From Bacteriovoracaceae bacterium (GTDB lineage Bacteria > Bdellovibrionota > Bacteriovoracia > Bacteriovoracales > Bacteriovoracaceae): a stretch of DNA of 64,000 bases. The DNA lies in the NCBI GenBank assembly GCA_018675575.1, contig JABGXW010000029.1, positions 21,412-85,411 of the forward strand, read 5' to 3'. The translations under genes were made by a program, and so were the position numbers. Below the pieces are notes generated by a model, which saw only the letters and a program-made list of their open reading frames with translations, made no database searches and was not told the origin of the DNA. Of the stretch, positions 1 through 64,000 are shown in pieces (within the stretch, counting starts at the first letter, position 1; each line of letters opens with the position of its first letter).

Positions 1-2961
1 ATGTTATGTCCTCCACCAAATAAAATTGGCTACATGATAATGCTTAGGGGAAAACCAGAAGATCTACCCGAAGAACTTAATAAAATCAAGTTTTATATAA
101 GCAACAAGAATACAAATGATCACTTTGTATTGTCCTGTGGCCCATTAGAAAAAGATCAAATAATCAATCAATTAAATGGCACTAACTTCTCTCCTTATTT
201 ATTGGACAATGTTCATCAACCTTACCATAGTCCTCTAATGGAGGACGTTTCCTACAATTTCCTAGACTACCTTAAGAAAGAAAATTTTCAATTTAAAGAA
301 CCAATTATTCCATATTTTTCAGGAGTTACAAAAGAGATAATTGATAGAGATAATTTTAATCCTAAAAAAATTCTGGCCCTCCTCGCTAATCAAATTGTTA
401 CTCCTGTAGATTTTCCTAATCAAATCAACTCAATAGCGAAAAATAAAACATATACATTCCTGGAGGTTGGCCCAGGCCAATTTTGTACTTCTTGCGTTAA
501 GCGAATATTAAATGATAACAACTATAAGATACTAAAGATAGATAAGTTAGATGGACTAATTAGTCATAAGGTTTCAAACCCAAAAGAAATCAGTACTTCC
601 GTCTTTTTTAAACCAATAAAGTATATCATCGAACGAGTTACTGGTCACAAGGTTTCTGAGGTTGAGTTTAATAAAAGTTTTCAAAACGATTTTGGCATTG
701 ATTCACTAAAGAAAGCTGAGATTGTTTTTGAAGTAATCAAAGAGTCTGAAAAAAACATGAATGTTAAATTTAACAATGAAATCAATCTTGTTGATCTTGA
801 AGTCATCAATGATTTAGTGAACTTACTTGAAGACGAAAGCCAGTCTCAATCTGAATTATCTAAAAAGTCAGTGCCCATAGATATGCATCCTGAAATAGAT
901 TTTTATAATTATCCTGAGCAATTAATACAGTTCACCCTAGATATCAGAAAAACATATAAACATGAAATATATTTAATTACCTCTAATGAAATTCTGTCAT
1001 CTGAAAATAAAGTTAAAACTAAGATCTATCAATCCTTAAATGGCCATATCAATAATGGCAGTTGGATTATTTTTGATATATCCAATTTAATTCACTTAGA
1101 ATTATCACCTTTGACGAATTTTAAGCAGACAGTGATTTCAATTATTCTTTTTTGGCAAAAAACTTTAATCGAGAACAAAGATAGGAGTCTTAAAATTTGT
1201 TTAAAGTTTATTAATTCATTTGAAGAAATGAACCCTTTATTTAATGCTTTTTCAAGTTTTTTCAAGAGTATTCAGCTTGAAAATTCACAGTTTCGGTTTA
1301 AAGGAATTCAAAGTTCATCAGCTTTAGGTCAGGATGAATTATATCAATTACTTTCTACTCCATTTGATAATTCTATTTATAAACTACAAGGCAAATATTT
1401 CAAAATAGGATTTTCAAAAGATACAACAGAAAAAACACAGGTCAATCTCAGCAAAGTACCCTGTATAGTTATAATTGGTGGAGCAGGGGGAATATCCCAA
1501 TCTCTTCTACTTGACCAACCTTTTCCAGTAGAAAGTCAGATATTTTTACTAGGAAGGCGACACAGTAACGATAAAAACATAAAAGATATAATTTTAAGAT
1601 TAAAAAGTTACTACAACCATTTAACTTATTTACAAGTTGACGCATGCAACCATATGGCCTTACGGGACAATTTAAAAAAAGTTCAAGGTGATAAAAATAA
1701 CATAGATCTTTTGATAAATTCTGCTGGTATTGAATATAGCAAAAATTTTATTTATAAAAATTCAGATGAAATAATTAAAGAATTAGATTCTAAATGTATT
1801 ATTTCTCTAAATATCAAAAACTTAACCGACGAAATCAAAATTAATAACATCTTCACATTTTCCTCAATTACGGGTGTTTTTGGAAATAAAGGTCAATCTA
1901 TTTACGCATTTTCAAATGGCTTTATTAATGCTCTCTCACAAAGTTCCTCTAATACTGTAAATTCAAAAGTTATACACTGGCCGGCGTGGGAAGACACAGG
2001 CATGACAGCACTTCCTGGTAACAAATTAGCATTGTTGGACAGACATTTCCATTTAATGCCCAAATATATTGGTAATAAGTTTTTCAGAGATATCTTGTCC
2101 ACTAAAACTCCTCTTAGTAATTTAATTATTTCTGCCCAAGATTTATCAATGTTTCAGCTACATCAATTTAATTATAAATCAATTCGGCCATTTATTGGTA
2201 GTGAGAAAATATCAAACGATCTTAGTTTTTCTTTAAATTTTTCTATACGCTCTCACGTATTTTTGCAGGATCATATTTATAATGGAATCTGCCTTGTTCC
2301 AGGTGCATATATGATATCAATGTTTCTCACAATAGCATTCTTGCATGATATAGAACTAGTTCAAATTAATAATTTTAAAATCTACAATCCTCTAATCATA
2401 AAAGGTGATCAGAATAAAGTTCAATTAATGATTAAGATTGAAAATCAGAAAATGTTTGATGCAAAACTAATTAATCAAAGCAATATTTCTGCTTGTAAAT
2501 TAACTAGTCTCGTTGATTATACAGAAAACAAATGGTGGAGTGAAGATCATGACTTTGATGAAATTACTCCCAAAGTTATTTACGACGATAATCTTTTCCA
2601 TGGTAAAAAATTTCAAACAATAAATAATATACATCTTAAAAAAAACCAGTTAAAAACATCAATAATAATTGCTGATTTACTGCCTTTAACAGGAGTTCAA
2701 AAATTAGATAATTATACTTTATATATAGATACAATTTTTCAACTAATAAATTTACACCCAAATTCTAAATCTCTGAAATTGCCAAATTCCGTATCAAAAT
2801 TATTAATTTTCCCAGATATTATTAATTCAATCAAATTAACTATTTATTGTGAAATAGAAAGAGAAGATAAATTTGAAACCCTTGCGAGGGCAGTAATTTT
2901 AAATGAATTAAATCAAACTTGCATGTTATTAGATGGAATAATTCTTAAGAATATAACTTAG
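1..2961 (+). CDS. PfaA/HglE-type polyketide/PUFA-synthase-like megasynthase, 3-prime part (AT C-terminal half, ACP, KR, DH); the gene continues upstream of the window
   Basis: The ORF is open to the window start. Motifs occur in this order. AT C-terminal half: YHSPLM and FLEVGPGQ, with the GHSxG nucleophile expected upstream of nt 1. ACP: FGIDSL, Ser codon nt 703-705. KR: Rossmann GGAGGIS nt 1477-1497, NSAGI, catalytic Tyr in SIYAFSNG. Hot-dog DH: LQDHxxxGxxxxPGA, His codon nt 2272-2274. AT-ACP-KR-DH is the PfaA-type domain order, not the canonical modular PKS order. Confidence 0.8.
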   Translation: MLCPPPNKIGYMIMLRGKPEDLPEELNKIKFYISNKNTNDHFVLSCGPLEKDQIINQLNGTNFSPYLLDNVHQPYHSPLMEDVSYNFLDYLKKENFQFKEPIIPYFSGVTKEIIDRDNFNPKKILALLANQIVTPVDFPNQINSIAKNKTYTFLEVGPGQFCTSCVKRILNDNNYKILKIDKLDGLISHKVSNPKEISTSVFFKPIKYIIERVTGHKVSEVEFNKSFQNDFGIDSLKKAEIVFEVIKESEKNMNVKFNNEINLVDLEVINDLVNLLEDESQSQSELSKKSVPIDMHPEIDFYNYPEQLIQFTLDIRKTYKHEIYLITSNEILSSENKVKTKIYQSLNGHINNGSWIIFDISNLIHLELSPLTNFKQTVISIILFWQKTLIENKDRSLKICLKFINSFEEMNPLFNAFSSFFKSIQLENSQFRFKGIQSSSALGQDELYQLLSTPFDNSIYKLQGKYFKIGFSKDTTEKTQVNLSKVPCIVIIGGAGGISQSLLLDQPFPVESQIFLLGRRHSNDKNIKDIILRLKSYYNHLTYLQVDACNHMALRDNLKKVQGDKNNIDLLINSAGIEYSKNFIYKNSDEIIKELDSKCIISLNIKNLTDEIKINNIFTFSSITGVFGNKGQSIYAFSNGFINALSQSSSNTVNSKVIHWPAWEDTGMTALPGNKLALLDRHFHLMPKYIGNKFFRDILSTKTPLSNLIISAQDLSMFQLHQFNYKSIRPFIGSEKISNDLSFSLNFSIRSHVFLQDHIYNGICLVPGAYMISMFLTIAFLHDIELVQINNFKIYNPLIIKGDQNKVQLMIKIENQKMFDAKLINQSNISACKLTSLVDYTENKWWSEDHDFDEITPKVIYDDNLFHGKKFQTINNIHLKKNQLKTSIIIADLLPLTGVQKLDNYTLYIDTIFQLINLHPNSKSLKLPNSVSKLLIFPDIINSIKLTIYCEIEREDKFETLARAVILNELNQTCMLLDGIILKNIT

Positions 2962-4649
2962 ATCTTTTCAATTAAATAGTCTTCGATAGCTAAAAATTTC
3001 AAAGGAGATTTTTCAAAAAAATTATAAACATCATTGATATCTTCTACTATCGGTTCCCCCATTGTATTTAAGCTTGTATTCAAGATACAATAAATTCCAG
3101 ATAGGTTTCCATAGTATTTTATTAAGTTATAAAATTTTTCATTTGACTCAAAATGAACAGTCTGAACTCGAGAAGTTTTGTCTTTATGAGTAATTTCTTT
3201 TAACTGATTAGAAAACTTCTCATTTATTGGTAAGGTAAATGACATAAAAGGATTAAGAAAATATTTTTCTACATTAAAATAGAGGTGAACTTTTTCCGCA
3301 AGACAAGCCCCCCCATAGGGTCGAAATTCTTCTCTGAACTTCACCTTGCTATTTAAATAATTCTTTAATTTAGGAAACGAGAGACTGGCCAATAAACTTC
3401 TATGACCTAATGCTCTTTGTCCACATTCGCTTCGGCCCTGAAACCATGCAACAATATTATTTTTATTTAATAATATTGAAACTTCCTTTGATATATTCTC
3501 AAGTTTTGTAACTTTATATTTATTAAAAATTGTAGTTATTTCATGGCCAGTGGGTATTGATAAACTTGATCCATAGTAAGAATGTTGAGCTTTTTTTGCA
3601 ATGACCTTCCATGTAGACCTTTTATCTTTTAAATAGGTGAAGTAAGATAGTCCAAGTGATAATCCCTCATCACCAGGGAAAGGAGGAACATAGATTTGCT
3701 TAAACGTTTTTTGATTAATTAATTCAAAATTATTTGAACAATTTAAAGCACATCCTCCCGTGAAGATTATGTTTTCGTAGTCTGAAAAAGATAATTTAAG
3801 ATCATTAAACTTTCTCTTCATATATTTGGAATATTCATTTTGAGCAGTGGCCGCTAAATCCATATAAAGATTTAGATTCTCTGATTTATCCCAACTGACA
3901 TTATCTGACTTAGAAAATGATTTTGACCAATCTAAGTTCTCTAAGAAGTTAATCCTATCTTTTACAATCATTGGATTTCCAAATGCTGATAATCCCATTA
4001 GCTTTCCGGAGGCCATTTTAGACCCGAACACAAATCTTGCTATATTTTCATAAAAAATTCCTATGCTGTCAGAAAAATATTCATTCATACAAGACTTAGA
4101 GGCTTGAAATTCTTGCCATTCCTTATTTACACATTTAATTTCACCTAAGTTTTGAGTATATACAGACACACTCTCATGTTGATATTTTTTATTTTTAGGT
4201 GCTTCAATTTCCTCTATAACATCGGACTTTCTTGAACCTGACCCATCCACTACAAGAATCAACGACTTTTTAAATGGAGACATTGCCAATGCACAATAGG
4301 CATGTGCATCGTGGTGTCCGATAAACTTTAATTTATTATTATAAACAGAACTATATCTAGTTAACTTTTTAGTTCCTAGATAATTATAAAATGGAAAAGT
4401 CAAATCCATACTTTCTTCATGATCTTTAGGAGTAGTAACATCTCTATTTTCACAAATTATTTCTTCTCCTAGATCTCTAGTATTACAAAGGAGTTCTAAG
4501 GGAAGAAATGGCCAATTGCCAGCATATTTTTTTCTGGTCAGCCTCTCTGTTGATAATATTGTAATATCAGAAATAGAACCATTATAACTAGAGATAGCAC
4601 AAACATTAGAATTATAAATTGTCTTTGCAAGACCTGTAAATGTTTTCAT
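2958..4649 (-). CDS. Carbamoyltransferase, NodU/CmcH/TobZ family
   Basis: 563 aa with HHDAHAYCA, VVDGSG, GGCALN and QRALGHRSLL motifs typical of this family. Its stop overlaps the synthase stop (TTAG). Confidence 0.8.
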   Translation of the reverse strand: MKTFTGLAKTIYNSNVCAISSYNGSISDITILSTERLTRKKYAGNWPFLPLELLCNTRDLGEEIICENRDVTTPKDHEESMDLTFPFYNYLGTKKLTRYSSVYNNKLKFIGHHDAHAYCALAMSPFKKSLILVVDGSGSRKSDVIEEIEAPKNKKYQHESVSVYTQNLGEIKCVNKEWQEFQASKSCMNEYFSDSIGIFYENIARFVFGSKMASGKLMGLSAFGNPMIVKDRINFLENLDWSKSFSKSDNVSWDKSENLNLYMDLAATAQNEYSKYMKRKFNDLKLSFSDYENIIFTGGCALNCSNNFELINQKTFKQIYVPPFPGDEGLSLGLSYFTYLKDKRSTWKVIAKKAQHSYYGSSLSIPTGHEITTIFNKYKVTKLENISKEVSILLNKNNIVAWFQGRSECGQRALGHRSLLASLSFPKLKNYLNSKVKFREEFRPYGGACLAEKVHLYFNVEKYFLNPFMSFTLPINEKFSNQLKEITHKDKTSRVQTVHFESNEKFYNLIKYYGNLSGIYCILNTSLNTMGEPIVEDINDVYNFFEKSPLKFLAIEDYLIEKI

Positions 4650-5510
4650 TTATGAATAGCTTCTTTTTACAATATTAGAATAAACATTAAATCCTGAAGT
4701 TACATCTCCATCGAATACTATTTTTGATTTATCAAGAACAATTAGTCTGTTGCAAATGCTATGGATTTGTTCTCGGTTATGACTGACAAACAAGATCGCT
4801 CCAGATTTATCAATTATATTAATTATTCTTTTTGAAACTTTATCTTTGAAATATTCATCCGCTCCGTCAAAAACTTCATCGAGTATTAATAGATCAGAAC
4901 TTTTTGCTGAGATAACAGATAAACATAACCTTGACTGCATACCCATGCTATATGTTCTAAAAGGTGTATCAATAAATTTTTTCAATTCGCTAAATTTAAT
5001 AGAGTCCTCAATTATTTCTTTCTTCTGTTTATCAGAATATTCTGAATAAATTAGGTTAACTAATAATACAACATTTTCTCTTCCTGTTAACATAGGAAGA
5101 ACACCCACTGAAGTGTTAAATATAAAGCGAACATTTCCATCTATGCATATATCTCCAGTTGTTGGTTTAATCATATCCGTTATACATCTACATAGAGTTG
5201 TTTTTCCAGCTCCATTTATGCCAACAATACCTATCCTTTCATTTTCATAGATATCAAAACTAACCTCCTCTAATACTTGAAATAGTTCAGGAGGGGATGT
5301 GAAGTATGTAATGGGTGATTTTACGAATTGTACAAAAAGATCTCTCATTCCATCAGTTTTAAATTTATCTAGCTCAAATTGTATGGAAAGGTTTTTTATA
5401 GAAGCTATTTTTTTTTTGGGGGTATTTGGTTGTTCATCGCTTTTAAACTTATTCTTTTCTTTAAAATCAAAGGTTTCTTTAATTTGATTTTTTAATTTTA
5501 ATGATGACAT
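4650..5510 (-). CDS. ABC transporter ATP-binding protein, Wzt/TagH/KpsT (polysaccharide-export) type
   Basis: Walker A GINGAGKTT, signature variant YSMGMQSRL (the YSxGM form typical of glycan exporters), Walker B LLILDEV, H-loop VSH. There is an N-terminal extension. No permease partner lies next to it. Confidence 0.8.
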   Translation of the reverse strand: MSSLKLKNQIKETFDFKEKNKFKSDEQPNTPKKKIASIKNLSIQFELDKFKTDGMRDLFVQFVKSPITYFTSPPELFQVLEEVSFDIYENERIGIVGINGAGKTTLCRCITDMIKPTTGDICIDGNVRFIFNTSVGVLPMLTGRENVVLLVNLIYSEYSDKQKKEIIEDSIKFSELKKFIDTPFRTYSMGMQSRLCLSVISAKSSDLLILDEVFDGADEYFKDKVSKRIINIIDKSGAILFVSHNREQIHSICNRLIVLDKSKIVFDGDVTSGFNVYSNIVKRSYS

Positions 5511-5520
5511 TTTTTCTCCA

Positions 5521-6567
5521 TTAATTACTCTTTTTTGAAGTCATATATTTATTTATGAGTCTGATCCTTCTTGATAGCCCAATGACTTGTGAAAGAGGTA
5601 ATTTTTTTTTCATCAATTGTTTTATTAACAAATTATAGTTTTCTTCAATTGTCATTTTGGTCTTCTCATTTAAATTTTGGATTGAATACTTTTCAGGTGT
5701 TCTGAGGTAGTGCAGAGCGACATCCCTTAACTCAAACAAATCGTTGTCTATAAAATAGTGTACCATTTCTGGAAAGTTTTGAATATTTAATGAACTAATT
5801 GTCGTATACGATGTAATGTCCGCATTTGGTAGCTCATTTTTTAGCACTTTTATATTTCTCTCAATCTTTTCCCAGGCAATCCCGGGCCTAATATTCTGGG
5901 CATCTCCATTAATCCCGTCAATACTGATAGAAATTTGTAAATTATTAAACTTTTTTAGATTTTTGATATAGGAGGTTTTTATTGAACTTCCATTAGAATT
6001 AAACTCTAACCTAATATCTGTTCTTTTTAATCTAATTAATTCTTCTAAAAATTCTATTATTTCAGATTGTATAAATGGTTCTCCCCCTGCAATAGTAATT
6101 TTTTTTAATTGATTTAATAGCGGAAAAATATTTTTTTTAATATAGTTTGTATATGTGACAATAGTATTTTCACTACTCCACCTTGAGCTATACTCAGAAC
6201 TACATGTCAAACACTTCATATTACATAGGTTAGAAAATGAAAGGTCTACAGACTCTATTTCTTCTATAGGAGAAGAGGTTATATTGGTATTAATACTTTT
6301 AAATTCTTGTAAAAATACTGACTGTAAACTCTCACCCTTTTGAGTATTTTCTTTTAAAATACAAAATTCACATTGAGGGACAATTTCATCTTTTGACATT
6401 TTTTCTTTTATTAATTTAGATTTATATGAATTTAGAATATCAGCTAAGGGAATTTCATTAATTTCTCCCAAGCAATCACTGGCTTCATAACATGTATATA
6501 TTTTCCCATTCGGTGAAATGAGCACGCTCTTCCACGGCGCAGGGCAATAACTATTATTTATTTTCAT
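5521..6567 (-). CDS. Radical SAM enzyme with N-terminal Cys-rich twitch/SPASM-like module (paralogue 1)
   Basis: N-terminal CPAPW...GKIYTC...C...CEFC module, then the radical SAM triad NLCNMKCLTC (CxxxCxxC), then GGEPF. Confidence 0.7.
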   Translation of the reverse strand: MKINNSYCPAPWKSVLISPNGKIYTCYEASDCLGEINEIPLADILNSYKSKLIKEKMSKDEIVPQCEFCILKENTQKGESLQSVFLQEFKSINTNITSSPIEEIESVDLSFSNLCNMKCLTCSSEYSSRWSSENTIVTYTNYIKKNIFPLLNQLKKITIAGGEPFIQSEIIEFLEELIRLKRTDIRLEFNSNGSSIKTSYIKNLKKFNNLQISISIDGINGDAQNIRPGIAWEKIERNIKVLKNELPNADITSYTTISSLNIQNFPEMVHYFIDNDLFELRDVALHYLRTPEKYSIQNLNEKTKMTIEENYNLLIKQLMKKKLPLSQVIGLSRRIRLINKYMTSKKSN

Positions 6568-6676
6568 ATTTAATAATTTTAATCTATTTTTTAGGTTTAA
6601 TAAATATGATAAAGCCTATTAACTCACATTTCATCTAGAATATCTGTATAATAGCCTGAACGGATGGTGACAAAAG

Positions 6677-7765
6677 ATGAGTGTAAATGTCTATACTGAA
6701 TGGGATCCTCTTCAAGAAATAATTATTGGTAACGTAATAAATACCAAATTAAACTTTGTTATGGATTTTACCTTTAAGCTTTTTTACCATGAAAACATTA
6801 ATGATCAATTAATTAGAAATAATAAAAAACTGCAGCAAAGACTCATTATCCAGAGACAGGAAGATCTTGATAATTTAGCGAATATATTGAGTGATTTGGG
6901 TGTTAAAGTCAAAAGACCTACCATGTTGAATAGTCCATCTGACTTCATAACTCCTAACTTTAAAAGCAATTTACATCCTTCAGACAACCCTAGAGATTTA
7001 GTTCTTATCGTGGGAAATAAAATTATTGAGACCCCCGTCCTAGTTCGTCATAGATATTTTGAAACTGACTTATTGAAACCAATCTTTATGGATTACTTTA
7101 AAAATGGAGCGCACTGGATAAGTGCCCCCAAACCAACTTTAGTTGAGGAATCTTTTGACTATACCTATATTAAAAGTAATGACGCTAATAAACGCTGGGC
7201 GGATGTTAAAGAAGACGACGACAAATTAGAAATAATGTTTGATGCTGCACAATGCATGAAGTTTGGGAGGGATATTATAATGAATATCTCAACGAAAAAT
7301 CACGTATTAGGCGCTGAATGGTTAGAGAGAGAACTAGGCCCTGATTATAAATTACATAGAGTTAATTTAACAGATTATCACTTAGACGGAATGATGATGC
7401 CTCTGGCCCCTGGAAAACTTCTCATTAATCCTATTTCAATGGAAAAAAAGCTACACCTATTACCAGAAGAGCTTCAAAAATGGGATATCATCCATTGTGT
7501 TGATAAGGAAATCGCAACAACAGATGACGAAACTTTATTAATTGCTAGTGAAAATATCAGTGTCAATGTTTTACCGATAAACGAAAAGCAATGCATTGTA
7601 TTTAGTTCCACTGGTAGTGGATTATCTTCCATGAGAAAAAGTTTAGAAGAAAATGGTATCGAAGCAATACCTGTTAGACTTCGGCATTCTAGAGTCTTTG
7701 ACGGTGGCGTACATTGCTGCAGCCTTGATACTATTAGAAAAGGCAACCTTGAAACATATTTTTAA
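6677..7765 (+). CDS. Amidinotransferase (glycine amidinotransferase / StrB1 inosamine-phosphate amidinotransferase family)
   Basis: The C-terminal signature FDGGVHCCSLDTIRKGNLETYF matches the catalytic-Cys block GG-x-HC-x-T/S-x-D-x-R-R/K-G-x-L-x-x-Y of AGAT/StrB1/CyrA/SxtG-type enzymes. Size (362 aa) and the internal H-x-D (DYHLDG) block also fit. Confidence 0.8.
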   Translation: MSVNVYTEWDPLQEIIIGNVINTKLNFVMDFTFKLFYHENINDQLIRNNKKLQQRLIIQRQEDLDNLANILSDLGVKVKRPTMLNSPSDFITPNFKSNLHPSDNPRDLVLIVGNKIIETPVLVRHRYFETDLLKPIFMDYFKNGAHWISAPKPTLVEESFDYTYIKSNDANKRWADVKEDDDKLEIMFDAAQCMKFGRDIIMNISTKNHVLGAEWLERELGPDYKLHRVNLTDYHLDGMMMPLAPGKLLINPISMEKKLHLLPEELQKWDIIHCVDKEIATTDDETLLIASENISVNVLPINEKQCIVFSSTGSGLSSMRKSLEENGIEAIPVRLRHSRVFDGGVHCCSLDTIRKGNLETYF

Positions 7766-7783
7766 TACATCTGGATACCAAGT

Positions 7784-8929
7784 ATGAAAACTAACATCAA
7801 TTATATTGATGAGAAACTTAACGAAGCCAAAAATATTATAAATGAATTTGAAAAGTTTGGTTTTCAGAAAAATGGATTCTGCCTTGTACCATTCACAACA
7901 ATAATTCTGGAACCTAATGGAAATGTGGGGGTGTGTCGATTACATGGAACCGATAAAGCTATTGGAAGTTTAAATAATAACACTATTGAAGAGATATGGA
8001 ACGGTACTCATTTAAAGAAATGGCGAAGGGAATTTTTAGACGGGAAACCTGAGATTTGTAAAAATCAAATTAAAAATAAAAATTGTAACTTATGTATTGA
8101 AAATAATAAATTACTTAATTCTGTCGAGTTCAATGAAACTCAAACTACTCCTATTCAAAAATTAACAGCAAACTTCAATGGTTTTTGTAATTTAAAATGT
8201 ATAATGTGTGATGTGTGGACATTACCAAATGGTTACTATAATGAACAAAACTTCTGGGGTCCAGCACGAACAACAATTTTCCCTTTTTTAAAAGAAATAG
8301 ATATGCTTTCAGGGGAACCTTTTCTACAAGCTGACACTTATAAATTGATAAAAGAAGTAAGTAGGGTAAATACAAAATGTAAATGGTCAATTACAACCAA
8401 CGCCCATTGGAAACTTAATCAATCTATAAAAGGCCATCTTGACTTAATTGACATAAAGAATTTAATCATCTCTATAGATAGTGTTAATACAAATACCTAT
8501 TCAAATATTAGAAAAGGCGGAAAGCTAGATGTTGTATTGAAAAATGTAGAACACCTCTTGGATTATCAAGAGCAACGACTTAAAAACAATAAATCAAGTT
8601 TAAATATATATGTAAATTTTCTTGTTCAAAAAGAAAACTGGAATGAAATTTCTGACATGATTCAATACTGCATTTCGAATGAGATCATGCCATTCATTTC
8701 ATTTTGTGAAAGGCCAGAAGAATACAGCTTACTAGATTATGACGAAAAATTGAGAATTGAGATTCTCGAGTTCTATTTTTCAAATTTAACTAAAGTAGAA
8801 CTCTTCTTTAGTCTTAGAGTAATTAGACCACTAATTTTTTCTTTACCTGCAATTTTCAAAGCTGATTTTCTAACTAGACTAAATGACATGTCCTTCAATG
8901 ATACCTATCTCCCTGTAGTAAACTTCTAA
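7784..8929 (+). CDS. Radical SAM enzyme with N-terminal twitch/SPASM-like module (paralogue 2)
   Basis: FCLVPF...PNGNVGVCR...NTIEEIWN...C..C module, then GFCNLKCIMC (CxxxCxxC), GEPFLQ, TTNA-W. Collinear with paralogue 4. Confidence 0.7.
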   Translation: MKTNINYIDEKLNEAKNIINEFEKFGFQKNGFCLVPFTTIILEPNGNVGVCRLHGTDKAIGSLNNNTIEEIWNGTHLKKWRREFLDGKPEICKNQIKNKNCNLCIENNKLLNSVEFNETQTTPIQKLTANFNGFCNLKCIMCDVWTLPNGYYNEQNFWGPARTTIFPFLKEIDMLSGEPFLQADTYKLIKEVSRVNTKCKWSITTNAHWKLNQSIKGHLDLIDIKNLIISIDSVNTNTYSNIRKGGKLDVVLKNVEHLLDYQEQRLKNNKSSLNIYVNFLVQKENWNEISDMIQYCISNEIMPFISFCERPEEYSLLDYDEKLRIEILEFYFSNLTKVELFFSLRVIRPLIFSLPAIFKADFLTRLNDMSFNDTYLPVVNF

Positions 8930-8979
8930 GTGGGTAAAAATGAGCAAACAAAACAACACACTGTTTCGAATTTTTTATA

Positions 8980-10803
8980 ATGCTAATTTGGAGGTTTTTT
9001 TTGGATAAAAATAATAACATATTTTGCCTGGCCCCCTGGGTACATGCTCATGTAGATGTAGAAGGAAAGAGGGCCCTATGTGATTTCAGTGATCCTATAG
9101 AGGGTATCTGTAACAATTTATCTCTGAAAGAGTACTGGAATAGTCCTGAAATTAAAGAAAGAAGAGTCATGATGTTAAATGGTCAAGCACCAAAAGAATG
9201 TCATTCATGTTCTAAACGGAGAATTTCAACAGAACCTCATTGTGTAGAATTTAATAATCCATATAAATACCTTGTACCAACGATATTAAGAAATACCAAA
9301 GTTGACGGATCGACGTCCATGAAGCCATTCTATTATGATTATCGTTTCTCTAATATTTGCAACTTTAGTTGTAAGATGTGTTCAGCACCAAATTCTACAT
9401 TAATTGAAAATGAAACAAGAAAGTTTAATAATATAAATCCTAAACAACCTACGTTATATGAGAATAGAAAAGTTAATAATGAGAAAATATATTTACCTGA
9501 GTTTTTACAGAATATTGAAAAAGGACATGTTCAAAAAATATCCTGGGCCGGGGGAGAAACATTAATCACCCCAGAACACTGGGAGGTCATTAATAAGATA
9601 CTTAATCTTGATATGCAAAAAAAAATATGTCTATCATACAGCACTAATTTTAGTATTGAAAACTACAAAGGTACCAAAATCCTTGATATTCTCAAAGACT
9701 TTAAACATATATCTTATGAATTAAGTTTAGATGGAATTAAGGAGGTAGGTGAATTCATTAGATCCGGATTAAACTGGGAAACATTTTATACGAACTTTAA
9801 GAGTTTACCTATTCGTTCAAATCTCGACATCTCATTTGCTATTACGTTGACCATTCCTGGTATTCTCGATATCAAAAATCTCATCGATTTTCTACTAGAA
9901 GATCGACTTAAATATGTTCCTGTTTTTTGTATTGGAGATTATTCAACCGATGTCATGTCTCCCTTTATTCTTCCGAGACATCTTTATGATCAACTGCTCG
10001 ACAATTTCGAAAAGTTGGTAATAGAATACAATGACCCGTATCTTGATAATTTTATTGATTTGATCCATTCAATGAAAAATACGACAATCATTGAGGAATG
10101 TATCAATCTAGATATTAAAGATTTCATTAGTGCAAGAAAGTTTCATTCATTTAGAGAGCAATTAAATCCGCATCAAATAACATTAAATGAAATTTTCAAA
10201 ATTAAATCACCAGATATTTATAAGTGGTGGTTAAAAAGTGATGATGAACTAATAAAAAGCAGTCTTAGCCTAGTTGAATACAGACACATACTTCACAATA
10301 AAGAATGGGATGATAAACATTCTTATTCCAGCGAAACTTTTCAAGAGAAAGTAATTCTTACGACCACATTTAATTTCACGGGAAACTTAGAAACTTCCCC
10401 TAAGCTATTCTATGGTACAAACTTAATTCGTGAGATTACAGACCCTGTTGAGTATCTAAATAAATTATCAAGGCATATTAATAAAGAAGACAGAGTGTCT
10501 CTGATAGATGCTACTGGGAATATATTCAGTTCATGGCTAAATCGAAAAAACTTAAATTCTTATCAAAATAAAATTATCCTATGGCGTTTGATAAACCTTC
10601 CTGCCGATGAGTGGGATCGGAAATTCCCAAATTTAATTATTTTATCTACAAATTATCTTTCCCCGATCTCTTTCATTCTTCGAAATAAAAATGTAGACAA
10701 TAGATTAATATCTATCATTTGTAAGTTTGAATTTTTGGTTAGCTTCCTTAATCCTGTAATCTCGCTACACTTCAGAGTTCTTTTCAAAAGAAGGGACGAT
10801 TGA
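8980..10803 (+). CDS. Radical SAM enzyme with N-terminal twitch/SPASM-like module plus about 200-aa C-terminal extension of unknown function (paralogue 3)
   Basis: FCLAPW...GKRALC...ECHSC module, NICNFSCKMC triad, WAGGETL. The start is uncertain: there is no SD before ATG 8980, and an upstream ATG at 8940 is one T out of frame across a T8 tract. Confidence 0.65.
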   Translation: MLIWRFFLDKNNNIFCLAPWVHAHVDVEGKRALCDFSDPIEGICNNLSLKEYWNSPEIKERRVMMLNGQAPKECHSCSKRRISTEPHCVEFNNPYKYLVPTILRNTKVDGSTSMKPFYYDYRFSNICNFSCKMCSAPNSTLIENETRKFNNINPKQPTLYENRKVNNEKIYLPEFLQNIEKGHVQKISWAGGETLITPEHWEVINKILNLDMQKKICLSYSTNFSIENYKGTKILDILKDFKHISYELSLDGIKEVGEFIRSGLNWETFYTNFKSLPIRSNLDISFAITLTIPGILDIKNLIDFLLEDRLKYVPVFCIGDYSTDVMSPFILPRHLYDQLLDNFEKLVIEYNDPYLDNFIDLIHSMKNTTIIEECINLDIKDFISARKFHSFREQLNPHQITLNEIFKIKSPDIYKWWLKSDDELIKSSLSLVEYRHILHNKEWDDKHSYSSETFQEKVILTTTFNFTGNLETSPKLFYGTNLIREITDPVEYLNKLSRHINKEDRVSLIDATGNIFSSWLNRKNLNSYQNKIILWRLINLPADEWDRKFPNLIILSTNYLSPISFILRNKNVDNRLISIICKFEFLVSFLNPVISLHFRVLFKRRDD

Positions 10804-11871
10804 GCTGGCTGCAGTAATTAATCTTGAGAACTTACCCTCTGTAAGTAAGTCTAGCATCTTAAAATATTTTATTTGTAAATTATTTGGAAATGTTTCCACA
10901 AGTGCTCTTAATACCCGATGAGATATCAACAATTCACGTTGGGACATTTTTGAAAAATAATACTTAAGTATTTTTTTTCGTTGAGCCAGACCTAGTGTCG
11001 AGGGAGATAAATTCTCAGGGCTGTAAACATATTGAACAAATGGAAATAGATTATTTTCTTCACAGAAATTAAGCATTTCTATTATCTGGAAAGCATTTTC
11101 CCGTTGGATAGAAAAATTAATTTCCAAGTGAAAATCTTTTTCTTTTTGAAAAAGTTTAAGGTCGTCAATTGTTTTAAGTGCATTTCCCAATTTACCTGGA
11201 GCGCGAATAGATTCATAGGTCTTAGGATCTACTGTATCTAAACTAACTGATATACGGTTAATTTTAATTTTTCTCAAATGAGACTTTATTGATTCAGAAA
11301 GAGACCATTGTGCGTTTGTCGTAAAGCGCCAAGACAATGCGGGATTCGAGTCTGCTGCCAGGTTAATTATTTTATATAAATCTGGTTGCAGAAATGGTTC
11401 TCCCGCAAGAGGATCGATTTGTATTAAATTTGGAATGATATGCTTTTTTAAATGTTCCCAGAATCCATCTATTTTATCATATTCATGATTAGGCATGGCC
11501 CATATATTACAAAATGGGCATTGAAGGTTACAAAATCCGTTAATGTCTGGCGATAATCTTAATATTGGAGTTTTTACGACCTCCGAGGCGTCAATGTAGG
11601 GCAATAAATCAAGATTAGAGTGTAGCTTATTACAAGAGTTGTGATTGATATATTCTTTGCATGTTACAATATTTCCAGTTAAAAACTCCAGCCTCCAGTC
11701 ACGAAATTTTTTATTGTTCCAAATCTCTTCAATTGTATTTTCGTGAATATTCCCAAGAACATGACCAATACCCAATTCCCTACATGAGCCTACATGTCCA
11801 TTGGGATTTAGAATCAAACTTGCAAAAGGTACTGGACAAAATACCTTGGGTAGTGATTTACCATTTTTCAT
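10765..11871 (-). CDS. Radical SAM enzyme with N-terminal twitch/SPASM-like module (paralogue 4)
   Basis: FCPVPF...PNGHVGSCR...NTIEEIWN module, GFCNLQCPFC triad, GEPFLQ, TTNAQW. Its 3-prime end overlaps paralogue 3 by 39 nt (convergent). Confidence 0.7.
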   Translation of the reverse strand: MKNGKSLPKVFCPVPFASLILNPNGHVGSCRELGIGHVLGNIHENTIEEIWNNKKFRDWRLEFLTGNIVTCKEYINHNSCNKLHSNLDLLPYIDASEVVKTPILRLSPDINGFCNLQCPFCNIWAMPNHEYDKIDGFWEHLKKHIIPNLIQIDPLAGEPFLQPDLYKIINLAADSNPALSWRFTTNAQWSLSESIKSHLRKIKINRISVSLDTVDPKTYESIRAPGKLGNALKTIDDLKLFQKEKDFHLEINFSIQRENAFQIIEMLNFCEENNLFPFVQYVYSPENLSPSTLGLAQRKKILKYYFSKMSQRELLISHRVLRALVETFPNNLQIKYFKMLDLLTEGKFSRLITAASSIVPSFEKNSEV

Positions 11872-11956
11872 ATTAGATCCATAATCATTTGGTCATTGTT
11901 ATTACTCAGCCTGTGATATATTATATCATTAGTCACATGAAATAGAGGTAATAATT

Positions 11957-12247
11957 ATGACTTCATATGCCAATTCAGATATGGTTATTAAAACTGTAGA
12001 CGATATTGTTACTAGAAAAAATGATAATGGTAGTATCATACTTATGAAAATGAACGACTCAGATAATTTTTTCAAGATTGACGGCATAGCATCAATGATC
12101 TGGCGCGAATCTGTAGACAATGGTCGACAACTTGGTGAAATATTTAAGCTAGTAATTGACGGATATGAAGTTGAGGCCAGCACATTGGAAAAAGATATAG
12201 ACAAATTATTACAAGATCTCAGATCCCACAAACTCATTGTTGAATAA
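11957..12247 (+). CDS. PqqD-family protein (RiPP-recognition-element-like peptide chaperone)
   Basis: 96 aa. The pattern DNGSIILMKM..DNFFKIDGIASMIWRE..NGRQLGEIFKLVIDGYEV....LEKDIDKLLQDLRSHKLIVE follows the PqqD family profile (LN-x-x-a-x-x-iW, y-v-x-x-x-x-x-e-x-Dv-x-x-fl-x-x-L-x-x-x-x-li). Good SD (AGAGGT) 8 nt upstream. Confidence 0.65.
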   Translation: MTSYANSDMVIKTVDDIVTRKNDNGSIILMKMNDSDNFFKIDGIASMIWRESVDNGRQLGEIFKLVIDGYEVEASTLEKDIDKLLQDLRSHKLIVE

Positions 12248-13241
12248 ATCTTAAAACATGATTAAGTGTCTCCTTCTCGTTACTTCCATATATAGTATAG
12301 AACTTCGAATTACTTATTAAATTAAACGCCGCCCAGATTCTCATTAGAAATATCTTAATTTTGGTCCAAAAATCCTTAATCCCAAATTCCCAAAATAATT
12401 CTAGAACCTGAGGTGTGCCGACCCCTAAAATAAAATATAAGAATAAGTCTTGATAAATTTCTATACGTTTTGATTTACCTAAAGAGCTTGTTTTACTGTC
12501 CCTATGTAGAAAAATAATATCTTCTCGTTTTTTTTTATCTTGATTTTTATCGTAAAAAAAATCTGCCCTGAGTAAATACTTTACATCATGATTAGTGCGG
12601 ACAAAATTTGACGTATATCCTTTATCATATTTTAACAATTTATTTTGATCTTTAAATCCTAAACGAAGTGGAAAGTGGAACCTATCCTGTGCGGAAACGA
12701 GAGTTATGTCGTCTGATGAATATTTCAAATTATTCTTTGAATTTAATAAATTTAAACATAGTGTTGATTTTCCAATACCAGAAGCCCCGACAAGAATGAA
12801 GTTCTTTTTCTCATTATATACACACATGGAATGAAGTCTGTGAATTCCGTCTATATCTAACATTTTCCCAACTCTAGACAATGTGGCAAGATAGATTATT
12901 TCTCTAGTTAAAATATCATTCTTTGAAAAGATTTTAATTGCTTCACTATCGAAATTTATTTTGAGAAGAAGTTCATCGTAATAATTAATATATCTACAGT
13001 TTTTATATTCATAGAATACTTTCCCATTATATGTTTTAATATTTTGAGATTGATTGTTAAATCTTAAAAGGTCAGGTTTGTCATAAATATGATCAATTTT
13101 AACATGAACAAGATTTGGTTTTCCTCCATCCGCGAATTCAAAGCTTTTAAAGTCAAATGACACATTCTCCAGAAGGCCATTAACAGGAGAATTGATACTG
13201 ACCATTTTACCTAAAAACAAAAAAAATTTACTTGATAACAT
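12234..13241 (-). CDS. HPr-kinase-related P-loop protein (HprK C-terminal-domain-like kinase)
   Basis: The P-loop LVGASGIGKSTL sits in the context typical of the HprK/P C-terminal domain (GxSGxGKS). The N-terminal half has no recognisable motif. Convergent with the PqqD gene, overlapping it by 14 nt. Confidence 0.55.
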   Translation of the reverse strand: MLSSKFFLFLGKMVSINSPVNGLLENVSFDFKSFEFADGGKPNLVHVKIDHIYDKPDLLRFNNQSQNIKTYNGKVFYEYKNCRYINYYDELLLKINFDSEAIKIFSKNDILTREIIYLATLSRVGKMLDIDGIHRLHSMCVYNEKKNFILVGASGIGKSTLCLNLLNSKNNLKYSSDDITLVSAQDRFHFPLRLGFKDQNKLLKYDKGYTSNFVRTNHDVKYLLRADFFYDKNQDKKKREDIIFLHRDSKTSSLGKSKRIEIYQDLFLYFILGVGTPQVLELFWEFGIKDFWTKIKIFLMRIWAAFNLISNSKFYTIYGSNEKETLNHVLRFIQQ

Positions 13242-14112
13242 GGTATTTCCTAGATAAATAAATCACTATCCCGATAAAAATGGCAATCCCATATGCTATA
13301 TGAATAAGTGGAAAGGTTAAAAAGGCAAGAAAAAAACAACCTATCGACGCGGACGCTCTTGCCAAAGAAAAGGAAAATAAAAAATCTAATGTTAGATAAA
13401 TAATTATTACAGGAGCAATATCAGTTGGAAAAATTAAACCATAAATTAATAGCAAAACAAAAAGGAAAGGAAGAAGGTAAATTATCTTTTTCGGAGCAAA
13501 ATTTACAAGAACATGCTTACCACGCGAAAATGCATAATAATAAATTTTTTTTATTACTTTTATATACGATTTACCAATTGTCCTAGTTACAATTGCCTCT
13601 GGATGATACCAGACATCATTTTTATCAACTCTAGATAAAAACTCATTCTCCTCATTGGGATAGAATCCAGGCTTAAAACCATTATTCTTTAAAAAAAAAT
13701 CCTTATTTATTACCATATTACATAATATTAACTCTCTTTCAGTTGATAATCTGGGACACCCAAGAGAAGAGTATCTAGCTCGAGAACTTTGAAAGGCAAA
13801 CCAAGATTTAAAAATATATGAAAAGAAATATGAATTAAAATTTTCTGATCTTATTAAAGCGGGGCCACCAACGACATTTACCCTATTATTATTAATAAAC
13901 TCTTTGTATTTTGCTAAGATATTTTTTGATAATTCACAATCGTCATCTAGAAATAGTAACCAATCGGAATTTGCCTGCCTAGCTGCCTTATTTCTTTGTT
14001 CTGAGGGATCATTCCCCTCCATACAAATAATTTCATCAACCAGATGAATTTTTTTATTTTTTTTCAGCACAACATTTGATATATTTTTACATGCAATTAT
14101 AATCGTAAACAT
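13228..14112 (-). CDS. Family 2 glycosyltransferase with C-terminal transmembrane segments
   Basis: MFTIIIACKN start typical of GT2, PSEQRN, DxD block LFLDDDCEL, hydrophobic C-terminus. I moved the start to ATG 14112, which removes the divergent overlap with the protease gene. The ORF track extends to 14160. Confidence 0.75.
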   Translation of the reverse strand: MFTIIIACKNISNVVLKKNKKIHLVDEIICMEGNDPSEQRNKAARQANSDWLLFLDDDCELSKNILAKYKEFINNNRVNVVGGPALIRSENFNSYFFSYIFKSWFAFQSSRARYSSLGCPRLSTERELILCNMVINKDFFLKNNGFKPGFYPNEENEFLSRVDKNDVWYHPEAIVTRTIGKSYIKVIKKIYYYAFSRGKHVLVNFAPKKIIYLLPFLFVLLLIYGLIFPTDIAPVIIIYLTLDFLFSFSLARASASIGCFFLAFLTFPLIHIAYGIAIFIGIVIYLSRKYHVIK

Positions 14113-14145
14113 AGTTAAATTATATGAGATTAGGTCAATTAAGTC

Positions 14146-15603
14146 GTGATTAAAAATCATTTTTATTTATATTCTCTATGCTATATTTTTTTTTTATCAC
14201 TAACTTCTGGTTGTTTGGTAAATAATGGTTCACAGTCCCTACTTCCAGCGAAATATGACCTTAGAGAATCTAATATTATCACTCTGCCAAAGAAACAGGC
14301 ATGGGGTACCTGCTGGGCACATTCCGCGATCTCATCAATTGAAAGTAACTTTTTATCAAAGCAAAAAGATAAGTCACTAGCAGAGATAAATTTCTCAGAG
14401 TACCATATGGATAAATTTAATGGATTTAATCGTGATGGGATTAAAGGTGAAGTTCTAAATACTGAAAAAAGCGGGCAAGGAATTGATTTCATAGGTTCAA
14501 ATCTCGACGATAGGCAGTCTGGTCTACTGGTCCATCAAGGTGGTGATATGAGAATAGCTACCGCTTACATTGCAAATAATGGAGGAGTAGTTAATGAAAA
14601 AAAATCTCATTTTATTTCTAACTCCCATCAAGATCACGACGTATTCGGGAACACCTCAATTACTGGGATCAAAAGAAGAGATATGTATCGTTATTATTTT
14701 TCACGAGATATTCAATTTCTAACCTTATTTGGCACAAACAGAGAAAAAAGAATCAAAATCAAAAAGGCCATAATTAATCACGGTGCCGTTTCAAGTGGAC
14801 AGGTTCAAACTAATAAACCTTTCGGTTTCTTTAACAATATGGAGGTTCATTTTCACAATGGTAATAAAGAAATTGACCACGCAATCAGCCTCATTGGATG
14901 GAATGATCACCTAGAAGTTGATGGTCATGTTGGAGCATGGCTAGTAAAAGATAGCTTCCATCAAAGTGAAACGACTGGTAAATATATCAAATACTTTTAT
15001 ATTTTATACGATGATATTCATGTAGCAAAAAACCCATTCCACGGCGGCACATCTTTTGCTAATACTCAATTAGAAAAGTTTAATTCCATTTACACTCATT
15101 CTCTTCATGGATGGAGATACACAAGTACAAATCTAAAAATTAAAGCAGTTGCCAGTAAGTATCTAATATCGCGGGAGAAAAAGATCGCGGGAGTTGGCAT
15201 CTATTCTACTCAAGAAAATTCAAGATATGTGCTAACAATACATTCATCATCACTAGATGGTCCTATTGTTTTTACAAAAGTATCAAAAGTTAAATATCCT
15301 GGATTTCACTTTGTTTCAGCCAACTCCCTAAGCATAAAGTCTGGAATATACTTTATAAAACTGGCTCTAAAACGACCAGCCTATCCATATGATGCCTCAT
15401 CTACAGTTGATGTATTATTAAGTGAGACTACTAAAAAAATACAAGTTAACTCCTCTGCCAACAAGGGAGAAAGTTATTATTTAATTGATGGGCAATGGAA
15501 AGACTTTAGCTCGTACAAAGATAAGCATAACCTTCAAAGAAAAAACAGTCATGCTATGAAATACGATACTGCCAATATCTCAATGAATTTGTATACTCAT
15601 TAA
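14146..15603 (+). CDS. Papain-family (C1) cysteine peptidase, predicted lipoprotein
   Basis: Lipobox LTSG-C after a hydrophobic leader. Active-site Cys block QAWGTCWAHSA (papain Q...CGSCWAFS). His block DHAISLIGWND. C-terminal region of about 200 aa is beta-rich. GTG start. Confidence 0.75.
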   Translation: MIKNHFYLYSLCYIFFLSLTSGCLVNNGSQSLLPAKYDLRESNIITLPKKQAWGTCWAHSAISSIESNFLSKQKDKSLAEINFSEYHMDKFNGFNRDGIKGEVLNTEKSGQGIDFIGSNLDDRQSGLLVHQGGDMRIATAYIANNGGVVNEKKSHFISNSHQDHDVFGNTSITGIKRRDMYRYYFSRDIQFLTLFGTNREKRIKIKKAIINHGAVSSGQVQTNKPFGFFNNMEVHFHNGNKEIDHAISLIGWNDHLEVDGHVGAWLVKDSFHQSETTGKYIKYFYILYDDIHVAKNPFHGGTSFANTQLEKFNSIYTHSLHGWRYTSTNLKIKAVASKYLISREKKIAGVGIYSTQENSRYVLTIHSSSLDGPIVFTKVSKVKYPGFHFVSANSLSIKSGIYFIKLALKRPAYPYDASSTVDVLLSETTKKIQVNSSANKGESYYLIDGQWKDFSSYKDKHNLQRKNSHAMKYDTANISMNLYTH

Positions 15604-17405
15604 TCACCAAAAAAAGATTTTAATCTTTCATAGTTATCTAATACAGGATCAGAAAATGACCTATGTTTTTTGGCATCTTTATAGTGAGAATAAGCTTTAT
15701 CATAATCTTTCTTATGAAAGTAATATTCACCTAATTTATAATTATATTTGAACAAGTTTTTATTGGTTATTGCAACTAGTCTTGTTTTTTGATAGTTAAT
15801 TTTATGTCTCGTTTCGTCTTTTATAATAAACTCATCTTCTAATTTATCCACAAGATACTGAGATAAAATTGTATCATTAGTATCAATCGCAATTTTTAAC
15901 ACCGTATCCAAAGTTTCGTTATGAAATTTAAGTGGATTGTCTTTATAAAACTTCAGAAACTCTTCTTTTTGAAATTTGTCATCGCATTTATCTATAATTT
16001 CAGCATAATATTCGAACATCTTATTTTTTCTAATTTCATTAGGGTGATTTAGGTAAAAAGAGACATTATTTTTTACTTTTATATAATTTTTTTCTTTCAT
16101 GTGAGCGGTTATTAGAGAAACTCTTACGTGATAATTTTCAGGGTTTTTATTAAGTATCGCCTGTAGAATAGTAGAGTCTTTTTGCCATCTGTTGATATTA
16201 AAAATCGTCGTAAATAAAAATGTGATACCAAATGCTATTAATAGGCCATCCCTAACTTTTTTATCCCTAATTTTAAAAAGGGCCCATACCAACATGAAGC
16301 TGTAAGAAACAGAGCCAAAATACATATAACGCGACGAGGTTACACTTATTGCCTGAAAAGGAAACGGTATTAATCCAGAGAATGGTAACAAAGTAACAAT
16401 AAAAGCAAAAACTGAGAAATAATTTTTTAATATCTTCTTATTTTTTAATACTGTCGATATTTTAAAAATTCCAACAAAGAAGGTCATCCTTAGAATAAAA
16501 TCTATTGAATTTATATTATATAGTGATCGGTCCAAGAATGATTTCGCACTGCCAAACACAGTGTTAAATGGAAATAAAAAATGATTAATGTAATATGAAT
16601 AAGCATGGAAAGATAAAAAGAGTCTATTTTGTACACCTATTTCATTACTTCCAAGCTCGTGGATACTCTTCAATTGAAAAAAACTATAAGTAGCTGAAAT
16701 AGAAAGTAATACCAGAGAGAATGCAAAAACGTATTTGATTTTAATTTTATAGAGCATTAAATCAATTAAAATAATGATAATAGGCAAGGAAATTGCGTCT
16801 TGTTTAGACAAAAGTGCAAAGATTAAATACAAAACTGTATTCAATGAATAATATTTTTGATTTTTCTCTCTCCATTTTAAATGATTTAGAACACATAGAA
16901 GAGAAAAGAACAAGCTCAGCACACCTCTTAACCCAGATAGCCAAACCACTGTTTCTACATTTACTGGAAATATCAAAAAAGTACCAGCTACGAAAGCAGG
17001 TAAGTATTTCAGATCACTTATATGTTTAGTTTTAACTAGTTGTTCTAATAATTTATAAATGATTATAGAATTTAAGCTGTGAAAAATAATATTAATTAAA
17101 TGTAGAATTATTTGCTGATGCTCTAGTTTGAAGTTGCTTGTTAGGGACCAAATAAGATTGGGTATTGGTGTTTTAAAACTAGTCACTATCTGAATAATTG
17201 AAGAAAAGGTACTACCCATTAATAGAGGATTTTTAAAAATATAATGATCATCATCAAAAATAAATTTATCAAAAAAGATTGAAGGTTGATATAATAACAC
17301 TCCAACAATTAAATATATTGAAAACAGGCAAACTCTATTCATATTTATACGGGAAAAAATATCTTTGAAATTTTTAATTAGATGTATTTTATCTATATTG
17401 TCCAT
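15600..17405 (-). CDS. GT-C fold membrane glycosyltransferase, TMTC/PMT_2-like, with C-terminal TPR domain
   Basis: About 10 TM segments. The first-loop acidic motif KFIFDDDHYIFKNPLL resembles the F-x-F/Y-DD...N motif of TMTC/PMT-type O-mannosyltransferases. The C-terminal 170 aa are TPR-like (YYFHKKDYDKAYSHYKDAKK). I moved the start to ATG 17405 (MDNIDKI) to avoid overlapping the upstream pilin-like gene. Confidence 0.65.
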   Translation of the reverse strand: MDNIDKIHLIKNFKDIFSRINMNRVCLFSIYLIVGVLLYQPSIFFDKFIFDDDHYIFKNPLLMGSTFSSIIQIVTSFKTPIPNLIWSLTSNFKLEHQQIILHLINIIFHSLNSIIIYKLLEQLVKTKHISDLKYLPAFVAGTFLIFPVNVETVVWLSGLRGVLSLFFSLLCVLNHLKWREKNQKYYSLNTVLYLIFALLSKQDAISLPIIIILIDLMLYKIKIKYVFAFSLVLLSISATYSFFQLKSIHELGSNEIGVQNRLFLSFHAYSYYINHFLFPFNTVFGSAKSFLDRSLYNINSIDFILRMTFFVGIFKISTVLKNKKILKNYFSVFAFIVTLLPFSGLIPFPFQAISVTSSRYMYFGSVSYSFMLVWALFKIRDKKVRDGLLIAFGITFLFTTIFNINRWQKDSTILQAILNKNPENYHVRVSLITAHMKEKNYIKVKNNVSFYLNHPNEIRKNKMFEYYAEIIDKCDDKFQKEEFLKFYKDNPLKFHNETLDTVLKIAIDTNDTILSQYLVDKLEDEFIIKDETRHKINYQKTRLVAITNKNLFKYNYKLGEYYFHKKDYDKAYSHYKDAKKHRSFSDPVLDNYERLKSFFGD

Positions 17406-17439
17406 GGTCGTCCGTGACAAGCATAATTTTTTATTTATT

Positions 17440-19242
17440 CTAAGGTAGTAGAAAAGGGTCCGCAGCTCCACCAATTTGAGGTTTACAACAAAGGATTCTG
17501 TTTGGAATATTTGCAGAAGTGGTCCGCATCCCTCTCATCACCCCTCGTCGGCACTTCCAATACCTTAAACCATTAACATTACTTGTATAACCATATTGGT
17601 AACAACTACTATTATCAAAGTTACCCCCCTCATACTTTAGATGGATTGTGTCTGATCTGCAGTAGCTATTAGAACATACTTGCGTACAATTATTGGCAGC
17701 ATCACAACGGGTATCAAGCGCAATTTTGCTAATACAGTCCACAAGTACTCTACCGGAGACGGGTCCTGAACCAGTAGGACTCCAACTGACATTTGTTACA
17801 ACTTTATTACCAACAGGGACAGCTGAGCAAGCACCAGTATAAATTCTGCTTATATTTCCCATGGTATAATCGTTAATAACATTTTTTAGATTAGTCAAGG
17901 CCCATGAACTGTTTACGCTGGCGAGTATACTCTCTGTGATGGCCTGTTTCTGCTGATTATTAAATGTTCCAGCAAAATGATCAAAAACCCATTTTTGCGT
18001 AACTGCGTAATTAGCACTATGCCCATTACAGTTCCCGCCAACATTACAGTCAGGGATTGATCCAAAAATTCTTATTGTTCCACCAGTAGTTAAATTATTG
18101 CCAACAGTTACATTATTGCCAACGATCGCATCTGTTCCAACATTTAAAGTGGTGTCCAATGCGGTTGCGAGTGTAGCATGCAAGGTACCAGTAACATCTG
18201 TATTACCTACGATTGTTGTTGCTCCGGCTATACCAACTGTACCTGTAATAGCTGTATTGCCTACTATCCCCATAGTTCCTGTAACAGTGGTATTACCAAC
18301 AATTGCTGTAGGACCAGTTATATTAACTGGTCCTACAAAGGTAGATGGCTGGGCCCCTGCTACCCCCGTACCAACACCAAATGGACCTTCATCAATCAAC
18401 ACTGGTCCAAAAAAATTAGCCGAAGTTGGAGTTCCGGCCAAACCTACGTTCATCATACCATTGAATTGGGTAGCGATATCCCCGACAGTAGTTATTGATG
18501 GGATAGCAGGGTCGTTTGTTCGAATTGTAATATTTGTACAGAAAGGTGGAGCTGTGTAGTCACCTCCTATGGATGCACATGAAGCTGTTACAAAACTTTC
18601 TTCATCGGAGGCACACTCCAAGAGTACATTATCAGCAACCCGCCTAACCAATACCAGCTGAACTTCTTCTTCCGAAGTCATATTACCATAAGTATTAGTT
18701 GCGGTGTTACCAGCCTTTGTATAAGTAATTGTTAATGTTGCGTTTCCTTGTTGTCTATTTTCAATGACGGGTCCAACAGGATTTAAAGTAAAAGCATAAG
18801 GGGCACCCACATCCGACCAATCGTTCAATACAATACTTGTAATATCTAACCTATTTGTGATCCCAAGAAAATGCATCCCTCTACCATCGCCATTAGGTCC
18901 AGAAGTTACACTTGTCGAGGCTACCTCCGAATTAGCTGCTATGCTTCTCCAAATATCAGTCAACACCAAGTCGTCACCATCAGCTAGTGTATTTGTTCCA
19001 AATGGTACTGCTCCAACAGACCGCTTACAAGCATCGAGATCCTGTAAAGCTCCTCGAACCTTTCGGATATTTTCAAAACGCCGCTCACGCATAACGGAAT
19101 AACCTTGATTTTTCGTCATGTTATCCATCACTGACATGGTTCCCAGAGAAATAACTCCCAACATGCCAGAGGCCACGAGCACCTCAACAAGAGAAAACCC
19201 CGACTCATTGTAATACTTAGGTATGGTGAAAAAGTTTTTCAT
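17440..19242 (-). CDS. Large type IV pilin-like protein (prepilin N-methylation signal, beta-solenoid-like Gly/Thr/Val repeats, Cys-rich C-terminal region)
   Basis: The leader MKNFFTIPKYYNESG is followed by FSLVEVLVASGMLGVISLG, giving G(-1), F(+1), E(+5) and the hydrophobic alpha1 helix. aa 265-395 hold GNTxVTGT-type repeats. There are 16 Cys residues, 12 of them in aa 399-586. SD AGGA lies 8 nt before the ATG. Confidence 0.7.
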   Translation of the reverse strand: MKNFFTIPKYYNESGFSLVEVLVASGMLGVISLGTMSVMDNMTKNQGYSVMRERRFENIRKVRGALQDLDACKRSVGAVPFGTNTLADGDDLVLTDIWRSIAANSEVASTSVTSGPNGDGRGMHFLGITNRLDITSIVLNDWSDVGAPYAFTLNPVGPVIENRQQGNATLTITYTKAGNTATNTYGNMTSEEEVQLVLVRRVADNVLLECASDEESFVTASCASIGGDYTAPPFCTNITIRTNDPAIPSITTVGDIATQFNGMMNVGLAGTPTSANFFGPVLIDEGPFGVGTGVAGAQPSTFVGPVNITGPTAIVGNTTVTGTMGIVGNTAITGTVGIAGATTIVGNTDVTGTLHATLATALDTTLNVGTDAIVGNNVTVGNNLTTGGTIRIFGSIPDCNVGGNCNGHSANYAVTQKWVFDHFAGTFNNQQKQAITESILASVNSSWALTNLKNVINDYTMGNISRIYTGACSAVPVGNKVVTNVSWSPTGSGPVSGRVLVDCISKIALDTRCDAANNCTQVCSNSYCRSDTIHLKYEGGNFDNSSCYQYGYTSNVNGLRYWKCRRGVMRGMRTTSANIPNRILCCKPQIGGAADPFLLP

Positions 19243-19448
19243 TTAAAAATCCTAATGAAACTTCTAGAGAATGACATTGGTTAATTATACAGTAAGTTAT
19301 ATCTTTTTTTAAGCAAACACTTATACGTATGTAGTTTCAATAGCTTACGCAATCCTCCTTTTTTAATTAGCTAGAAATTATTGGCACTCCTATACATAAA
19401 AACATCAAAGGGATATACTTAAACGAAATAAAAATGAAGGAGAAATAT

Positions 19449-20093
19449 ATGCAAAGAAATCAAATAGTTATAGTTTCTTTTGCCGCAATAATGGTAGTCA
19501 TCATTTATTTTAATTTCGCCTCCAAACAAGACATTTTATTACAAGAGCAAAAAAGTCTTACCAAAAAGCTAATTAAACTTGAAAGAGAGGCCAGTAAACT
19601 AAGAAATGAAAACAACAGACCTTATAAATCACCCACTGCTGCCGAAATTCTGGCGATGAAAAAAGCCAGGGTCGACAAATCAACTGCTATCATCGACAAA
19701 AATAAAAAGCTTAAGGTTGAAGGTACAAGAATTCCCATGGATCAAAGACCCAAGCTTGCGAGAATTAAAACCGGAAAAGATATTTACCTTTGTGAAGAGA
19801 TGACCAAAAAGGGTAAACCCAGAGTTGTTGTTAACATCAAAACAGATGGAAATATATTAGTATGGAATAATCTAAGAGACAAAGTAAACTTAAAAAGTAA
19901 ACCAAGTAATATTTGGACTTATGATCGATATGAAGGACTAAAGGATTTCTACGTCGACTATTCCGATGATCGTGGGCATTTGCACACATTAAAAGCTAAA
20001 ATCATAGATTTTGAATCAGATAACATCACTCCCTCCCACCTAAAGATCGCCGAAATAAAAAAAGATTTAAAAAAAGAATATTGCAAATTTTGA
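19449..20093 (+). CDS. Hypothetical protein with N-terminal membrane anchor and coiled-coil segment
   Basis: ATG 19449 is preceded by AAGGAG at 19437-19442. The track start 19434 lies inside that SD. One N-terminal TM (IVIVSFAAIMVVIIYFNF). No family motif recognised. Confidence 0.4.
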   Translation: MQRNQIVIVSFAAIMVVIIYFNFASKQDILLQEQKSLTKKLIKLEREASKLRNENNRPYKSPTAAEILAMKKARVDKSTAIIDKNKKLKVEGTRIPMDQRPKLARIKTGKDIYLCEEMTKKGKPRVVVNIKTDGNILVWNNLRDKVNLKSKPSNIWTYDRYEGLKDFYVDYSDDRGHLHTLKAKIIDFESDNITPSHLKIAEIKKDLKKEYCKF

Positions 20094-20111
20094 AAGGATT
20101 ATGGCGCCGGT

Positions 20112-21164
20112 GTGTTGAATGAATTACGACTGGTAAAGTTTTTTCAAATCTTTTTCTTAATTATCTACCATATCCTCTATTGGTTTTTCACTGGATTAGA
20201 TAATAAAGTCATAGATCCAAATGGTATACTTTATTTATTTGCCCTCAAGACGTTACCGATGATGCTGTTCACCACAACACTTCCTATAACATCTGGAATA
20301 ATTTTATATTTCAGAACAAAGAACAGGGTGATTGGGAAGAGACTCAGGAGTTTTCCCATAAAAGAGAGCTTGGTGATGTCTGGTACATTATTCATAGCAT
20401 CTGAAATACTTATGATACCAATTAATATTCTTGAACCTAATGGTTATGTTTTCTTTTGGGGAATTTTAAAGTTTCTAGCTGTATCCATTCCTATTGTACT
20501 ATTAATTGCAAAAATTCACTTATACATAATACCTGTTGTTGCATTAATTATCATCATTTTTGCTCCCGAAATTCGTGGTTTACTTTTACCTTGGCATTCA
20601 TATTATATTGTTAAAATACTTATTGGAGATGTTCCCGGTGACTTTTATTGGCCAATGATACCATGGATTTCTTCAGTATCTATTGGTTATTACATTGGTC
20701 ATTATTTCTTTAACTCTTCTCGTTCAACAAATACAAAGCGAGCACTTATCATCTTATTCACGTTGAGTTTAATTGCAATTATATTTAAAATAGAAAGACA
20801 GAATTCAATTGAGATTAATGGAATATACAATGACGTCTTCTACCCACCTACCCCAACCTTTATTTACTATTATCTTTTTTATTTTTCTATCTATCTATTT
20901 AGCATTGCACTTAGCAAGGTGATTAATCTTAAACGGTATGGAATGATTAACATTTTCAGCCAGATGATTTTGGTTATTTATGTTGTCACTGTTTTAGCTG
21001 AAATTCCCATAAGACATATAAATGATTTAATCGGTGGCTCAAAAGTTACAAATTTACTTATAGCAAGTATTACATTAATATTGGCGAATTGGGCGCTAGG
21101 TTTCCTCATTTCAAAATATATAATTGACAGAAAAATTACTATTAGACTTATGAGGAAGCTTTAG
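20112..21164 (+). CDS. Polytopic integral membrane protein, unknown function
   Basis: About 9-10 hydrophobic segments. GTG/TTG start only. No motif recognised. Confidence 0.4.
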   Translation: MLNELRLVKFFQIFFLIIYHILYWFFTGLDNKVIDPNGILYLFALKTLPMMLFTTTLPITSGIILYFRTKNRVIGKRLRSFPIKESLVMSGTLFIASEILMIPINILEPNGYVFFWGILKFLAVSIPIVLLIAKIHLYIIPVVALIIIIFAPEIRGLLLPWHSYYIVKILIGDVPGDFYWPMIPWISSVSIGYYIGHYFFNSSRSTNTKRALIILFTLSLIAIIFKIERQNSIEINGIYNDVFYPPTPTFIYYYLFYFSIYLFSIALSKVINLKRYGMINIFSQMILVIYVVTVLAEIPIRHINDLIGGSKVTNLLIASITLILANWALGFLISKYIIDRKITIRLMRKL

Positions 21165-22564
21165 ATCCCCTCCATTATACTCATCGCTTTATCAACCTTC
21201 TTTTTCTTTAATTTAGAAAACTCAGTAACAGCATTTTCAAAATATTGCTTATTATTTAATTCAATAACTAAATAATTAAGAGAATTTTTTATTAATAGTT
21301 TAGATCCATTAATGCTGTTAAAGGGTAATTCGTAAGTACCAATAGTAGAATTTAAGGCTCCACTAAAATTCAACAAGGGTCCATAAGATTTTTGAAGTTT
21401 TTTTATTAGTGAAATAATTTCTTTTTCATTAAGGCCATGAACCTCTTGAGAAATTTTATAAATTCTTTGACTTATTCTAGCTGCATATATGTTGATTTTA
21501 GTACGGCCATTAGTTTTTGAAATATTTCTATCCATGATACCAATACCATCATCTGTCAAGTTGCAGTCTATTTGTCCCGGTTTAATGAAATCTTTTGGAT
21601 TGATAATAAACCGACATTCATTGTAGGAATTGATCTTTTCATTAAGCTTCCATCCCCATACAGTTTTTTTCCTGCTTTTAGTCATTTCATTAAACGCTAA
21701 ACTATACTTTTTAAGTTTTTTTAATGCTAATGATATTTTGTCTTTTCGTAACAATAAATTGATTTTTAGAAGATCCCCTTTATCTTTAAATATTGATAGT
21801 TTATTTTTATCTACGAGATAATTTAAGGCTATTTTTATATCTGAGATTACCTTAAAAGAATCGTGGTTATTTTTATCTTTCAAAGTTTCTATTATGAAAT
21901 TTAAAACCTCCTTAATACTTTTTTCTTCTAAAACCATCTCCATAGCTAGGTTTTCCAGCATTGCTTTATATTGTGTAAATTTCTCTGGAGTTAATACTGC
22001 GAAATCGATAACTTTGCTTGTTCTTAAAGAATATTCTGAAAACGAAAATAGATGTGCAATATATTCCCGAGATGCCAATTGCATACATTTAATTTCATCA
22101 TTCTCATCTTTGTGTTTTATGCATAACTTAGATTTCTCTTTAAAAAAGAATTCACAAGTATTCATATATGAATTAATTTTTGAATTAAACATATTTTTGA
22201 GAGAGGAGATAGGATATCTTTGGTTCCTTTTATTTTCCTTAAGTTTTCTTATATTCTCAAAAAAATCATTTGATTTAAGACCTAGCAATTTAAACTGACT
22301 AATGGGAACTTTTTTCAACAATTCACTCGTAAAATTAATAAAGTATGAAATACATCGTTCATCTATTTGCTTTATGGAAAAATGTCTCCCTGAAGTATTT
22401 ATTGACTCCTTTTCGGGGTAGTTGTTAAGTACACTATTCTTTTGAAGGTCAATCTTTTTTTTAACTTTAAGCCCTTGCTTTTTATCCTCTTTTTGACAGC
22501 CTAATAAATTTAAAAAGATGACAATAAATAGTATTTTCAAATAAATTAACTTCACACTGATCAC
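21161..22564 (-). CDS. Hypothetical Lys-rich lipoprotein
   Basis: Signal peptide with lipobox LLG-C. 467 aa. No recognisable catalytic motif. Confidence 0.4.
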   Translation of the reverse strand: MISVKLIYLKILFIVIFLNLLGCQKEDKKQGLKVKKKIDLQKNSVLNNYPEKESINTSGRHFSIKQIDERCISYFINFTSELLKKVPISQFKLLGLKSNDFFENIRKLKENKRNQRYPISSLKNMFNSKINSYMNTCEFFFKEKSKLCIKHKDENDEIKCMQLASREYIAHLFSFSEYSLRTSKVIDFAVLTPEKFTQYKAMLENLAMEMVLEEKSIKEVLNFIIETLKDKNNHDSFKVISDIKIALNYLVDKNKLSIFKDKGDLLKINLLLRKDKISLALKKLKKYSLAFNEMTKSRKKTVWGWKLNEKINSYNECRFIINPKDFIKPGQIDCNLTDDGIGIMDRNISKTNGRTKINIYAARISQRIYKISQEVHGLNEKEIISLIKKLQKSYGPLLNFSGALNSTIGTYELPFNSINGSKLLIKNSLNYLVIELNNKQYFENAVTEFSKLKKKKVDKAMSIMEGI

Positions 22565-22995
22565 TCCTCTGCATTATTTTTGAACATGTATTGATATGTC
22601 AATGCTAAAGCAATGCATTCTATGATGAAGGATAGATAGGGGAACGGAAATAGATAGTTTTCTAAATTTGTTGAGTTATAAACACAAAAAATAAATGAAT
22701 CATTTCCACCAGACCATATTAATAAAAAAAGAGAAAGTTTCCATGCCCATTTGTATTTGTTTCTTATTCCATATCGTGTAGTGACGATGCCGATTATCCC
22801 CAAGGCCACTAAGTTCGTATAGGCAACATGTTCAATTAACACATTCAATTCATCAATATTAAAATTAGCCTCTACGTATCTAATAAAGTTTTGAATATAA
22901 TTAAAAAGTCCAACCAATAAGGGGACACAGAATCCTAAATAGGACAGTACTATTCCTATTTTGAACCTTTTATTACAATTGTTCCCTGGGCTCAT
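22561..22995 (-). CDS. Small 4-TM membrane protein, unknown function
   Basis: Four hydrophobic segments. 4-nt overlap with the downstream lipoprotein gene suggests co-translation. Confidence 0.35.
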   Translation of the reverse strand: MSPGNNCNKRFKIGIVLSYLGFCVPLLVGLFNYIQNFIRYVEANFNIDELNVLIEHVAYTNLVALGIIGIVTTRYGIRNKYKWAWKLSLFLLIWSGGNDSFIFCVYNSTNLENYLFPFPYLSFIIECIALALTYQYMFKNNAEE

Positions 22996-23057
22996 GTTGA
23001 ATTCCTTAGATCATGTCTTTTTAATATGTTAATCTAATTCAAATATTGGATTTATAC

Positions 23058-24773
23058 ATGACAAATTATAACATATTTGGGATATTTAACATACCTATAG
23101 CGCTTTGCATCCTCTCCGGTTGCATTGAGAAATCAAAAGATATCACCACTGAAATTAATCATATCTTGATTAAAGATGTTACTATGACTAGTGCTATCGA
23201 CTTTACTCATAAGCAAAGCAAATATTTTGATAAATATTTTCCAAACATATCACGTTATATGAGCTCAACAAGCTCAGCTGTGGCAGTAGCTGATGTTAAT
23301 AATGATGGCTGGCAAGACATATTTCTCACCAACGATACTGGTAAACACGCTCTGTACATTAATTTAAAGAACGGTAAATTCAAAAATCAATTTAGTATTT
23401 CTGGAATTACTACAGGCGATGTCGATAATGTCCTTAGGCCTATTTTTTTTGATTTCGATAATGATGGTCTCAAGGATCTTTTTTTAGGGACTAACAAACG
23501 TTACTACTTATATAAAAATATGAATGGAATTTTCTTTAAAGATGTCACGGCACGACTTGGACTAGCTCAAGAGAATCTCCTGATTATTGCCGCAAATGTC
23601 ATTGACTACAATAAGGATGGTTATTTAGATTTGGTTGTTTCAGGTTATTTTAAAGAAGTTGATCGCACTAAAAATTCAAGGTTTATGCCTACCACATTTA
23701 ACGGTGCTGAAAATGGGGGACCAGTTTATTTCTATAAAAATGAAGGTGGCAAGAAATTTGTAAAACAAAAAGACGCCCTCGGCATCCCTGGAGGTGGCTG
23801 GACATTAGCTATAGGTGTTTATGATCTCAATTATGATGGTTATGATGATCTTTGGTTTGCAACTGATTTTAATACAGATCGAGTCTATGAAAACGTGAAA
23901 GGTAAAAGCTTTAAAGATATTTCAAAATCTTTAGAACATAGTTTCTCCAATAATGGCATGAGTGCAGAGATTGCTGAAATTGATGATGATGGTCAACCGG
24001 TCATCTTTGTTTCACAAATTTATCAAGAAGGAATAGAAACCGATGGAAATACTCTATTTAAAAGAAATAAACAGGGACGTTATATCGATCAGGCCAAAAA
24101 AAGAGGCGTTGATAAATGTGGATGGGCCTGGGGGGCAAAATTTATCGATCTCGATAATAATTCCAAATTAGATATCATTGTCAATAATGGATATTTTTCT
24201 GGTGATCCCCAAAAAAATCTCTGGTTTAAAATTTCAACGCTTGGTTCAGCAGGAAAAGGATTTCTAGAAGATGCCAAAAATTGGCCAGACCTTAACGATG
24301 TCACATGGGGCGGTCATCAGACTAAATGTATTTTTTATAATACTGGAAAAAAATTCATAGATATCTCAAAAAATTCTCCGTTGGGTAAGAATCGAGGTGA
24401 TGGACGTTCTGTAGCAGCAATAGATTTTCGAAATAATGGTTACCAATCAATTCTTATGACTATGCAAAATGGAAAAACTTCTCTATATGAAGTTTCAAAT
24501 AAGAGAAAAGCTAATTGGATTGGCTTCACTGCAATAGGGAAAAAATCTGGAACTGATGCATTCGGCACAAAAATAAGAATTCAATTAAAAGATAGAGTTC
24601 TTGTCAGAGCAAAACATCCAACAAACGGGTTTTTAACTCAATCGGACGAACGTATACATTTTGGACTTGGGCGCAATGAAAAAATTCAAAAAGTATCTAT
24701 TACTTGGCCAAGTGGAAAGATAGTTGAATTGAAAAAATATCAATTAAATCGTTATAATATGCTTTATGAATAA
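23058..24773 (+). CDS. CRTAC1-family (FG-GAP/VCBS repeats plus ASPIC/UnbV C-terminal domain) lipoprotein
   Basis: Lipobox LSG-C. Repeated Ca-binding FG-GAP-like loops: DVNNDGWQDIF, DFDNDGLKDLF, DYNKDGYLDLV, DLNYDGYDDLW, EIDDDGQP, DLDNNSKLDII. The C-terminal block GFLTQSDERIHFGLG is typical of ASPIC/UnbV. Start set to the first ATG (the track uses TTG 23046). Confidence 0.75.
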   Translation: MTNYNIFGIFNIPIALCILSGCIEKSKDITTEINHILIKDVTMTSAIDFTHKQSKYFDKYFPNISRYMSSTSSAVAVADVNNDGWQDIFLTNDTGKHALYINLKNGKFKNQFSISGITTGDVDNVLRPIFFDFDNDGLKDLFLGTNKRYYLYKNMNGIFFKDVTARLGLAQENLLIIAANVIDYNKDGYLDLVVSGYFKEVDRTKNSRFMPTTFNGAENGGPVYFYKNEGGKKFVKQKDALGIPGGGWTLAIGVYDLNYDGYDDLWFATDFNTDRVYENVKGKSFKDISKSLEHSFSNNGMSAEIAEIDDDGQPVIFVSQIYQEGIETDGNTLFKRNKQGRYIDQAKKRGVDKCGWAWGAKFIDLDNNSKLDIIVNNGYFSGDPQKNLWFKISTLGSAGKGFLEDAKNWPDLNDVTWGGHQTKCIFYNTGKKFIDISKNSPLGKNRGDGRSVAAIDFRNNGYQSILMTMQNGKTSLYEVSNKRKANWIGFTAIGKKSGTDAFGTKIRIQLKDRVLVRAKHPTNGFLTQSDERIHFGLGRNEKIQKVSITWPSGKIVELKKYQLNRYNMLYE

Positions 24774-25584
24774 ATTTAATATTATTATCCCTAAATACAA
24801 TGACCCAAGATGGATTCTTTTTCTATTTTTTTCTATCTATTTGATAATATCTTCTTTAACTCCCACTTTTGGCAGAAATGTTTCGCAGATGATTGCTGCT
24901 GTTGCAACGGCACTATTATTAGATGCTGCTTTTACTTATTATAAAAAGAAGATTCTTTTCTTCTCGCTTAGTGGTTTAATTGCCTCAATTGGACTTTGCT
25001 TTCTTCTTTATTCGCCTGCAGTTTGGCCATTTGCAGTCGCTGCATTGTTAACAATAGGTTCTAAACACTTAATTAAATTCCGGGGGAACCATATTTTTAA
25101 CCCAAATAATTTTGGGCTTGTTTTGTCTCTGTTACTTATGTCAGATATAGTTTCTACTACTTCAGGAAGATGGATTAATGAACCAGAACTTCCTATACTT
25201 TTCATTGTTCTAGGGACGATTATCACTTACAAAATTAATCGTTTAGATGTAGCACTTAGTTTTATCCTTTTTTTTATCATATTTACATTTATACGATATC
25301 AAATTTCAGATACCGCTAATTATATGTTGTTCTATCTTCCAATGACTGGTCCGACATTTTATCTTTTTTCTTTTTTCCATATCACAGACCCAATTACTTC
25401 TCCTGCTACTCGTAAAAGCAGATTTATTTTTGCTTTTTTAATAGGACTTGTAGATGCTATCTTAAGATATAATGAAATACTTTATGCACCGTTTTATGCA
25501 TTATTCATTGTAACAATTATTAAACAAGTATTTCCTATACTTCTACCAGTCCAAAGCTCTAAAAATGTATGGGTTTATAAATGA
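24766..25584 (+). CDS. Stand-alone RnfD/NqrB-family-like membrane protein
   Basis: Polytopic. DPR near the N-terminus, HIFNPNNFG (family H-x-FNPA) and FFHITDPITSPAT (family f-x-x-TDP-x-TsP). Overlaps the CRTAC1-like gene by 8 nt. Confidence 0.5.
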   Translation: MNKFNIIIPKYNDPRWILFLFFSIYLIISSLTPTFGRNVSQMIAAVATALLLDAAFTYYKKKILFFSLSGLIASIGLCFLLYSPAVWPFAVAALLTIGSKHLIKFRGNHIFNPNNFGLVLSLLLMSDIVSTTSGRWINEPELPILFIVLGTIITYKINRLDVALSFILFFIIFTFIRYQISDTANYMLFYLPMTGPTFYLFSFFHITDPITSPATRKSRFIFAFLIGLVDAILRYNEILYAPFYALFIVTIIKQVFPILLPVQSSKNVWVYK

Positions 25585-25608
25585 TCACTAACAAGGTGAA
25601 TAATATTT

Positions 25609-27552
25609 ATGAAACTCCCTAGTTTAGTTGAGATTGAAATTAATAGTCGTTGTAATCTCACTTGTTCATATTGCCCAAACTCTGTAGCTGATAGAATTGA
25701 AAATGGAGATATGGACCCCAAACTATTCTCCCTTATAATTAGACAACTCAAAAAATATAATTATCAAGGACAGATGGCCTTTGAGTTTTACAATGAGCCG
25801 CTTCTGTGCGTCAATTTAGAGAATTTTATTCTCGAGGCAAAGGAGTCTCTCCCATTAATAACAATAATACTCTATTCAAATGGCACAAAATTAACAAAAG
25901 AAAAATTTAATAAACTTATAGTATGTGGGGTAGATAAGTTTATTATTACAAAACATGAGGGCGTGAAGAATATTCCTTTTGAGCAATTTTTTACCAGTAT
26001 GAACGAAGAGGACAGGTCTCATGTCTCTTTTCAAAATCATACCGAAGTTTCAAAGTATAACAGAGCTGGAATATTGCCCCACCTTGGTAGTGCAGAGGAT
26101 TTACGAGAAAAACCATGTAATATTCCAAATCATATTTTAACAATTTCCGTTTTAGGAAATGTTCTCTCTTGCTTTGAAGACTTTTATCAAAAGTATGTCT
26201 TTCAAAATGTAAAAGATGCTAATGTAATAGAGACTTGGAATAGCAATCCTTATAATCAATTTAGAAATGATCTAATAGACGGTAAACGAGAAATTTACAG
26301 TACTTGTAATAAATGTAATCGTGAAGATCGAAAGTTTGAAATGAATAAAAACAAACATATGATTGACGAATTAGAAATAGAGGCCATTAAGAAGGTGTTA
26401 GATAATGGTAAACTGTTTCGCTATAAACGAGAACCAGGGGAATGTGAAAATTTTGAGAAAGAATTTTCTAATTTTCTCGGGACAAAACATACCTCGTTAG
26501 TCACCAGTGGAACAAACGCATTAGTTGCTGCACTGATTACACTTAACATCACAGAAGGTGATGAAGTTATTATTCCTTCATATACATTTGTAGCTACCGC
26601 AAGTGCTGTTCTTACGGTCGGTGCCATCCCTGTGGTAGTAAATATTGGTAATGACTTATTAATATCTTTAACAGAAATAGAAAGTGCTATCACAGAAAGA
26701 ACAAAGCTTATCATACCTGTTCACATGGATGGTCTTCAATGTGAAATTGATAAGATTTCTGTTCTTGCAAAGGAGAAAAAACTTTTTTTAGTCGAGGATG
26801 TAGCGCAAGCATTAGGTGCAAGTTATAAAGGAAAAATGTTGGGATCTTTTGGTGATCTTGGATGTTTTTCTTTTAACAGAGATAAAACAATTACTTGTGG
26901 CGAAGGTGGAGCTGTCACCACTAATAATCAGTTATACAGCGAAAGACTGCTTTTTATTACAGATAATGCTTACCAGTATAATACATTTCATAAAAACAAA
27001 TTTACAAATATTACACCTTTTTTAGGTCTCTCCATGAGAATGTCTGAGATTTCTGGCGCCATGTTAAGGATTCAGTTAAAAAAGACAAGTAATATTATCG
27101 AACAAAATAAATTACGAAAAGACATTCTTACTAACTCTTTAAAAAATTCAAAACATTATAAAGAAAAGTTTTCAATAATCAATTCCGCAGACCCCGATGG
27201 ACAATGTTATTCCACTATTCATTTGAAGTTCAACGAACCTGATACAGCAGCACTAGTATCAAAGAAGTTTTTGTCACAAAAAATATTAATTATCCCTATA
27301 ACGTTAAGATTAGCCCATTTCGTTTGGAAGTGGAATAATATATTAAAACCGGGTTCATCCTACTCCAAAAGCAGAGACCCCTATGCTGCAACAGATAAAA
27401 AATATAACTATTCTAAAATCAATTACCTTCCCTCAATCGATATTATTATGTCCACATTAAGAGGTGAAATTGATATTACAAAGACAGAAGAAGAAACAAA
27501 GCTTATGGGTATTCAAATGGTAAAAATCATTGGAGCAGTATGTGGAAATTAA
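25609..27552 (+). CDS. Fusion protein: N-terminal radical SAM/SPASM-twitch domain plus C-terminal DegT/DnrJ/EryC1/StrS-family PLP aminotransferase
   Basis: N-terminal part: SRCNLTCSYC (CxxxCxxC), then the auxiliary-cluster region CNIPNHILTISVLGNVLSC...CNKC. C-terminal part from about aa 250: TSGTNALVAAL, IIPSYTFVATA, VEDVAQALG and the PLP-Lys block FSFNRDKTITCGEGG. Confidence 0.8.
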   Translation: MKLPSLVEIEINSRCNLTCSYCPNSVADRIENGDMDPKLFSLIIRQLKKYNYQGQMAFEFYNEPLLCVNLENFILEAKESLPLITIILYSNGTKLTKEKFNKLIVCGVDKFIITKHEGVKNIPFEQFFTSMNEEDRSHVSFQNHTEVSKYNRAGILPHLGSAEDLREKPCNIPNHILTISVLGNVLSCFEDFYQKYVFQNVKDANVIETWNSNPYNQFRNDLIDGKREIYSTCNKCNREDRKFEMNKNKHMIDELEIEAIKKVLDNGKLFRYKREPGECENFEKEFSNFLGTKHTSLVTSGTNALVAALITLNITEGDEVIIPSYTFVATASAVLTVGAIPVVVNIGNDLLISLTEIESAITERTKLIIPVHMDGLQCEIDKISVLAKEKKLFLVEDVAQALGASYKGKMLGSFGDLGCFSFNRDKTITCGEGGAVTTNNQLYSERLLFITDNAYQYNTFHKNKFTNITPFLGLSMRMSEISGAMLRIQLKKTSNIIEQNKLRKDILTNSLKNSKHYKEKFSIINSADPDGQCYSTIHLKFNEPDTAALVSKKFLSQKILIIPITLRLAHFVWKWNNILKPGSSYSKSRDPYAATDKKYNYSKINYLPSIDIIMSTLRGEIDITKTEEETKLMGIQMVKIIGAVCGN

Positions 27553-28561
27553 AGAATGGATTTTTAAGAACAAAAGATTCCATATGGAGACAATCGATAT
27601 ACCTGATAAACTCAAGACAGGCGATGTTCTCATCAAACCTTCTCTAGTAGGTATTTGTGGTTCAGATCTTTTTGCGATGGAACTTGTGCAAGATACTAAA
27701 ACATTGCGCTTAGGTCATGAATGGGTTGGAGAAGTTCTCGATCCCAACGGAACTACATTTAAAAAAGGTCAAAAGGTTACAAGCCCTGCCATCTTAGGTT
27801 GTGGTAAATGTGATTTTTGTAATAGAGGAGATTCACATCTCTGTACAAATTGTCTCGTCCTTGGTGGAGAAGAACTTGGACTACTTAGAAATATACTTAT
27901 TATTCATGAACGTCATTTAATTGAAACTCCTGATTTAAATCACTCATCCGCAGTACTCATTGAAGTTGCGGCAGTAAGCTTTGAGGCCCTTCGACAAATA
28001 AAATATCTTGGATATGATAAAAGTCATCAATTACTTATTTTTGGTGCTGGTCCGGTAGGACTTTTCTGTGCACTACAAGCGAAACAAGAAGGTTATAAAT
28101 ATAAGATAATTGAAGTGGATAAATTTAGAGTTCAGTTTGCACGTTCGCTCGGTTTAGATGTTGAGCAAACTCAATCTGCCGTTATGAATAGAGATTATTC
28201 AAAGAAATTTTCATTTATTGTAGATTGCTCAGGGGACGGAAATAATCGTTCAGGCTTTTGGAAATATTTTAATTTCTTTACCTCTGTTGGAGTTAAGGTA
28301 TTAATTGTCGGAAAATATTTAAATAACCCAACAATCAATTCGAACCTCTTCGCAAAGAAAGATTCGACGATAAAATGGATGAGGGGAATGAGCATAGATA
28401 TTCTCAAAGATACATATGATTTTTGGAAAGAAGATATTGAAAAGTTGTCGGATAAAATAATTACTCATCGATTTAGATTTAACGAAGTAGCTGAAGCCTT
28501 TGATGTTGCAATGAAGAGAAAAGATTCAATCAAAGTTGTTATTGATTTTTCAATAGACTAA
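27530..28561 (+). CDS. Zn-dependent medium-chain alcohol/polyol dehydrogenase
   Basis: GICGSDL, GHEWVGEV, structural-Zn cysteines CGKCDFCNRGDSHLC, Rossmann IFGAGPVGL. Overlaps the upstream fusion gene by 23 nt. Confidence 0.8.
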   Translation: MEQYVEIKEWIFKNKRFHMETIDIPDKLKTGDVLIKPSLVGICGSDLFAMELVQDTKTLRLGHEWVGEVLDPNGTTFKKGQKVTSPAILGCGKCDFCNRGDSHLCTNCLVLGGEELGLLRNILIIHERHLIETPDLNHSSAVLIEVAAVSFEALRQIKYLGYDKSHQLLIFGAGPVGLFCALQAKQEGYKYKIIEVDKFRVQFARSLGLDVEQTQSAVMNRDYSKKFSFIVDCSGDGNNRSGFWKYFNFFTSVGVKVLIVGKYLNNPTINSNLFAKKDSTIKWMRGMSIDILKDTYDFWKEDIEKLSDKIITHRFRFNEVAEAFDVAMKRKDSIKVVIDFSID

Positions 28562-30340
28562 TTAAGAATTCATCAACTGTCTTTCAACAGTGTTTTCTTG
28601 TTCTTCGAAGAGTAGATAATTAACATCATCTACCTGACTCTTAGTTAACTCTTCTGAAAAAAACTTTCCAACTCGAAGATGTTCAATTTTAACTTCAATA
28701 CTAGCAGGAAAGTTCAATTCACTTGTTAGTGTTTCACTTATTTTTCCAAGAAATGAATTAAACCATTTTCGTGTAAGTTTAAATATACTTGCTTCAGGAA
28801 TAGTTATGTGTGATTGAATCAATTTATTACATGTTAGCGATGGTAAATCAAATCTTTTCTCGATAAGCTCACTGATAACAAGTTTTACAAGAGATATATG
28901 ATTTGAAAATGACTCTTGATCTCTATATCCATGAAGTATTTTTTCTTCAATCAAAAACCTGTTTTGCCTCAAGCTAAAGTTTGAGATGTTCTTATTTTCT
29001 AATTTATTTTCCTTTTTAAAGTATTTGCAAAGCTCAATTACGCCCGATTGGATGGCCGATGAAAGAACCATCGTTGCATCATAATTTTTTAAACTTTGTT
29101 CGATCCAACCAAAATCAGAATATTTTTTTGCATAAAAGAACCATACCAAAAGATTTGTATAAGCATAGAAATCCCACAACGATTTTATATTAAATAATTC
29201 AAAACTCCCAAATCCTTGATATTGATCCTTATAAATTAATGTTAAAAAATCAAATTCATTTTTCATAAATTTGTTTATTACTTTAACTTTATGAGGTAAG
29301 TTTTCGTCACCTGATACAAGATGTGCTAACAGATGACACTCCCTTGCAATTATATCAGTACCCGGAGAATAAAAAGGGTCAATAAAACCATAAGCTTCAC
29401 CAAGATATGCAATTTTATCTGTAAAACAAAAATTTTCTCTGCAATAATCAAGCTGGGTTCCAAATTGGAAATCTAGCAATTCTGCCTCTATAATTAGTTT
29501 TTTTACAAAACTGTTCTCATTTAATGCTGCTAGAAATTCTTTTTCTGTTTCAATTGGTTTTGCCATATATTTTTTATCATAGACAATTCCAAAACTCACG
29601 ATGTCATCACCTATCGGGATGGCCCACACCCAAGACCCCTCTTTCATAAAGTGATTTGTTGAAAGATACCTGCTCGTAAAACCTACTTTTTCCTTCCATT
29701 TTTCAGAACCAATATTATCAATATCAATTACATTTTTAAAACGTCCCCACGCCGCAGCAGTATTTAAATCACCACTTGATATAATTGGATTTCTTTTTTC
29801 TAATAGGTCATCAATATTATTATTTCTTCCAGCTGTATTTACAAACCACTCACAACTAATGGAAATTTTCTTTTCTAAATGTTGAATTAATATTTCATGA
29901 GATTTATTTTTTTCTACTTTAATATTAGTAATATCTGCTTCTAATAATATATCAATACCTATCTTTGCATTCATTTTTAGTAAATCTGTATCAAACTTAG
30001 CTCTATCAATTTGGTAAGTTGGTATCACGGGAATCATATTTGTTCCTACTTCTGAACAAGATTCCACCTTGAAATCAATGCGACTATCTTCGAAGAAATA
30101 TCTTAATCCATTCTTAGGCAGATGATTTTGGTAACAATATGTCGACAGGCCTAAATCTCTAATCATAAATATTCCGGCAACACCAACTGTTGATTCACCA
30201 GGAGACCACTTAAACTCTTTTTCCTTTTCTATTATAAGAATCTTTTTATCTGGATATTGAAGCTTTAGAAAACGTGCTGCTAATGAACCAGAAAGTCTTC
30301 CGCCGGCAAATACCATGTCATAATGTTGCTTTAATTCCAC
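28562..30340 (-). CDS. FAD-dependent halogenase-like oxidoreductase (flavin-dependent halogenase signature)
   Basis: N-terminal dinucleotide fold (VFAGGRLSGSLAA...ILIIEKE). GSWVWAIPIG contains the WxWxIP motif. FIDPFYSPG fits FxxPxxSxG. Its stop abuts the ADH stop. Confidence 0.65.
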   Translation of the reverse strand: MELKQHYDMVFAGGRLSGSLAARFLKLQYPDKKILIIEKEKEFKWSPGESTVGVAGIFMIRDLGLSTYCYQNHLPKNGLRYFFEDSRIDFKVESCSEVGTNMIPVIPTYQIDRAKFDTDLLKMNAKIGIDILLEADITNIKVEKNKSHEILIQHLEKKISISCEWFVNTAGRNNNIDDLLEKRNPIISSGDLNTAAAWGRFKNVIDIDNIGSEKWKEKVGFTSRYLSTNHFMKEGSWVWAIPIGDDIVSFGIVYDKKYMAKPIETEKEFLAALNENSFVKKLIIEAELLDFQFGTQLDYCRENFCFTDKIAYLGEAYGFIDPFYSPGTDIIARECHLLAHLVSGDENLPHKVKVINKFMKNEFDFLTLIYKDQYQGFGSFELFNIKSLWDFYAYTNLLVWFFYAKKYSDFGWIEQSLKNYDATMVLSSAIQSGVIELCKYFKKENKLENKNISNFSLRQNRFLIEEKILHGYRDQESFSNHISLVKLVISELIEKRFDLPSLTCNKLIQSHITIPEASIFKLTRKWFNSFLGKISETLTSELNFPASIEVKIEHLRVGKFFSEELTKSQVDDVNYLLFEEQENTVERQLMNS

Positions 30341-30706
30341 TACTTATTTTAACCCTACCCTTTGTATCAAAGCAATATTCAATATAACGACATTTATTAG
30401 TCATTATTGACAGCTATTATCTCAAAAGTAATCAATCGACCCAACAAATTTTCTATATTTGAATTCTTGGTCTTTTTTAAATCTAAATGATTAATATAAT
30501 TATGGATTTTTTATCTGTGTTGCTGACGAGTTAATACACAAAATTTTATCAAAACATAATATTACATTCTTAAGCTGGTCTGAGCTGTAATGGTCAATGT
30601 ATTCATTAAAAATTTTTAGCATTAGAAACAATTTCTTCTTGATATTGTTTTTTTAAAACCGGCCCTGATAGGATCTTCTATTTTCCAAAACTCTCTATTT
30701 AAAAAT

Positions 30707-30783
30707 TGGTCGGAGCGACTGGATTCGAACCAGCGACCCCCTGCTCCCAAAGCAGGTGCGCTACCAAACTGCGCTACGCTCCG
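30707..30783 (-). tRNA. tRNA-Pro (anticodon UGG), CCA encoded
   Basis: Reverse complement: CGGAGCG TA GCGC AGTTTGGTA GCGC A CCTGC TTTGGGA GCAGG GGGTC GCTGG TTCGAAT CCAGT CGCTCCG A CCA. This gives a 77-nt cloverleaf with a 7-bp acceptor stem, TTCGAAT T-loop and anticodon loop TT-TGG-GA. Confidence 0.9.
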
Positions 30784-30824
30784 ACAAAAATCACATTGAA
30801 GAAAATTTATAATTAAAAAGCCAC

Positions 30825-31418
30825 TTATTGGCAATCTCTTTCTCCAACAAAGCTCAAAAGAGCTTTAACTGCTTTTGATCGATGGGAATGTTCTTGTTTA
30901 AATTCTGGCAGCATGGCCAAAGTATCTTGCTGCTCTCCATTAGTGGGGATAAAAACAGGATCGTAGCCAAAACCCTGCTCACCTTTGTATTCAGTCGCTA
31001 TGGCACCTTCGAGACGCCCTTCAAAGAAAAATATTTCATCCTCAGATAAATAAAGGCAAAGTACACAGATAAAATAAGCTGATCTCTGCTCGCCACTAAA
31101 CTCTAAAGATTTAGTAATAAGTAACCTGGCCCGGTTCTCATCACTTAGGCCCACTCCTCCAAATCTTGCGCTCTCAATTCCCAACTGATCAGGAAGGCCA
31201 GCTACACATAGACCCGAATCATCTGAAAGGATAGGCTTTTGGTAACGATCAAAATAGGCCTTAGCCTTTTTAAAAGAGTTTTCTAGAAAGCTCGCTCCAT
31301 CTTCAACCACTTCGAGTTTTTCTGATGCAGCACAAATATTGATCAACTTTACTGGACAAAGCTTAGCAAATTCTTCTGCCTTATGTGTATTACTAGTAGC
31401 AAGGATAATATCCATCAC
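30825..31418 (-). CDS. rdgB: Non-canonical purine NTP pyrophosphatase (RdgB/HAM1)
   Basis: ILATSNTHKAEEF and GFGYDPVF motifs. 4-nt overlap with rph. Confidence 0.85.
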   Translation of the reverse strand: MMDIILATSNTHKAEEFAKLCPVKLINICAASEKLEVVEDGASFLENSFKKAKAYFDRYQKPILSDDSGLCVAGLPDQLGIESARFGGVGLSDENRARLLITKSLEFSGEQRSAYFICVLCLYLSEDEIFFFEGRLEGAIATEYKGEQGFGYDPVFIPTNGEQQDTLAMLPEFKQEHSHRSKAVKALLSFVGERDCQ

Positions 31419-32119
31419 GACAAGGCGTCACTTTGGGCCTTAAATACAACTTTCAAAGACTCTTTCGCACAGTCAAGCAATGCTTGCATCTGATCTGAGG
31501 TGAAAGGCTGACCCTCAGCAGTTCCCTGCACTTCAATAAATTTCCCAGAGTCAGTCATGACAATATTCATATCGGTATCACAGCTTGAATCTTCTTCATA
31601 ATTAAGGTCTGCGATAATTTTTCCATTTTTGTTAATCCCAACAGAGATAGCTGCTAGGCCCTCCTTAAGGGGAGATTCTGCCAACTCACCGGACTTCAGT
31701 AGTGTATCAATGGCCAATTTCAAAGCAACATAAGCACCTGAAATTGAAGCCGTTCGAGTTCCACCATCGGCCACCAATACATCGCAGTCAACCATGAGAC
31801 TTCTCTCACCTAACTTTTCTAGATCAACAACTGAACGCAAAGACCTTCCAATCAATCTTTGTATTTCCATAGTTCGTCCACCAACTTTTGAACGCTCCCT
31901 TCTTACTCTTGAATGAGTTGCTGAGGGTAACATTGAATATTCAGCAGTTACCCAGCCTTCACCTCGACCTTTAAGCCAGGAGGGTATTTTGTCTTCTATA
32001 GTAACTGTTATATGAACTTTTGTATTTCCAAAATTGGCGATAACGCTTCCTGCTGCGTAAGGATTTTGGTTAAGCTCAAATGTAACATTTCGTGGGGTGT
32101 TTCTTTCGATTAGGGACAT
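31415..32119 (-). CDS. rph: Ribonuclease PH
   Basis: Typical RNase PH blocks: GSV..FGNTKV, RGEGW.TAEYSMLP, GGRTMEIQRLIGRSLR, CDVLVADGGTRTASI. Confidence 0.9.
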   Translation of the reverse strand: MSLIERNTPRNVTFELNQNPYAAGSVIANFGNTKVHITVTIEDKIPSWLKGRGEGWVTAEYSMLPSATHSRVRRERSKVGGRTMEIQRLIGRSLRSVVDLEKLGERSLMVDCDVLVADGGTRTASISGAYVALKLAIDTLLKSGELAESPLKEGLAAISVGINKNGKIIADLNYEEDSSCDTDMNIVMTDSGKFIEVQGTAEGQPFTSDQMQALLDCAKESLKVVFKAQSDALS

Positions 32120-32187
32120 AATTAACCTCGTTTAGATATTTTTGAGCTATATTAACTCTATATAGAAATCTTTGTAAACGGACAGTC

Positions 32188-32877
32188 GTGAAACATATTC
32201 ATCATAGCTCAATTGATTCAACTTCTTTGTTTTTGAAAAATAATTTCAATAAGTTTATCGCTGAAGATCAACAAATATTAGTAAGCACGGATAAACAGAC
32301 AAACGGGAGGGGGCGTTCAGGCCACACTTGGGAGCATCCTCTTAACTGTTTAACGTTCTCATTCACCTTAAAACCTTGTCCAATTCTAACACTCTCATCA
32401 TTAGAACTTGGAGTTTTATTGGCCCAATTCTTAAAAGGTAAGCTATATTTAAAGTGGCCCAACGATATTATTAATCTGGAGTATAAAAAATGTGGTGGCA
32501 TTCTTTGTCAGGTTATAGACAAAGAACATCTTGTAATTGGAATTGGTATAAACGCCGGAAAATTTTTAAGCACAGATTATCAATTTGATTATCCAATAGG
32601 ATCAGTCGATTCGGATCTTGTTCTAGAAAAAGAAGAATATAAAAATCTTCCCTTAGCTATCTATCAATATATTCTTGATAATAGATTAAGGCCTTTGGAC
32701 ATTATTAAATCATGGAATACTTATTGTTTTCATGCTGACAAAAAAGTTAAAATTGTCGATGGAAATACTTCTCATGAGGGCATCTTTAAACGAATAGATA
32801 AAAATGGGGCGGCTATTTTAGAAATTAATGGTGAAGATAAAGTAATTATGTGCGGGAGCTTATTCGTTATTTCTTAA
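32188..32877 (+). CDS. birA: Biotin--[acetyl-CoA-carboxylase] ligase, group I (no N-terminal HTH)
   Basis: QTNGRGRSGHTWE (GRGRxGRxW), KWPNDI, GIGIN. The 229-aa length leaves no room for a repressor domain. GTG start. Confidence 0.8.
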   Translation: MKHIHHSSIDSTSLFLKNNFNKFIAEDQQILVSTDKQTNGRGRSGHTWEHPLNCLTFSFTLKPCPILTLSSLELGVLLAQFLKGKLYLKWPNDIINLEYKKCGGILCQVIDKEHLVIGIGINAGKFLSTDYQFDYPIGSVDSDLVLEKEEYKNLPLAIYQYILDNRLRPLDIIKSWNTYCFHADKKVKIVDGNTSHEGIFKRIDKNGAAILEINGEDKVIMCGSLFVIS

Positions 32878-34414
32878 CAGAATCTGAAATAGACTGAATT
32901 TCTTTTGTGATTAAGTTCTGTGCCAAATCAGGAATAACTTCCCAAGAAATTTCTTCAACTTTTTCACGACATATCTCACGAATCATTTGTTCTATTTGTG
33001 GCATTAAGGATTCTTTAATCTTTTCAATAATAACTTCGTTGTCTACTTCAATCTCGAAAACTTCTTCAGCACCCAATGCTTTTTGAGCTTTCAGGAAAGA
33101 CTCTTCTTTCCGTTTAAAGTTTTCAACGTCTGCAACAGCTCCAGCACCAGAAACATAATCATCGATTTTAAACTCTTGAGTTGAGTCTTCATCTAGCCTA
33201 TAAGCGGGTGTGTTTTTATCGTCTACAGCCCAAAACTCTTCAGGAGAAGATTCATCGTGAATTTCCTGTGCCATATCATCACTTGTTGGCAGAATATTCA
33301 ATTGTGGATCTGTTTTTTCTAATTTTTCATTATACTCATTTTCATCTGGAGCAAGTTCATCTAACGAAACCAAAGTTGAAGTTGGACCCATAACTGATCC
33401 AGAATAATCGATATTAGACATGTCCGGATAAGACAAGTCCTCATCATCTGGAAAACTCATGTCCTCGTTATCTTCATCTCTAATGACTGTTGTAGCTCCC
33501 ACATTTCTTTCAATACTAAATTCACTCTCATCTTTTTTTGAAGAATCAATCATTAAGTTAATTTGTGAATTTGTTACATCAAAAGATTCTATTTCTTCTT
33601 CAGCCAATTGCTCAATGGCAATTTCTACAGCTTCTTCAATCTCTACGGGATCTTCATCCAAGATAAAGTTTTTCTTAATTTCTTCTCCTACAGCATTGAA
33701 CACTATTTTTTTTTCTTTTAATTCTTCATCGATGTGTGAAATCTCTATTTTCTTATCTTCAAAACTTTCTATTACAGGAGGAAAAATATCTTCTGAAGAC
33801 GAAGCTCCTATTATGGAAGGCATGGACATTCCCCAGCCCTGGACTTCAGATGTCAATGCACCAGGCTCTTCATTTTCGGGACCATCAACTTCCCAGCCTG
33901 ATCCGATCTCACTGGACTCGATTTCTTCAGTATTCTTTTCTGGAGATTCTCTTTCAATATCAAATTCTAAAGTAGAAGATTCTACTTCTTCATCACTATT
34001 CTCTTTGGATCTAAATTCAATAGTCTCTTCCAGAGGAGCTTTTTCTTCACACGTTGAAATAAGTTTTTCACATATTGAAATAAATTTTGAACTTTCAAAT
34101 GGTTTAACAATGTGATCTATATTTTTAAAATCACCTAAGTTAATTTCATCAGTATTATCAAAAGTTCCTAACATTACTAGGATGGGTAAATTTGCATTCT
34201 TTGCTCTAATTACTCCGATGAGTTCATTACCAGATTTGTTTTCGGATAAATTAAAATCCAACAATACGAGATCAAATAATTTTGACTCTAAAGAATTCAT
34301 CAACTCATCTTCAGTCAACGCTTGAAAAAGTTCATGATCAGTATCGGACAAAGTTATTCCGACTACTTTTTGAATGGTAAGGCTGTCATCAGCCACTAAA
34401 ATTCTGTTAGACAT
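32867..34414 (-). CDS. Response regulator (REC domain) with long acidic linker and C-terminal domain of unknown function
   Basis: ILVADDS...LVLLDFNL...VKPF receiver pattern in aa 1-120. The rest is Glu/Asp/Ser-rich. Confidence 0.7.
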   Translation of the reverse strand: MSNRILVADDSLTIQKVVGITLSDTDHELFQALTEDELMNSLESKLFDLVLLDFNLSENKSGNELIGVIRAKNANLPILVMLGTFDNTDEINLGDFKNIDHIVKPFESSKFISICEKLISTCEEKAPLEETIEFRSKENSDEEVESSTLEFDIERESPEKNTEEIESSEIGSGWEVDGPENEEPGALTSEVQGWGMSMPSIIGASSSEDIFPPVIESFEDKKIEISHIDEELKEKKIVFNAVGEEIKKNFILDEDPVEIEEAVEIAIEQLAEEEIESFDVTNSQINLMIDSSKKDESEFSIERNVGATTVIRDEDNEDMSFPDDEDLSYPDMSNIDYSGSVMGPTSTLVSLDELAPDENEYNEKLEKTDPQLNILPTSDDMAQEIHDESSPEEFWAVDDKNTPAYRLDEDSTQEFKIDDYVSGAGAVADVENFKRKEESFLKAQKALGAEEVFEIEVDNEVIIEKIKESLMPQIEQMIREICREKVEEISWEVIPDLAQNLITKEIQSISDSVKK

Positions 34415-34488
34415 TATTTCCTCTTCTACATTCTCACCTAATCTCGCCTACTTCGCAACACACGAAGTAAGAAATTTAGAAAATAGTA

Positions 34489-35226
34489 CTAAAACTGGAG
34501 GAAAATAGTCGTTTGATTATCGAGGTTCCCACGTGAGTTTGCTAGCTCAAACATCTCATCTATTTTTTTATTGGATGCTAGGTTTTTTTCAATGATATAT
34601 TCTATTTCCTTTTCAGAAATCCTTGCATATACACCATCTGTCATGAAGACAAATAGATCGTCTTTCAAGATTCTAATTTCATCCACCTTAAGGTGAAGAT
34701 CTTCAAATAATCCAAGACCACTGGTAGGAGCACAGTGGAAATGGGCCTCATAATCATCGTGTCCGAGATAGAGCTGGCCATCTGGCCTTGAGACCAATGA
34801 AAGATTTCCACGCCGGGATAAATAACAAAGGCAGTTCCCTGTTGAAACCAAAGTCATAATATTATCCGCAACAGACGCCCCTATGACCGAGGCCCCTCCA
34901 CGCTGATTCATTTCTTTATCGAGATTCATATCTTTAATTGTTGCATGGGCATAATGCATCGAATTGATCAAAGCATTGCCTTCTAATAAGTATTTATGGG
35001 AGTAATAAAATGGAAGGGTTGAATCAGGATCACCACCTATTTTAGTATAGAATTTTTTAATCGTTTCTTTAGCTACTTTTACTGTTTCATCCCCAACATT
35101 AGACCCGCCAAAACCATCCATTATCAGAAATAATTTATTTATCAGATCTATATCTTGCCCATCTTCATTAACTTGCAAGTACGGTCCTTGGTCTGTTCTG
35201 GCTGCGTATGATTTTAATTGATTCAT
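34489..35226 (-). CDS. PP2C-family Ser/Thr protein phosphatase
   Basis: RTDQG...VNED, MDGFGG, MTDG and DNQT blocks in the canonical order. Confidence 0.8.
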   Translation of the reverse strand: MNQLKSYAARTDQGPYLQVNEDGQDIDLINKLFLIMDGFGGSNVGDETVKVAKETIKKFYTKIGGDPDSTLPFYYSHKYLLEGNALINSMHYAHATIKDMNLDKEMNQRGGASVIGASVADNIMTLVSTGNCLCYLSRRGNLSLVSRPDGQLYLGHDDYEAHFHCAPTSGLGLFEDLHLKVDEIRILKDDLFVFMTDGVYARISEKEIEYIIEKNLASNKKIDEMFELANSRGNLDNQTTIFLQF

Positions 35227-35228
35227 AA

Positions 35229-37718
35229 TTAATCCAAATAATCTTTAAGTTTAAGGGTAGCTTTTTTGTAATAATCACTATCAGAAGGAGCGATCTGCTG
35301 AACTTCTTGAAATTTTTCTTTTGCATCATTAAATAAACTTAGAGATTCGGAGATCAAAGCCTCTCTATAAATCTTCCGAGATCTAATCGTTAATTTTTCT
35401 CTTATTTCATTCATTTCATTAAGAGCTTCATCATATGTTGGATCAGTTTCTAGAATCTCAGCGTAAACTTCATATGCTCCTTTTAAGTCTTGACCTTCTG
35501 ACAGGGATCTCGCTTTTCCAATCAACGGATTCACAATATCGCTGATTGTTTTTTTGGACTCTTCTAACATTTTTGTTGCATCTGTTACAAGATCTTCATC
35601 CATTTGTTTCAATCTTAAAAAGTCTTCTAGCTTAAGAACGGCTTTGTACCATTCTTTTTTAAGATAAAATGATTTACCAGGAGCTAAGGCATCTACCATT
35701 CGTTTTCTATCTGCCTCTTTTTGAGCTTTTTCAATCGCAATTCTATCTTGTTCTTTTTTCCAAGCTTCTATTTCAATTTTTAATTGTGGGATATCAAAGT
35801 TATCAGGATCAAGCTCTAAAATTTGTGAGAAGAATGCCTCAGCAGCATCTGACTTTCTTTCTTTCACTGCTTTTTGTGCTCGCTTAACAAGCTCTTTAAC
35901 TTTTGCCATTCTTTGTTTTCGATCTATCTCTGCTTGTTGTTTTCGCTCTAGTTCTTCAAGTTTTGAAAGACCTTGCTTAGCAACTTCTCTCAAAGTAGAG
36001 GTTTGTTTATAGTCATTTATATTTGCTTGTTTAAGTTTTAGTTGAATTTTATCAAGTTCAGAGAGTGATTCTCTATATTTCCCCTGATCAATAAACTCTT
36101 TTGCTAAGAGGTAAGTCCCCTCCAGAAACTCTAACTCTTCAGAATTGAATTTTTTAATTAGTTTGTTCTTACTATTTTTTATCTTTTTCTTTTTATCAAG
36201 AAGTCTCGATTTTTCTTCTTTGCTAATAATTTTTTTTACAGGTTTTTCCTCATCTAACATAACCCATAATCCAATCAGTACTACAGCATAAATTAAAAGT
36301 TTCTTTCTTTTTTCTGGGTCCTTTAATTTGTCTGCGAAGGATCCAGAAGATGCCGTAGCTCCAGCGTCTAAAGCAAACTCTCCTCCAGATTTTTCAGCAA
36401 AAAGCTCTCTTACGCTAGTTTTTTCAGCATAATCTTCAGAGACCTCTACAATTTCCTCTACTTCAACCATCTGATTTTCTTCAACCGGCATGAGTCGTTC
36501 AGACTCTTGTTGAATAAGTTCTGAAATAACATGAACTGTAAAGGTTGTACTCCCTATTATAAACTCATCGTTATTGGTCAATCCTGATTTATTAATTCTT
36601 TCGCCATTTAATAACGTACCATTACCAGAATTTAAATCTTCAATAACACATGTAATATTATTTTTCTTAAGAATTGCGTGTTGACCAGATACTTCGGGAT
36701 CATTTAATATGATGTCACATTTTTCAGGATCACGGCCAATTATTGTTTCTGTCTTATCGACAATAAATTTATCAAAGGGAGCTAATTCACCAAAAATTTC
36801 TAACTCAAACCTTGCGAAAGCTGACATAACCTGAGTCTTGTCATCATCACCGTAGGTATCTACTCCGAATTCCTCTTCAGTGTATTCTCCATCTTCAAAA
36901 CCTTCTTCTGCCACATTTCCAGCTTCAAAACCCTCGGTAGCTTCATCCCCGAATAGTTCGTCATCATCTTTTGATTCAGGATCGAAACCTTCTTCACTTA
37001 GGTTGAACATTCCGGTTGGTTCATCAACACTTCCTTCATCATCACTAGGAACCGTGTTAGTTGGTGCCCCATCAATATCAAAATCATCATCAGAGTTATT
37101 TGAATCCCCAAAGTCTGTACTCGTAAAATCAGGACTTTCAGCAAGCTGTTCTTCATCTACAGCAACTTCTTCCTCTGTAGACACAGATTCATTACTGGTA
37201 AAACCAGGGTTATCTATGACCTGGTCGCCCTCACCATTGATTATAAAATCATCTTCCAAAGTATTGTCGGCGTCTCCCCCTGGTGGCGAAGTATCCGAAG
37301 GTTGCTCCATGATCGTGTTTGTCTGATCATTAATATCAGAGGAGGGTAATGTTTGGGTTTCATTACTAAGCATGTCTACTGGTTCCGATATTATTTGAGC
37401 TGAGTTTAGTAATCCAAAGGTATTAATTACATAAGGGCCAATCGTAACAACATCACCATTGTTTAATTCTTTTGAATCTGTGAGAACACCATTTATAATG
37501 AGTCCTCCAAATCCTGACACTTGATTTATTTTCCAACTTCCTGATTTAAAAGAAATTCGAGCATGTTCACGCGAAACCTTTTTATCGTCCAAATGAATAT
37601 GGCAATCCTCGGATCGACCAATATAGAAAGAGATTTCCGAATCATCTAATCCAATGATTTCTGAGGACAAATCGACCTCGTCTAAATGTGTATTATTTTT
37701 GAATACACTTAATTTCAT
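35229..37718 (-). CDS. Double-FHA-domain membrane protein with acidic linker and C-terminal TPR/coiled-coil region
   Basis: FHA 1: IGRSEDCHIHLDDKKVSREHARI...NG. FHA 2: IGRDPEKCDIILNDPEVSGQHAIL...DLNSGNGTLLNG. One TM (LLIYAVVLIGLWVML). TPR-like C-terminus. Confidence 0.7.
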   Translation of the reverse strand: MKLSVFKNNTHLDEVDLSSEIIGLDDSEISFYIGRSEDCHIHLDDKKVSREHARISFKSGSWKINQVSGFGGLIINGVLTDSKELNNGDVVTIGPYVINTFGLLNSAQIISEPVDMLSNETQTLPSSDINDQTNTIMEQPSDTSPPGGDADNTLEDDFIINGEGDQVIDNPGFTSNESVSTEEEVAVDEEQLAESPDFTSTDFGDSNNSDDDFDIDGAPTNTVPSDDEGSVDEPTGMFNLSEEGFDPESKDDDELFGDEATEGFEAGNVAEEGFEDGEYTEEEFGVDTYGDDDKTQVMSAFARFELEIFGELAPFDKFIVDKTETIIGRDPEKCDIILNDPEVSGQHAILKKNNITCVIEDLNSGNGTLLNGERINKSGLTNNDEFIIGSTTFTVHVISELIQQESERLMPVEENQMVEVEEIVEVSEDYAEKTSVRELFAEKSGGEFALDAGATASSGSFADKLKDPEKRKKLLIYAVVLIGLWVMLDEEKPVKKIISKEEKSRLLDKKKKIKNSKNKLIKKFNSEELEFLEGTYLLAKEFIDQGKYRESLSELDKIQLKLKQANINDYKQTSTLREVAKQGLSKLEELERKQQAEIDRKQRMAKVKELVKRAQKAVKERKSDAAEAFFSQILELDPDNFDIPQLKIEIEAWKKEQDRIAIEKAQKEADRKRMVDALAPGKSFYLKKEWYKAVLKLEDFLRLKQMDEDLVTDATKMLEESKKTISDIVNPLIGKARSLSEGQDLKGAYEVYAEILETDPTYDEALNEMNEIREKLTIRSRKIYREALISESLSLFNDAKEKFQEVQQIAPSDSDYYKKATLKLKDYLD

Positions 37719-38718
37719 CTTTAAACTTTCCCATTTCTTTTTCTACGGTTCTAATATTTTTCATTGCATCTTTGTATCTTTCATCTTCTTTATGCGCTTG
37801 TAGTAATCTTACAATTGAACAATAAGAAACCACTGCTGCAGTATATTTCAATCCATCAGCATCCCTTCTTGCTTTTAAAAATGCTAACTCAATTTCTTCA
37901 TCTAGCCTTTGTTTCGAACGCTCTAAATGAAAACTCGCCTTTCCATTATTTGGACTTAAAATAAGTGCTAATTCAAATTGCCGAATTGCTCGAAAATAAT
38001 TACGTTCTCTAAATTCTCGCAATCCTCTATGAATAATAGCATCCAATTTCCTCTGCACTTCCCTTGTTTCAGAAGTTTGCTTTCTAAGTGCATCTTGTAA
38101 ATTTATCTTCGTCGATTTTTCTTTGCTTGATTTTGTTTTTTTTATAACGGGGGGAGGAGTGTCCTCATCCAAGACAACCCAGATAACTAACGCCGCAACA
38201 ATAATTATCATAATACGTTTGCGACCGGCATCGGCTTGCTTCTTTCTATTCTTACTTTTTTTCTTCTTTTTCTTCTCATTTAATAATCTACGTTCTTCCT
38301 CTTCCTCTTCATCTTCATCTTCATCATCTTCATCCTCATCATCAACAAGGGCCAATTCTTTTGCTTGAATATCAAATCGATTAAATTTATATACTGTGGC
38401 GCCAATGATAATCTTATCGCCATCAATGAGACTATGTTGGGTGATTTTTAAATCATTAATAATCAACCCATTTTGTGAAGCAAGATCAGTCACAATATAG
38501 CGGCCATTATTTAAAATAAGCTCTGCGTGCTCTCTAGAAGATTTGATATCCAGTACTTGGATATCCGCAGTTTCACCTCTTCCCATTATAACTCTGTTAC
38601 CAGTCAGATAATAAGAACTTCCCTTGTTTTTGCCTGTCATACAAAGAAGCCGATAATGAAGTCCGACCTCCTCAGGGGGAAGCATATTTCTAATTAATTT
38701 GACATTAAGTGCGCTCAT
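37693..38718 (-). CDS. FHA-domain membrane protein with charge-block linker and TPR-like C-terminus
   Basis: FHA: MGRGETADIQVLDIKSSREHAEL...DLASQNGLIIN. Acidic run DDEDEDDEDEDEEEEEE, then KKKKKKSKNRKK, then one TM. Confidence 0.7.
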   Translation of the reverse strand: MSALNVKLIRNMLPPEEVGLHYRLLCMTGKNKGSSYYLTGNRVIMGRGETADIQVLDIKSSREHAELILNNGRYIVTDLASQNGLIINDLKITQHSLIDGDKIIIGATVYKFNRFDIQAKELALVDDEDEDDEDEDEEEEEERRLLNEKKKKKKSKNRKKQADAGRKRIMIIIVAALVIWVVLDEDTPPPVIKKTKSSKEKSTKINLQDALRKQTSETREVQRKLDAIIHRGLREFRERNYFRAIRQFELALILSPNNGKASFHLERSKQRLDEEIELAFLKARRDADGLKYTAAVVSYCSIVRLLQAHKEDERYKDAMKNIRTVEKEMGKFKDEIKCIQK

Positions 38719-38727
38719 AACTATCTG

Positions 38728-40293
38728 CTAATCCTTTATAAAAGTGATATAAAAGGCCTTTGCAAAATTATCGACTCCCATCAACGCCGTGACACAAATT
38801 TTATAGTCAATTCCCTGTAATTCATAACGCCCCTCCTGTAAGTAGCCGCTATTACTGGCACTTCCATCGCACAGCTCGATGCAAGTTGCTCCAAAACCTT
38901 TTTCCCTAGAAACATCCAGTAAGCTCATATCAGAAGCTGCTGATTCTCTTATTCCGGTAAGGTCTTCACCTTCGAGATTTATATATTTCAGGTTTTTTTC
39001 TGAATTTAGAACCATAGTCGCTGTACCAGAACCTGCCATGAACTCTTTTAATAAAGAAACGTATTTTTCATCTGACTCAGCCTCTCCAAATTCATCGACT
39101 TCTTCATTTTGAAGTTCTCTATTTCTTTGTAGAATTGAATTAATTGAATCTCTTAATCCATCGAGCTCACTCATAAGATAACGACTTTTAAGATTTCTTC
39201 TTCGACCCCTCAGTGCGTCTTCAATCTGAAATTTTAGCTCTTCCAAAGGTCTGACTGTCATATAGTAGACAATTCCAAAGAAAATAATCGCGACAAGCAT
39301 AGATGTGACTATTGATTCTAAATAGGCTTTTTGTGATTTTGTAGCTTCAACAGCTAGTGATTTTGGAGCGAATCGAATCGCAATAATTCCCACGGCTTCG
39401 AAAACACCGATCTTTGCATTATAGGCCATGATTTTTTTACCAATTCCAATTTCATCACCAGATAAAATCTTCTTATAAACTTTTTTACCATTATCATCAC
39501 TGGTTTTTAAAGCCCACTCTCTCACCTGAACAGATAATGGTTCTGAAATATAGTCATTTAGTTTTTCTAGCGGTCTAACAATTCTTCCTTCAAGGTCAAA
39601 TAGTTGATAAGTTTGTACACCATCTTCTTGATTTAGAAACTCTGTATTAACCTGGTCTAAGTTTTTTGACTCTAGTGCTCTCGCATTCATTCTACCAATT
39701 TCTTCCGCATAATGTGCCCCTCTTTTTGCTGTTTCATATAGTAGAATATTTTTAGTCGATTGAAGAACTGGTGTAATGATGAGAATCACAGATGTAATAA
39801 TAAAAACAGTTAATATAATTCCAAATAAAATTCGCCACTCGTATTCTTCATTAATACCATGGACAATTCTCATGAGTTTATATTTAAATAAATGAAGTAT
39901 TTTTCCAGGCAAGTTATCAGGAGCGACTCCTCCATCTAGAAAAGACTCTTCATCTTCTTCTTCGTCCTCCTCAGAAACTACTTTGTGAATCAATATCTTT
40001 TTTTCTTCGACATATACAACCTGCATAATCAAATGAGGTAAGGTTATTTTGTCCCCATTCTTTGCAGTTGCCCTTTTAATTATTTTACCATTTAAGAAGG
40101 TTCCATTTGAACTATCGAGATCAACAATATAAGCAACATCATCTGTAACTGTGATATTCATATGTTTTTTTGAAATTCCATCGATGGTCAAAATGATGTC
40201 GCACTCATCTGATTTTCCAAAGATTGTTTCTCCGTCTTCTAAAACGAACTCTTGACCTCTTAACTTTCCACCAATTACTACTAATTTATACAT
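38728..40293 (-). CDS. FHA-domain bitopic sensor-like protein (FHA, TM, extracytoplasmic segment, TM, HAMP/PAS-like C-terminus)
   Basis: FHA: FGKSDECDIILTIDGISKKHMNI...DLDSSNGTFLNG. Two TM segments flank about 150 aa. The C-terminal ATMVLNSEKNLKYINLEGEDLTGI is PAS-like. Confidence 0.65.
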   Translation of the reverse strand: MYKLVVIGGKLRGQEFVLEDGETIFGKSDECDIILTIDGISKKHMNITVTDDVAYIVDLDSSNGTFLNGKIIKRATAKNGDKITLPHLIMQVVYVEEKKILIHKVVSEEDEEEDEESFLDGGVAPDNLPGKILHLFKYKLMRIVHGINEEYEWRILFGIILTVFIITSVILIITPVLQSTKNILLYETAKRGAHYAEEIGRMNARALESKNLDQVNTEFLNQEDGVQTYQLFDLEGRIVRPLEKLNDYISEPLSVQVREWALKTSDDNGKKVYKKILSGDEIGIGKKIMAYNAKIGVFEAVGIIAIRFAPKSLAVEATKSQKAYLESIVTSMLVAIIFFGIVYYMTVRPLEELKFQIEDALRGRRRNLKSRYLMSELDGLRDSINSILQRNRELQNEEVDEFGEAESDEKYVSLLKEFMAGSGTATMVLNSEKNLKYINLEGEDLTGIRESAASDMSLLDVSREKGFGATCIELCDGSASNSGYLQEGRYELQGIDYKICVTALMGVDNFAKAFYITFIKD

Positions 40294-40628
40294 ACTGCCT
40301 CTAAGTTATCACCTATTTTTAAATTTCCAGGTAAGAATCCTCCACTGAACTCTAAACATTGTGTGGCTGTAAAATACATCAACGTCACTCTCCAGGGTTT
40401 TATATTTTTAATAATCTTTACAATCTTTAATTTCTTATCTAAAAACATCACATCAATTGGATATTTCATAAAACATGTATGAATTGATTTGCATGGCCTT
40501 ATCCACAAACAATCAAATCCATCCAAAGACTTACTAAACATTAATCCCACTGTTCTCAAATATATTGTGTCAGCCATTTTTACTTTTTCTGCAATGACTT
40601 GATCACCCTTTGTAAGTTTCATCAACAT
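40281..40628 (-). CDS. DUF192-family protein
   Basis: 115 aa. ADT...R.VGLMF ... M..T..PIDV.FLD pattern typical of DUF192/COG1430. Confidence 0.55.
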   Translation of the reverse strand: MLMKLTKGDQVIAEKVKMADTIYLRTVGLMFSKSLDGFDCLWIRPCKSIHTCFMKYPIDVMFLDKKLKIVKIIKNIKPWRVTLMYFTATQCLEFSGGFLPGNLKIGDNLEAVCIN

Positions 40629-40629
40629 T

Positions 40630-41532
40630 CTATTGATCCTCTAAGAATTGAAGGACTAGAGGTGCCGCTACAATTAAGAAAACAGCGGGAACGATTAGAA
40701 ACATCATTGGAAAAAGGATTTTTGTAGCAGCTGTAGCCCCAGCTTTTTCAACCTCAGCTGATTTTTTCTGCCTTATTTCCATAGACAAGGCTTTTAGGAT
40801 TGGACCGATTGAAGCACCAACCGAGTCTGCTGCAATCAAGGTTGCACAAAAAGAAGACATGGTAATCATATTAATTCTCCATGCCATATTTCTCAAAGCT
40901 TCTGCCCGACTTGCACCAACCTTTATTTCTTTAAGTAAAATTGTGAATTCTTCATTGAGAGCAGAAGGTTTTGCTTTTTCTACAACCTTAGTCATAGCTG
41001 CAATAAAATCGAGACCTGCTTCAACGGAGAGAGCAAGCATGTCTACAGCAAAAGGCATATTCATCGTCACATCTTTTCTTCGCTGTTCGATCTTTCCACT
41101 TATCCAAATATTTGGATAAATATAACCCACAATCGCGATAACGGGAATTAGTCCAAGATCCCAAGTTTCTTCAAGGAATGTTCTTAATGCCATAAACATG
41201 ATGGGAAATCCTAAAATTAAAAACAATTTAAAAGAATAAAAATCCTCAGGCGTGAGATATTCTGTTAATCCACTACTTGCCAATTTTCTCCGATAAGCTT
41301 TCTTAAATTTAGACTTTGCCTTCATCTGTGCAACCATTGGTGAAGCATACCGCTTAAAAAATGGACGAGAATATTTTAAGATAATTCCATGATTATCTAC
41401 GGCCTTTTTACTTGATACATCCGCATCTTCAATCTTTTCTTGGGCCTTGAATTCTTCTTCATCTTGAAACATCGTGTTCGTGATAATAAAAATAGCAATC
41501 CCAATAAATACAATAGCTGCCCACATTAACAT
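40630..41532 (-). CDS. Type II secretion system F-domain protein (TadB/TadC-type pilus platform protein)
   Basis: 300 aa with an N-terminal TM, a cytoplasmic helical T2SSF domain (MPFAVDMLALSVEAGLDF, RAEALRNMA) and two C-terminal TMs. This is the single-domain Tad-type architecture. Confidence 0.7.
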   Translation of the reverse strand: MLMWAAIVFIGIAIFIITNTMFQDEEEFKAQEKIEDADVSSKKAVDNHGIILKYSRPFFKRYASPMVAQMKAKSKFKKAYRRKLASSGLTEYLTPEDFYSFKLFLILGFPIMFMALRTFLEETWDLGLIPVIAIVGYIYPNIWISGKIEQRRKDVTMNMPFAVDMLALSVEAGLDFIAAMTKVVEKAKPSALNEEFTILLKEIKVGASRAEALRNMAWRINMITMSSFCATLIAADSVGASIGPILKALSMEIRQKKSAEVEKAGATAATKILFPMMFLIVPAVFLIVAAPLVLQFLEDQ

Positions 41533-41676
41533 GGGTATTTCTCCTATTCTTAAATACTTGCATTATAATGATGCACCTATATATAGATTACCAAATAGTA
41601 GAGAGTTTGCTTCAAAGTGGTAAATTTATCCAATTTTCAGAGAGATAGCTCGATTTAAAATGTGTCTTTTTTGTGG

Positions 41677-42756
41677 TTATTCTTGAGAAATAAACTCAAT
41701 CTTTTCATGGACTTCTTTTATAAGATTCTCTGAAGACTTGATGCCTACTACCTTATTGATATCTGGAATATAATTGGGAGTATATTCAGATAAATAGGTT
41801 TTTTTGCATTCTAATATCCGATCATACTTCTTCTTTACTTGATCAACCTTAAGAGTTTTATTTTTAACCGCCTCTTTTAGGCCCTCGAGTCCAAGTTTTG
41901 CATGATTCATATCACGATATTCGATTATATCTGCTCCAGCAATAATTGCCATGGCGGCAGCATCACTTGTTGAATATCTATCAGCTATGGCCTTCATTTG
42001 CATGTCGTCGGTAATTATTAATTTTGTAAAACGTAATTCATCTCGAAGAAGATCATAGGCTTTTGAACTTAAAGAACAGGGAAGTTCAGGATCTAATCCT
42101 TCAATTATTACATGGGCCATCATGACAAATTCAACTCGGGCTTTTATAGCTTTTACAAAAGGTGGAAGGTCCATGCTTTTTAGGTCTTCCATATTTTTTT
42201 TAATAATTGGTAAATTAAAATGTGAATCAATTGAAGTATCACCATGACCTGGAAAATGTTTCGCACAGGCCAAGACTCCATTAGTTTGTAATCCTCGGAT
42301 AGCAGATGAAACAAAGGCCGAAACTTTTCCCGGATCAGAGCCAAAGGCCCTATCACCAATAACTTTATTATCTTTATTACTTAAAACGTCACAAACAGGG
42401 GACAGGTTTACATTAACTCCACAGATGGCCAATTCTTCTGCCATAAGTTTTAAAACTTTGAAACAAAGTTTTGGTGATTCAGTTTTAGCAAGCTCTAGCA
42501 TTGCTGGAATTTTAGTGAAGTGATTTTTAAACCTTACGACTCGCCCTCCTTCATGGTCTACTGCTATAAACAAAGGATATTCTTCTCTGAGCGCCTGGAT
42601 ACTGTTTACTAATTCTGCTAATTGCGCAGGTGATTCGTAGTTTTCACTAAATAAAATAACCCCACCAATATTTTCTTTTTCAATAAAATTCTTCTCTTCA
42701 TCTGTGAGTATAGTTCCACTTATGCCAGTAAATACTAATTGTCCAAGATTACTCAA
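41677..42756 (-). CDS. nagZ: Beta-N-acetylhexosaminidase (GH3, NagZ)
   Basis: GGVILF, DHEGGRV, KHFPGHGDTSIDSH, ITDDM motifs. Confidence 0.85.
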   Translation of the reverse strand: MSNLGQLVFTGISGTILTDEEKNFIEKENIGGVILFSENYESPAQLAELVNSIQALREEYPLFIAVDHEGGRVVRFKNHFTKIPAMLELAKTESPKLCFKVLKLMAEELAICGVNVNLSPVCDVLSNKDNKVIGDRAFGSDPGKVSAFVSSAIRGLQTNGVLACAKHFPGHGDTSIDSHFNLPIIKKNMEDLKSMDLPPFVKAIKARVEFVMMAHVIIEGLDPELPCSLSSKAYDLLRDELRFTKLIITDDMQMKAIADRYSTSDAAAMAIIAGADIIEYRDMNHAKLGLEGLKEAVKNKTLKVDQVKKKYDRILECKKTYLSEYTPNYIPDINKVVGIKSSENLIKEVHEKIEFISQE

Positions 42757-42828
42757 TTATTTCTCCCTGATGCTACTTAATAATTTCCTACGATTCAGCT
42801 TCTATAGGTCACCTTTTTCATTCTTAAA

Positions 42829-43602
42829 TCAATGTTTTTTTGTAATAGAAAGACCCTGAGACACCCAAAACATCTTTGATAAATTATTTTTATTATCAAT
42901 AAAGTAAAAGATAGATTGTCCCGAAAACTTTAATGTGAATCTCCTTTCTCCATTACTATTTTTTCCATCATATTCTAAAGAGGCATTTGAAAAAACCTCA
43001 TTTGGCATATTAAGATATTGTTCCTGAAAATAAGGATAGCCTGCCCAGATGACAAGTATCTTCATAGAGCCGGCTTGTCTCTTTGTTGCTTCATCAAGAA
43101 ATCCCGTTAGATTTGCACATTCAATCACCTGAGAAAAATAACAATAGACACCAGTCATTGGCGGAAATTTCAGCCTCGATTCTCCCTGCCATTGTTTTTC
43201 GGGTGAGTTTAATTTAATAAGCATAGATTTATCTTTGGGCGATATTTCCATTTCTGTAAAATATTTTTTCTTTTCAAACCAAACAGTATACTGAGAAATA
43301 CTTGGACGCATGACATTTACACCTTTCACAGATCCTGGAGTAGAGATGACGATACTTTTTTCGAGTAATTTTCTATCTGAGTTATAAGAAAAAATTTGTC
43401 GTTTGGTAATATACTGATTTTTAGACTTTATGTAGCCAGACTCTCTTCTTAATTCAAACTTTCCCGACTTATCAACGAGGTTGAAAGTAGTGACAATTGC
43501 CCCTCCACTAAGTGTCTTATCTTTTCTTAATGCCCTACTGAAAAATCCACAAGAGCTTATTTGAAAACAAATGAGAAGACGAATGAGAAAATTAGTCCTC
43601 AT
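42829..43602 (-). CDS. Hypothetical secreted protein or lipoprotein
   Basis: Hydrophobic leader with a possible lipobox (ISS-C). No family motif recognised. Confidence 0.35.
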   Translation of the reverse strand: MRTNFLIRLLICFQISSCGFFSRALRKDKTLSGGAIVTTFNLVDKSGKFELRRESGYIKSKNQYITKRQIFSYNSDRKLLEKSIVISTPGSVKGVNVMRPSISQYTVWFEKKKYFTEMEISPKDKSMLIKLNSPEKQWQGESRLKFPPMTGVYCYFSQVIECANLTGFLDEATKRQAGSMKILVIWAGYPYFQEQYLNMPNEVFSNASLEYDGKNSNGERRFTLKFSGQSIFYFIDNKNNLSKMFWVSQGLSITKKH

Positions 43603-44471
43603 TATTTTATAAAATCTTCAAAATCTTTTTGATCTTTTTCTGTAGATCCATTTTCATCGATCTTGTCTTTTATTTTCCTTCTGAGATCATGATTATGATC
43701 AAACTCAAAACCAATTTTTGACATAGGAACTAAACCCGAGCGTGGATTTACATAGTCGACATTATAGATTATTTTTGCTTTTCGAAGATTAAAAACTTCT
43801 CCTTCGAATAGTAATGTCATTTCAAAGGTTTTATCAGAATCTTTAAAGTATAATTTTTCACTCTCGCTTGAAATAAAAGCTATTCCCTTATACGAGACAT
43901 CTAAAACTCGAAAGCCAATGAGCTCCTCTTTAATTTCAGAATCAACAGAATCTTGCAGTTTTAAAATTTCATCATCAGTTAGTTTCTTAAACTTCTGAAA
44001 GACTTGGTGATTTGATTCAATTTGTTTATTAATAAAGATCAAATTGGATTCATTCGAATCGACACTCAACTTGAAATAAGTATAAACATGAAAGTGAGGG
44101 TAAGTTAATAATCTCTCATTTCCTCTTTTTTCAATTTTAAAAACATGAGGACTAAGTTCTAACCAAAAATCTTCATTGCCCAAGACTTCGACAACTTTTC
44201 CTTTGGTATAATAATCTATTCCACGGATATTAAATTGTACGAGTAAATCTTTAGGCTTCCAATCGTCAGAAATATTGCCATTTCTCAATCGCAATTGCTG
44301 AGTTCTCTCACCCTCTGCATCATCACCATGGCTATTTATTACCTTGCAAAGGTCTGGAGAATCTCCCTTCGCCCAAATCTTCACCTCTCCAGAATCTGTA
44401 ACAAGAGTAGATATGCGACTACTAAGCTCACTCCATTCCAACTCTACAAAGTTTGAATTATCCTTATTCAT
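43602..44471 (-). CDS. Hypothetical protein, tentatively PilZ-like
   Basis: RGNER (RxxxR) and LDVSYKGIAF (DxSxxG) are both present. They lie about 70 aa apart rather than the canonical 20-30 aa, so the call is weak. Confidence 0.3.
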   Translation of the reverse strand: MNKDNSNFVELEWSELSSRISTLVTDSGEVKIWAKGDSPDLCKVINSHGDDAEGERTQQLRLRNGNISDDWKPKDLLVQFNIRGIDYYTKGKVVEVLGNEDFWLELSPHVFKIEKRGNERLLTYPHFHVYTYFKLSVDSNESNLIFINKQIESNHQVFQKFKKLTDDEILKLQDSVDSEIKEELIGFRVLDVSYKGIAFISSESEKLYFKDSDKTFEMTLLFEGEVFNLRKAKIIYNVDYVNPRSGLVPMSKIGFEFDHNHDLRRKIKDKIDENGSTEKDQKDFEDFIK

Positions 44472-44494
44472 TTACAACGCCTCCAATACATTTA

Positions 44495-45553
<1,059 letters not shown>

Positions 45554-46591
45554 TTAATCCCAAGTGTAATGTCTTACCTTTTCACCACGGTCAGCTATAT
45601 CTGCCATGGCCTCAATACCTAACTCAATATGGATGTCAGTGTATTTTTTAAAAACAGATTTTGCTGATTTTTTTGTTTTGATTCCACCTTTTTTCATTGG
45701 ACAGTCAGAGATTAGCAAAATTGCACCGATGTTAACTTTACTAACGAAACAGGTTGTAAACAAGGCTGCAGTTTCCATCTCTACCGCCAAAACCCTCTCT
45801 TCAATAAGGTTCTTCTTAAATCTTTCATCAAATTCCCAAAACCTAAAATCAGTTGAGTGAATTGTTCCGGTACGGTATTCCAACTTATGTTCAACTAAAA
45901 TCTGAGAAACAAATTTTTGAATTTTAAATGTTGGGAGAGCTGGTACTTGTGGGGGTAAGAAGTGCTGACTCACTCCTTCCCCTCGTATCGAAGCAATTGG
46001 TAAAACAAAGTCACCTACTTTCAGTGACGGGTGAACTGCTCCTGCTAGGCCCAAAAATAAAACGGCCTTAGGCTGAATAACAGAAAGCAGCTCTCCAATA
46101 AGTGCTGCCATTGCAGATCCGACACCAAATTCAACAATAGTCACTCTTGCTTTTTTTGAAGAAGAGGCCTTGAAGGCAGAACCATGGGTGTAATAATGGT
46201 CATCTAATAAAGCATTAAATCTTTGAGTATAATAATGAAAATTTGTCAAAATAACTTGTTGCTGAAAATCTTCAAAGTCATGACCGGTGTATCGTTCAAG
46301 CATATCAATTGCAATTTTTTTCTTTTCTTGATTCCAATGAATACGTCTTGACCGAAGTAACATTCTCTTCTGAGCGAGGGGATCCATTTTTTTTGTTGAG
46401 CGATTTAAAACAGGTGTGTTGCCCAGAAGATCATCTTCTTGAGCTAGAAGCTTATTAGTTTTAACAATCTTAGACAATTTAGCTAAATCAATTTCTTGTG
46501 AAATCTTTTTTACTTTTGCTTTTGCTTTTGCTTTTGCTTTTTTATTAGTTTTGCTTTTTTTAGCAACCGTCTTTTTGACTACCATAGTCAT
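45554..46591 (-). CDS. AMP-nucleosidase-like phosphorylase-family-1 enzyme with Lys/Ala-rich N-terminal tail
   Basis: Catalytic-domain blocks GDFVLPIASIRGEGVSQHFLPP, STDFRFWE, VEMETAALF, LLISDCPMKKGGIKTK resemble AMP nucleosidase. The N-terminus is KKTVAKKSKTNKKAKAKAKAKVKK. Confidence 0.6.
   Translation of the reverse strand: MTMVVKKTVAKKSKTNKKAKAKAKAKVKKISQEIDLAKLSKIVKTNKLLAQEDDLLGNTPVLNRSTKKMDPLAQKRMLLRSRRIHWNQEKKKIAIDMLERYTGHDFEDFQQQVILTNFHYYTQRFNALLDDHYYTHGSAFKASSSKKARVTIVEFGVGSAMAALIGELLSVIQPKAVLFLGLAGAVHPSLKVGDFVLPIASIRGEGVSQHFLPPQVPALPTFKIQKFVSQILVEHKLEYRTGTIHSTDFRFWEFDERFKKNLIEERVLAVEMETAALFTTCFVSKVNIGAILLISDCPMKKGGIKTKKSAKSVFKKYTDIHIELGIEAMADIADRGEKVRHYTWD
46513..46541. repeat. Hexanucleotide tandem repeat (CTTTTG)x4 plus a partial unit, inside a CDS
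   Basis: Read directly from the sequence. Encodes the KAKAKAKAK tail of the AMP-nucleosidase-like protein. The unit length is a multiple of 3, so copy-number change keeps the frame. Confidence 0.8.
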
Positions 46592-46694
46592 TCAACCTCA
46601 TTCTATGAAAAAAAATACCTGAAAAATTTATCACTTACATACTTTAGGTGACAACTATTAATAACAGCTATATGGCGTCAAAAGCTTTTAAACC

Positions 46695-46723
46695 TTGCCA
46701 GTAGCGATATCTTTTACTAATAT
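46695..46723 (+). promoter_or_regulatory. Sigma-70-like promoter for the small basic ORF
   Basis: TTGCCA (46695-46700), 17-nt spacer, TAATAT (46718-46723). About 45 nt upstream of ATG 46770. Confidence 0.3.
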
Positions 46724-46769
46724 AATTTCACCTACACAACCAAGGCGCGACGCAACATTCGGAGTTAAC

Positions 46770-46877
46770 ATGGGTCAAGGCAGAAAAAGACAAACATTAA
46801 AAATGAATAGAAAAAAATCTCAAAGAAAACTTAAAGCTAGACTCAAAAGGGCGATTGAAGCAGGCAAAAATAAATAA
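46770..46877 (+). CDS. 35-aa highly basic small protein (possible bS22-like ribosome-associated peptide)
   Basis: ATG 46770 is preceded by GGAG (46761-46764). The product is MGQGRKRQTLKMNRKKSQRKLKARLKRAIEAGKNK. A sigma70-like promoter lies upstream. The track start (TTG 46695) lies in the -35 element and is unlikely. Confidence 0.35.
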   Translation: MGQGRKRQTLKMNRKKSQRKLKARLKRAIEAGKNK

Positions 46878-46891
46878 TAGCCAAAATAACT

Positions 46892-48853
46892 CTATTTTTG
46901 AAATATATTATTGATTTTCCCACGTGATAGCTTCAAGGAAGACATTTCTTTAATCCACACATTTTCATTGAGAACCCATTTACCGGTCAGACCAGTAATC
47001 TCATTCTTAGCTCGAAGATAAGTATCAAGTTCATCTCTAGTTTCAAATAACTTCTCACCCAAAAGGTCTCCCACTATTTTCATTGAGTCATAACCTCTTA
47101 TTTCAACTAGTCGTGGTTTCTTTTTATAGTCTTTGATAAAATGGGTAACAAATTCTTTGCTAATAGGCTTGATGTCGTCTCCTACAAAGTAAAGGTCGCC
47201 CAGCCTACGGCTTTTTCTGGAAAGCATACTTGACCTCCAGCTTGGGCCACCAATCATTCTCAATTTAAAGGCATCAAAATAAGAAAAAGAAGGAATTATC
47301 TGTAGAGCCTCTTTTGGAAAAGCAGGTATGAAAATCCAATCAAAATCTACTTGCGGTTTTAATGTTTGTATCCTTCGTATAGAACTCTTTTTCTCTAATG
47401 AGTGAATTTCTTTTAAGATGTCTAATTCTTCCTGCCGGCCACGTTTATATTTTAAGCCTAATAAATTTCCAACAGGATCTCTATAATCTGTAATTCCTTT
47501 ATTAAAAGAAACAAGACCTGTTACTTCCACATCATTTTGTTTTGATTTTCTCCAGAACTCATCAACATATGCCTCTCCGCGCGAAGATTTTGGATAGAGT
47601 ATCGCAGCTCTTCTCCCAAACTTATTAAGCATTTGTGCTGTGAATATTCTATTTATTTGAGATTCAATAGATCCAGGAACTTCTAACAAGAGATGATCTT
47701 TTTCTCCCTTGGGTAAATATATCTGACTGAGAGATATAAAAAGGATTCCATTCTTTTTAGCCTCAAGATATTCTTTTGTTGCTTCAGTTGAAAATAGTCC
47801 ACCTACGATAACTCCCACACTATGTTTTTCTACTAACTCGCGTATGCGATAAGCGCCGACTGCTCCACTGCCTTCAGAGTCAACAATGTGAAGTTTGAAT
47901 TTTCCATTAATCTTGCTGTTCTTTAAGAACTTTTTAAAACCGCTATCAATCCCAAGTAATGCTCTTTCTCCAAACTTTTTCTTTTTTACATGTGAAAGAG
48001 GAAGGACGATCCCAATCGCAAGTTGATTCATTTTTGTATGATTCTCAACTTTAAAAAAGAAATTTTCTACCAAGGTAGCAATTTCTTCATTAGATCCAAA
48101 GTGATCTTTAATCCATACTAAAAACTCTTTAGCATCTTCCTTTTGCCCTTTATAATAGATCGCTTCAGCTTCAACATATGCAAGATAACCAATAACAAGA
48201 GGATGGTTCTCTTCATATTTTTCAATAAAATGAACTTTTTCCCTACTGTCTAATTTAAAAAAGGCAGATAAAAGATGTTCAAAATATGGATCTGCTTTAA
48301 GCTCAGCAAGGTTTTTTTTATCAATTAGATATAGAAATAAAGATTCGAGCAATTCCTCATCTCGACCTAATTCTTTAGCTACATTAAACATTAACTTCTG
48401 ATATTTAGTTTTTTCTGGATCAGATAAAGTTTTCCACTGAACTAATTTAAGGTTAACAAATGACTTTTCTAAAAATCCTAGTTTGTAATAGCTGCTGGAT
48501 AAATTAAGGTATATCTGTGCGGTTAAAGCTTCATCTAATGTCGAATGCGAAAGACCTAGATCAAAATTAAAAATAGCTTGTTCATAATTGCTCTTAGAAA
48601 ATAAGATCACTCCCATCAGATTTCTTCTCATTGCTTTTTCTGTAACTAATAGTCCTGATTCAGATATATTATTCAATATTTTTAATGCAAGTGCTGCATC
48701 ACCTTGCTTATAACTTACTTTTACATTTTCAATCGTTCCTAAAAATTTTTCTGAATACAGGTCTGTTCGAATCCCTTTTTGGATCAAGCTGACACCGGTA
48801 CACCCAATTAAAATAAGAAATTGAAGAATCAAAATATACTTAATAATTTTCAT
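46892..48853 (-). CDS. LpoA/LppC-like lipoprotein (N-terminal TPR plus type-1 periplasmic-binding fold)
   Basis: Lipobox LIG-C. TPR-like N-terminal half. The C-terminal half (IGIVLPLS...G..GAYRIRELVEKHSVGVIVGGLFS) is typical of the LivK/LpoA fold. Confidence 0.5.
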   Translation of the reverse strand: MKIIKYILILQFLILIGCTGVSLIQKGIRTDLYSEKFLGTIENVKVSYKQGDAALALKILNNISESGLLVTEKAMRRNLMGVILFSKSNYEQAIFNFDLGLSHSTLDEALTAQIYLNLSSSYYKLGFLEKSFVNLKLVQWKTLSDPEKTKYQKLMFNVAKELGRDEELLESLFLYLIDKKNLAELKADPYFEHLLSAFFKLDSREKVHFIEKYEENHPLVIGYLAYVEAEAIYYKGQKEDAKEFLVWIKDHFGSNEEIATLVENFFFKVENHTKMNQLAIGIVLPLSHVKKKKFGERALLGIDSGFKKFLKNSKINGKFKLHIVDSEGSGAVGAYRIRELVEKHSVGVIVGGLFSTEATKEYLEAKKNGILFISLSQIYLPKGEKDHLLLEVPGSIESQINRIFTAQMLNKFGRRAAILYPKSSRGEAYVDEFWRKSKQNDVEVTGLVSFNKGITDYRDPVGNLLGLKYKRGRQEELDILKEIHSLEKKSSIRRIQTLKPQVDFDWIFIPAFPKEALQIIPSFSYFDAFKLRMIGGPSWRSSMLSRKSRRLGDLYFVGDDIKPISKEFVTHFIKDYKKKPRLVEIRGYDSMKIVGDLLGEKLFETRDELDTYLRAKNEITGLTGKWVLNENVWIKEMSSLKLSRGKINNIFQK

Positions 48854-48975
48854 GAAAATACCTTCTCTTAGTTAGGCCATTATTCTAGCTATGATTGGGC
48901 ATATATTAAAGGTTCAATACTTGAATTAATTGGATTACTTACTAATAAATATTAGTTTTTCGCACAGTGCCAGCG

Positions 48976-50100
48976 TCAATGGAATAGATTTTTCATCTTC
49001 TCTAGAAAACCACGAGACATAGGAGCTGTCCCCTCGTCTTCTATCTCCATTAACCTAACAAAGATTTCCCTTTGCTCAATGCTTAGATTAGCCGGAGTTT
49101 CGACATGGATTTCAATATACTGATCACCCTGACCATACCCACCAAGCTTTTGAATTCCTTTATTTTTAAGTCTCATTTTAGTACCAGACTGAGTTCCTGA
49201 AGGAATATTAACTGATACTTTTCCATTAAGCGTTGGAACTTCTACTTCAGCTCCAAGAGCTGCTTGAGAAATACTAATCGGCACTTGGCAATAAACATCG
49301 AATTGGTCTCGTTCAAAAAGGTCATGTTCGTTAATGCTAACGACAACATAAAGATCACCACTAGCTCCACCACTTAGGCCAACATCACCTTCACCAGATA
49401 ATTTAAGTCTCTGACCTTCATCAATTCCTGCTGGTACTTTTACAGCAAGCTCAATTTGTTTTTTTCTTCTACCTTCACCGTGACATTTGTTACAAGGATC
49501 AGAAATCATCTGACCAGCCCCATGGCATTTCGGACATGCTGAAGCGACAGTAAAAAATCCCTGCTGTCTTCTCACTTCACCAATTCCATTACACATGTCA
49601 CATGAAGTTGGTGTTGATCCATTTTTTCCACCAGATCCGTGACATTCACCACATTTAACATTTCTAGTTAGAGAAATATTTTTTTCGATTCCAAAAGCCG
49701 CTTCTTCAAAATCCACATCTAATGTCATTTGTAAATCATGACCTGGCCTATGTCTTGAACGACCACCACGTCTTCTTCCACCACCTAGAATATCTCCAAA
49801 GATATCTCCAAAGATATCTCCAAGGTCAGCAAAATCTCCGGCACCGCCAAACCCACCAAATCCTTGATTTGGATCCATACCTGCATGGCCAAATTGATCA
49901 TAGCGTTGTTTTTTGTCTGGAGTTAAAAGAACATCTGCAGCTTCAGAGGCCTCTTTAAATTTTGCTTCCGCACCAGCATCGCCAGGGTTTCTATCTGGAT
50001 GATACTTCATGGCCATCTTACGATATGCTTTTTTAATTGTGTCGTTTTCTGCACCACGATCAACACCTAAGATATCGTAAAAATCTCTTTTATTACTCAT
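48976..50100 (-). CDS. dnaJ: Molecular chaperone DnaJ
   Basis: J domain (DFYDILGV...KYHPDRNPGD), G/F region, four CxxCxGxG zinc-finger repeats. Start moved to ATG 50100 (MSNKRDFY), which is preceded by GGAGAGG. Confidence 0.9.
   Translation of the reverse strand: MSNKRDFYDILGVDRGAENDTIKKAYRKMAMKYHPDRNPGDAGAEAKFKEASEAADVLLTPDKKQRYDQFGHAGMDPNQGFGGFGGAGDFADLGDIFGDIFGDILGGGRRRGGRSRHRPGHDLQMTLDVDFEEAAFGIEKNISLTRNVKCGECHGSGGKNGSTPTSCDMCNGIGEVRRQQGFFTVASACPKCHGAGQMISDPCNKCHGEGRRKKQIELAVKVPAGIDEGQRLKLSGEGDVGLSGGASGDLYVVVSINEHDLFERDQFDVYCQVPISISQAALGAEVEVPTLNGKVSVNIPSGTQSGTKMRLKNKGIQKLGGYGQGDQYIEIHVETPANLSIEQREIFVRLMEIEDEGTAPMSRGFLEKMKNLFH
49789..49824. repeat. 12-nt tandem repeat x3 in the dnaJ G/F region
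   Basis: aatatctccaaa / gatatctccaaa / gatatctccaag. Encodes GDIFGDIFGDI. Confidence 0.7.
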
Positions 50101-50124
50101 GAATCCTCTCCATCCAAATATAAT

Positions 50125-50149
50125 AGTGGCCACCTATAAGGCAGCCACT
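50125..50149 (-). promoter_or_regulatory. Intercistronic stem-loop between dnaK and dnaJ
   Basis: On the minus-strand transcript, AGUGGCUGCC-UUAUA-GGUGGCCACU forms a 10-bp stem (two G-U pairs) with a 5-nt loop. On the plus strand the same positions are mismatches, so the structure favours the dnaK-dnaJ mRNA sense. Confidence 0.4.
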
Positions 50150-50181
50150 TTTTATCATCTATAATTTAAAATATCGTCTAT

Positions 50182-52113
50182 CTATACTTCTTTAAAATCT
50201 GCATCTACAACATCTTCATCCTTAGCACTTGCACCAGGTTGTTCACCTTGTGCTTCTGCAGCCTCTGGTCCCCCACCTTCTGCACCCGGAGAACCTTCTG
50301 CCCCCGGTTGTTGATAAAGAGCTGAGGCAATTTTATGACTTACATTTTGAAGTCTTTCAGTGGCAGCTTTTAATTCATCTAAGGTTTGGCTTTCAAGTTT
50401 AGATTTAGCTTCAGTAACAGCTTCATTTAATTCTTTTCTTGATGCTTCATCAATTTTATTTTCTTTGTCATCTTGAATCATTTTTTCAGAAGAAAGAATA
50501 AGAGCATCTAGACTATTTCTAGTATCAACAATTTCTCTTTTCCCTAGATCAGCTTCTCTATTTTCCTCAGCGTCTCTAACCATCTGTTCTATTTCTTCTT
50601 CAGACAATCCTGAACCGCCAGAAATTTTAATTTCTTGAGATTTACCTGTAGCTTTATCGTTCGCTGTTACGTGAACAATTCCATTTGCATCAATATCAAA
50701 AGTCACTTCAATCTGAGGCACACCTCTTGGAGCGGGAGCAATTCCCGTAAGATCAAATTTCCCAAGAGTTTTATTATCATTAGCAAATTCTCTTTCACCT
50801 TGAAGTACGTGAATAGACACAGCGGGCTGATTATCTTGAGCTGTTGAAAAAGTTTGCATTCCTTTCTTTGGAATAGTTGTATTTTTCTCGATTATCTTTG
50901 TGAAGACACCACCAAGAGTTTCAATTCCTAATGAAAGAGGTGTTACATCTAAAAGCAGAACGTCTTTAACATCACCAGCTAATACACCACCCTGAATAGC
51001 GGCACCGGCAGCAACAACTTCATCAGGATTAACACCTTTTGAAGGCTCTTTTCCAAAGATTTGTTTAACTCTTTCCTGAATTGCAGGAACTCTAATAGAT
51101 CCTCCTACTAAGATGACTTCGTCAATCTCTGCAGTCGTTAATCCTGAATCTTCAATACATGTCTTGCAAGGAACATCTAATCTAGCGACGAGATCTCCAA
51201 TTAATGATTCAAATTTTGCTCGTGAAAGTGAGATTGTTAAATGTTTTGGTCCTGAAGCATCTGCTGTAATAAAAGGAAGATTTATTTCCGTTTCAGTTAC
51301 ATTTGATAATTCATGTTTTGCTTTTTCTGCAGCTTCTTTTAATCTTTGAAGCGCCATATGATCATTTCGTAAATCAACACTATTATCTTTTTTAAATTCT
51401 TCAGCAAGCCAGTTAATGATACATTCATCAAAATCTTCACCACCAAGGAAAGTATCTCCATTTGTAGCTCTCACATCGAAAACACCATCAGTCGTAATCT
51501 CTAAAACAGAGATATCAAATGTACCACCACCTAAGTCAAATACAGCGATGTTCTTATCCACCTTAGTATCTAAACCATAAGCAAGAGCGGCAGCAGTTGG
51601 CTCGTTTATGATTCTTTTAACTTCAAGTCCAGCAATTCTACCGGCATCTTTAGTTGCTTGTCTTTGAGCATCATTGAAGTATGCAGGAACAGTAATAACA
51701 GCTTCTGAAACTGTTTCTCCTAAATAATCTTCAGCAGCTTTTTTAAGTTTCTCTAAAACAATTGCTGAAATTTCTTGAGGAGACATTTCTTTTCCGTCAA
51801 CTTTAACCCAGGCGTCTCCATTTTTATTTGCAAAGATCTCGAAAGGAGCTACTTTTTGAAATTTTTGAACTTCAGCAGCACTTGCTTTTCTTCCAATTAA
51901 TCTTTTAATTCCATGAAGAGTTTTCTTTGGGTTAGTTACCGCTTGTCTTTTAGCAACTTGACCAACGAGCCTGTCGTCATTTTTTCCAAAACCAATTACT
52001 GAAGGTGTTGTGTTATGTCCTTCCGCATTTGCAATGATCTTGTATTTTCCATTTTCTAATACTGATACACAAGAATTTGTTGTACCTAAGTCGATTCCAA
52101 TAATTTTTCCCAT
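50182..52113 (-). CDS. dnaK: Molecular chaperone DnaK (Hsp70)
   Basis: [28 protein letters not shown]-type C-terminus. 643 aa. Confidence 0.95.
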
Positions 52114-52162
52114 TTCATACTCCTCTTAATTTTAAATTTAATCTATATATAAGGATTTATTT

Positions 52163-52741
52163 TTAATCATTATTAACAATTACAACCTTTGCAGCTCTTA
52201 ACAGTCTTCCGTTTAGCGTATAACCTTTTTGAAACTCTGTAATGATCTCATCATTTCCTTTACCTTCAGTAGGTTGAGCAGCTATAGCTTCGTGTATATT
52301 TGGATCAAACTTTTGTCCAAGAGTTTCTACTTGTTCTAAACCATTTGTTTTTAAAACTTCTACGAATTGCTTTTTTACCATTTCAATTCCTGTAAACACA
52401 TTCTTTATTTTCTCATCTTCGTCAATTGCAATCGCGTCCGATGTTCTGTCTAGATTATCCATAACTTCTAACAATCCTGATAAAATCTTTTCTGAACCAT
52501 ATTTAAGAAGATTTTGTTTTTCTCTATCAAATCTCTTTCTTAGATTTTCCATTTCGGCAGCTAGATAATAATACTTTTCTTTAAAATCTTCTTCTTTCGG
52601 CTCCTTAGCCTTAAGCTCAGCTATATTTTCTTCTGCTTCAGTAGTTTCTTCAGCTGAATCTTCTTGCTTATCATTTATCTCTGTTTCAACTTCTGGATTA
52701 ATCGGCTCAGTATTATCTTTTTCACTTGTAACTTCTGACAT
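52163..52741 (-). CDS. grpE: Nucleotide exchange factor GrpE
   Basis: Acidic N-terminus, coiled coil (YLAAEMENLRKRFDRE), C-terminal FDPNIHEAI block. Lies upstream of dnaK. Confidence 0.9.
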   Translation of the reverse strand: MSEVTSEKDNTEPINPEVETEINDKQEDSAEETTEAEENIAELKAKEPKEEDFKEKYYYLAAEMENLRKRFDREKQNLLKYGSEKILSGLLEVMDNLDRTSDAIAIDEDEKIKNVFTGIEMVKKQFVEVLKTNGLEQVETLGQKFDPNIHEAIAAQPTEGKGNDEIITEFQKGYTLNGRLLRAAKVVIVNND

Positions 52742-52775
52742 TTTTTCCTCTCTGCTTTAACTTCTTCTATCTTAA

Positions 52776-52802
52776 AAATGGTGGCATTAAGAAAAATGTC
52801 AA
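52776..52802 (-). promoter_or_regulatory. Sigma-32-like heat-shock promoter upstream of grpE-dnaK-dnaJ
   Basis: The minus strand reads TTGACA-N13-CACCATTT, against the proteobacterial sigma-32 consensus CTTGAAA-N13-15-CCCCATnT. It ends 34 nt before the grpE ATG. Confidence 0.35.
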
Positions 52803-52848
52803 TACTATATAAGAAAAAAATATGTGATGGACTTATAACATGCTGTAT

Positions 52849-53970
52849 TCAGAGATTTTTTGCAAAGCGAAAAACTTCATTCATAAAGTGATCCATTTGT
52901 AACATCCCTTTTGAGTTCAGTATTAACAGGGCCCCCGAACTAGGTGTCAATAATTTCTGTGTATTCCATTTTTCTTTTAAATTCATAAAATGATCCAATT
53001 CTTCAGCTTGAAAAAAATCTCTCCCATCAACTCCCTTATTAGTTCTAAGTATTAAATACAATTTTTCTAATTTAAGTTGTTCAGGAGTTAGGTTTTCGAC
53101 ATCGTAATCTAGTAATTTATTTTTCCATTTATAACGGAGACCTTTTTCAAATAAAAAACCGGAACCTGAAGGCCCCATTGCAGCGACTGATTCCGCATTC
53201 CAATATTTTAAATTATGTTGTGATTTATAACCGGGTTTTGAAAAGTTAGATACTTCATAATGCTCATAACCTCGATCAATAAGATAATTAGATACTCCAA
53301 GATATTCATGTTCTATCCATTCATCATTAGGAATATGATCTTGATGAATATATTTCTCTTTTACTGTTAGAATATATAATGAGATATGCGGCGGATCCCA
53401 TTTGAGAATTTCTTCTAATTCTTGTATAACATTTCTTTTGTCATTTACGGAATATGGAAGTCCGAGCATAAAATCAACAGAGTAGTTTATCCCTAAAGAT
53501 TTAATATACTTAATTGTTTCTACTATTTCTTTTATTCGATGGACACGATCAAGGTGTTTAAGAAATACGTCATTATATGATTGAACTCCGAAACTTACTC
53601 TATTGACTCCTGTCTCAATCCAGCTTTCAATTTCTTCACTTTTCCACCCTCCAGGATTAACCTCCAAGGTAAATTCATATTCCTTTGAAAAACCATGTAG
53701 CCTATGATCAACCCAGTTTTTAATAAGCTTTGGGCCTGACATTCCCCATAAAGAAGGCGTTCCTCCTCCTATATAAAGAGTTTTCAAAGGAGCCCAATCA
53801 TAATTATTTTCTTTAAATAGTTTACTGTGAAAAGAAAAGGACATATCAAGAAAATTATTAAATTCACGAACTTGATTTTCTGACTCTTTAATAGATTTGT
53901 AAAAGTCACAATAATTACAAAGGTGACGACAGAAAGGGAAATGAATGTAAAGAGAGTTTACAGTATGCAA
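52849..53970 (-). CDS. hemW: Radical SAM heme chaperone HemW / HemN-like
   Basis: LYIHFPFCRHLCNYCDF (CxxxCxxC with the HemN-type context), GGGTPS, HemN_C-like tail. 373 aa. Confidence 0.8.
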   Translation of the reverse strand: MHTVNSLYIHFPFCRHLCNYCDFYKSIKESENQVREFNNFLDMSFSFHSKLFKENNYDWAPLKTLYIGGGTPSLWGMSGPKLIKNWVDHRLHGFSKEYEFTLEVNPGGWKSEEIESWIETGVNRVSFGVQSYNDVFLKHLDRVHRIKEIVETIKYIKSLGINYSVDFMLGLPYSVNDKRNVIQELEEILKWDPPHISLYILTVKEKYIHQDHIPNDEWIEHEYLGVSNYLIDRGYEHYEVSNFSKPGYKSQHNLKYWNAESVAAMGPSGSGFLFEKGLRYKWKNKLLDYDVENLTPEQLKLEKLYLILRTNKGVDGRDFFQAEELDHFMNLKEKWNTQKLLTPSSGALLILNSKGMLQMDHFMNEVFRFAKNL

Positions 53971-54047
53971 TATTATTCCATAGATTTAAAGATTGTAAGA
54001 AATGCTATTGGAAGACTATAATGGCAAAGACTAAAAAGGAAATATAA

Positions 54048-56624
54048 ATGAAATACATTCAAAAAAAGCTAGATAATGGCCTTGAAACTCTATTTATCAA
54101 TTCGCCAGGCAGTACCTCGGGCTCAGTACAGATTTGGTTTAAAGCAGGATCTGCTCTCGAAGAAGATACAAATCAAGGAATCGCACATTTTCTAGAACAT
54201 ATGTTTTTTAAGGGAACTAAAAAAAGACCGGGACCATCAATGGCGCATGAAGTGGAGTCTTTTGGTGGGGAAATCAATGCTTTCACTTCTTTTGATTACA
54301 CTTGTTATTATATAAATACACCCCAATCTCATATTCAAAAAACAACTGAAATTTTACTAGACATGGTTTCTAATCCACAATTCCTTCAACAAGACATTGA
54401 TCCAGAAATTGGTGTCGTTTACGAAGAATATCGACGTTCGCTCGACAGTCCAGCTCAATATTCTTTTAGTCAATTACAAAAGTCTTCTTTTACAGATTCT
54501 TATTCACATATGATTTTAGGGAATCCAGATACTATACTCGGATTTTCAAGAAGCCAGCTAACTAGTTTTCGCTCAAAGTTTTATAATAACAATAATGCTT
54601 TTTTAGTCATTGCTGGAGATCTTAAACAACAAAAAGAAATCGAAAGTACGATTAATCAATATCAATTACCTACTGGGGAATTCTCTAACTTTCCACAATT
54701 TAAACTAAAGACAAGGTCCACAATAAATATTCATAATAAGGAAGTTAGAATGGCAGAGCTCACAATTGCTATTCAAGCACCAGAATTAAATGATCCTAAT
54801 TCTATTGCCGAAGACTTGGCACTAAATTGTCTTGGTTCAGGAGAAACCTCCCCCCTATACAAAGAACTTGTTGTTAAATCTAGTCTAGCCAACTCAGCAT
54901 CTGCGTCAACATTATTTATGACAAAAGGGGGAGTTCACATGCTTAGGATCAGATGCCCTTTTGAAAACTTAGACAAAGCTTTAAGTCGTCTTTATTCAAC
55001 AATTTCAAAGAATACTAAAAGTGGCTTTCAAGATGAAGATATAAAAAAAATAAAAAATCATTATCTTGCTTCCAAAATTTTTGAAATGGAATCTTTAGAA
55101 TCTTTTGCTTTTTCATTAGGACATAGTTATGCCCAATCAGGTGATATTGAAGCAGAAGAAAAGTTTCTTAAAAAAATGAAATCAACTCCAATGGATCATG
55201 TCAATGAATCACTTCAATCTATCTTTTCAAGAGGATTACACTTAAGCTTACAAATCCCTATGGATATTAAAGTCAAAGAAGCAAGAGCAATTCTCAAAAT
55301 ATTTCAAGCGAAGTTCAAGTCGTTTAAGACTAAATCCAAATCAAAAACTAAAAATATATCACCATATAAAATAACTAAATCCAAATATGACTCGCAGGTT
55401 CAAGTTGTAGAGTTAAAAACTGGATTACGTTTACTTTATAGACAGAACACACTCAATCCAACTTATGTGCTTCAAGCCTATATAAAAGGCGGCATTACAA
55501 AAGAAACACCTCAAACAAATGGTTACTATCATTTGATGACTCAATTATTAACACTGGGTTATAAATCTTTTCCATATGAAAAGTTAAAATCATTTTTAGA
55601 AGATCGGTCAGCTTCTCTTAATGGCTTCTCTGGTAAAAATGCTTATGGCCTAAGCATGCACGGTCTCTCAAAAGATTTCTCCGAATTATCCGAGTTATTT
55701 TTGGGATCTCTTTTAGAGCCTACTATGCAAAACAAATTCCTAAAGCATGAGAAGGTAATTGCAAAAAGAGTTTTAGAAAATCAAACAGAAGATCCTATTA
55801 AAACTTGTTTTCATGAAGTTGCTAAGCTCTTCTTTGGAGATCATCCTTATTCCTTTAACTCTCTTGGAACTGTAAAGAATATAAATAAAGCTACTAGTAA
55901 ATCATTGTTATCAATCCATCAAAATAATTTAGCAAAGAATGATATTTTAATTACATACGTTGGTGATTTAAGTTTAGATGCTGTCCTCAAAAAAATAGAA
56001 CCGTTATCTAAAAAGCTAAAGTCCAAAAGACCAAATAATATTGCTAAGAAAAAAATTATTTCAAGTAGAGGTGTTCATAAGTTTATAGAGTTTGATAGAG
56101 AACAAACTCAAATTTTTCATGGGTTTCCTATAGGGGGAATCGAAGCTACTGAACATATTGTTCTCAAGATGCTCTCGACTCACCTCTCTGGCCAATCTTC
56201 TGACCTCTTTGTAGAGGTTAGAGATAAATTAGGCTTATGCTACACCATTCAGCCAATCCATTTTATTGCCCTAGAGTCAGGTTACTGGGGAATTTACATG
56301 GCAAGCGGTAGCGAAAAAGTAAAAGATGCAATTACCGCAATTAAAAAAATTCTTGATGAAATTAAGATCAACTGCATTTCTAAGGATGAGTTTAATAGAA
56401 TTAAAGTCATGATTGAAGGACAAAACCAAGTTAACATTCAAACCAATGACGACTACGCATCAGTCTACTCTGTTCCAACATTACAAGGCTGTGGTCTGGA
56501 TTACTTTCATAAGAATAATAAAAAAATTAATGAACTAACTTATGATACATTTCAAAAAAAATTGAAATCTTTACTAAATGGAAAGTGGAATACAGTAATT
56601 GTCGGAAAAGAAGACGCTCGTTAA
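54048..56624 (+). CDS. M16-family (pitrilysin-like) zinc peptidase, duplicated (two M16 halves in one chain)
   Basis: Inverted zinc motif HFLEHMFFKG (HxxEH) in the first half. The second half repeats the fold without the motif. 858 aa. Confidence 0.8.
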   Translation: MKYIQKKLDNGLETLFINSPGSTSGSVQIWFKAGSALEEDTNQGIAHFLEHMFFKGTKKRPGPSMAHEVESFGGEINAFTSFDYTCYYINTPQSHIQKTTEILLDMVSNPQFLQQDIDPEIGVVYEEYRRSLDSPAQYSFSQLQKSSFTDSYSHMILGNPDTILGFSRSQLTSFRSKFYNNNNAFLVIAGDLKQQKEIESTINQYQLPTGEFSNFPQFKLKTRSTINIHNKEVRMAELTIAIQAPELNDPNSIAEDLALNCLGSGETSPLYKELVVKSSLANSASASTLFMTKGGVHMLRIRCPFENLDKALSRLYSTISKNTKSGFQDEDIKKIKNHYLASKIFEMESLESFAFSLGHSYAQSGDIEAEEKFLKKMKSTPMDHVNESLQSIFSRGLHLSLQIPMDIKVKEARAILKIFQAKFKSFKTKSKSKTKNISPYKITKSKYDSQVQVVELKTGLRLLYRQNTLNPTYVLQAYIKGGITKETPQTNGYYHLMTQLLTLGYKSFPYEKLKSFLEDRSASLNGFSGKNAYGLSMHGLSKDFSELSELFLGSLLEPTMQNKFLKHEKVIAKRVLENQTEDPIKTCFHEVAKLFFGDHPYSFNSLGTVKNINKATSKSLLSIHQNNLAKNDILITYVGDLSLDAVLKKIEPLSKKLKSKRPNNIAKKKIISSRGVHKFIEFDREQTQIFHGFPIGGIEATEHIVLKMLSTHLSGQSSDLFVEVRDKLGLCYTIQPIHFIALESGYWGIYMASGSEKVKDAITAIKKILDEIKINCISKDEFNRIKVMIEGQNQVNIQTNDDYASVYSVPTLQGCGLDYFHKNNKKINELTYDTFQKKLKSLLNGKWNTVIVGKEDAR

Positions 56625-56629
56625 GATAT

Positions 56630-57187
56630 TTAAGACGCTTTTATACTCTTTTGATTGGCTAAAAAAATAACGTCCGCCTCATGTCCTGAATAAATATTCA
56701 TTTGTTGAGATACGATGGTCATCATACAAGTTAATTCTTTAAAAGTATTTGAAAGTATGTCATAGAAAGAATCGACTTCAAAAGCATCTGGAACAATTCC
56801 ATTCAACCTGCTATAGGCGACTTTTCCAACCTCGTGGTAATAATTAAGATCGACAATTTTTCTATTAAAAGATTCTGAGAAAAATCCACATAGTAATAAG
56901 GCCGTATCTCCTATGTCGCGGAACTCTCTTCTTTGAGAAGCTTTAGACATATGACCACATTCTAAAAGTTTTTTTCCTAAGGTTTTATCTCTAACCTTGC
57001 CATCATTAACTTCAAAATATTCTGTTGAATGTGACAACTTATCCATCACTATACTAGAGTAATAAATGGCTTCATTTGGTATTGGTGTCGCAGTTATTTT
57101 ATTAAGGCCCATGAGTTGGTCATAAAAGAATGTCTGCAATGATGTTTCTAAAACTATACTGTGTTTTTCTTTATCTATTTTATTCAT
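56630..57187 (-). CDS. Hypothetical protein
   Basis: Start moved to ATG 57187 (MNKIDKEKH), which is preceded by GGGGGA. The longer track ORF would overlap the divergent mutase gene. No motif recognised. Confidence 0.3.
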   Translation of the reverse strand: MNKIDKEKHSIVLETSLQTFFYDQLMGLNKITATPIPNEAIYYSSIVMDKLSHSTEYFEVNDGKVRDKTLGKKLLECGHMSKASQRREFRDIGDTALLLCGFFSESFNRKIVDLNYYHEVGKVAYSRLNGIVPDAFEVDSFYDILSNTFKELTCMMTIVSQQMNIYSGHEADVIFLANQKSIKAS

Positions 57188-57350
57188 CAATCCCCCAATG
57201 AGATTCTCTCTTATTTTATCAAAAGATTGGATTATTTTAAATATCTGGAATGAATTTCCCCTAATTTCAATAGCTTCCAATATACAATTCTCTTTATATT
57301 TTGACTTTCCTTTGCTAAAAGTACGTAAAACCAAATAGTTAGAGGATTTT

Positions 57351-59501
57351 ATGACTGATAAAAATGACATTAATTCAACATATAAAGACTGGACGAAGCT
57401 GGCAATTAAAGAAACCAAGGGACTCAATCCAGAGCAACTTGCATGGCACACTCCCGAAGGTATTGTAGTCAAACCTCTTTATACAAAAGAAAGTTTAGTC
57501 AAAATAGAACATCAAGAAACAATGCCTGGACTTCCACCTTTTACACGTGGAGCACGGGCGACAATGTACACCGGACGGCCGTGGACTATAAGACAGTATG
57601 CTGGATTTTCGACAGCTGAAGACTCTAATGCATTTTATAGAAAAACTTTAGCTTCAGGAGGTCAAGGCATATCTGTTGCTTTTGATTTGGCTACCCATAG
57701 AGGTTATGACTCTGATCATGAAAGGGTAACTGGCGATGTTGGTAAAGCAGGTGTCGCAATCGATTCTATATTGGATATGAAAATTTTATTTGATCAAATC
57801 CCCTTAGATAAAGTTTCTGTTTCCATGACTATGAATGGCGCTGTTCTTCCAATACTCGCAGGTTATATTGTAACTGCAGAAGAACAAGGTGTTTCTCAAG
57901 ATAAACTTTCGGGAACAATTCAAAATGATATTCTTAAAGAATTTATGGTGAGAAATACTTATATTTACCCACCTACTCCATCAATCAAAATCATTTCAGA
58001 TATTTTTTCTTATACTTCTCAATATATGCCAAAATTTAATAGCATTTCAATCTCTGGTTATCATATGCAAGAAGCCGGAGCTAATGCCAAGCTTGAGTTA
58101 GCTTATACTCTAGCAGATGGAAAAGAATATATAGAAACAGCTTTAAAATCTGGTATGAAAATAGATGACTTTGCTCCGAGACTTTCATTTTTCTTTGGAA
58201 TAGGAATGAACTTTTATATGGAAGTAGCTAAACTTCGTGCCGCAAGATTATTATGGTGTGAAATTGTACAGAAATATAATCCTCAAAATGTAAAATCAAC
58301 TATGCTCAGAACCCATTGCCAAACTTCTGGCTGGTCGCTTACGGAACAAGACCCCTATAACAATGTCATCAGAACTACCATTGAGGCCATGGCAGCTGTA
58401 TTTGGAGGAACTCAATCTCTCCATACAAATTCTTTTGATGAGGCTATTGCACTTCCAACCGAATTTTCAGCAAGAATAGCTAGAAATACTCAAATTATAT
58501 TACAAGAAGAAACGGGACTCTCACAGACTGTCGATCCTTGGGGAGGATCTTATTTCATGGAAACACTTACCCATGAATTAGCCGAAGAAGCTAGAAAAAT
58601 ACTCAAAGACATAGAAGGTCACGGTGGTATGGCAAAGGCCATTCAAACCGGATTACCTAAAATGGAAATAGAGAAATCTGCAGCTGAAAAGCAAGCTCGT
58701 ATTGATAGAGGTGAAGATACAATCGTCGGTGTTAATAAATACAAAGTTGAAAATACTGAGGAGTTTGAAATCTTGGAAATAGATAATGAATATGTCCGCA
58801 AATCTCAAATTGCACGACTTGTAGAGCTTAAAAATAATCGAGACAATGACAAAGTAAATAAATCATTAGATAATTTAACTCATTATGCGAAAACGGGTGA
58901 AGGGAATGCATTAGATTTAGCTATTAAAGCCGTTCGTGAAAGATGTACAATAGGAGAGATCTCATTAGCTTTAGAAAAGGAATGGGGTAGATTTAGTGCG
59001 AAATCTATGACGATCTCAGGGGTCTATGGTCAGTCATTTTCAAAAGACGAGGGATGGAATTTGCTAATAAAAGAAGTTAACCAATTTGAAAAAGATTTTG
59101 GACGAAGACCTAGAATGTTAGTAGCAAAGATGGGTCAAGACGGTCATGATCGCGGTGCAAAAGTTATTGCAACAGCTTTTTCAGATGTTGGATTTGATAT
59201 TGACCTCGCCCCATTATTTTCAACTCCTAAAGAAGTTGCCAAGCAAGCGATAGAAAATGATGTTCATGTGATTGGTGTTTCAAGCCAAGCAGCAGGGCAT
59301 AAAACATTAGTCCCCGAATTAATTAAAGAGCTAAAATTAGAAAAAGCTGAAGATATTATTGTTGTTGTTGGTGGAGTTATCCCTCAAAAAGATTATAGTT
59401 TTCTTTATAAGGCAGGAGCTCAAGGAATCTTTGGACCAGGAACCCCTATTCCAGAATCTGCAAAATTAGTTTTACAAAAAATAAGAGAGAGTCAAGAATA
59501 A
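57351..59501 (+). CDS. scpA: Methylmalonyl-CoA mutase, single-chain (catalytic TIM barrel plus B12-binding domain)
   Basis: [31 protein letters not shown] blocks. C-terminal cobalamin-binding motif [11 protein letters not shown] (DxHxxG). Confidence 0.9.
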
Positions 59502-60457
59502 TGGATATTGATCTTCAGAAATTAAAAGATGGAGACAGGCGTACATTAGCAAAGGCCATTACTTTAATTGAAAGTTCAAATCCTAATCATAGAAAATCTG
59601 CAAATTTATTATTAGACAAAATAAAAAATAACCCGCACGACTCGATGCGCATCGGTATAAGTGGAAGTCCTGGTGTTGGTAAATCTACCTTTGTAGAAAC
59701 ATTTGGAGAATATCTTATTTCACTTGGTCATAAAGTTGCTGTGCTAGCAATTGACCCTAGCTCACCCATTGCTGGAGGAAGTATTTTGGGTGATAAAACT
59801 CAGATGGAAAAGCTTTCTCAAAACAAAGATGCATTCATTCGCCCATCGCCAAGTTCAGGAACGTTAGGTGGAGTTGCGAATAAAACAAAAGAAACAATCA
59901 TTCTCTGCGAGGTGGCCGGATTTGATATTACTTTGGTTGAAACAGTTGGTGTTGGTCAATCTGAACATGACGTTGCTAATATCGTCGACTTCTTTCTTTT
60001 ACTAATTCTTCCAGGTGGTGGTGATCAACTTCAAGGTATAAAAAAAGGTATTTTAGAATTTGCCGATCTAATTGTTGTTAATAAAGAAGATCTCAATTCA
60101 AATTTGGCAAAATCAACCCAACAAGAATATCAAAATGCATTAAGAATACTCAGTTCCGATGATCAATATCAACAAGTATTGACTTGTTCTGCAGAAAAAA
60201 ATATTGGTGTCCAAAAGATCTGGGAGATTGCTGAGAAGAAACTACTAGCTAGACAGGTATCAGGCGCAACAGAGAAGAATAGAACAGAGCAAGAAATTAG
60301 GTGGCTAGATAAACTTATTATAGAGGGTTTACAAATTAAGCTAAAAACAGATCAAGACTGTCAAAAGTCTTATAATATTGCTTTAAATCAAATTCGCGAT
60401 AAAAAATCATCAGCATTTGAATCTGCTCAGAATATTTTGAAATTATTTTTCTCTTAA
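59501..60457 (+). CDS. meaB: Methylmalonyl-CoA mutase-associated G3E GTPase MeaB/ArgK
   Basis: P-loop GISGSPGVGKST, ETVGVGQSE, VVNKED. Start overlaps the mutase stop (ATAATG). Confidence 0.85.
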   Translation: MDIDLQKLKDGDRRTLAKAITLIESSNPNHRKSANLLLDKIKNNPHDSMRIGISGSPGVGKSTFVETFGEYLISLGHKVAVLAIDPSSPIAGGSILGDKTQMEKLSQNKDAFIRPSPSSGTLGGVANKTKETIILCEVAGFDITLVETVGVGQSEHDVANIVDFFLLLILPGGGDQLQGIKKGILEFADLIVVNKEDLNSNLAKSTQQEYQNALRILSSDDQYQQVLTCSAEKNIGVQKIWEIAEKKLLARQVSGATEKNRTEQEIRWLDKLIIEGLQIKLKTDQDCQKSYNIALNQIRDKKSSAFESAQNILKLFFS

Positions 60458-61420
60458 AAAAGAAATGGTCTCATCAACAATTCGATTTCTAATACTATCT
60501 CTTTCTTGAAACATTTCATGATATGAAGTTGGCATAAATATTTTTCGACAAGTATCTAAGCTTTCACAAATTCTATTTTGCCTGGTCACTTCGGAATATA
60601 GGTCTTTACCTGCCTGAAATATCAAGATTGGCATCTCTTTTAATTTATGTTTATTTTTATATATTTTATGACCAATTCTTAAAGACTCTAAGACCCATTG
60701 ATTGGTAGTCCCACCCATTATTAAATCTGTATTTTTTCGTTCTAAGTTTCTGGCCATTTGAAATCTTTCAAGGCAACGAGTAACTCTATTATTCTTAAAT
60801 GGAGTATTAACATCTCCTTTACCTGAGCCAGAAGAGTATTCTGTTCCATTTCCAATCAGTCTAAGAACGTTCATGTAATTTTCAACAAGTCTTGGAGAAT
60901 TTGCCCCCGTAATAATTTCAAGCATCGGTGCAGAAAGGACCATTTTAGAAAATGTTTTTCCTTTTTTGATCTGATGCCAAAGAGCAATTGCTGCCCCCAT
61001 AGAATGGGCTATAAGATAAATATTTTCATATCTTATTTTTAATTCTTTAATATTTATAAATGTCTCAAGGTCTTCTATATAATTATCAAAATTTTTAACA
61101 TAACCTTTATGTCCATCAGCAAGCATTCTTCCAGATTGTCCTTGTCCACGATGATCCATTAAATAAAAGTCATGCCCCAATTCATCTAAATCAAATACAA
61201 GTTCTGAATATTTCAAAAAAGGCTCTGTTCTTCCAGGAAGCATAACTATAGCATTCTTACTGCCTCGAATAATTTCGTGGTAACAAATTTGAATGCCGCC
61301 TAGTCCTTCAAAGAAATTTTGTGTTCCTTGGTTAAAGTATGGGATGACTTCATCATTCATCTTAGACTCATATGAAGAGTCTGTATTATTTGTTGAATTA
61401 GGATTTAATTTTTCTATCAT
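60443..61420 (-). CDS. Alpha/beta hydrolase (lysophospholipase / monoacylglycerol-lipase-like)
   Basis: Nucleophile elbow AHSMGA, HRGQGQS block, C-terminal H in SYHEMF. Confidence 0.65.
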   Translation of the reverse strand: MIEKLNPNSTNNTDSSYESKMNDEVIPYFNQGTQNFFEGLGGIQICYHEIIRGSKNAIVMLPGRTEPFLKYSELVFDLDELGHDFYLMDHRGQGQSGRMLADGHKGYVKNFDNYIEDLETFINIKELKIRYENIYLIAHSMGAAIALWHQIKKGKTFSKMVLSAPMLEIITGANSPRLVENYMNVLRLIGNGTEYSSGSGKGDVNTPFKNNRVTRCLERFQMARNLERKNTDLIMGGTTNQWVLESLRIGHKIYKNKHKLKEMPILIFQAGKDLYSEVTRQNRICESLDTCRKIFMPTSYHEMFQERDSIRNRIVDETISFLREK

Positions 61421-61507
61421 AATGAATTCATCTTACTACGGGAGAAAGGTAATTTATATTGGGAAATATTAATTTTTATTTATTGATTATTAACCATAAA
61501 GGTCAGG

Positions 61508-61548
61508 CATTAACCTTCCTACTATTTAAGCTTATAAGAAGGTTAATG
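61508..61548 (-). terminator. Perfect 11-bp inverted repeat just downstream of hflC (possible terminator)
   Basis: CATTAACCTTC ... GAAGGTTAATG with a 19-nt spacer that holds the palindrome TAAGCTTA. It starts 13 nt after the hflC stop. No clean U-tract follows on the minus strand, so terminator function is uncertain. Confidence 0.3.
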
Positions 61549-61560
61549 AAAATATTAAGA

Positions 61561-62538
61561 TTATTGATTTCTTAAATATTTAAGAAAGTCTGAATCAGCA
61601 GAGAGTAGGAAGTTGGTGTCATCTTTTAATGATTTCGTATAGGCTTCCATGGTTCTAATAAATTCGTAAAACTTTGGGTTTTGGCTAAATGCCTTAGCTG
61701 AAATATTGGCTGCTGTTGCATCCGCTTTACCTCTAACCTCTTGAGCTTTTCTATAAGCCAATGATTGAATTGTTCGCAGGTCTCTAGAAATCCGGCCTTC
61801 AATTTTTGACCGCTCACCAAGTCCAATTGACTTTATCTTCTGAGCAATTCTTTGTCTTTCTGAAATCATTCTTTCATAAACTTTTTTCTCAACAGAAGCT
61901 TCGTAAGAAATCCTTCTTAATTGAACATCAATCAACTCAATTCCAAATTCACTTAATTCCGAACTTGCGGCTTCAGCAATTTTTAAAGAAAGCTTCTCTC
62001 GCCCAGTCTTGATAGGCGCTATTTCCCCAGTAACTTCTTCTTCAATTAATTCTCCACCTTCTGCCATTCTTTTATCCTGATCTTCTTTCTTCTGTTTAAG
62101 AGTATCGAGAATGTTATTAGAAGTTCTTACCGCCTCTACAAGATTATGATTAGAAATAACATCTCGTGTAGATGCATCTAAGACAGCGTCTAGTCTTGCT
62201 TTAGCACCTCTTTCAGATTGAACAGTTTGAATGAATTTTAACGCATCAACAATTTTCCAACGAGCAGTTGTATCGACAGCAATATATTTTTTATCTTTTG
62301 TAGGAATCTGATTGGGGTAACCATCCCATTCCAAAATCCTTTTATCTACATATCTGGCTTCTTGAATAAACGGCTTTTTAAAATGAACTCCCGCAGTAGT
62401 TACAGGCATTCCTATAGGTTTACCAAATTGAGTAATAATAACTTGTTTACCTTCTGAGACTGTATAGATACTTGATTTAACAACAATTAAACCGGCAACA
62501 AGAATAATAATTCCTAATACTTTTCCTAACCCTTGCAT
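61561..62538 (-). CDS. hflC: Protease modulator HflC (SPFH/band-7)
   Basis: N-terminal TM, SIYTVSEGKQVIITQFGKP, band-7 core. Lies immediately downstream of hflK. Confidence 0.8.
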   Translation of the reverse strand: MQGLGKVLGIIILVAGLIVVKSSIYTVSEGKQVIITQFGKPIGMPVTTAGVHFKKPFIQEARYVDKRILEWDGYPNQIPTKDKKYIAVDTTARWKIVDALKFIQTVQSERGAKARLDAVLDASTRDVISNHNLVEAVRTSNNILDTLKQKKEDQDKRMAEGGELIEEEVTGEIAPIKTGREKLSLKIAEAASSELSEFGIELIDVQLRRISYEASVEKKVYERMISERQRIAQKIKSIGLGERSKIEGRISRDLRTIQSLAYRKAQEVRGKADATAANISAKAFSQNPKFYEFIRTMEAYTKSLKDDTNFLLSADSDFLKYLRNQ

Positions 62539-62539
62539 C

Positions 62540-63517
62540 TTAATTCCCCTTCCCTTTAAAGACAGGTAATAATCCCTTCACTTTAGGATCAACAATAGTA
62601 ATTTTTTCAAACCTTGAAAATAAATTTTCCATTGTCTCTATATAAATTCTTTTTTTAGTAATACTCGGAGCACGTTTATATTCCTTTAAGATTTGAAGGA
62701 ACTTAACGGTATCTCCGTGAGCATTATTTACAATCGCCGAGGCATAACCTTCAGCCTCAGATAATAATTTTTCAGCTTTACCTCGGGCTTCCGGAATAAT
62801 TTTATTATATTCTTTTTCAGCTTGATTGATTATTTTTTCTTGTTCTTGTTTAGCGGAGTTTACTAAGTTAAAAGATGGCTGAACTAGTTTGGGTGGATTC
62901 ACGTCCTGTAGTTTCACCGTTACTATAGTAATTCCGATATCATACTTATTAAGTACTTCTTGCATTAAAAGTTTTGCTTCTGTAGATATTTCGGCCCTAC
63001 CGGTTGTTAAAACCTCAGTCACAAGTCTATCACCAACAACTCTTCTCATTATTGCTTCTGATACATCTCTAATATTCTTTTCCGGAGTTGAGGTTTTAAA
63101 TAAGAATTTAAATGGATCTGAAATTTTGAATTGAACAACCCATTCAACATCTGCAACGTTAAGGTCCCCAGTTAACATTAAAGACTCAGATTCAAAGTTA
63201 CCAGTTGAGTATTGAGTTACTCTTGTGGAAGAATTACTTGTCCTAAAACCAAATTCTGCCTGATGTATTTTTGTAGTTTGTACCTTTATCACTTTATCAA
63301 TTCCTAATGGAATTTTAAAATGAAGACCAGGTGGATTTGTGACAATGTATTTTCCAAACCGGATAACCACAGCCTCTTCGTCAGGTTCTACGGTATAAAA
63401 GCTTGAGCTCACCGCAGAAATGAGAATGATGATTCCAAGAACAGGTCCCAAAAAGCCTGTCGCTTTTTTCAAATCATCAATTGTTTTTTGTAAATCGTCT
63501 TTAGCGTTTCTTTGCAT
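62540..63517 (-). CDS. hflK: Protease modulator HflK (SPFH/band-7)
   Basis: N-terminal TM, SFYTVEPDEEAVVIRFGKY, band-7 core, AEGYA block. Confidence 0.8.
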   Translation of the reverse strand: MQRNAKDDLQKTIDDLKKATGFLGPVLGIIILISAVSSSFYTVEPDEEAVVIRFGKYIVTNPPGLHFKIPLGIDKVIKVQTTKIHQAEFGFRTSNSSTRVTQYSTGNFESESLMLTGDLNVADVEWVVQFKISDPFKFLFKTSTPEKNIRDVSEAIMRRVVGDRLVTEVLTTGRAEISTEAKLLMQEVLNKYDIGITIVTVKLQDVNPPKLVQPSFNLVNSAKQEQEKIINQAEKEYNKIIPEARGKAEKLLSEAEGYASAIVNNAHGDTVKFLQILKEYKRAPSITKKRIYIETMENLFSRFEKITIVDPKVKGLLPVFKGKGN

Positions 63518-63518
63518 T

Positions 63519-64000
63519 TTATTCTACCTCCATCATCAGGATATTTTCTTCAAGAACATCACCCTCAGATACATGAACAGCCTTAACTACACCGTCCAGA
63601 CTTGATTTAATTTCATTTTCCATCTTCATTGCTTCGAGAATAAGAAGTGTTTGTCCTATAACAACCACATCTCCTTCTTTTACATTTATTTTTGTAATTT
63701 TACCAGACATTTTAGTGAATAACTCTCCCTCAGCGGAAGAGTTAAGGCCCGATGGCTTATATCCGTAATAAACATCAAATACTCGGTCTATATTGAGCAT
63801 TTTTACAGGAAGATGCTGTCTAGCCATTTTTTCCCAGCTGATACTATCAACTGAACTAAAATAGCTACCCGCTAATTTTTTAATATATATTTTTTCTGTA
63901 TTCATAACTTCATTGTTTTGAACTGTGGAAAACTCAAATTCTACTAGTTTACTGGAATGGATTATTGTTCTTGTTAGATCAATTTTAAGTTCATTATTTT
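63519..64000 (-). CDS. Biotinyl/lipoyl-domain protein, probably the C-terminus of a larger biotin-dependent carboxylase subunit (partial; the frame is open to the window end)
   Basis: Biotinylation motif LEAMKMENEI within GKITKINVKEGDVVVIGQTLLILEAMKME. The frame has no stop between 63905 and 64000, so ATG 63905 need not be the start. Confidence 0.7.
   Translation of the reverse strand, partial: NNELKIDLTRTIIHSSKLVEFEFSTVQNNEVMNTEKIYIKKLAGSYFSSVDSISWEKMARQHLPVKMLNIDRVFDVYYGYKPSGLNSSAEGELFTKMSGKITKINVKEGDVVVIGQTLLILEAMKMENEIKSSLDGVVKAVHVSEGDVLEENILMMEVE

Follow-up and report, generated by a model that had tools for sequence, protein, structure and literature searches.

A conserved, radical-SAM-rich gene set in a Bacteriovoracaceae genome, possibly a locus for sugar or aminocyclitol tailoring

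Results

The window, a stretch of 64,000 nucleotides, comes from an uncultured marine predatory bacterium of the Bacteriovoracaceae (Bdellovibrionota). Its first 15,603 positions had been predicted to hold twelve genes with six strand switches, and open reading frames were found as described (Table 1). We compared all twelve with Pfam and NCBIfam profiles and with solved structures; 11 scored above curated Pfam thresholds or strongly matched solved structures. One detail of the order needed correction: the amidinotransferase gene, listed after four radical SAM (rSAM) genes, lies between the first and the second. The six strand switches were confirmed, and four gene pairs converge with overlaps at their 3' ends (4, 39, 14 and 4 bp); as predicted, this is not one operon, and the locus is a set of several co-inherited, biosynthetic transcription units. 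GC content is 0.315 across positions 1-30700, compared to 0.349 to the right, and housekeeping genes follow from 30.8 kb onward. The locus sits in a low-GC variable island with tRNA-Pro as its right boundary.

Table 1. Positions of the genes and of the island boundary in the window
Feature	Position	Strand	Status	Basis or remark
AT-ACP-KR-DH polyketide/fatty-acid-type synthase	1..2961	+	accessory	C-terminal 986 of 1137 aa
O-carbamoyltransferase, TobZ/NodU/GdmN/NovN family	2958..4649	-	core	Pfam and PDB matches
ABC-2-type exporter ATPase (Wzt/TagH-like)	4650..5510	-	core	ABC_tran 80 bits
N-terminal-twitch rSAM enzyme 1	5521..6567	-	core	Radical_SAM 62 bits, SPASM 35 bits (residues 8-69)
Amidinotransferase, AGAT/StrB1/HsvA/SxtG superfamily	6677..7765	+	core	PDB phmmer, full length
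N-terminal-twitch rSAM enzyme 2	7784..8929	+	core	SPASM 40 bits (33-94), Radical_SAM 35 bits
N-terminal-twitch rSAM enzyme 3	8980..10803	+	core	NF033640 266 bits
N-terminal-twitch rSAM enzyme 4	10765..11871	-	core	SPASM 42 bits, Radical_SAM 42.5 bits
PqqD-family (RRE-type) small protein, monocistronic	11957..12247	+	core	PF05402
PEPCK/HPr-kinase-fold P-loop protein (putative kinase)	12234..13241	-	core	motif and predicted fold
GT2 glycosyltransferase	13228..14160	-	core	PF00535 40 bits; DDD motif
Secreted papain-family cysteine peptidase with lectin-like domain	14146..15603	+	accessory	Pfam
Polytopic membrane protein with C-terminal TPR-like region	15600..17474	-	conserved in relative	TM scan
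600-aa type-IV-pilin-like protein, repeat-rich C-terminal region	17440..19242	-		N_methyl, N-terminus; possibly accessory
Membrane acyltransferase, HGSNAT_cat/DUF1624 type	20112..21164	+	conserved in relative	Pfam
BtrN-type rSAM dehydrogenase (twitch)::DegT sugar/cyclitol aminotransferase fusion	25609..27552	+	core	PDB
Zn-dependent alcohol dehydrogenase (ADH)	27530..28561	+	core	ADH_N 66 bits
tRNA-Pro(tgg)	30707..30783	-		ARAGORN; right edge of low-GC island

The first gene had been taken for the end of a PfaA-type synthase. It shows KR (78 bits) and PKS_DH_N (34 bits) in Pfam, partial FabD/ACP matches in NCBIfam, and DSL and HxxxGxxxxP motifs in the translation; however, it does not belong to a giant PfaA: the full protein on the source contig has 1137 aa, a separate 681-aa KS gene lies upstream, and the TIGR02813 score is 91 bits (cut-off 1010). 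The carbamoyltransferase exceeds the gathering scores of Carbam_trans_N and Carbam_trans_C (188 bits for the latter) and matches TobZ, GdmN and NovN in the PDB at E about 1e-41. The best NCBIfam matches of the ABC ATPase are Wzt/RfbE (148 bits) and TagH (125 bits), both below the equivalog cut-offs, and no homologue of a partner permease was found within the window. The amidinotransferase has no Pfam or NCBIfam match at E<=0.01; in a phmmer search of the PDB it matched HsvA, AGAT, StrB1 and SxtG (E 6.5e-58 to 2.3e-49), and its Cys, His and Asp of the active site align with those of the structural matches. The papain-type peptidase (Peptidase_C1 53 bits, Lectin_like 41 bits, Cys and His motifs visible) has a lipobox-like N-terminus.

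All four rSAM enzymes carry the SPASM/twitch domain N-terminal to the CX3CX2C core and exceed the Pfam gathering scores for both Radical_SAM and SPASM. With the N_Twi_rSAM model NF033640 (cut-off 170 bits) they score 240, 86, 266 and 101 bits in order, so that enzymes 2 and 4, which are paralogues of each other, fall below the cut-off. The AF2 model of enzyme 1 (pLDDT 92.5) has SPASM/twitch rSAM enzymes and viperin as its fold matches; residues C26, C66, C115, C119, C122 and G162-E163 are invariant, and G161 and P164 nearly so. Enzyme 3 carries a C-terminal extension of about 220 aa; no PDB sequence match was found for this protein and no Pfam match for residues 391-607.

The original prediction proposed profile searches as a check of its PqqD, rSAM and HPr-kinase-like assignments. 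The four rSAM enzymes and PqqD (PF05402 40 bits, gathering score 23.4) pass, whereas the kinase-like protein stays below all Pfam and NCBIfam thresholds, with no PF07475 match and 21.5 bits compared to 200 for TIGR04352. Support for that assignment comes from a conserved GxSGxGKST...SDD motif, weak profile matches to HPr kinase structures, and a confident structure model, the top fold matches of which are PEPCK, then HprK/P. The protein is thus predicted to have a PEPCK/HPr-kinase P-loop fold. It is a member of a large unannotated family of at least 637 clusters at E<=1e-30, in which the only label, where there is any, is "hypothetical". Its gene is translationally coupled to that of the GT2 enzyme, which has three predicted C-terminal TM helices (TM scan), and the two genes, always found as a pair, are also neighbours at nine other loci (L006-L013, L020, L021), which fall into five kinds of context. 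It should be noted that in distant high-GC lineages the kinase-like family lies in glycosyltransferase-rich loci: L020 (three GT4, DegT, AprD4-family rSAM, PqqD, GT2 and the kinase-like gene), L021 (ABC-2 transporter, GT2s, the GT2 and kinase-like pair, GT4) and L022 (ABC exporter, two GT2, GT1, GT4, B12-rSAM and the kinase-like gene).

The neighbouring GT-C transferase of the original prediction is a protein with about 9-11 TM helices and weak TPR signals; its architecture is at most putatively GT-C-like, and no Pfam, NCBIfam or PDB match rose above noise. The pilin-like protein has a G/FSLVEV N-terminus and scores 20.2 bits for N_methyl, slightly below the gathering score of 21.2; it is a possible acceptor. 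The membrane acyltransferase reaches 34 bits for PF07786 (gathering score 22). In the BtrN::DegT fusion, residues 2-244 match BtrN (PDB 4m7s, E 1.4e-56), and the fusion matches Kdo8N transaminase (E 2.8e-52) as well as Gln:scyllo-inositol and 2-deoxy-scyllo-inosose aminotransferases. The ADH gene is translationally coupled to the fusion, and its product weakly matches scyllo-inosose 3-dehydrogenase and threonine dehydrogenase.

A neighbourhood check had also been proposed at the outset. In an independent metagenomic organism (L006/L018), 14 window genes are kept at 39-79% identity, and for ten of these the gene order and strand pattern also match, convergent overlaps included: GT2 (52% in L006), kinase-like, PqqD (64%, with an identical 14-bp overlap), twitch rSAM enzymes 1-4 (60, 68, 53 and 70%, with the overlap of enzymes 3 and 4 kept), amidinotransferase (79%), Wzt-like ATPase (73%) and carbamoyltransferase (67%), the last followed directly by a GT1. 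The other four are the BtrN::DegT fusion (68%), ADH (58%), the acyltransferase (40%) and the polytopic TPR protein, a 39% homologue of which adjoins BtrN::DegT at the start of L006; the BtrN::DegT-ADH block lies within about 15 kb despite an inversion. The island of the relative has 37% GC compared to 31.5% in the window. That a different organism keeps 14 genes, ten in like order and orientation, shows that chance does not account for the arrangement. Loci L007/L008 keep BtrN::DegT (53% in L007), ADH (47%), the ABC ATPase (50%) with an adjoining ABC-2 permease gene (ABC2_membrane), and the GT2 and kinase-like pair, plus GT9. The full core was found in two genomes only, so the case for co-inheritance draws on a small number of independent observations.

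The same comparison redraws the limits of the twelve-gene unit. The PKS pair, the papain-type protease and the pilin-like gene have no homologues in the stretch of L006/L018 compared, and they occupy sites where the core genes of the relative adjoin or are ~115 bp apart; we propose that they are strain-specific additions. The lipid or polyketide reading of ACP-KR-DH is true of the protein, but the comparison marks it as accessory to the locus, being inserted relative to the syntenic relative. Conversely, the unit does not end at 15.6 kb, and extends to the TPR protein, acyltransferase, BtrN::DegT and ADH. To the left of the window, the source contig has a GT1, an rSAM/SPASM gene (248 aa) and a gene of 448 aa that matched nothing in Pfam; in L018 they correspond to a BtrN-like rSAM, the second of its kind (40% identity with the BtrN domain), a fifth N_Twi rSAM (277 bits) and additional GT1s. 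The conserved unit thus reaches left to include GT1 and the second BtrN-like rSAM and, as the synteny suggests, probably also a fifth twitch rSAM.

Discussion

The original prediction, partly supported as a whole, offered two readings. The first was a hybrid lipo/glyco-peptide-like product, with PqqD and rSAM enzymes, a kinase and a protease read as peptide (RiPP) maturation. PqqD-family proteins are not known as anything other than peptide-binding chaperones, so that a conserved PqqD points to the involvement of a peptide or protein at some step. The closest NCBIfam models of both PqqDs (window and L020) are lasso B1 proteins, for the window lasso_PqqD_Bac at 26 bits compared to 80. HPr-kinase homologues phosphorylate lasso precursors, which we counted against a sugar product, and peptidases of differing families recur near the GT2 and kinase-like pairs (C1 in the window; S8 and a signal-peptidase-like type in L007; the latter type again in L021). 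However, no precursor peptide was detectable, with no conserved small ORF within or beside the core, which leaves this reading without its defining part; the lasso cyclase and B2 protease are absent, and the protease of the locus, a secreted lipoprotein, is not conserved. Moreover, PqqD in L020 is translationally coupled to an AprD4-like (sugar-type) rSAM and a sugar aminotransferase, so that PqqD here travels with sugar chemistry. The peptide reading is not supported.

The second reading, a surface-glycan or glycosylation island, fits better. Variable surface-glycan islands are often low in GC and bounded by tRNA genes, and we counted both features in its favor. We suggest, tentatively and at slightly less than an even chance, that the window holds the central part of a conserved locus for sugar/aminocyclitol tailoring and glycoconjugate assembly. 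The likeliest product of this rare, conserved gene set, judging from sequence, is an unusual sugar with amino, guanidino and carbamoyl decorations, destined for a surface glycoconjugate. Every substrate assignment is at the level of family homology, and each step of the following scheme is inferred. BtrN::DegT and the coupled ADH would convert sugar or cyclitol hydroxyl(s) to amine(s) by oxidation followed by transamination; the amidinotransferase would turn an amine into a guanidino group, and the TobZ-type enzyme would O-carbamoylate a hydroxyl. The four (genome-wide probably five) twitch rSAM enzymes may catalyse additional radical reactions of that scaffold, with epimerisation, deoxygenation or C-C/C-H chemistry as candidates. 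The P-loop protein might phosphorylate the unit or its acceptor, and its obligate partner, the membrane-anchored GT2, would add a sugar at the membrane. The product could be extended by the GT1 enzymes encoded just outside the left end of the window, and the acyltransferase, Wzt-like ATPase and polytopic TPR protein may modify it, export it or attach it to a surface acceptor. PqqD is a conserved member without a place in these steps. A point against this reading is that the island proteins scanned did not include a cyclitol-forming enzyme (DOI synthase, inositol-1-phosphate synthase), nucleotide-sugar synthase, initiating phosphoglycosyltransferase (WecA/WbaP type), Wzm permease or flippase.

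In agreement with the original prediction, we found no characterised pathway with this enzyme combination. What sets the locus apart from known systems is that it joins many rSAM enzymes to an unannotated kinase-like protein and a homologue of the PqqD peptide chaperone.

Gene content of the locus

The locus is probably a glycan or secondary-metabolite cluster, in which known superfamilies are brought together in an undescribed combination. The original prediction had placed twelve consecutive genes in it; their ORF positions were borne out, and profile and structure-sequence searches confirmed the gene families (see the table), apart from the HprK-like assignment, which is treated separately below. 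The strand switching also held: the pattern is + - + - + - +, and four convergent pairs overlap by 4, 39, 14, and 4 bp. All twelve genes lie inside a low-GC variable island, with GC of 0.315 for 1-30.7 kb compared to 0.349 rightward; housekeeping genes are found from 30.8 kb, and a tRNA-Pro(tgg) gene sits exactly at the GC step from the island to the flank. No integrase was seen among the proteins scanned. In the stretch at 40.6-56.6 kb, gene order matches that of loci from five Bacteriovoracales MAGs (L009-L013; DnaK 79% and MreB 95-97% identical), which bears out the earlier placement in Bdellovibrionota, and window proteins were also found on a JGI metagenome contig and on ENA contigs.

Table. 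Features of the window with positions, strands, and the main search results or description.
Feature	Position	Strand	Result or description
AT-ACP-KR-DH synthase	1-2961	+	KR 78 bits, PKS_DH_N 34 bits, partial FabD and ACP matches
TobZ/NodU-family carbamoyltransferase	2958-4649	-	Carbam_trans_C 188 bits; PDB TobZ, GdmN, NovN, E ~1e-41
ABC ATPase	4650-5510	-	top NCBIfam: Wzt/RfbE 148 bits (cut-off 400), TagH 125 bits (cut-off 320)
rSAM1	5521-6567	-	NF033640 239.7 bits
Amidinotransferase	6677-7765	+	full-length match to HsvA, AGAT, StrB1, SxtG, E 6.5e-58 to 2.3e-49
rSAM2	7784-8929	+	NF033640 85.7 bits
rSAM3	8980-10803	+	NF033640 266.1 bits
rSAM4	10765-11871	-	NF033640 100.8 bits
PqqD-family protein	11957-12247	+	PF05402 40.2 bits (gathering score 23.4), E 4.2e-10
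Kinase-like protein	12234-13241	-	predicted PEPCK/HPr-kinase-fold P-loop protein
GT2	13228-14160	-	three predicted C-terminal TM helices
Papain-family (C1) peptidase	14146-15603	+	lectin-like domain, lipobox
Polytopic TPR membrane protein	15600-17474		624 aa
Pilin-like protein	17440-19242	-	600 aa; class-III signal-like N-terminus (G/FSLVEV), VGNTxVTGT-type repeat run, Cys-rich C-terminus; local GC higher (0.39); 35-bp overlap with the start of the polytopic TPR membrane gene
BtrN::DegT fusion	25609-27552		647 aa
Flavin-dependent halogenase/geranylgeranyl-reductase-like protein	28562-30340	-	592 aa; last island gene before the tRNA; not kept in the relative L006
tRNA-Pro(tgg)	30707-30783	-	at the GC step
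Weak SpoIIE-like phosphatase match	34489-35226		before the FHA-domain genes
Three consecutive FHA-domain proteins	35229-40293
T2SSF gene	40630-41532		after the FHA-domain genes
Spacer	46592-46891		300 bp, empty of the GT2/kinase-like pair
35-aa very basic ORF	46770-46877	+	MGQGRKRQTLKMNRKKSQRKLKARLKRAIEAGKNK
Three tandem 325-aa ORFs	60443-63517	-

The first gene, proposed as the end of a PfaA-type synthase, belongs to a 1137-aa protein with a single ACP, and the KS is encoded by a separate upstream gene. The score for PfaA-type PUFA synthases (TIGR02813) was 90.8 bits compared to a cut-off of 1010; the translation has a DSL phosphopantetheine site and an HxxxGxxxxP dehydratase motif. The amidinotransferase kept its family, with catalytic residues aligned with those of HsvA, AGAT, StrB1, and SxtG, and no Pfam or NCBIfam match at E≤0.01. 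Its position, predicted to be after the four rSAM genes, was not retained, as it sits between rSAM1 and rSAM2.

In the four radical SAM proteins (rSAM1-4), the SPASM/twitch match is N-terminal to the CX3CX2C core, and all four pass the Pfam gathering scores. Conserved Cys residues and a GGEP motif were also found. The cut-off of NF033640 (N_Twi_rSAM, twitch domain-containing radical SAM protein) is 170 bits, which rSAM1 and rSAM3 pass; rSAM2 and rSAM4 fall below it and are therefore outlying paralogues with the same architecture. The rSAM1 model (pLDDT 92.5) matches the folds of CteB, SkfB, anSME, SuiB, viperin, BlsE, and MoaA; as modelled, these are generic SPASM/twitch folds. No characterised member of NF033640 was found, and distant N_Twi rSAM homologues occur in mutually unrelated contexts. 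One of these homologues is on a 138-kb ENA contig (L014), amid a thymidylate synthase, a DHFR, many small ORFs, and a TauD-family gene; from its gene content, this contig looks like a large phage genome.

Beyond the twelve genes, the polytopic TPR membrane protein is predicted to cross the membrane approximately 9-11 times, carries an FDDD motif in its first loop, and matches TPR models weakly; it gave no sequence match in Pfam, NCBIfam, or PDB. The fusion protein BtrN::DegT matches BtrN over its entire length (4m7s, E 1.4e-56), and the relatives of its DegT part include Kdo8N transaminase, Gln:scyllo-inositol transaminase, and 2-deoxy-scyllo-inosose aminotransferase. Among the island proteins scanned, there was no Pfam or NCBIfam match to a cyclitol synthase (2-deoxy-scyllo-inosose or inositol-1-phosphate synthase), which could be encoded elsewhere in the genome, and there were no nucleotide-sugar enzymes and no flippase. 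The island has no Bac_transf or Glycos_transf_4 match that would indicate an initiating phosphoglycosyltransferase, and no homologue of the ABC-2 permeases from two other loci (L007 and L021) is present within the 64 kb.

Co-inheritance in a second organism

Co-inheritance was analyzed in a second organism, represented by a Logan assembly (L006/L018), whose island has a GC content of 37% and encodes proteins 39-79% identical to those of the window. With the strand pattern of the window mirrored, the gene order in this relative is the polytopic TPR membrane protein, BtrN::DegT, ADH, an HGSNAT-type acyltransferase, GT2, the kinase-like gene, PqqD, rSAM4, rSAM3, rSAM2, the amidinotransferase, rSAM1, the ABC ATPase, and the carbamoyltransferase. 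The convergent overlaps of rSAM3/rSAM4 and of PqqD with the kinase-like gene are also present there. Past the carbamoyltransferase, the relative has a GT1, a second BtrN-like rSAM (40% identical to the BtrN domain of the fusion), a Peptidase_S74-domain protein, a fifth N_Twi rSAM (277 bits), and further GT1s.

To the left of the window, its contig continues with KS, GT1, a 248-aa rSAM/SPASM gene, a gene with an S74 domain, and a gene coding for 448 aa. Comparison of this order with that of the relative indicates that KS and AT-ACP-KR-DH are a two-gene insertion between the carbamoyltransferase and GT1. Similarly, the fetched stretch of the relative contains neither the C1 peptidase nor the pilin-like gene, which in the window occupy the place where the relative's GT2 and acyltransferase genes are approximately 115 bp apart. 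Therefore, the twelve genes proposed as one set are not the conserved unit, which extends past them on both sides and excludes the first (AT-ACP-KR-DH) and the last (C1 peptidase).

The order, strands, and overlaps of the ten-gene core (GT2, kinase-like, PqqD, rSAM1-4, amidinotransferase, ABC ATPase, and carbamoyltransferase) have been kept at just 50-79% protein identity and with differing GC, which is hard to explain without functional coupling. This makes it improbable, in our estimation, that the island has no single product and is a hypervariable mosaic of independent neighbouring modules (the GT2 and kinase pair, the rSAM/amidino/carbamoyl set, BtrN::DegT-ADH, the PKS, the protease, and the pilin). 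Strain-specific blocks, KS with the PKS and the C1 peptidase with the pilin, are demonstrable, as such a mosaic would have; in addition, BtrN::DegT-ADH is inverted between the window and the relative, there are at least seven transcription units, and promoter and terminator scans, which were not above shuffled expectation, are uninformative. Modules also occur apart: GT2 and the kinase-like gene are alone in L009-L013, and a third lineage (L007/L008) keeps FG-GAP, BtrN::DegT, ADH, the ABC ATPase with an ABC-2 permease, and GT2 with the kinase-like gene, together with GT9, and has no PqqD, twitch rSAMs, amidinotransferase, or carbamoyltransferase. However, three genomes have kept BtrN::DegT-ADH linked to the GT2/kinase-like pair although the region is rearranged, and the set of PqqD, rSAM, DegT, GT2, and kinase-like genes recurs in a lineage with 56% GC.

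The full core was found in two genomes, both from uncultured organisms. A metagenome scan with the amidinotransferase for further cluster copies returned only one 1.2-kb contig (32% identity), the PqqD homologue search returned only the query itself, and tblastn of plasmids and phages with rSAM1, rSAM3, and one high-GC kinase-like protein gave no match.

The kinase-like family and its GT2 partner

The protein predicted to be HprK-like has no PF07475 match, so the assignment failed at the profile level, while its predicted fold and its motif are those of a PEPCK/HprK P-loop protein. In NCBIfam, it scores 21.5 bits with TIGR04352 and 18.8 bits with TIGR04355 (cut-offs 200), and only one of 11 family members matches PF07475 (E 8e-6). 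The family motif is GxSGxGKST...SDD, in which G157-K158 and S176 are invariant and D177 is nearly invariant; the top four PDB matches of the family profile are HPr kinases (E 0.005-0.04). Foldseek of the AF2 model (pLDDT 86, pTM 0.87) found ATP-PEPCK over the whole length (E 5.5e-9, query-normalised TM-score ~0.6), followed by HprK/P (E 1.5e-3). Judging from the model, this is a PEPCK/HprK-fold P-loop protein, and a kinase function is plausible; the substrate could equally be a small molecule or a peptide.

An exhaustive HMM search placed at least 637 clusters (50% identity) in the family at E≤1e-30, nearly all of them with approximately 335 aa. The family is covered by no NCBIfam model, and its members are called "hypothetical" where they are named at all. 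GT2 adjoins the kinase-like gene in nine loci outside the window (L006-L013, L020, and L021), representing five kinds of context. In L009-L013, the pair occupies a core-genome slot that lies downstream of grpE-dnaK-dnaJ, where it separates a Peripla_BP_6/TPR gene from the gene that follows. The counterpart of this slot in the window is the empty 300-bp spacer, and the window has no homologues of the pair other than those in the island (28% and 34% identity); thus, the island pair may have replaced the core-genome pair.

Three loci from distant high-GC lineages are rich in glycosyltransferase genes. L020, from a genome with 56% GC, has GT4, GT4, a 39-aa ORF (orf39), DegT, an AprD4-family rSAM, and PqqD on one strand, and GT4, GT2, and the kinase-like gene on the opposite strand. 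L021 contains an ABC-2 transporter, a double GT2, a signal-peptidase-like protein, GT2, the kinase-like gene, and GT4. L022 contains an ABC exporter, two GT2, GT1, GT4, and a B12-rSAM, and its kinase-like gene is divergent, with no directly adjoining GT2. A natural fusion of a B12-binding rSAM (best model TIGR03975, RiPP C-methyltransferase, E 2.4e-40) with the kinase-like domain was found in an 880-aa ENA metagenome protein (P0153) and, as far as sequence can tell, provides a Rosetta-stone link of the family to rSAM enzymes. Another protein, P0110, was considered as a GT2::kinase fusion and was rejected: no match to GT2 or to any Pfam family was obtained for its N-terminal 340 aa, which probably result from a gene call extended too far.

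It is possible, though on the unlikely side, that the window is one elaborate version of a widespread undescribed system in which a pair of GT2 and a PEPCK/HPr-kinase-fold protein repeatedly recruits rSAMs (N-terminal-twitch, BtrN-like, and B12/AprD4-like), DegT, and PqqD. If so, there would be two options. PqqD-type RREs could act beyond the maturation of peptides by directing rSAMs to sugar- or lipid-linked substrates; alternatively, there could be a new class of ribosomal peptides or proteins with a phospho-linked, radically tailored guanidino-/carbamoyl-sugar.

Two observations on small genes were made in these loci. The 35-aa ORF MGQGRKRQTLKMNRKKSQRKLKARLKRAIEAGKNK is 60-76% conserved in L009-L013, where it directly follows the kinase-like gene, with third-position variation, an upstream GAGG, and no Pfam match; it is probably a real unannotated small protein. 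It was rejected as a substrate peptide: 33 kb separate it from the island and its conservation does not extend to the Ser, and it is therefore treated as an independent small gene. Small soluble signal-peptidase-I-like proteins adjoin the ABC-2 transporter in L007 (7000-7368, TIGR02228 E 2e-11) and in L021 (5265-5711), with none in the window.

PqqD and the possibility of a peptide substrate

The PqqD assignment held in the profile search, with the PF05402 score above the gathering score, and the protein is 64% conserved in the relative L006. The proposed peptide (RiPP) maturation was not supported, as the defining precursor peptide was not detected. When ORFs of 15-120 aa in window positions 1-30400 were compared to L006, PqqD alone was conserved, besides other-frame shadows of large genes. 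The intergenic gaps in the core are at most 109 bp; no convincing ORF was found in the two wider gaps, at 19.2 kb and 30.3 kb, one of which contains the tRNA. No gene in 1-30.3 kb has a Pfam match to a lasso cyclase (Asn_synthase) or to a B2 transglutaminase-type protease.

A phospho-glycopeptide made by a RiPP-type or protein-directed pathway is unlikely, in our view. PqqD would present a peptide or protein encoded elsewhere and the twitch rSAMs would modify it; the kinase-like protein would phosphorylate Ser/Thr, and GT2 would glycosylate the phosphate or the residue, as in phosphoglycosylated lasso peptides. The sugar would be aminated, amidinated, and carbamoylated, and the peptidase and the ABC ATPase would finish and export the product. 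The precedent comes from lasso precursors, whose C-terminal Ser is phosphorylated by HPr-kinase homologues; the phosphate then receives hexoses from a second enzyme (PMC8498205). The best NCBIfam models for both the window PqqD and the L020 PqqD are those of lasso B1 chaperones; however, the window protein scores far under their cut-offs (NF033536, 26.2 bits compared to 80; NF033530, 24.6 bits compared to 70). Among the fold matches of the rSAM1 model, the peptide-modifying SPASM enzymes CteB, SkfB, SuiB, and anSME are the closest, but viperin, BlsE, and MoaA are matched as well, and we know of no peptide substrate for the N_Twi rSAM family. Peptidases recur near the GT2/kinase-like pair; the C1 peptidase of the window, however, is a secreted lipoprotein that is absent from the relative. 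The best fit of the rSAM part of P0153 to a RiPP maturation C-methyltransferase also agrees with a peptide substrate, whereas L009-L013 have GT2 and the kinase-like gene with no PqqD (tblastn) and no linked rSAM maturase.

The L020 locus bears on both sides of this question. Its PqqD is translationally coupled to the AprD4-family rSAM (E 4.6e-60, below the equivalog cut-off) and a sugar aminotransferase; the AprD4 family is of the sugar diol-dehydratase type. In the same operon of PqqD, AprD4-like rSAM, and DegT, the 39-aa Lys-rich orf39 (2845-2964, minus strand; MAPKKKNSSNKPSAAKKGKKKYETPDLVKHGVLSIVEGD) lies between DegT and GT4. It is a candidate precursor peptide, but has no homologue in the other loci.

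Proposed function and its implications

Our best reading, which we hold tentatively at somewhat less than an even chance, is that this is a conserved locus for sugar/aminocyclitol tailoring and glycoconjugate assembly, serving a surface structure. The data show the gene families, the synteny, the insertions, the lack of a detectable precursor, the fold assignments, and the family size; every substrate and the order of every step are what we infer here. The BtrN::DegT fusion would convert hydroxyls to amines, the amidinotransferase would then make a guanidino group, and the TobZ-type enzyme would make a carbamate; GT2 with its TM helices, the GT1s, the membrane acyltransferase, the Wzt-like ATPase, and the polytopic TPR protein would carry out assembly at the membrane. 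In butirosin biosynthesis, BtrN oxidises an aminocyclitol between two transaminations. In the streptomycin pathway, StrB1-type amidination depends on a kinase.

The same enzymes could also make a diffusible aminoglycoside- or aminocyclitol-like small molecule that the predator exports and that is not a cell-bound glycan, for example a guanidino- and carbamoyl-substituted pseudo-saccharide resembling the streptidine- and bluensidine-containing antibiotics. The closest characterised relatives of four core enzymes (BtrN, the 2-deoxy-scyllo-inosose and scyllo-inositol aminotransferases, StrB1, and TobZ) are from aminoglycoside or related antibiotic pathways, and the need of StrB1-type amidination for a phosphorylated inosamine would give the kinase-like protein a role. 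This is consistent with the linked second BtrN-like rSAM in L018, the syntenic 248-aa rSAM/SPASM gene to the left of the window, and the AprD4-family rSAM of the analogous L020 locus. Nevertheless, we consider a diffusible product distinctly doubtful: the Wzt/TagH-type ATPase, TM-anchored GT2, membrane acyltransferase, and polytopic TPR protein indicate membrane-associated assembly, the island proteins scanned lack a cyclitol synthase, and no producer-typical resistance gene was noticed. Moreover, five related MAGs have the GT2/kinase-like pair in a core-genome slot beside dnaKJ, which suggests housekeeping in the cell envelope as its role, and not secondary metabolism.

If the surface-glycoconjugate reading is correct, sugars or cyclitols with guanidino and carbamoyl decorations, a chemistry familiar from aminoglycoside antibiotics, would enter the cell-envelope biology of predatory Bdellovibrionota. 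The large N-terminal-twitch rSAM family (NF033640) would obtain its first functional context, as would the PEPCK/HprK-fold family, and the question would arise whether a PqqD/RRE chaperone is able to work in a sugar pathway. For genome mining, the lesson is that PqqD, rSAM, and a kinase together are insufficient for calling a RiPP cluster. It should be noted that the organism is uncultured and that only two genomes have the full core, which is a practical limit. No description of this kind of locus was found in the literature on such gene combinations or families, within an incomplete coverage.

Comparison with known systems

Polyprenyl-phosphate sugars and GT-C enzymes are used for periplasmic modification in the ArnC/ArnT, GtrB/Gtr, Ppm/Pmt, and pilin TfpW systems. 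The window resembles these systems in having a GT2 with C-terminal TM helices, a polytopic membrane protein whose C-terminal repeat domain is soluble, and a directly adjacent pilin-like gene. Unlike in these systems, the polytopic protein, previously read as a GT-C transferase, is not identified as such by sequence, no GtrA/ArnEF-type flippase was seen, and the pilin gene is absent from the fetched stretch of the relative.

With the RRE/PqqD-dependent rSAM RiPP systems (PQQ and mycofactocin) and the phosphorylated or phosphoglycosylated lasso peptides (paeninodin and pseudomycoidin), the window shares a discrete PqqD-family protein beside SPASM/twitch rSAMs and an HPr-kinase-superfamily protein paired with a glycosyl-transferring enzyme; GT2 weakly matches models of the MftF type, the GT2 of mycofactocin. 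In contrast to the PqqD/rSAM RiPP and lasso systems, a precursor peptide, a lasso cyclase, a B2 protease, and a cytoplasmic leader peptidase are absent here, the twitch domain is N-terminal and not C-terminal to the rSAM core, and PqqD and the kinase-like protein score far under the curated cut-offs of the lasso and HprK-related families.

The window resembles ABC-transporter-dependent surface polysaccharide loci (Wzm/Wzt O-antigen and TagGH teichoic acid) in an ATPase whose best matches are Wzt and TagH, in several GT1, GT2, and GT4 genes, and in a low-GC variable island beside a tRNA. L007 and L021 carry the full pair of ABC-2 permease and ATPase beside GT2 and the kinase-like gene. ABC-dependent polysaccharide loci include kinase-based chain termination (WbdD of E. 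coli O9a) and, by analogy, the glycan could be capped or marked by a kinase encoded in a locus of this kind; the window protein, however, has a PEPCK/HprK fold and not the protein-kinase fold of WbdD. The window further differs from these loci in having no Wzm permease and no initiating phosphoglycosyltransferase, and its ATPase scores 148 bits compared to the equivalog cut-off of 400. The rSAMs number seven genome-wide, including two placed to the left of the window by synteny; no O-antigen locus known to us approaches this number.

With the aminoglycoside pathways (butirosin, streptomycin, tobramycin/nebramycin, and apramycin), the window shares, at the level of family homology, a full-length BtrN-type twitch rSAM dehydrogenase, fused here to an aminotransferase of the class that acts before and after BtrN in butirosin biosynthesis (BtrS-type). 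Its amidinotransferase is equally close to StrB1 of the streptomycin pathway and to AGAT, its carbamoyltransferase belongs to the TobZ family of tobramycin/nebramycin, and the analogous L020 locus has an rSAM of the family of apramycin AprD4. In contrast to these pathways, the island has no DOI synthase or inositol-phosphate synthase, and the host is a Bdellovibrionota predator and not an actinomycete or a Bacillus. Here, these enzymes are accompanied by PqqD, 4-5 N-terminal-twitch rSAMs, the PEPCK/HprK-fold protein, a GT2 anchored by TM helices, a Wzt-like ATPase, and a membrane acyltransferase, none of which, to our knowledge, is a component of aminoglycoside clusters.

Follow-up and report, generated by a model that had tools for sequence, protein, structure and literature searches.

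What do an amidinotransferase (AMT) and an O-carbamoyltransferase (CarbT) make when they are encoded within a few kilobases of each other? The question is raised by the window, a 64,000-nucleotide stretch of DNA (Table 1) whose host, a member of the Bacteriovoracaceae, is a predatory bacterium. An initial annotation had proposed a guanidinylated and carbamoylated metabolite or glycan, and had linked the two enzymes to a polyketide synthase (PKS)-type ACP/KR/DH protein nearby. A glycan fits the context best, given the GT1 and GT2 glycosyltransferases, the DegT sugar aminotransferases and the Wzm/Wzt exporter, while a PKS-linked product finds no such backing. The reading preferred here, at a probability of roughly 0.45, is that AMT and CarbT both act as tailoring enzymes on a sugar that bears amine and hydroxyl groups and forms part of an exported glycoconjugate, the island probably serving to decorate a surface product that carries sugars.

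Table 1. Features of the window discussed in the text, in order of position.
Feature	Position	Strand	Evidence or remark
PKS protein AT-ACP-KR-DH, C-terminal 986 of 1142 aa	1..2961	+	Pfam KR, PKS_DH_N, Acyl_transf_1; NCBIfam ACP
NodU/CmcH/TobZ-family O-carbamoyltransferase (CarbT), 563 aa	2958..4649	-	Pfam, PDB, motifs; final gene of leftward operon
Wzt/TagH-type ABC exporter ATPase	4650..5510	-	NCBIfam Wzt/RfbE 1.9e-43, TagH 3.3e-36
N-terminal-twitch radical SAM enzyme 1 (rSAM1)	5521..6567	-	NCBIfam NF033640 5.8e-71; divergent from AMT
Divergent intergenic region, 109 bp, common to two operons	6568..6676		ORF layout
AGAT/StrB1-family amidinotransferase (AMT), 362 aa	6677..7765	+	PDB phmmer, catalytic residues, clade placement
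N-terminal-twitch radical SAM enzyme 2 (rSAM2)	7784..8929	+	NF033640 3.4e-24; Pfam SPASM then Radical_SAM
N-terminal-twitch radical SAM enzyme 3 (rSAM3), 607 aa	8980..10803	+	NF033640 5.3e-79
N-terminal-twitch radical SAM enzyme 4	10765..11871	-	NF033640 8.4e-29
PqqD-type small protein (peptide-binding RRE fold)	11957..12247	+	Pfam PqqD 4.2e-10
HprK-like P-loop kinase-like protein	12234..13241	-	weak NCBIfam HprK_rel_A, 1e-4
GT2 glycosyltransferase	13228..14160	-	Pfam Glycos_transf_2 6.7e-10
Radical SAM/SPASM + DegT NDP-sugar aminotransferase fusion	25609..27552	+	Pfam DegT 7.9e-75, Radical_SAM, SPASM
Zn-dependent alcohol dehydrogenase (ADH), adjoins the fusion	27530..28561	+	NCBIfam, below cut-off

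AMT has no match in Pfam or NCBIfam, and it is phmmer searches of the PDB that bear out the AGAT/StrB1-type identity first given to it. Residues 3-361 align end to end with HsvA (5WPI; E 6.5e-58, 199.7 bits), a polyamine amidinotransferase of Erwinia amylovora and the best-scoring solved relative, and there are further matches to human AGAT (E 1.9e-52), to StrB1 over its full length (1BWD; E 7.3e-52) and to SxtG (6U1R; E 2.3e-49). As the last three score 172-182 bits, HsvA stands just marginally above them, and AMT is thus roughly equidistant from all characterised members. The hsv gene context is also unlike that of the window island. No arginine deiminase or DDAH chain in the PDB matches AMT at E<=1, which places it outside that branch of the superfamily. 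The triad Asp254/His303/Cys407 is kept (AGAT numbering), as are Asp170, Asp305 and Ser355, and the catalytic residues of HsvA are identical. The ‘300-flap’ preceding the catalytic His resembles that of StrB1 in length, AGAT and HsvA each having three residues more; StrB1, however, lacks the region between the ‘FD’ and ‘MFDAA’ motifs, which AMT has. Although StrB1 shares the family and the triad, AMT belongs to a separate, Bdellovibrionota-specific clade (23 rows, SH-aLRT 99), and the cyanobacterial homologues lie elsewhere in the tree.

CarbT is of the NodU/CmcH/TobZ type, as had been proposed. Both Pfam domains are recognised (Carbam_trans_C, 1.7e-55; Carbam_trans_N, 1.6e-18), and TobZ, GdmN, NovN and 7XB6 are matched in the PDB at E 1e-38 to 1e-45. 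In common with TobZ, GdmN, NovN and NodU, it has a two-domain, Kae1-like plus YrdC-like architecture, and retains the HxxxH motif, the Asp metal ligands with their DG and GD motifs, YrdC-like motifs, and GRxExGxRALGxRS, KxRExFRP and NTSxN. Unlike in these enzymes, the N-terminal 100 residues are divergent, Pfam coverage starting at residue 97. A housekeeping HypF/TsaD-like identity was considered and rejected: HypF matches weakly (E 0.0044) and TsaD gives no match in a profile search. The genome encodes a second carbamoyltransferase, 28% identical to CarbT; it belongs to a sugar-type cluster on contig C113 that also includes DegT, a B12 radical SAM gene and a gene of the NDP-sugar epimerase/dehydratase type.

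Two operons diverge from the intergenic region, the leftward comprising rSAM1-Wzt-CarbT and the rightward AMT-rSAM2-rSAM3. The region holds one promoter-like site, at 6623-6652(+), such sites being no commoner than in shuffles. The ABC-2 permease that partners the Wzt ATPase lies upstream of the window (L002:9998-10750). N-terminal-twitch radical SAM enzymes are present in five copies in this island; in rSAM1, a Pfam SPASM domain (residues 8-69) precedes Radical_SAM (110-270). The radical SAM-DegT fusion matches the NCBIfam dTDP-4-amino-4,6-dideoxygalactose transaminase (4e-60), and also WecE and PseC, and it could be the source of the amine on which AMT may act. The ADH next to it, a neighbour of the fusion in locus L004 too, gives threonine 3-dehydrogenase and scyllo-inosose 3-dehydrogenase-like matches (E 1e-26 to 1e-28, below cut-off). 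Glycan-type genes on the same contig comprise two GT1, two GT2, Wzm, Wzt and an HGSNAT-like acyltransferase. Against the preferred reading, an NDP-sugar nucleotidyltransferase, a 4,6-dehydratase and a priming phosphoglycosyltransferase are absent from this contig and present on other contigs only.

Across 23 non-redundant AMT loci of the Bdellovibrionota clade, N-terminal-twitch radical SAM homologues accompany AMT in 18. These paralogues, overlooked by the earlier reading, are its strongest conserved partner, and the invariant core is AMT plus N-twitch radical SAM only. CarbT recurs within 10 kb of AMT in seven loci and is adjacent and divergent in four; in L017, L020, L022 and L027 it is directly divergent from AMT with DegT alongside, and DegT homologues adjoin AMT/CarbT in these and in L013. 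DegT sugar aminotransferases occur in 9/23 loci overall, their top scores falling on NDP-sugar aminotransferases (WecE, PseC, LegC and ArnB among them). A census of the 115 ORFs lying within three genes of AMT counted 36 Radical_SAM proteins (24 with SPASM), six DegT, six carbamoyltransferases and five GT1. DegT homologues are also found in 11/17 loci of the sister DPANN/Omnitrophota clade (16 placed in the tree plus L034, from Woesearchaeota, outside it), and in just 1/37 loci of the actinomycete and cyanobacterial clades.

Similar islands are carried by phages. Campylobacter phages CP220 and CPt10 have a module of radical SAM and amidinotransferase genes (Timms 2010, PMC2853527); that of CP220 contains radical SAM genes, one AGAT-family amidinotransferase and two glycosyltransferase-like genes. 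Cyanophage S-SCSM2R carries glycosyltransferases, a DegT-like gene, radical SAM, 2OG oxygenases and an amidinotransferase. On IMG/VR contigs, homologues of the window N-twitch enzymes (up to 38% identity, E 1e-99) lie near an amidinotransferase in 25 of 80 such loci, one of them in a complete 230-kb T4-like genome with Gp23. S74-domain and DegT homologues are found beside the amidinotransferase as well, the former near it in six viral loci. Also against the preferred reading, no carbamoyltransferase matching CarbT occurs within 10 kb in the 80 viral loci. The islands of CP220/CPt10, S-SCSM2R and uncultured T4-like phages share the make-up seen here, namely several radical SAM enzymes, one amidinotransferase and glycosyltransferases, although the CP220 radical SAM enzymes match those of the window weakly, and the bacterial island, unlike those of the phages, also has a Wzm/Wzt exporter, PqqD and an HprK-like kinase.

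In the proposed glycoconjugate pathway, ADH or a BtrN-like radical SAM module would oxidise a hydroxyl of an NDP-sugar or in-chain sugar, and DegT transamination would convert the ketone to a primary amine. The active-site Cys of AMT would then take the amidino group from L-arginine and pass it to this amine in a ping-pong reaction, yielding a guanidino sugar and ornithine. We know of no biochemical precedent in which an NDP-amino sugar or a glycan receives an amidino group. CarbT would form carbamoyl-AMP from carbamoyl phosphate and ATP and O-carbamoylate a hydroxyl, while the twitch radical SAM paralogues may perform further C-H chemistry. The product would be assembled by the glycosyltransferases and exported by the ABC-2 system.

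The initial annotation correctly located the PKS-type protein near both enzymes. The first 467 nt of its gene precede the window, just upstream of which is a separate KS gene (681 aa). On a cylindrospermopsin-like scheme, as first put forward, AMT would provide the polyketide of this PKS with a guanidino group, as starter or as decoration, and carbamoylation would follow. The PKS and CarbT genes do adjoin in this strain, with stops overlapping at 2958-2961, CyrA offers a precedent alongside PKS (PMC12371840), and three actinomycete loci with distant homologues of the amidinotransferase have weak KS-like matches nearby. The scheme is nevertheless highly improbable. None of the 23 related loci has the split PKS (KS; AT-ACP-KR-DH), not even that of a syntenic relative whose AMT is 79% identical and where CarbT directly abuts GT1; among 150 other genomes of the family the PKS has weak matches (28-31% identity) in two, and none in the three genomes of the same genus. 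Oriented the other way, it splits a CarbT-GT1 operon whose L004 counterpart is unbroken. The PKS pair is a strain-specific insertion outside the conserved island; having entered between CarbT and GT1, it would add at most a strain-specific acyl decoration. Streptomycin-, saxitoxin- and cylindrospermopsin-like schemes find no support either, and the earlier caution that hallmark partners are missing is upheld. The contig showed no SxtA-like AONS domain, NRPS, adenylation/CoA-ligase loader or thioesterase, nor was a sulfotransferase found. CyrA and SxtG do belong to the same family as AMT, and CarbT corresponds to SxtI, but the PKS is not conserved with AMT. The streptidine branch of streptomycin biosynthesis pairs StrB1 with a dehydrogenase and the DegT-type aminotransferase StsC, and DegT and a dehydrogenase likewise accompany AMT; here, however, a genome-wide search found neither myo-inositol-phosphate synthase nor DOI synthase (genome 92% complete; the sole DHQS-type gene is aroB, within an aroA-aroB-aroC operon), and the context is rich in radical SAM, glycosyltransferase and ABC-2 genes.

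Two further explanations concern the acceptor. The invariant core, four stand-alone AMT copies and loci L018 and L019, where AMT, N-twitch radical SAM and a DAO-type FAD oxidoreductase lie among housekeeping genes (between tilS/ftsH and tex) without glycosyltransferase or DegT, fit a free small-molecule acceptor. AMT and N-twitch radical SAM would then make a low-molecular-weight guanidino metabolite from arginine and a small amine, to be carbamoylated and ABC-exported, the glycosyltransferases being separate. The characterised relatives (AGAT, CyrA, AmtA, HsvA, StrB1 and SxtG) all use small soluble amines (PMC12371840, PMC4887976), among them the polyamine enzyme closest in score. This is still unlikely, as AMT and CarbT are interleaved with glycosyltransferase, DegT and Wzt genes in tight operons in this genome and L004, DegT is phylogenetically the most persistent non-radical-SAM neighbour, and glycans or glycolipids are the usual cargo of Wzm/Wzt-type exporters. 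Other genes speak for a peptide or protein as the substrate, against a sugar: the many SPASM-type radical SAM enzymes, PqqD (conserved in L004, L020, L022 and L027), the HprK-like kinase beside it (homologues in L004-L006 and L015), and a conserved 142-aa S74-domain protein whose invariant 38-residue N-terminus ends at an S74 self-cleavage-type motif (...YLDVFAG|SD). The last occurs with PqqD and AMT in L004, L013, L020, L022 and L027, as well as in the viral loci above, and the island has no priming glycosyltransferase. In such a RiPP-like system PqqD would present a ribosomal peptide or small protein, the SPASM/twitch enzymes would crosslink or epimerise it, AMT would form a guanidino group on a Lys/Orn side chain or the N-terminus, and CarbT and the glycosyltransferases would decorate Ser/Thr before ABC export. 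We consider this improbable, more so than a free metabolite: we know of no AGAT-family enzyme that acts on peptides, most clade loci lack PqqD and the S74 protein (2/115 and 3/115 neighbours), the N-terminus of the candidate substrate, being highly conserved, lacks the variability of a core-like segment, and the DegT enzymes resemble NDP-sugar aminotransferases.

The pairing of AMT with CarbT is beyond chance, and the two recur as a pair in this lineage. In keeping with the preferred glycoconjugate reading, they may, tentatively, be regarded as tailoring enzymes of an accessory radical-SAM-rich biosynthetic island of Bacteriovoracaceae, and not of a pathway to a polyketide, an aminocyclitol or a saxitoxin-type compound.

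The interval 2958-7765 of the window (G000:C135:21412-85411, from a source genome of 3.7 Mb that is 92% complete) is occupied by four genes, and the amidinotransferase and the carbamoyltransferase belong to separate, closely packed operons that diverge from each other. The amidinotransferase matches no Pfam or NCBIfam model, even at E 10, and its identity therefore rests on a search of the PDB. With phmmer, residues 3-361 align with HsvA (E 6.5e-58), human AGAT (1.9e-52), StrB1 (7.3e-52) and SxtG (2.3e-49), and no arginine deiminase or DDAH chain is matched at E≤1. In a HMMER alignment to 1JDW, the Asp254, His303 and Cys407 triad is kept along with Asp170, Asp305 and Ser355 (AGAT numbering); the triad and the guanidino-binding Asp170 and Asp305 are also kept throughout the clade alignment. 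By sequence, the protein is an amidinotransferase of the AGAT/StrB1 family (pentein fold, EC 2.1.4.-), as the initial annotation had proposed, and is predicted to carry out arginine-dependent amidino transfer.

Its bit scores against all solved members are alike (172-200), which sets it about equally far from every characterised subgroup; this placement rests on the near-equal PDB scores and on a tree of 83 homologues drawn from genomes, metagenomes and phages, which does not carry AGAT, StrB1, CyrA, SxtG or HsvA as labelled tips. The specificity residues of the 300-flap are Asn300 and Met302 in AGAT, with equivalents in CyrA. Membership of this glycine-specific AGAT/CyrA subgroup was rejected, as the flap reads LTD-YHLD against KDPNPMHID in AGAT, with Tyr replacing Met302. 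Ahead of the catalytic His, the flap has three residues fewer than that of AGAT or HsvA, a StrB1-like length. A segment upstream of MFDAA that StrB1 lacks is present. Across contexts, the pocket alternates between ETP and ETS(C), with Tyr, His or Asn ahead of the catalytic His.

The carbamoyltransferase combines a Kae1-like Carbam_trans_N domain (E 1.6e-18, 67.7 bits, Pfam cut-off 24) with a YrdC-like Carbam_trans_C domain (E 1.7e-55, 187.6 bits, cut-off 27). The nearest solved proteins are TobZ, GdmN, NovN and 7XB6. Its motifs GHHDAHAY, VVDGSG, PGDEG, GRSECGQRALGHRS, KFREEFRP and NTSLN align with GdmN, 7XB6 and a paralogue, and the HxxxH and Asp metal ligands and the carbamoyl-adenylate-forming motifs are retained. 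A HypF or TsaD identity was rejected with equivalog models, HypF reaching E 0.0044 with 15 bits, where the cut-off is 466, and TsaD giving no match. The protein is thereby classed, in agreement with its first description, as a predicted NodU/CmcH/TobZ-type O-carbamoyltransferase and not a housekeeping enzyme. A paralogous carbamoyltransferase of 605 aa, 28% identical, lies in a sugar-type cluster on another contig (C113; L089 3914-10872) with a DegT aminotransferase, a B12 radical SAM protein and a nearby NDP-sugar epimerase/dehydratase-type gene.

Features of the island and of related loci. Coordinates are those of the window unless a locus is named; L002 and L003 lie upstream of the window on the same contig.
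Feature	Coordinates	Strand	Remarks
Carbamoyltransferase	2958-4649	(-)	NodU/CmcH/TobZ O-carbamoyltransferase (predicted)
Wzt/TagH-type ABC ATPase	4650-5510	(-)	
rSAM1	5521-6567	(-)	
Amidinotransferase	6677-7765	(+)	362 aa; preceded by 109-bp divergent spacer
rSAM2	7784-8929	(+)	Downstream of amidinotransferase, same direction
rSAM3	8980-10803	(+)	Downstream of amidinotransferase, same direction
rSAM4	10765-11871		Convergent with rSAM3
Radical SAM/SPASM-DegT NDP-sugar aminotransferase fusion and overlapping Zn-ADH gene	25609-28561		Fusion 25609-27552, 647 aa
ABC-2 (Wzm-type) permease, ABC2_membrane	L002:9998-10750	(-)	~10.7 kb upstream of window start
Fifth NF033640 radical SAM	L003:4374-5720		E 1.9e-84
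S74 protein (Peptidase_S74 domain), 142 aa	L003:5838-6266	(+)	~5.3 kb upstream of window start
Minimal three-gene module	L018:8745-12128; L019:8737-12088		Between ftsH/tilS and tex; Bacteriovoracaceae/Halobacteriovoraceae MAGs

When 21 kb upstream of the window was added to the reading, the contig was found to hold a Wzm/Wzt-type glycan-assembly set, comprising the Wzt ATPase, a Wzm ABC-2 permease and two GT1 and two GT2 glycosyltransferases. With this permease on its contig, the Wzt ATPase is not an orphan; in the related locus L005 the Wzm and Wzt genes are adjacent. Two DegT aminotransferases are present, one of them fused to a radical SAM/SPASM module, and the best DegT scores are to the NDP-sugar aminotransferases WecE, PseC, LegC and ArnB. 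The fusion and its Zn-ADH gene resemble a ready-made unit for oxidation followed by transamination, comparable to BtrN plus BtrS. There are five radical SAM proteins of the N-terminal-twitch family NF033640, four of them within the window, besides further SPASM members, a B12 radical SAM, a 2OG oxygenase, a PqqD protein and an HprK-like P-loop protein. Relaxed Pfam searches gave nothing usable for conserved proteins of 336, 315, 360 and 621 aa, and a promoter scan returned sites no commoner than in shuffled sequence. At the island edge (28562-30340, (-)) is a 592-aa FAD-dependent protein with weak CmlS halogenase/geranylgeranyl reductase matches.

The neighbouring PKS, described as an ACP/KR/DH protein, had been read together with the two transferases. 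It consists of two genes, one for a 681-aa KS and one for a 1142-aa AT-ACP-KR-DH protein; the second enters the window as ORF 1-2961(+), and its 3' end coincides with that of the carbamoyltransferase gene. The PKS is found at none of the 23 non-redundant loci of the amidinotransferase clade. In the closest relative, L004, where the amidinotransferase is 79% identical and gene order is kept from GT1 through the rSAM-DegT fusion, the carbamoyltransferase directly abuts the GT1 gene with no PKS in between. With the 1142-aa protein as query, weak matches (28-31% identity) were obtained in two of 150 family genomes and none among three same-genus genomes. The partnership was rejected; judged from these comparisons, the PKS is a strain-specific insertion, and a PKS-linked product is highly improbable. 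Another PKS-like ORF, of 1062 aa and 28% identical to the AT region, lies at G000:C132:3373-4575 (L096).

L004 also lacks the block 14146-20093, a second strain-specific insertion that comprises a papain-like protease carrying a lectin domain, TPR/GT-C-like and pilin-like proteins of 624 and 600 aa respectively, and an ORF of 219 aa; in L004, GT2 is followed directly by an HGSNAT-like gene. That both the PKS and this block are missing there marks the island as a hot spot for strain-specific insertions.

Analogies with classic guanidino natural products were not supported; the initial annotation had itself noted that hallmark partners were missing from the window. An aminocyclitol or aminoglycoside (streptidine, 2-DOS) pathway was rejected: no myo-inositol-1-phosphate synthase (PF01658) is matched in the 92%-complete genome, and the sole DHQ_synthase-type gene is aroB, within aroA-aroB-aroC, leaving no DOI/EEVS-type cyclase. 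Pfam scans of 45 kb of the contig found no SxtA-type AONS, NRPS or adenylation domain. A cylindrospermopsin/saxitoxin-type pathway was rejected on this lack of a PKS/NRPS loader or AONS and on the restriction of the PKS to this strain.

The closest amidinotransferase homologues come from Bacteriovoracaceae MAGs, and hundreds of metagenomic relatives share ~50% identity. Of 150 genomes sampled from the family, 23 carry the gene, which is thus accessory. In the 83-homologue tree it falls within a Bdellovibrionota clade (23 rows, SH-aLRT 99), the sister of which comprises DPANN archaea, Omnitrophota and Campylobacter phage CP220; homologues from cyanobacteria and actinomycetes fall elsewhere. Seven other Bacteriovoracaceae genomes (G013, G015, G022, G106, G137, G145 and G008) carry another type, only ~36% identical to the window protein, with the same matched range (~7-355) and identity as that of CP220.

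Partner genes were sought by searching 84 related loci, taken from genomes and assemblies, with 30 island proteins. Of the 23 non-redundant loci in the clade, 18 have N-twitch radical SAM homologues, nine have DegT and seven have the carbamoyltransferase; in L017, L020, L022 and L027 the carbamoyltransferase is divergent and immediately next to the amidinotransferase, with DegT adjoining. A Pfam tally of the 115 ORFs lying no more than three genes from the amidinotransferase gave Radical_SAM 36 (24 with SPASM), DegT 6, carbamoyltransferase 6, GT1 5, S74 3 and PqqD 2. The pairing of the two transferases noticed at the outset is thus real and recurring, and the dominant partner is the radical SAM family. 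No paper tying amidinotransferases to Bdellovibrio-like organisms and no description of the N-terminal-twitch family were found in the literature, and the LPP RiPP paper makes no mention of amidino- or carbamoyltransferases.

A radical SAM-amidinotransferase 'interchangeable module' in Campylobacter phages was noted, with no function given, by Timms et al. 2010 (PMC2853527). A tblastn search of GenBank phages found the amidinotransferase family in Campylobacter phages; in CP220 the enzyme, 36.7% identical to the window protein, has five radical SAM genes and two glycosyltransferase-like genes around it. Orthology of these radical SAM genes with those of the window was rejected, the matches being confined to weak core similarity (E 1e-5 to 1e-8). 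The CP220 parallel is thus compositional, and it is T4-like phages in IMG/VR that carry real homologues. Among 80 amidinotransferase loci fetched from IMG/VR, homologues of the window N-twitch radical SAM proteins occur in 25, a homologue of the fifth paralogue in 21 (≤38% identity, E to 1e-99), DegT in ten, the S74 protein in six and the carbamoyltransferase in none; one record, a complete genome of 230 kb, encodes a major capsid protein of T4 type. The clustering of several radical SAM paralogues with one AGAT-family gene and glycosyltransferase genes, as on the contig of the window, recurs in CP220 and the IMG/VR loci. In cyanophage S-SCSM2R, glycosyltransferases, a DegT-like gene, radical SAM, 2OG oxygenases and an amidinotransferase form one block.

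The best explanation, to which we assign a probability of roughly 0.45, is that the two transferases tailor a sugar of a glycoconjugate that the island glycosyltransferases would assemble and the ABC-2 system export. A DegT-family enzyme would place an amine on the sugar, the amidinotransferase would convert that amine into a guanidino group with L-arginine as source, the carbamoyltransferase would O-carbamoylate a hydroxyl, and the five twitch radical SAM paralogues would perform C-H chemistry. The original interpretation, a guanidinylated and carbamoylated metabolite or glycan, is thus supported in part: for the enzymes, their pairing and the glycan option, but not for the PKS or the classic guanidino natural-product analogies. 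A simple glycan reading is complicated by the absence from the contig of an NDP-sugar nucleotidyltransferase, 4,6-dehydratase and priming phosphoglycosyltransferase, matches to PF02397, PF00953, PF00483 and PF16363 all lying on other contigs. It is also complicated by L018 and L019, in which the amidinotransferase is accompanied by one N-twitch radical SAM and a DAO-type FAD oxidoreductase with no glycosyltransferase or DegT, and by four clade members that stand alone; the three-gene module may show the core chemistry without glycan add-ons. A further complication comes from the sister-clade loci L030-L064 (DPANN archaea, Omnitrophota and Patescibacteria), where 117 neighbours include NUDIX (11), thymidylate-kinase-like (9), GFO/IDH/MocA (6), DegT (4) and deoxynucleoside-kinase-like (4) genes, a hint that the amine substrate may be phosphorylated or linked to a nucleotide. 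The product might instead be a free guanidino metabolite, which we consider rather unlikely.

That the substrate is a peptide or protein seems more doubtful still, although a possible candidate exists. The S74 protein begins with an invariant 38-residue stretch, KKxYxFGG...LNDxxYLDVFAG, ending ...YLDVFAG|SD, after which the S74 intramolecular-chaperone domain begins at an SD(x)(R/L)xK self-cleavage-type motif. PqqD and the amidinotransferase accompany it in L004, L013, L020, L022 and L027, and it also occurs in six viral loci; it may be either the peptide or protein substrate that is otherwise missing or a mini-fibre. It is also conceivable, though unlikely, that the amidinotransferase and N-twitch radical SAM core is a mobile pathway of predatory Bacteriovoracaceae and large phages that places a guanidino sugar, here also carbamoylated, on adhesive fibres, its positive charge tuning attachment to prey or host. 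In the predator these fibres would be pilin or S74-type fibre proteins, in phages the tail fibres; the sugar would be previously undescribed.

Since both transferases belong to well-known families, their presence alone is ordinary. The PKS next door being a recent insertion, genome-mining tools would mislabel the locus as a guanidino-polyketide cluster, and the present result corrects this tempting misreading of a neighbour as a partner. What is unusual is the setting: the whole island is an uncharacterised variant shared with phages, recurring in Bdellovibrionota and large phages, with relatives of its amidinotransferase also in DPANN archaea. It couples an amidinotransferase of predicted arginine-dependent type with an unstudied N-terminal-twitch radical SAM family. 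If a guanidino/carbamoyl glycan or glycoprotein is indeed the product, the guanidino sugar would be new chemistry and a new cationic sugar modification in cell-surface and virion biology, and would give a first function to the gene module noted in 2010 in Campylobacter phages.

Follow-up and report, generated by a model that had tools for sequence, protein, structure and literature searches.

The radical SAM (rSAM) enzyme BtrN has a C-terminal twitch domain, whose auxiliary cluster has four cysteine ligands and has been proposed to accept an electron when the enzyme carries out its two-electron oxidation (PMC9012708). Here we describe a locus of a Bacteriovoracaceae bacterium in which four intact rSAM open reading frames (P1 to P4) carry a homologous twitch at the N-terminus and flank an amidinotransferase gene. 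"The window" denotes the whole stretch of DNA that was analyzed (64,000 nucleotides of contig JABGXW010000029.1), and the central features are as follows:

5521-6567, minus strand: P1, N-terminal-twitch rSAM, 348 aa
6677-7765, plus strand: amidinotransferase of the AGAT/StrB1/HsvA/SxtG family, 362 aa
7784-8929, plus strand: P2, N-terminal-twitch rSAM, 381 aa
8980-10803, plus strand: P3, N-terminal-twitch rSAM, 607 aa
10417-10800, plus strand: C-terminal domain of P3, residues 480-607
10765-11871, minus strand: P4, N-terminal-twitch rSAM, 368 aa

P1 heads a minus-strand run that continues with an ABC transporter ATPase and a carbamoyltransferase, and it diverges from the amidinotransferase gene across a gap of 109 bp. 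P2 starts 18 bp 3' of the amidinotransferase end, while P3 and P4 are convergent and overlap by 39 nt.

Twitch domains and cysteine motifs of P1 to P4

An earlier note on this DNA had placed a Cys-rich module ahead of the core in all four rSAM proteins, had likened it to a twitch auxiliary Fe-S domain, and had proposed an HMM search as a check. That search agrees with the proposed order: Pfam PF13186 (SPASM; gathering score, 21.5 bits) matched the N-terminus of all four proteins above its gathering score, with PF04055 (Radical_SAM) downstream:

P1: SPASM residues 8-69 (35.1 bits), Radical_SAM residues 110-270; twitch cysteines C8, C26, C66, C69; rSAM motif C115-x3-C119-x2-C122
P2: SPASM residues 33-94 (39.8 bits), Radical_SAM residues 131-294; twitch cysteines C33, C51, C92, C101, C104; rSAM motif C135/C139/C142
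P3: SPASM residues 16-77 (26.2 bits), Radical_SAM residues 122-276; twitch cysteines C16, C34, C74, C77; rSAM motif C127/C131/C134
P4: SPASM residues 12-65 (42.2 bits), Radical_SAM residues 112-239; twitch cysteines C12, C30, C71, C80; rSAM motif C114/C118/C121

A profile built from 14 N-terminal modules, and from no other part of the sequences, was searched against the PDB; its sole match was the C-terminal twitch of BtrN (E = 2e-10), aligned over BtrN residues 165-247, including C169, C187, C232, and C235, so that all four cluster-ligand cysteines of BtrN fall on cysteines of the module. Family profiles A2 and A8 likewise matched BtrN solely through their N-terminal part, aligned to the BtrN C-terminal part. 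The same swapped order appears within the window, where BLASTP aligned P4 residues 12-82 to residues 170-238, and P4 residues 109-187 to residues 10-92, of a classic-order rSAM encoded at 25609-26358. Because the N-terminal modules match the C-terminal twitch of BtrN with its four cysteines aligned, we conclude from sequence comparison that P1 to P4 are circularly permuted twitch-type rSAMs whose auxiliary domain lies at the N-terminus. Residues 16-78 of P3 are modeled by AF2 (pLDDT 84.5) as a beta-hairpin followed by helices, matching expectation for a twitch. The rSAM cores, in contrast to the modules, are not BtrN-like; they match TigE, viperin, SkfB, and MoaA best, and each of these matches is weak.

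The motifs quoted in the earlier note are present both in the modules (CPAPW, FCLVPF, FCLAPW, FCPVPF, and G-x4-C) and in the cores (NLCNMKCLTC, GFCNLKCIMC, NICNFSCKMC, and GFCNLQCPFC). The C-x-x-C that it read in every module occurs in P1, P2, and P3, but P4 instead has a C-x8-C pair (C71KEYINHNSC80NKLHS), and the second cysteine of C-x-x-C is also missing from the P4 orthologues in loci L001 and L069 and from related sequences in L066 and L011. Conservation is otherwise high. Of 56 NF033640-type sequences, at least 90% have each of C16, C34, and C74 (P3 numbering as listed above) and all have C77, the three rSAM cysteines being conserved as well. Every sequence of the P2/P4 clade has C51, C92, and C101, and at least 90% have C33.

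Family membership and paralogue history

Among NCBIfam models, all four proteins match NF033640 best, a model named "twitch domain-containing radical SAM protein." The earlier note had given this name for the architecture; it applies to P1 (239.7 bits) and P3 (266.1 bits; so named in GenBank, MBT7608729.1), which exceed the model cutoff of 170 bits, but not to P2 (85.7 bits) and P4 (100.8 bits), which score under it and whose orthologues NCBI calls just "SPASM domain-containing protein" or "radical SAM protein." As the earlier note had supposed, no characterized family member was found in the PDB or the published literature, and PDB searches recovered no close relative.

P2 and P4, described earlier as paralogues inverted on either side of P3, indeed lie on opposite strands and share 40% identity over 325 residues (E = 7e-88), compared with 24% between P1 and P3. 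They form two sister clades that in this survey are confined to Bdellovibrionota; P2 has 272 homologues, with 45 to 68% identity among the matches listed. In the phylogeny that had been called for, a neighbor-joining tree, P1 to P4 fall in four separate clades. Orthologues occur in L001 (60, 68, 53, and 70% identity for P1 to P4, respectively) and in Halobacteriovorax marinus (58% for P2 and 55% for P4), and the gene contexts of orthologues were recorded. The tree and these orthologues indicate that P1 to P4 are ancient paralogues, not recent duplicates.

P3 also has the additional C-terminal domain noted earlier: its NF033640 match stops at residue 388 of 607, leaving about 220 residues that comprise a helical region, a disordered linker (443-484), and an alpha/beta domain. 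The last of these has no Pfam match and is modeled with a pLDDT of 89; its best 50 Foldseek matches in the PDB are all class I methyltransferases, though weak (best, 2p7i; E = 5.7e-3, TM 0.49). On this weak match the modeled domain resembles the latter half of a class I SAM-methyltransferase fold; no first half of the GxGxG type was seen.

Gene content of the window and of related loci

The ORF at 6677-7765 has no Pfam match, yet its earlier reading as an amidinotransferase holds: phmmer against the PDB gave full-length matches to HsvA (E = 6.5e-58), AGAT (1.9e-52), StrB1 (7.3e-52), and SxtG (6.5e-58 to 2e-49 for the four), and the motifs GGVHCCSLD, YHLDG, and FDAAQ align with HsvA. The protein is equally similar to StrB1 (inosamine-phosphate amidinotransferase) and AGAT. 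Orthologues (47 to 79% identity) occur in six loci (L001, L057, L065, L066, L071, and L072), in each of which they adjoin an N-terminal-twitch rSAM gene or lie within about 4 kb of one. Further genes of the window are the following:

1-2961, plus strand: 3' part of a PKS gene (AT-ACP-KR-DH; Pfam KR, PKS_DH_N)
2958-4649, minus strand: NodU/CmcH-type carbamoyltransferase, 563 aa (Pfam Carbam_trans_N and Carbam_trans_C, E = 1.7e-55)
4650-5510, minus strand: Wzt/TagH-type ABC transporter ATPase, 286 aa (Pfam ABC_tran)
11957-12247, plus strand: PqqD-family protein, 96 aa (Pfam PqqD, E = 4.2e-10)
12234-13241, minus strand: P-loop protein with weak likeness to HprK-related kinases, 335 aa (NCBIfam)
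13228-14160, minus strand: family 2 glycosyltransferase (GT2), 310 aa, C-terminal half hydrophobic (Pfam Glycos_transf_2, E = 6.7e-10)
14146-15603, plus strand: papain-family (C1) peptidase with a lectin-like domain (Pfam Peptidase_C1, Lectin_like)
15600-17474, minus strand: hydrophobic protein, 624 aa, probably multi-pass membrane, weak C-terminal TPR signal
17440-19242, minus strand: type IV pilin-like protein, 600 aa (Pfam N_methyl)
20112-21164, plus strand: HGSNAT-type membrane acyltransferase, 350 aa (Pfam HGSNAT_cat, E = 3.6e-8)
25609-27552, plus strand: BtrN-size rSAM-DegT aminotransferase fusion (Pfam Radical_SAM 10-112, SPASM 170-237, DegT 252-518)
27530-28561, plus strand: Zn-dependent alcohol dehydrogenase, 343 aa (Pfam ADH_N)

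The full PKS gene encodes 1,137 aa, with a KS gene upstream, beyond the window (JGI contig listing); both are missing from L001, which is syntenic with the window locus. In NCBIfam the ABC ATPase comes closest to export ATPases for galactan and teichoic acid, always under cutoff, and no permease was seen beside it. Matches of the P-loop protein to TIGR04352 (E = 1e-4) and TIGR04355 (E = 7e-4) are confined to the P-loop region, and PDB searches with it gave nothing beyond P-loop noise. The pilin-like protein combines a prepilin motif (G|FSLVE) with repeats rich in Gly, Thr, and Val, and its C-terminus is Cys-rich. Residues 1-245 of the fusion form a classic-order rSAM whose C-terminal twitch matches positions 4-89 of the NF033640 model (E = 1.7e-10). 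The best NCBIfam matches of the dehydrogenase, under cutoff, are Tdh and scyllo-inosose 3-dehydrogenase IolM.

Many of these genes recur as a guild with N-terminal-twitch rSAMs: amidinotransferase, carbamoyltransferase (together with such an rSAM in 15 of 67 fetched loci), rSAM-DegT fusion (68% identity in L001, 45% in L066), Zn-dehydrogenase (L001, L066), P-loop kinase-like protein (L001, L049, L066), PqqD (L001, L014, L053, L058, L071), ABC ATPase (73% in L001, 44% in L071), GT1 and GT2 glycosyltransferases (GT2 orthologue, 52% in L001), and acyltransferase, which in L001 is the next gene after the GT2 orthologue, with about 160 bp of non-coding DNA between them. The 15600-17474 protein has homologues near N-terminal-twitch rSAMs in L001, L014, L049, L069, and L071. 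Combinations vary: L066 has the amidinotransferase, kinase-like protein, dehydrogenase, rSAM/DegT, and a P2-like gene; L071 has the ABC ATPase, three N-terminal-twitch rSAMs, DegT, PqqD, amidinotransferase, and a BtrN-size rSAM; L053 and L058 pair carbamoyltransferase with PqqD; L057, L065, and L072 have the amidinotransferase and an N-terminal-twitch rSAM pair; and elsewhere an amidinotransferase and one such rSAM stand alone among housekeeping genes.

The earlier note had taken four copies to imply several radical steps on one scaffold. In H. marinus the P2/P4 pair adjoins a 682-aa pilin-like protein; a homologue of the C1-peptidase/lectin (34% identity) and a membrane protein with TPRs lie nearby, and this locus is without amidinotransferase, carbamoyltransferase, and DegT genes. 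The four enzymes therefore may not all act on one scaffold, and comparative genomics, including the loci with just an amidinotransferase and one N-terminal-twitch rSAM, weakens that idea.

Proposed chemistry, substrate, and product

Each of P1 to P4 should bind two [4Fe-4S] clusters, on CxxxCxxC and on four N-terminal twitch cysteines. The former would cleave SAM reductively to a 5'-deoxyadenosyl radical, which would take hydrogen from an unactivated C-H bond, and the fully Cys-ligated auxiliary cluster would accept a second electron, as proposed for BtrN, to give a ketone or another oxidized or rearranged species.

We consider a sugar or cyclitol intermediate the most likely substrate. A peptide would better fit two neighbors, PqqD, which has the peptide-binding fold of RiPP recognition elements, and the kinase-like protein, which resembles HprK-type protein/peptide kinases. 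GT2, GT1, DegT, carbamoyltransferase, and NDP-sugar epimerase genes among the family neighbors constitute a carbohydrate context. Around single-copy loci (123 neighbor proteins) GT2 occurs seven times, GT1 three to four times, and DegT twice; in multi-copy arrays (131 neighbors, the majority without a Pfam family) carbamoyltransferase occurs four times and NDP-sugar epimerase three times. Cultured Bacteroidota have single copies, and glycan genes are missing from their context. In the locus we found no enzyme that would form a sugar nucleotide or a cyclitol (NDP-sugar synthase, inositol-phosphate synthase, or DOI synthase).

The island, which belongs to a predatory bacterium, most likely makes an unusual sugar or cyclitol bearing guanidino and carbamoyl groups, and the end product is probably placed on a surface glycoconjugate, with the neighboring pilin-like protein as a possible acceptor. 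The explanation as a whole, from permuted two-cluster twitch rSAMs through a sugar or cyclitol substrate to a surface glycoconjugate, is one that we hold with slightly more confidence than doubt. We regard the locus as a good lead and not as a surprise. The rSAM family is already catalogued (NF033640) and large. The guild would convert an alcohol to a ketone, then to an amine and finally to a guanidine, with O-carbamoylation in addition, a logic similar to that by which streptidine/bluensidine-type aminocyclitols or amino sugars are made.

The permuted twitch domain of the four paralogues

Four intact open reading frames in the window encode radical SAM (rSAM) paralogues, P1 to P4, and in each of them a Pfam SPASM match (PF13186, above the gathering score at residues 8-69 of P1, 33-94 of P2, 16-77 of P3, and 12-65 of P4) precedes the Radical_SAM match (PF04055), the order that the earlier note had reported. 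The central genes are as follows.

5521-6567, (-) strand: P1, 348 aa
6677-7765, (+) strand: amidinotransferase, 362 aa, between P1 and P2
7784-8929, (+) strand: P2, 381 aa
8980-10803, (+) strand: P3, 607 aa
10765-11871, (-) strand: P4, 368 aa
11957-12247: discrete PqqD-family protein (PF05402, E 4.2e-10)

The best NCBIfam match of all four enzymes is NF033640 (N_Twi_rSAM), with a cutoff of 170 bits that P1 (239.7) and P3 (266.1) pass and that P2 (85.7) and P4 (100.8) miss; the name "twitch domain-containing radical SAM protein," given in the earlier note, therefore fits P1 and P3 but falls short for the other two. GenBank uses that name for MBT7608729.1, a protein of a Bacteriovoracaceae MAG with the same sequence as P3. 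The view that the family has no characterized member still stands, since literature searches (by name, by accession, and as "N-terminal twitch/SPASM") recovered no relevant paper and no published biochemistry for any member, and PDB searches recovered no close solved structure.

To characterize the N-terminal module, we used a profile of 14 modules (from the window, the syntenic locus L001, Halobacteriovorax marinus, Haliscomenobacter, Reichenbachiella, Marinifilum, and a Halobacteriovoraceae MAG). Among all PDB sequences the profile found a single protein, BtrN (E 2e-10), aligning to its C-terminal residues 165-247 with C169, C187, C232, and C235 all aligned; when two classic-order twitch domains of the window island were added, the BtrN match improved to E 3e-17. 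BtrN is the founding twitch enzyme and its four-Cys twitch is crystallographically defined, while SPASM and twitch domains as a whole were defined as C-terminal extensions of the rSAM core (PMC9012708). The auxiliary domain of P1 to P4 departs from that canonical placement and is N-terminal.

Three comparisons show the permutation directly. First, residues 12-82 and 109-187 of P4 align with residues 170-238 and 10-92, respectively, of a classic-order rSAM-twitch enzyme encoded at 25609-26358 (BLASTP E 2e-4 and 0.003), so that the two segments occur in swapped order. Second, whole-family profiles of both clades match BtrN solely via their own N-terminal part, which aligns to the C-terminal part of BtrN. 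Third, the NF033640 model recognizes, with its positions 4-89, the twitch of classic-order enzymes (E about 1e-10). Together with the SPASM matches and the BtrN alignment, the swapped segments bear out the proposal that the N-terminal module is a twitch-type domain set ahead of the rSAM core. In the AF2 model of P3 (pLDDT 84.5), residues 16-78 form a beta-hairpin followed by helices, a twitch-like arrangement. The rSAM cores of the N-twitch enzymes have no detectable likeness to BtrN and give weak matches to TigE, viperin, SkfB, and MoaA.

Counted in the sequences, the N-terminal modules carry 4 to 5 cysteines in ~70 to 90 residues, which is a one-cluster pattern and not the 7- to 8-Cys motif of two-cluster SPASM domains. 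Of the N-terminal cysteines (P3 numbering), C77 is present in every NF033640-type sequence (n = 56) and C16, C34, and C74 in at least 90%; none of the 56 lacks any of the three rSAM cysteines. The P2/P4 clade has invariant C51, C92, and C101 (P2 numbering), and at least 90% of its sequences have C33. The second cysteine of the CxxC (C104, P2 numbering) is found in P2 orthologues only and is missing from the P4 orthologues (window, L001, and H. marinus) and from related sequences in two further loci, L066 and L011. The earlier note had included P4 among the enzymes with a CxxC module, and on this point it needs correction: the N-terminal cysteines of P4 are C12, C30, C71, and C80, with no CxxC. 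Judging from these patterns of conservation, P4-type enzymes probably ligate the predicted cluster through C-x17-C...C-x8-C, a variant of the twitch motif.

Age and spread of the paralogues

Sequence comparisons indicate that P1 to P4 are not recent duplicates: orthologues of all four are present in L001 (60, 68, 53, and 70% identity, respectively), H. marinus has orthologues of P2 (58%) and P4 (55%) that adjoin and converge without an intervening P3, and a neighbor-joining tree places the four in separate clades, of which those of P2 and P4 are sisters. Within the window, P2 and P4 share 40% identity and P1 and P3 share 24%. P2-type homologues are 45 to 68% identical among the 120 matches listed, and all named ones belong to Bdellovibrionota; at NCBI they are named only "SPASM domain-containing protein" or "radical SAM protein." The two sister clades of P2 and P4 were seen here only in Bdellovibrionota.

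The family as a whole is far larger: an N-twitch profile run against 1.84 billion proteins recovered 4,285 representatives at 50% identity (E ≤ 1e-30), a lower bound on its size. A scan of species-representative genomes yielded 58 loci, mostly in Bdellovibrionota and Bacteroidota, with others in Legionellales, Elusimicrobia, Rickettsiales, Betaproteobacteria, Acidobacteria, and further groups as well as in marine ultra-small genomes; arrays of 3 to 5 copies per locus are common. Many family members are 800 to 1,100 aa long with two matched stretches, representing tandem N-twitch rSAM fusions (e.g., P0257, P0264, P0277, P0289, and P0292). One widespread cassette (L004 to L008, L019, L021, and L035) has 4 to 5 N-twitch rSAM genes interleaved with genes for ~300- to 345-aa proteins that lack a Pfam family, together with a carbamoyltransferase and a DUF6071/GDSL protein, and a distant amidinotransferase-fold protein (25% identity) is encoded in the multi-rSAM cassettes of L004, L005, and L019. 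The hosts of these multi-rSAM cassettes are Haliscomenobacter, Legionellales, and freshwater metagenomes. A viral origin of the tightly packed arrays in L004 to L008 was considered and rejected, because the same cassette occurs on Haliscomenobacter MAG contigs (L019 and L021); Vibrio jumbo phages gave only a weak match (25% identity) in an uninformative context, and P2 had no phage match.

Full-length P3-like proteins are rare, with four recovered (P0002, P0004, P0005, and P0006; 29 to 53% identity). One of them is encoded in a region that the window shares with a UBA6166-like relative (locus L002), where genes for an rSAM enzyme (373 aa) and an M16 peptidase (858 aa) lie beside the dnaK operon (window 52849-56624 and L002 6203-12773); in the relative, the genes for P0005 (595 aa) and a 312-aa protein are inserted directly after the M16 gene, and the window is without the insertion. 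We considered the M16 peptidase as a clue to a ribosomally synthesized and posttranslationally modified peptide (RiPP) and rejected it as housekeeping context, since the region is syntenic with window 46.9 to 63.5 kb (dnaK operon, rSAM, M16, and a Band_7 pair), where no N-twitch gene is present.

The amidinotransferase, its gene neighborhood, and candidate substrates

P1 and the amidinotransferase form a divergent pair across a 109-bp gap, and P4 is convergent with P3, overlapping it by 39 nt. This layout suggests two divergent transcription units around the gap, one running leftward through P1, an ABC ATPase, and a carbamoyltransferase and the other rightward through the amidinotransferase, P2, and P3; a consensus promoter and terminator scan over 2800-14300 was uninformative (60 promoter-like sites versus 63 expected by chance). 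Near the rSAM and amidinotransferase genes are those for the carbamoyltransferase, the Wzt/TagH-like ABC ATPase, PqqD, a P-loop protein weakly resembling HprK-related kinases (the kinase-like protein, for which PDB and Pfam searches gave only P-loop noise), and a GT2 glycosyltransferase. Next in the island come a C1-peptidase/lectin protein, a TPR membrane protein, and a 600-aa type IV pilin-like protein, and farther along are an HGSNAT-type acyltransferase, a fusion of a BtrN-size rSAM-twitch enzyme with a DegT aminotransferase, and a Zn-dehydrogenase. The 647-aa fusion (25609-27552, + strand), in which the rSAM-twitch part in classic order occupies residues 1-245, is followed by the Zn-dehydrogenase (27530-28561, + strand) and is kept in L001 (68% identity) and L066 (45%); together the two genes look like a fused "oxidize then transaminate" unit.

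The trio of C1-peptidase/lectin, TPR membrane, and pilin-like proteins (window 14146-19242) also adjoins the P2/P4 pair in H. marinus (L069 13704-20403). A G|FSLVE motif, Gly/Thr/Val repeats, and a Cys-rich C terminus mark the pilin-like protein, which could be the acceptor or target of the pathway; local G+C reaches 0.39, in a window of ~30 to 39% G+C. On the same contig upstream of the window are a GT1 glycosyltransferase, another BtrN-size rSAM enzyme, a further gene of 448 aa with a counterpart in L001 that weakly matches rSAM, and a polyketide synthase (PKS) pair. The latter comprises a KS gene (681 aa) and an AT-ACP-KR-DH gene (1,137 aa), lies between the GT1 and carbamoyltransferase genes, extends into window 1-2961, and is absent from the otherwise syntenic L001; it may add a variable acyl decoration. 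At the island edge are a solitary RnfD/NqrB-like membrane protein (24766-25584, + strand; 272 aa) and a 592-aa FAD-dependent protein resembling halogenases and geranylgeranyl reductases (28562-30340, - strand). A 142-aa protein of L001 (998-1426, + strand) consists of little besides an annotated Peptidase_S74 domain, a tail-fiber intramolecular chaperone; its gene lies between two rSAM genes, an odd site for a phage tail-spike maturation domain, and an equivalent gene is found upstream of the window.

The identification of the central reading frame as an amidinotransferase held up. It had no Pfam or NCBIfam match, yet residues 3-361 align over the full length with HsvA, AGAT, StrB1, and SxtG (E 6.5e-58 to 2.3e-49); the closest solved relative is HsvA (E 6.5e-58), and the protein is as similar to StrB1 (E 7e-52) as to AGAT. 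AGAT has a Cys-His-Asp catalytic triad, and in the window protein the motifs HC(C/A)(S/T)LD, (Y/M)H(L/I)D, and FDAA align with HsvA and the catalytic Cys, His, and Asp positions are conserved. In every locus with a close homologue (47 to 79% identity), an N-twitch rSAM gene adjoins the amidinotransferase gene or lies within ~4 kb, a link that is biased because only L071 and L072 were found via the amidinotransferase itself and the others via the rSAM. A single-sequence metagenome scan for the amidinotransferase found none, and an alignment-based scan found three loci.

Beyond this pairing, the contexts of homologues recur as a guild of genes in different combinations. The amidinotransferase is embedded among genes for DegT, dehydrogenase, carbamoyltransferase, and glycosyltransferase proteins in the window, L001, L066, and L071; L066 combines it with a kinase-like protein, a dehydrogenase, rSAM/DegT, and a P2-like gene, and L071 has an ABC ATPase, three N-twitch rSAMs, DegT, PqqD, the amidinotransferase, and a BtrN-size rSAM. 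Carbamoyltransferase, PqqD, and an N-twitch rSAM occur together in L053 and L058, with a BtrN-size rSAM and DegT in addition in L053, and L049 pairs a kinase-like protein with a BtrN-size rSAM. Among 123 neighbors of single-copy loci we counted 7 GT2, 3 to 4 GT1, 4 GDSL, and 2 DegT proteins, and among 131 neighbors of arrays 34 rSAM proteins, 4 carbamoyltransferases, 3 NDP-sugar epimerases, and 6 TPR proteins. The array neighbors in L019 mostly have no Pfam family, and the single-copy contexts in Reichenbachiella and Marinifilum were uninformative.

We favor sugar or cyclitol substrates for the N-twitch rSAMs on account of this enzyme set and because BtrN, the one structural relative of the N-terminal module, acts on a cyclitol and has a fully ligated cluster. 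In such a pathway a dehydrogenase or BtrN-like rSAM would oxidize an alcohol to a ketone, DegT would convert the ketone to an amine, and the amidinotransferase would convert the amine to a guanidine, after which the carbamoyltransferase, kinase-like protein, glycosyltransferases, and exporter ATPase would act; the N-twitch auxiliary cluster would take up electrons during oxidation or act as a relay in epimerization or deoxygenation. The order alcohol, ketone, amine, guanidine is the logic of streptidine- or bluensidine-type aminocyclitols or of heavily tailored amino sugars. A more ambitious version, which we consider unlikely, is that the N-twitch rSAMs and a dedicated amidinotransferase form an undescribed pathway to a guanidinylated, carbamoylated amino sugar or aminocyclitol on a type IV pilin-like fiber of predatory Bdellovibrionota, with PqqD as a non-RiPP scaffold and the rSAMs performing radical chemistry new to the superfamily (e.g., C-C or C-N bond formation, or multiple deoxygenation or epimerization on one ring).

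The main rival is a peptide or protein substrate, a reading that we think possible but doubtful. Here the enzymes would be maturases of the RiPP type: PqqD would present a precursor or the pilin-like protein, the N-twitch rSAMs would cross-link, epimerize, or oxidize it, and the kinase-like protein, glycosyltransferases, amidinotransferase, and carbamoyltransferase would decorate side chains. PqqD is a peptide-binding fold, and the discrete PqqD of the locus is conserved near N-twitch rSAMs in L001, L014, L053, L058, and L071, but the great majority of the N-twitch loci fetched have no PqqD. The best NCBIfam matches of the kinase-like protein are HprK-related kinases A and B, and homologues of HPr kinase phosphorylate lasso precursor peptides (PMC8498205); most characterized SPASM enzymes act on peptides (PMC9012708), and Foldseek matches include CteB, SkfB, SuiB, and EpeE. 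The linkage of the P2/P4 pair to the pilin-like protein, TPR membrane protein, and C1 peptidase in two genera likewise favors a protein target. However, when open reading frames of at least 20 aa were listed over 5400-16000, none stood free in the core gaps of 109, 18, 50, and 85 bp and all small ones were nested in genes, and Pfam detected no fused recognition domain in P1 to P4. The only solved match of the N-terminal module is a cyclitol enzyme whose four-Cys auxiliary cluster leaves no open iron site for a peptide Cys, while DegT, Zn-dehydrogenase, carbamoyltransferase, and glycosyltransferases indicate carbohydrate chemistry, and the M16-peptidase context of the P3-like P0005 is housekeeping synteny.

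It is distinctly improbable, in our view, that the amidinotransferase and one N-twitch rSAM are a self-contained small-molecule pathway unrelated to glycans, converting arginine and an amine to a modified guanidino metabolite, with the other copies serving separate pathways that share the island. HsvA, the closest solved relative, amidinates polyamines. In the window P1 is the divergent partner of the amidinotransferase, and in L057 an amidinotransferase (48% identity), a 396-aa N-twitch rSAM, and an FAD oxidoreductase stand alone among MetRS, Tex, TilS, FtsH, and FolP genes; the same divergent amidinotransferase/rSAM pair is present in L065 and L072. Against this, the amidinotransferase keeps its carbohydrate-type company in the four loci listed for it above, the amidinotransferase-adjacent rSAMs of L057 and L066 form their own clade in the neighbor-joining tree, apart from each of P1 to P4, and the L057 copy is interrupted by an in-frame stop. 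That copy (8851-9936, - strand, in a Halobacteriovoraceae MAG) has the single stop at …RYF*NDLF… and is either a pseudogene or affected by an assembly error; the L065 orthologue is intact.

Very little probability attaches to the idea that the N-terminal Cys module is a zinc ribbon or structural motif and not an Fe-S site, or that some copies are decayed and inactive. The missing CxxC of P4 and the subcutoff scores of P2 and P4 speak for it, but homology links the module to the four-Cys twitch that crystallography defined in BtrN (PMC9012708), with every ligand position aligned, P4 orthologues keep a compensating invariant C71 and hence four cysteines, CxxxCxxC and a GGE-type motif are kept in P1 to P4, and orthologues remain 53 to 70% identical in L001 and 55 to 58% in H. 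marinus.

P3 has in addition a C-terminal extension: NF033640 covers residues 13-388, followed by a helical region, a disordered linker (443-484), and an alpha/beta domain modeled confidently by AF2 (pLDDT 89 when its 128 residues were modeled alone). That one or more of the copies are radical SAM methyltransferases is scarcely credible, for although all 50 top Foldseek PDB matches of this domain are class I SAM methyltransferases, they are weak (best E 5.7e-3, TM 0.49) and 165 to 378 residues long versus 128, the GxGxG-type glycine-rich SAM-binding half of the fold is not evident, only five positions are invariant among five homologues, and Pfam found neither a cobalamin-binding (PF02310) nor a HemN-like domain in P1 to P4. 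A Pfam search of the domain (E up to 1) gave no match, and we take the domain to be vestigial or to serve in binding rather than to be a functional methyltransferase.

Significance and relation to known systems

The observation of the earlier note is confirmed and its interpretation is largely right, with the architecture itself already catalogued as NF033640 and the P3 gene already annotated so. New here are the direct link to the BtrN ligand set, the C-x8-C variant of P4-type enzymes, the tail of P3 that resembles half a methyltransferase, the reproducible partnership with an amidinotransferase and a carbamoyltransferase, and the division of the four copies into modules found separately in other genomes. 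The locus is a solid lead into a large uncharacterized enzyme family, although no surprise to a specialist; its value as an entry point lies in having four divergent paralogues together and in that partnership. The sequence link to BtrN predicts four auxiliary-cluster ligands, and orthologues of P2 and P4 in the cultured H. marinus may make genetics possible. Should the sugar or cyclitol reading prove true, the locus would specify both new radical chemistry on carbohydrates and a new guanidino-glycan that predatory bacteria carry on their surface or pili; should the substrate prove to be a peptide, RiPP-like maturation would extend to a permuted enzyme class.

Compared with NF033640 proteins, the window enzymes have the same order of N-terminal twitch and then rSAM core. 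P2 and P4 differ in their scores and in forming their own sister clades, P4-type proteins have C-x8-C instead of CxxC, and P3 differs by its added domain of ~128 residues. The SPASM/twitch peptide maturases (CteB, SkfB, SuiB, PqqE, and EpeE) belong to the same superfamily branch, are distantly matched by the P3 model in Foldseek (E 1e-4 to 1e-3, TM below 0.3), and share with the window locus a PqqD, but their auxiliary domains are C-terminal (PMC9012708) and usually hold two clusters. They also have a precursor peptide and a recognition domain that is either fused or dedicated, and no precursor was found in the core gaps of the window.

The GeoRSP and "HPr-rel-A" systems of TIGRFAMs combine an rSAM/SPASM protein, PqqD, and an HprK-related kinase, and in the window too, rSAM enzymes that bear an auxiliary cluster domain co-occur with a PqqD-family protein and with a P-loop protein of the HprK-related kind. 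P4 weakly matches GeoRSP_rSAM (TIGR04303), P2 matches GeoRSP_SPASM (TIGR04304), PqqD matches TIGR04302, and the kinase-like protein matches TIGR04352/TIGR04355, but all of these matches are far below the family cutoffs and the rSAM domain order differs.

Streptidine- and bluensidine-type pathways use a dehydrogenase, a DegT-type aminotransferase, a kinase, the amidinotransferase StrB1, and a carbamoyltransferase, and the locus encodes the same enzyme types (Zn-dehydrogenase, DegT, kinase-like protein, StrB1-like amidinotransferase, and carbamoyltransferase). The likeness goes no further than logic: the locus yielded no cyclitol synthase, its kinase-like protein is a P-loop protein and not of the aminoglycoside-kinase fold, those pathways contain nothing that corresponds to PqqD or to the many N-twitch rSAMs, and the host is a predatory Bacteriovoracaceae MAG, not an actinomycete. 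The butirosin 2-deoxy-scyllo-inosamine dehydrogenase BtrN (PDB 4M7S/4M7T) carries its twitch domain at the C terminus, whereas P1 to P4 carry theirs at the N terminus, are 100 to 350 residues longer, and have rSAM cores that are not detectably BtrN-like. It is nevertheless the only PDB match of their N-terminal module, and it acts on an aminocyclitol beside a DegT-family aminotransferase, the same kind of enzyme to which a BtrN-size rSAM is fused in the window locus.
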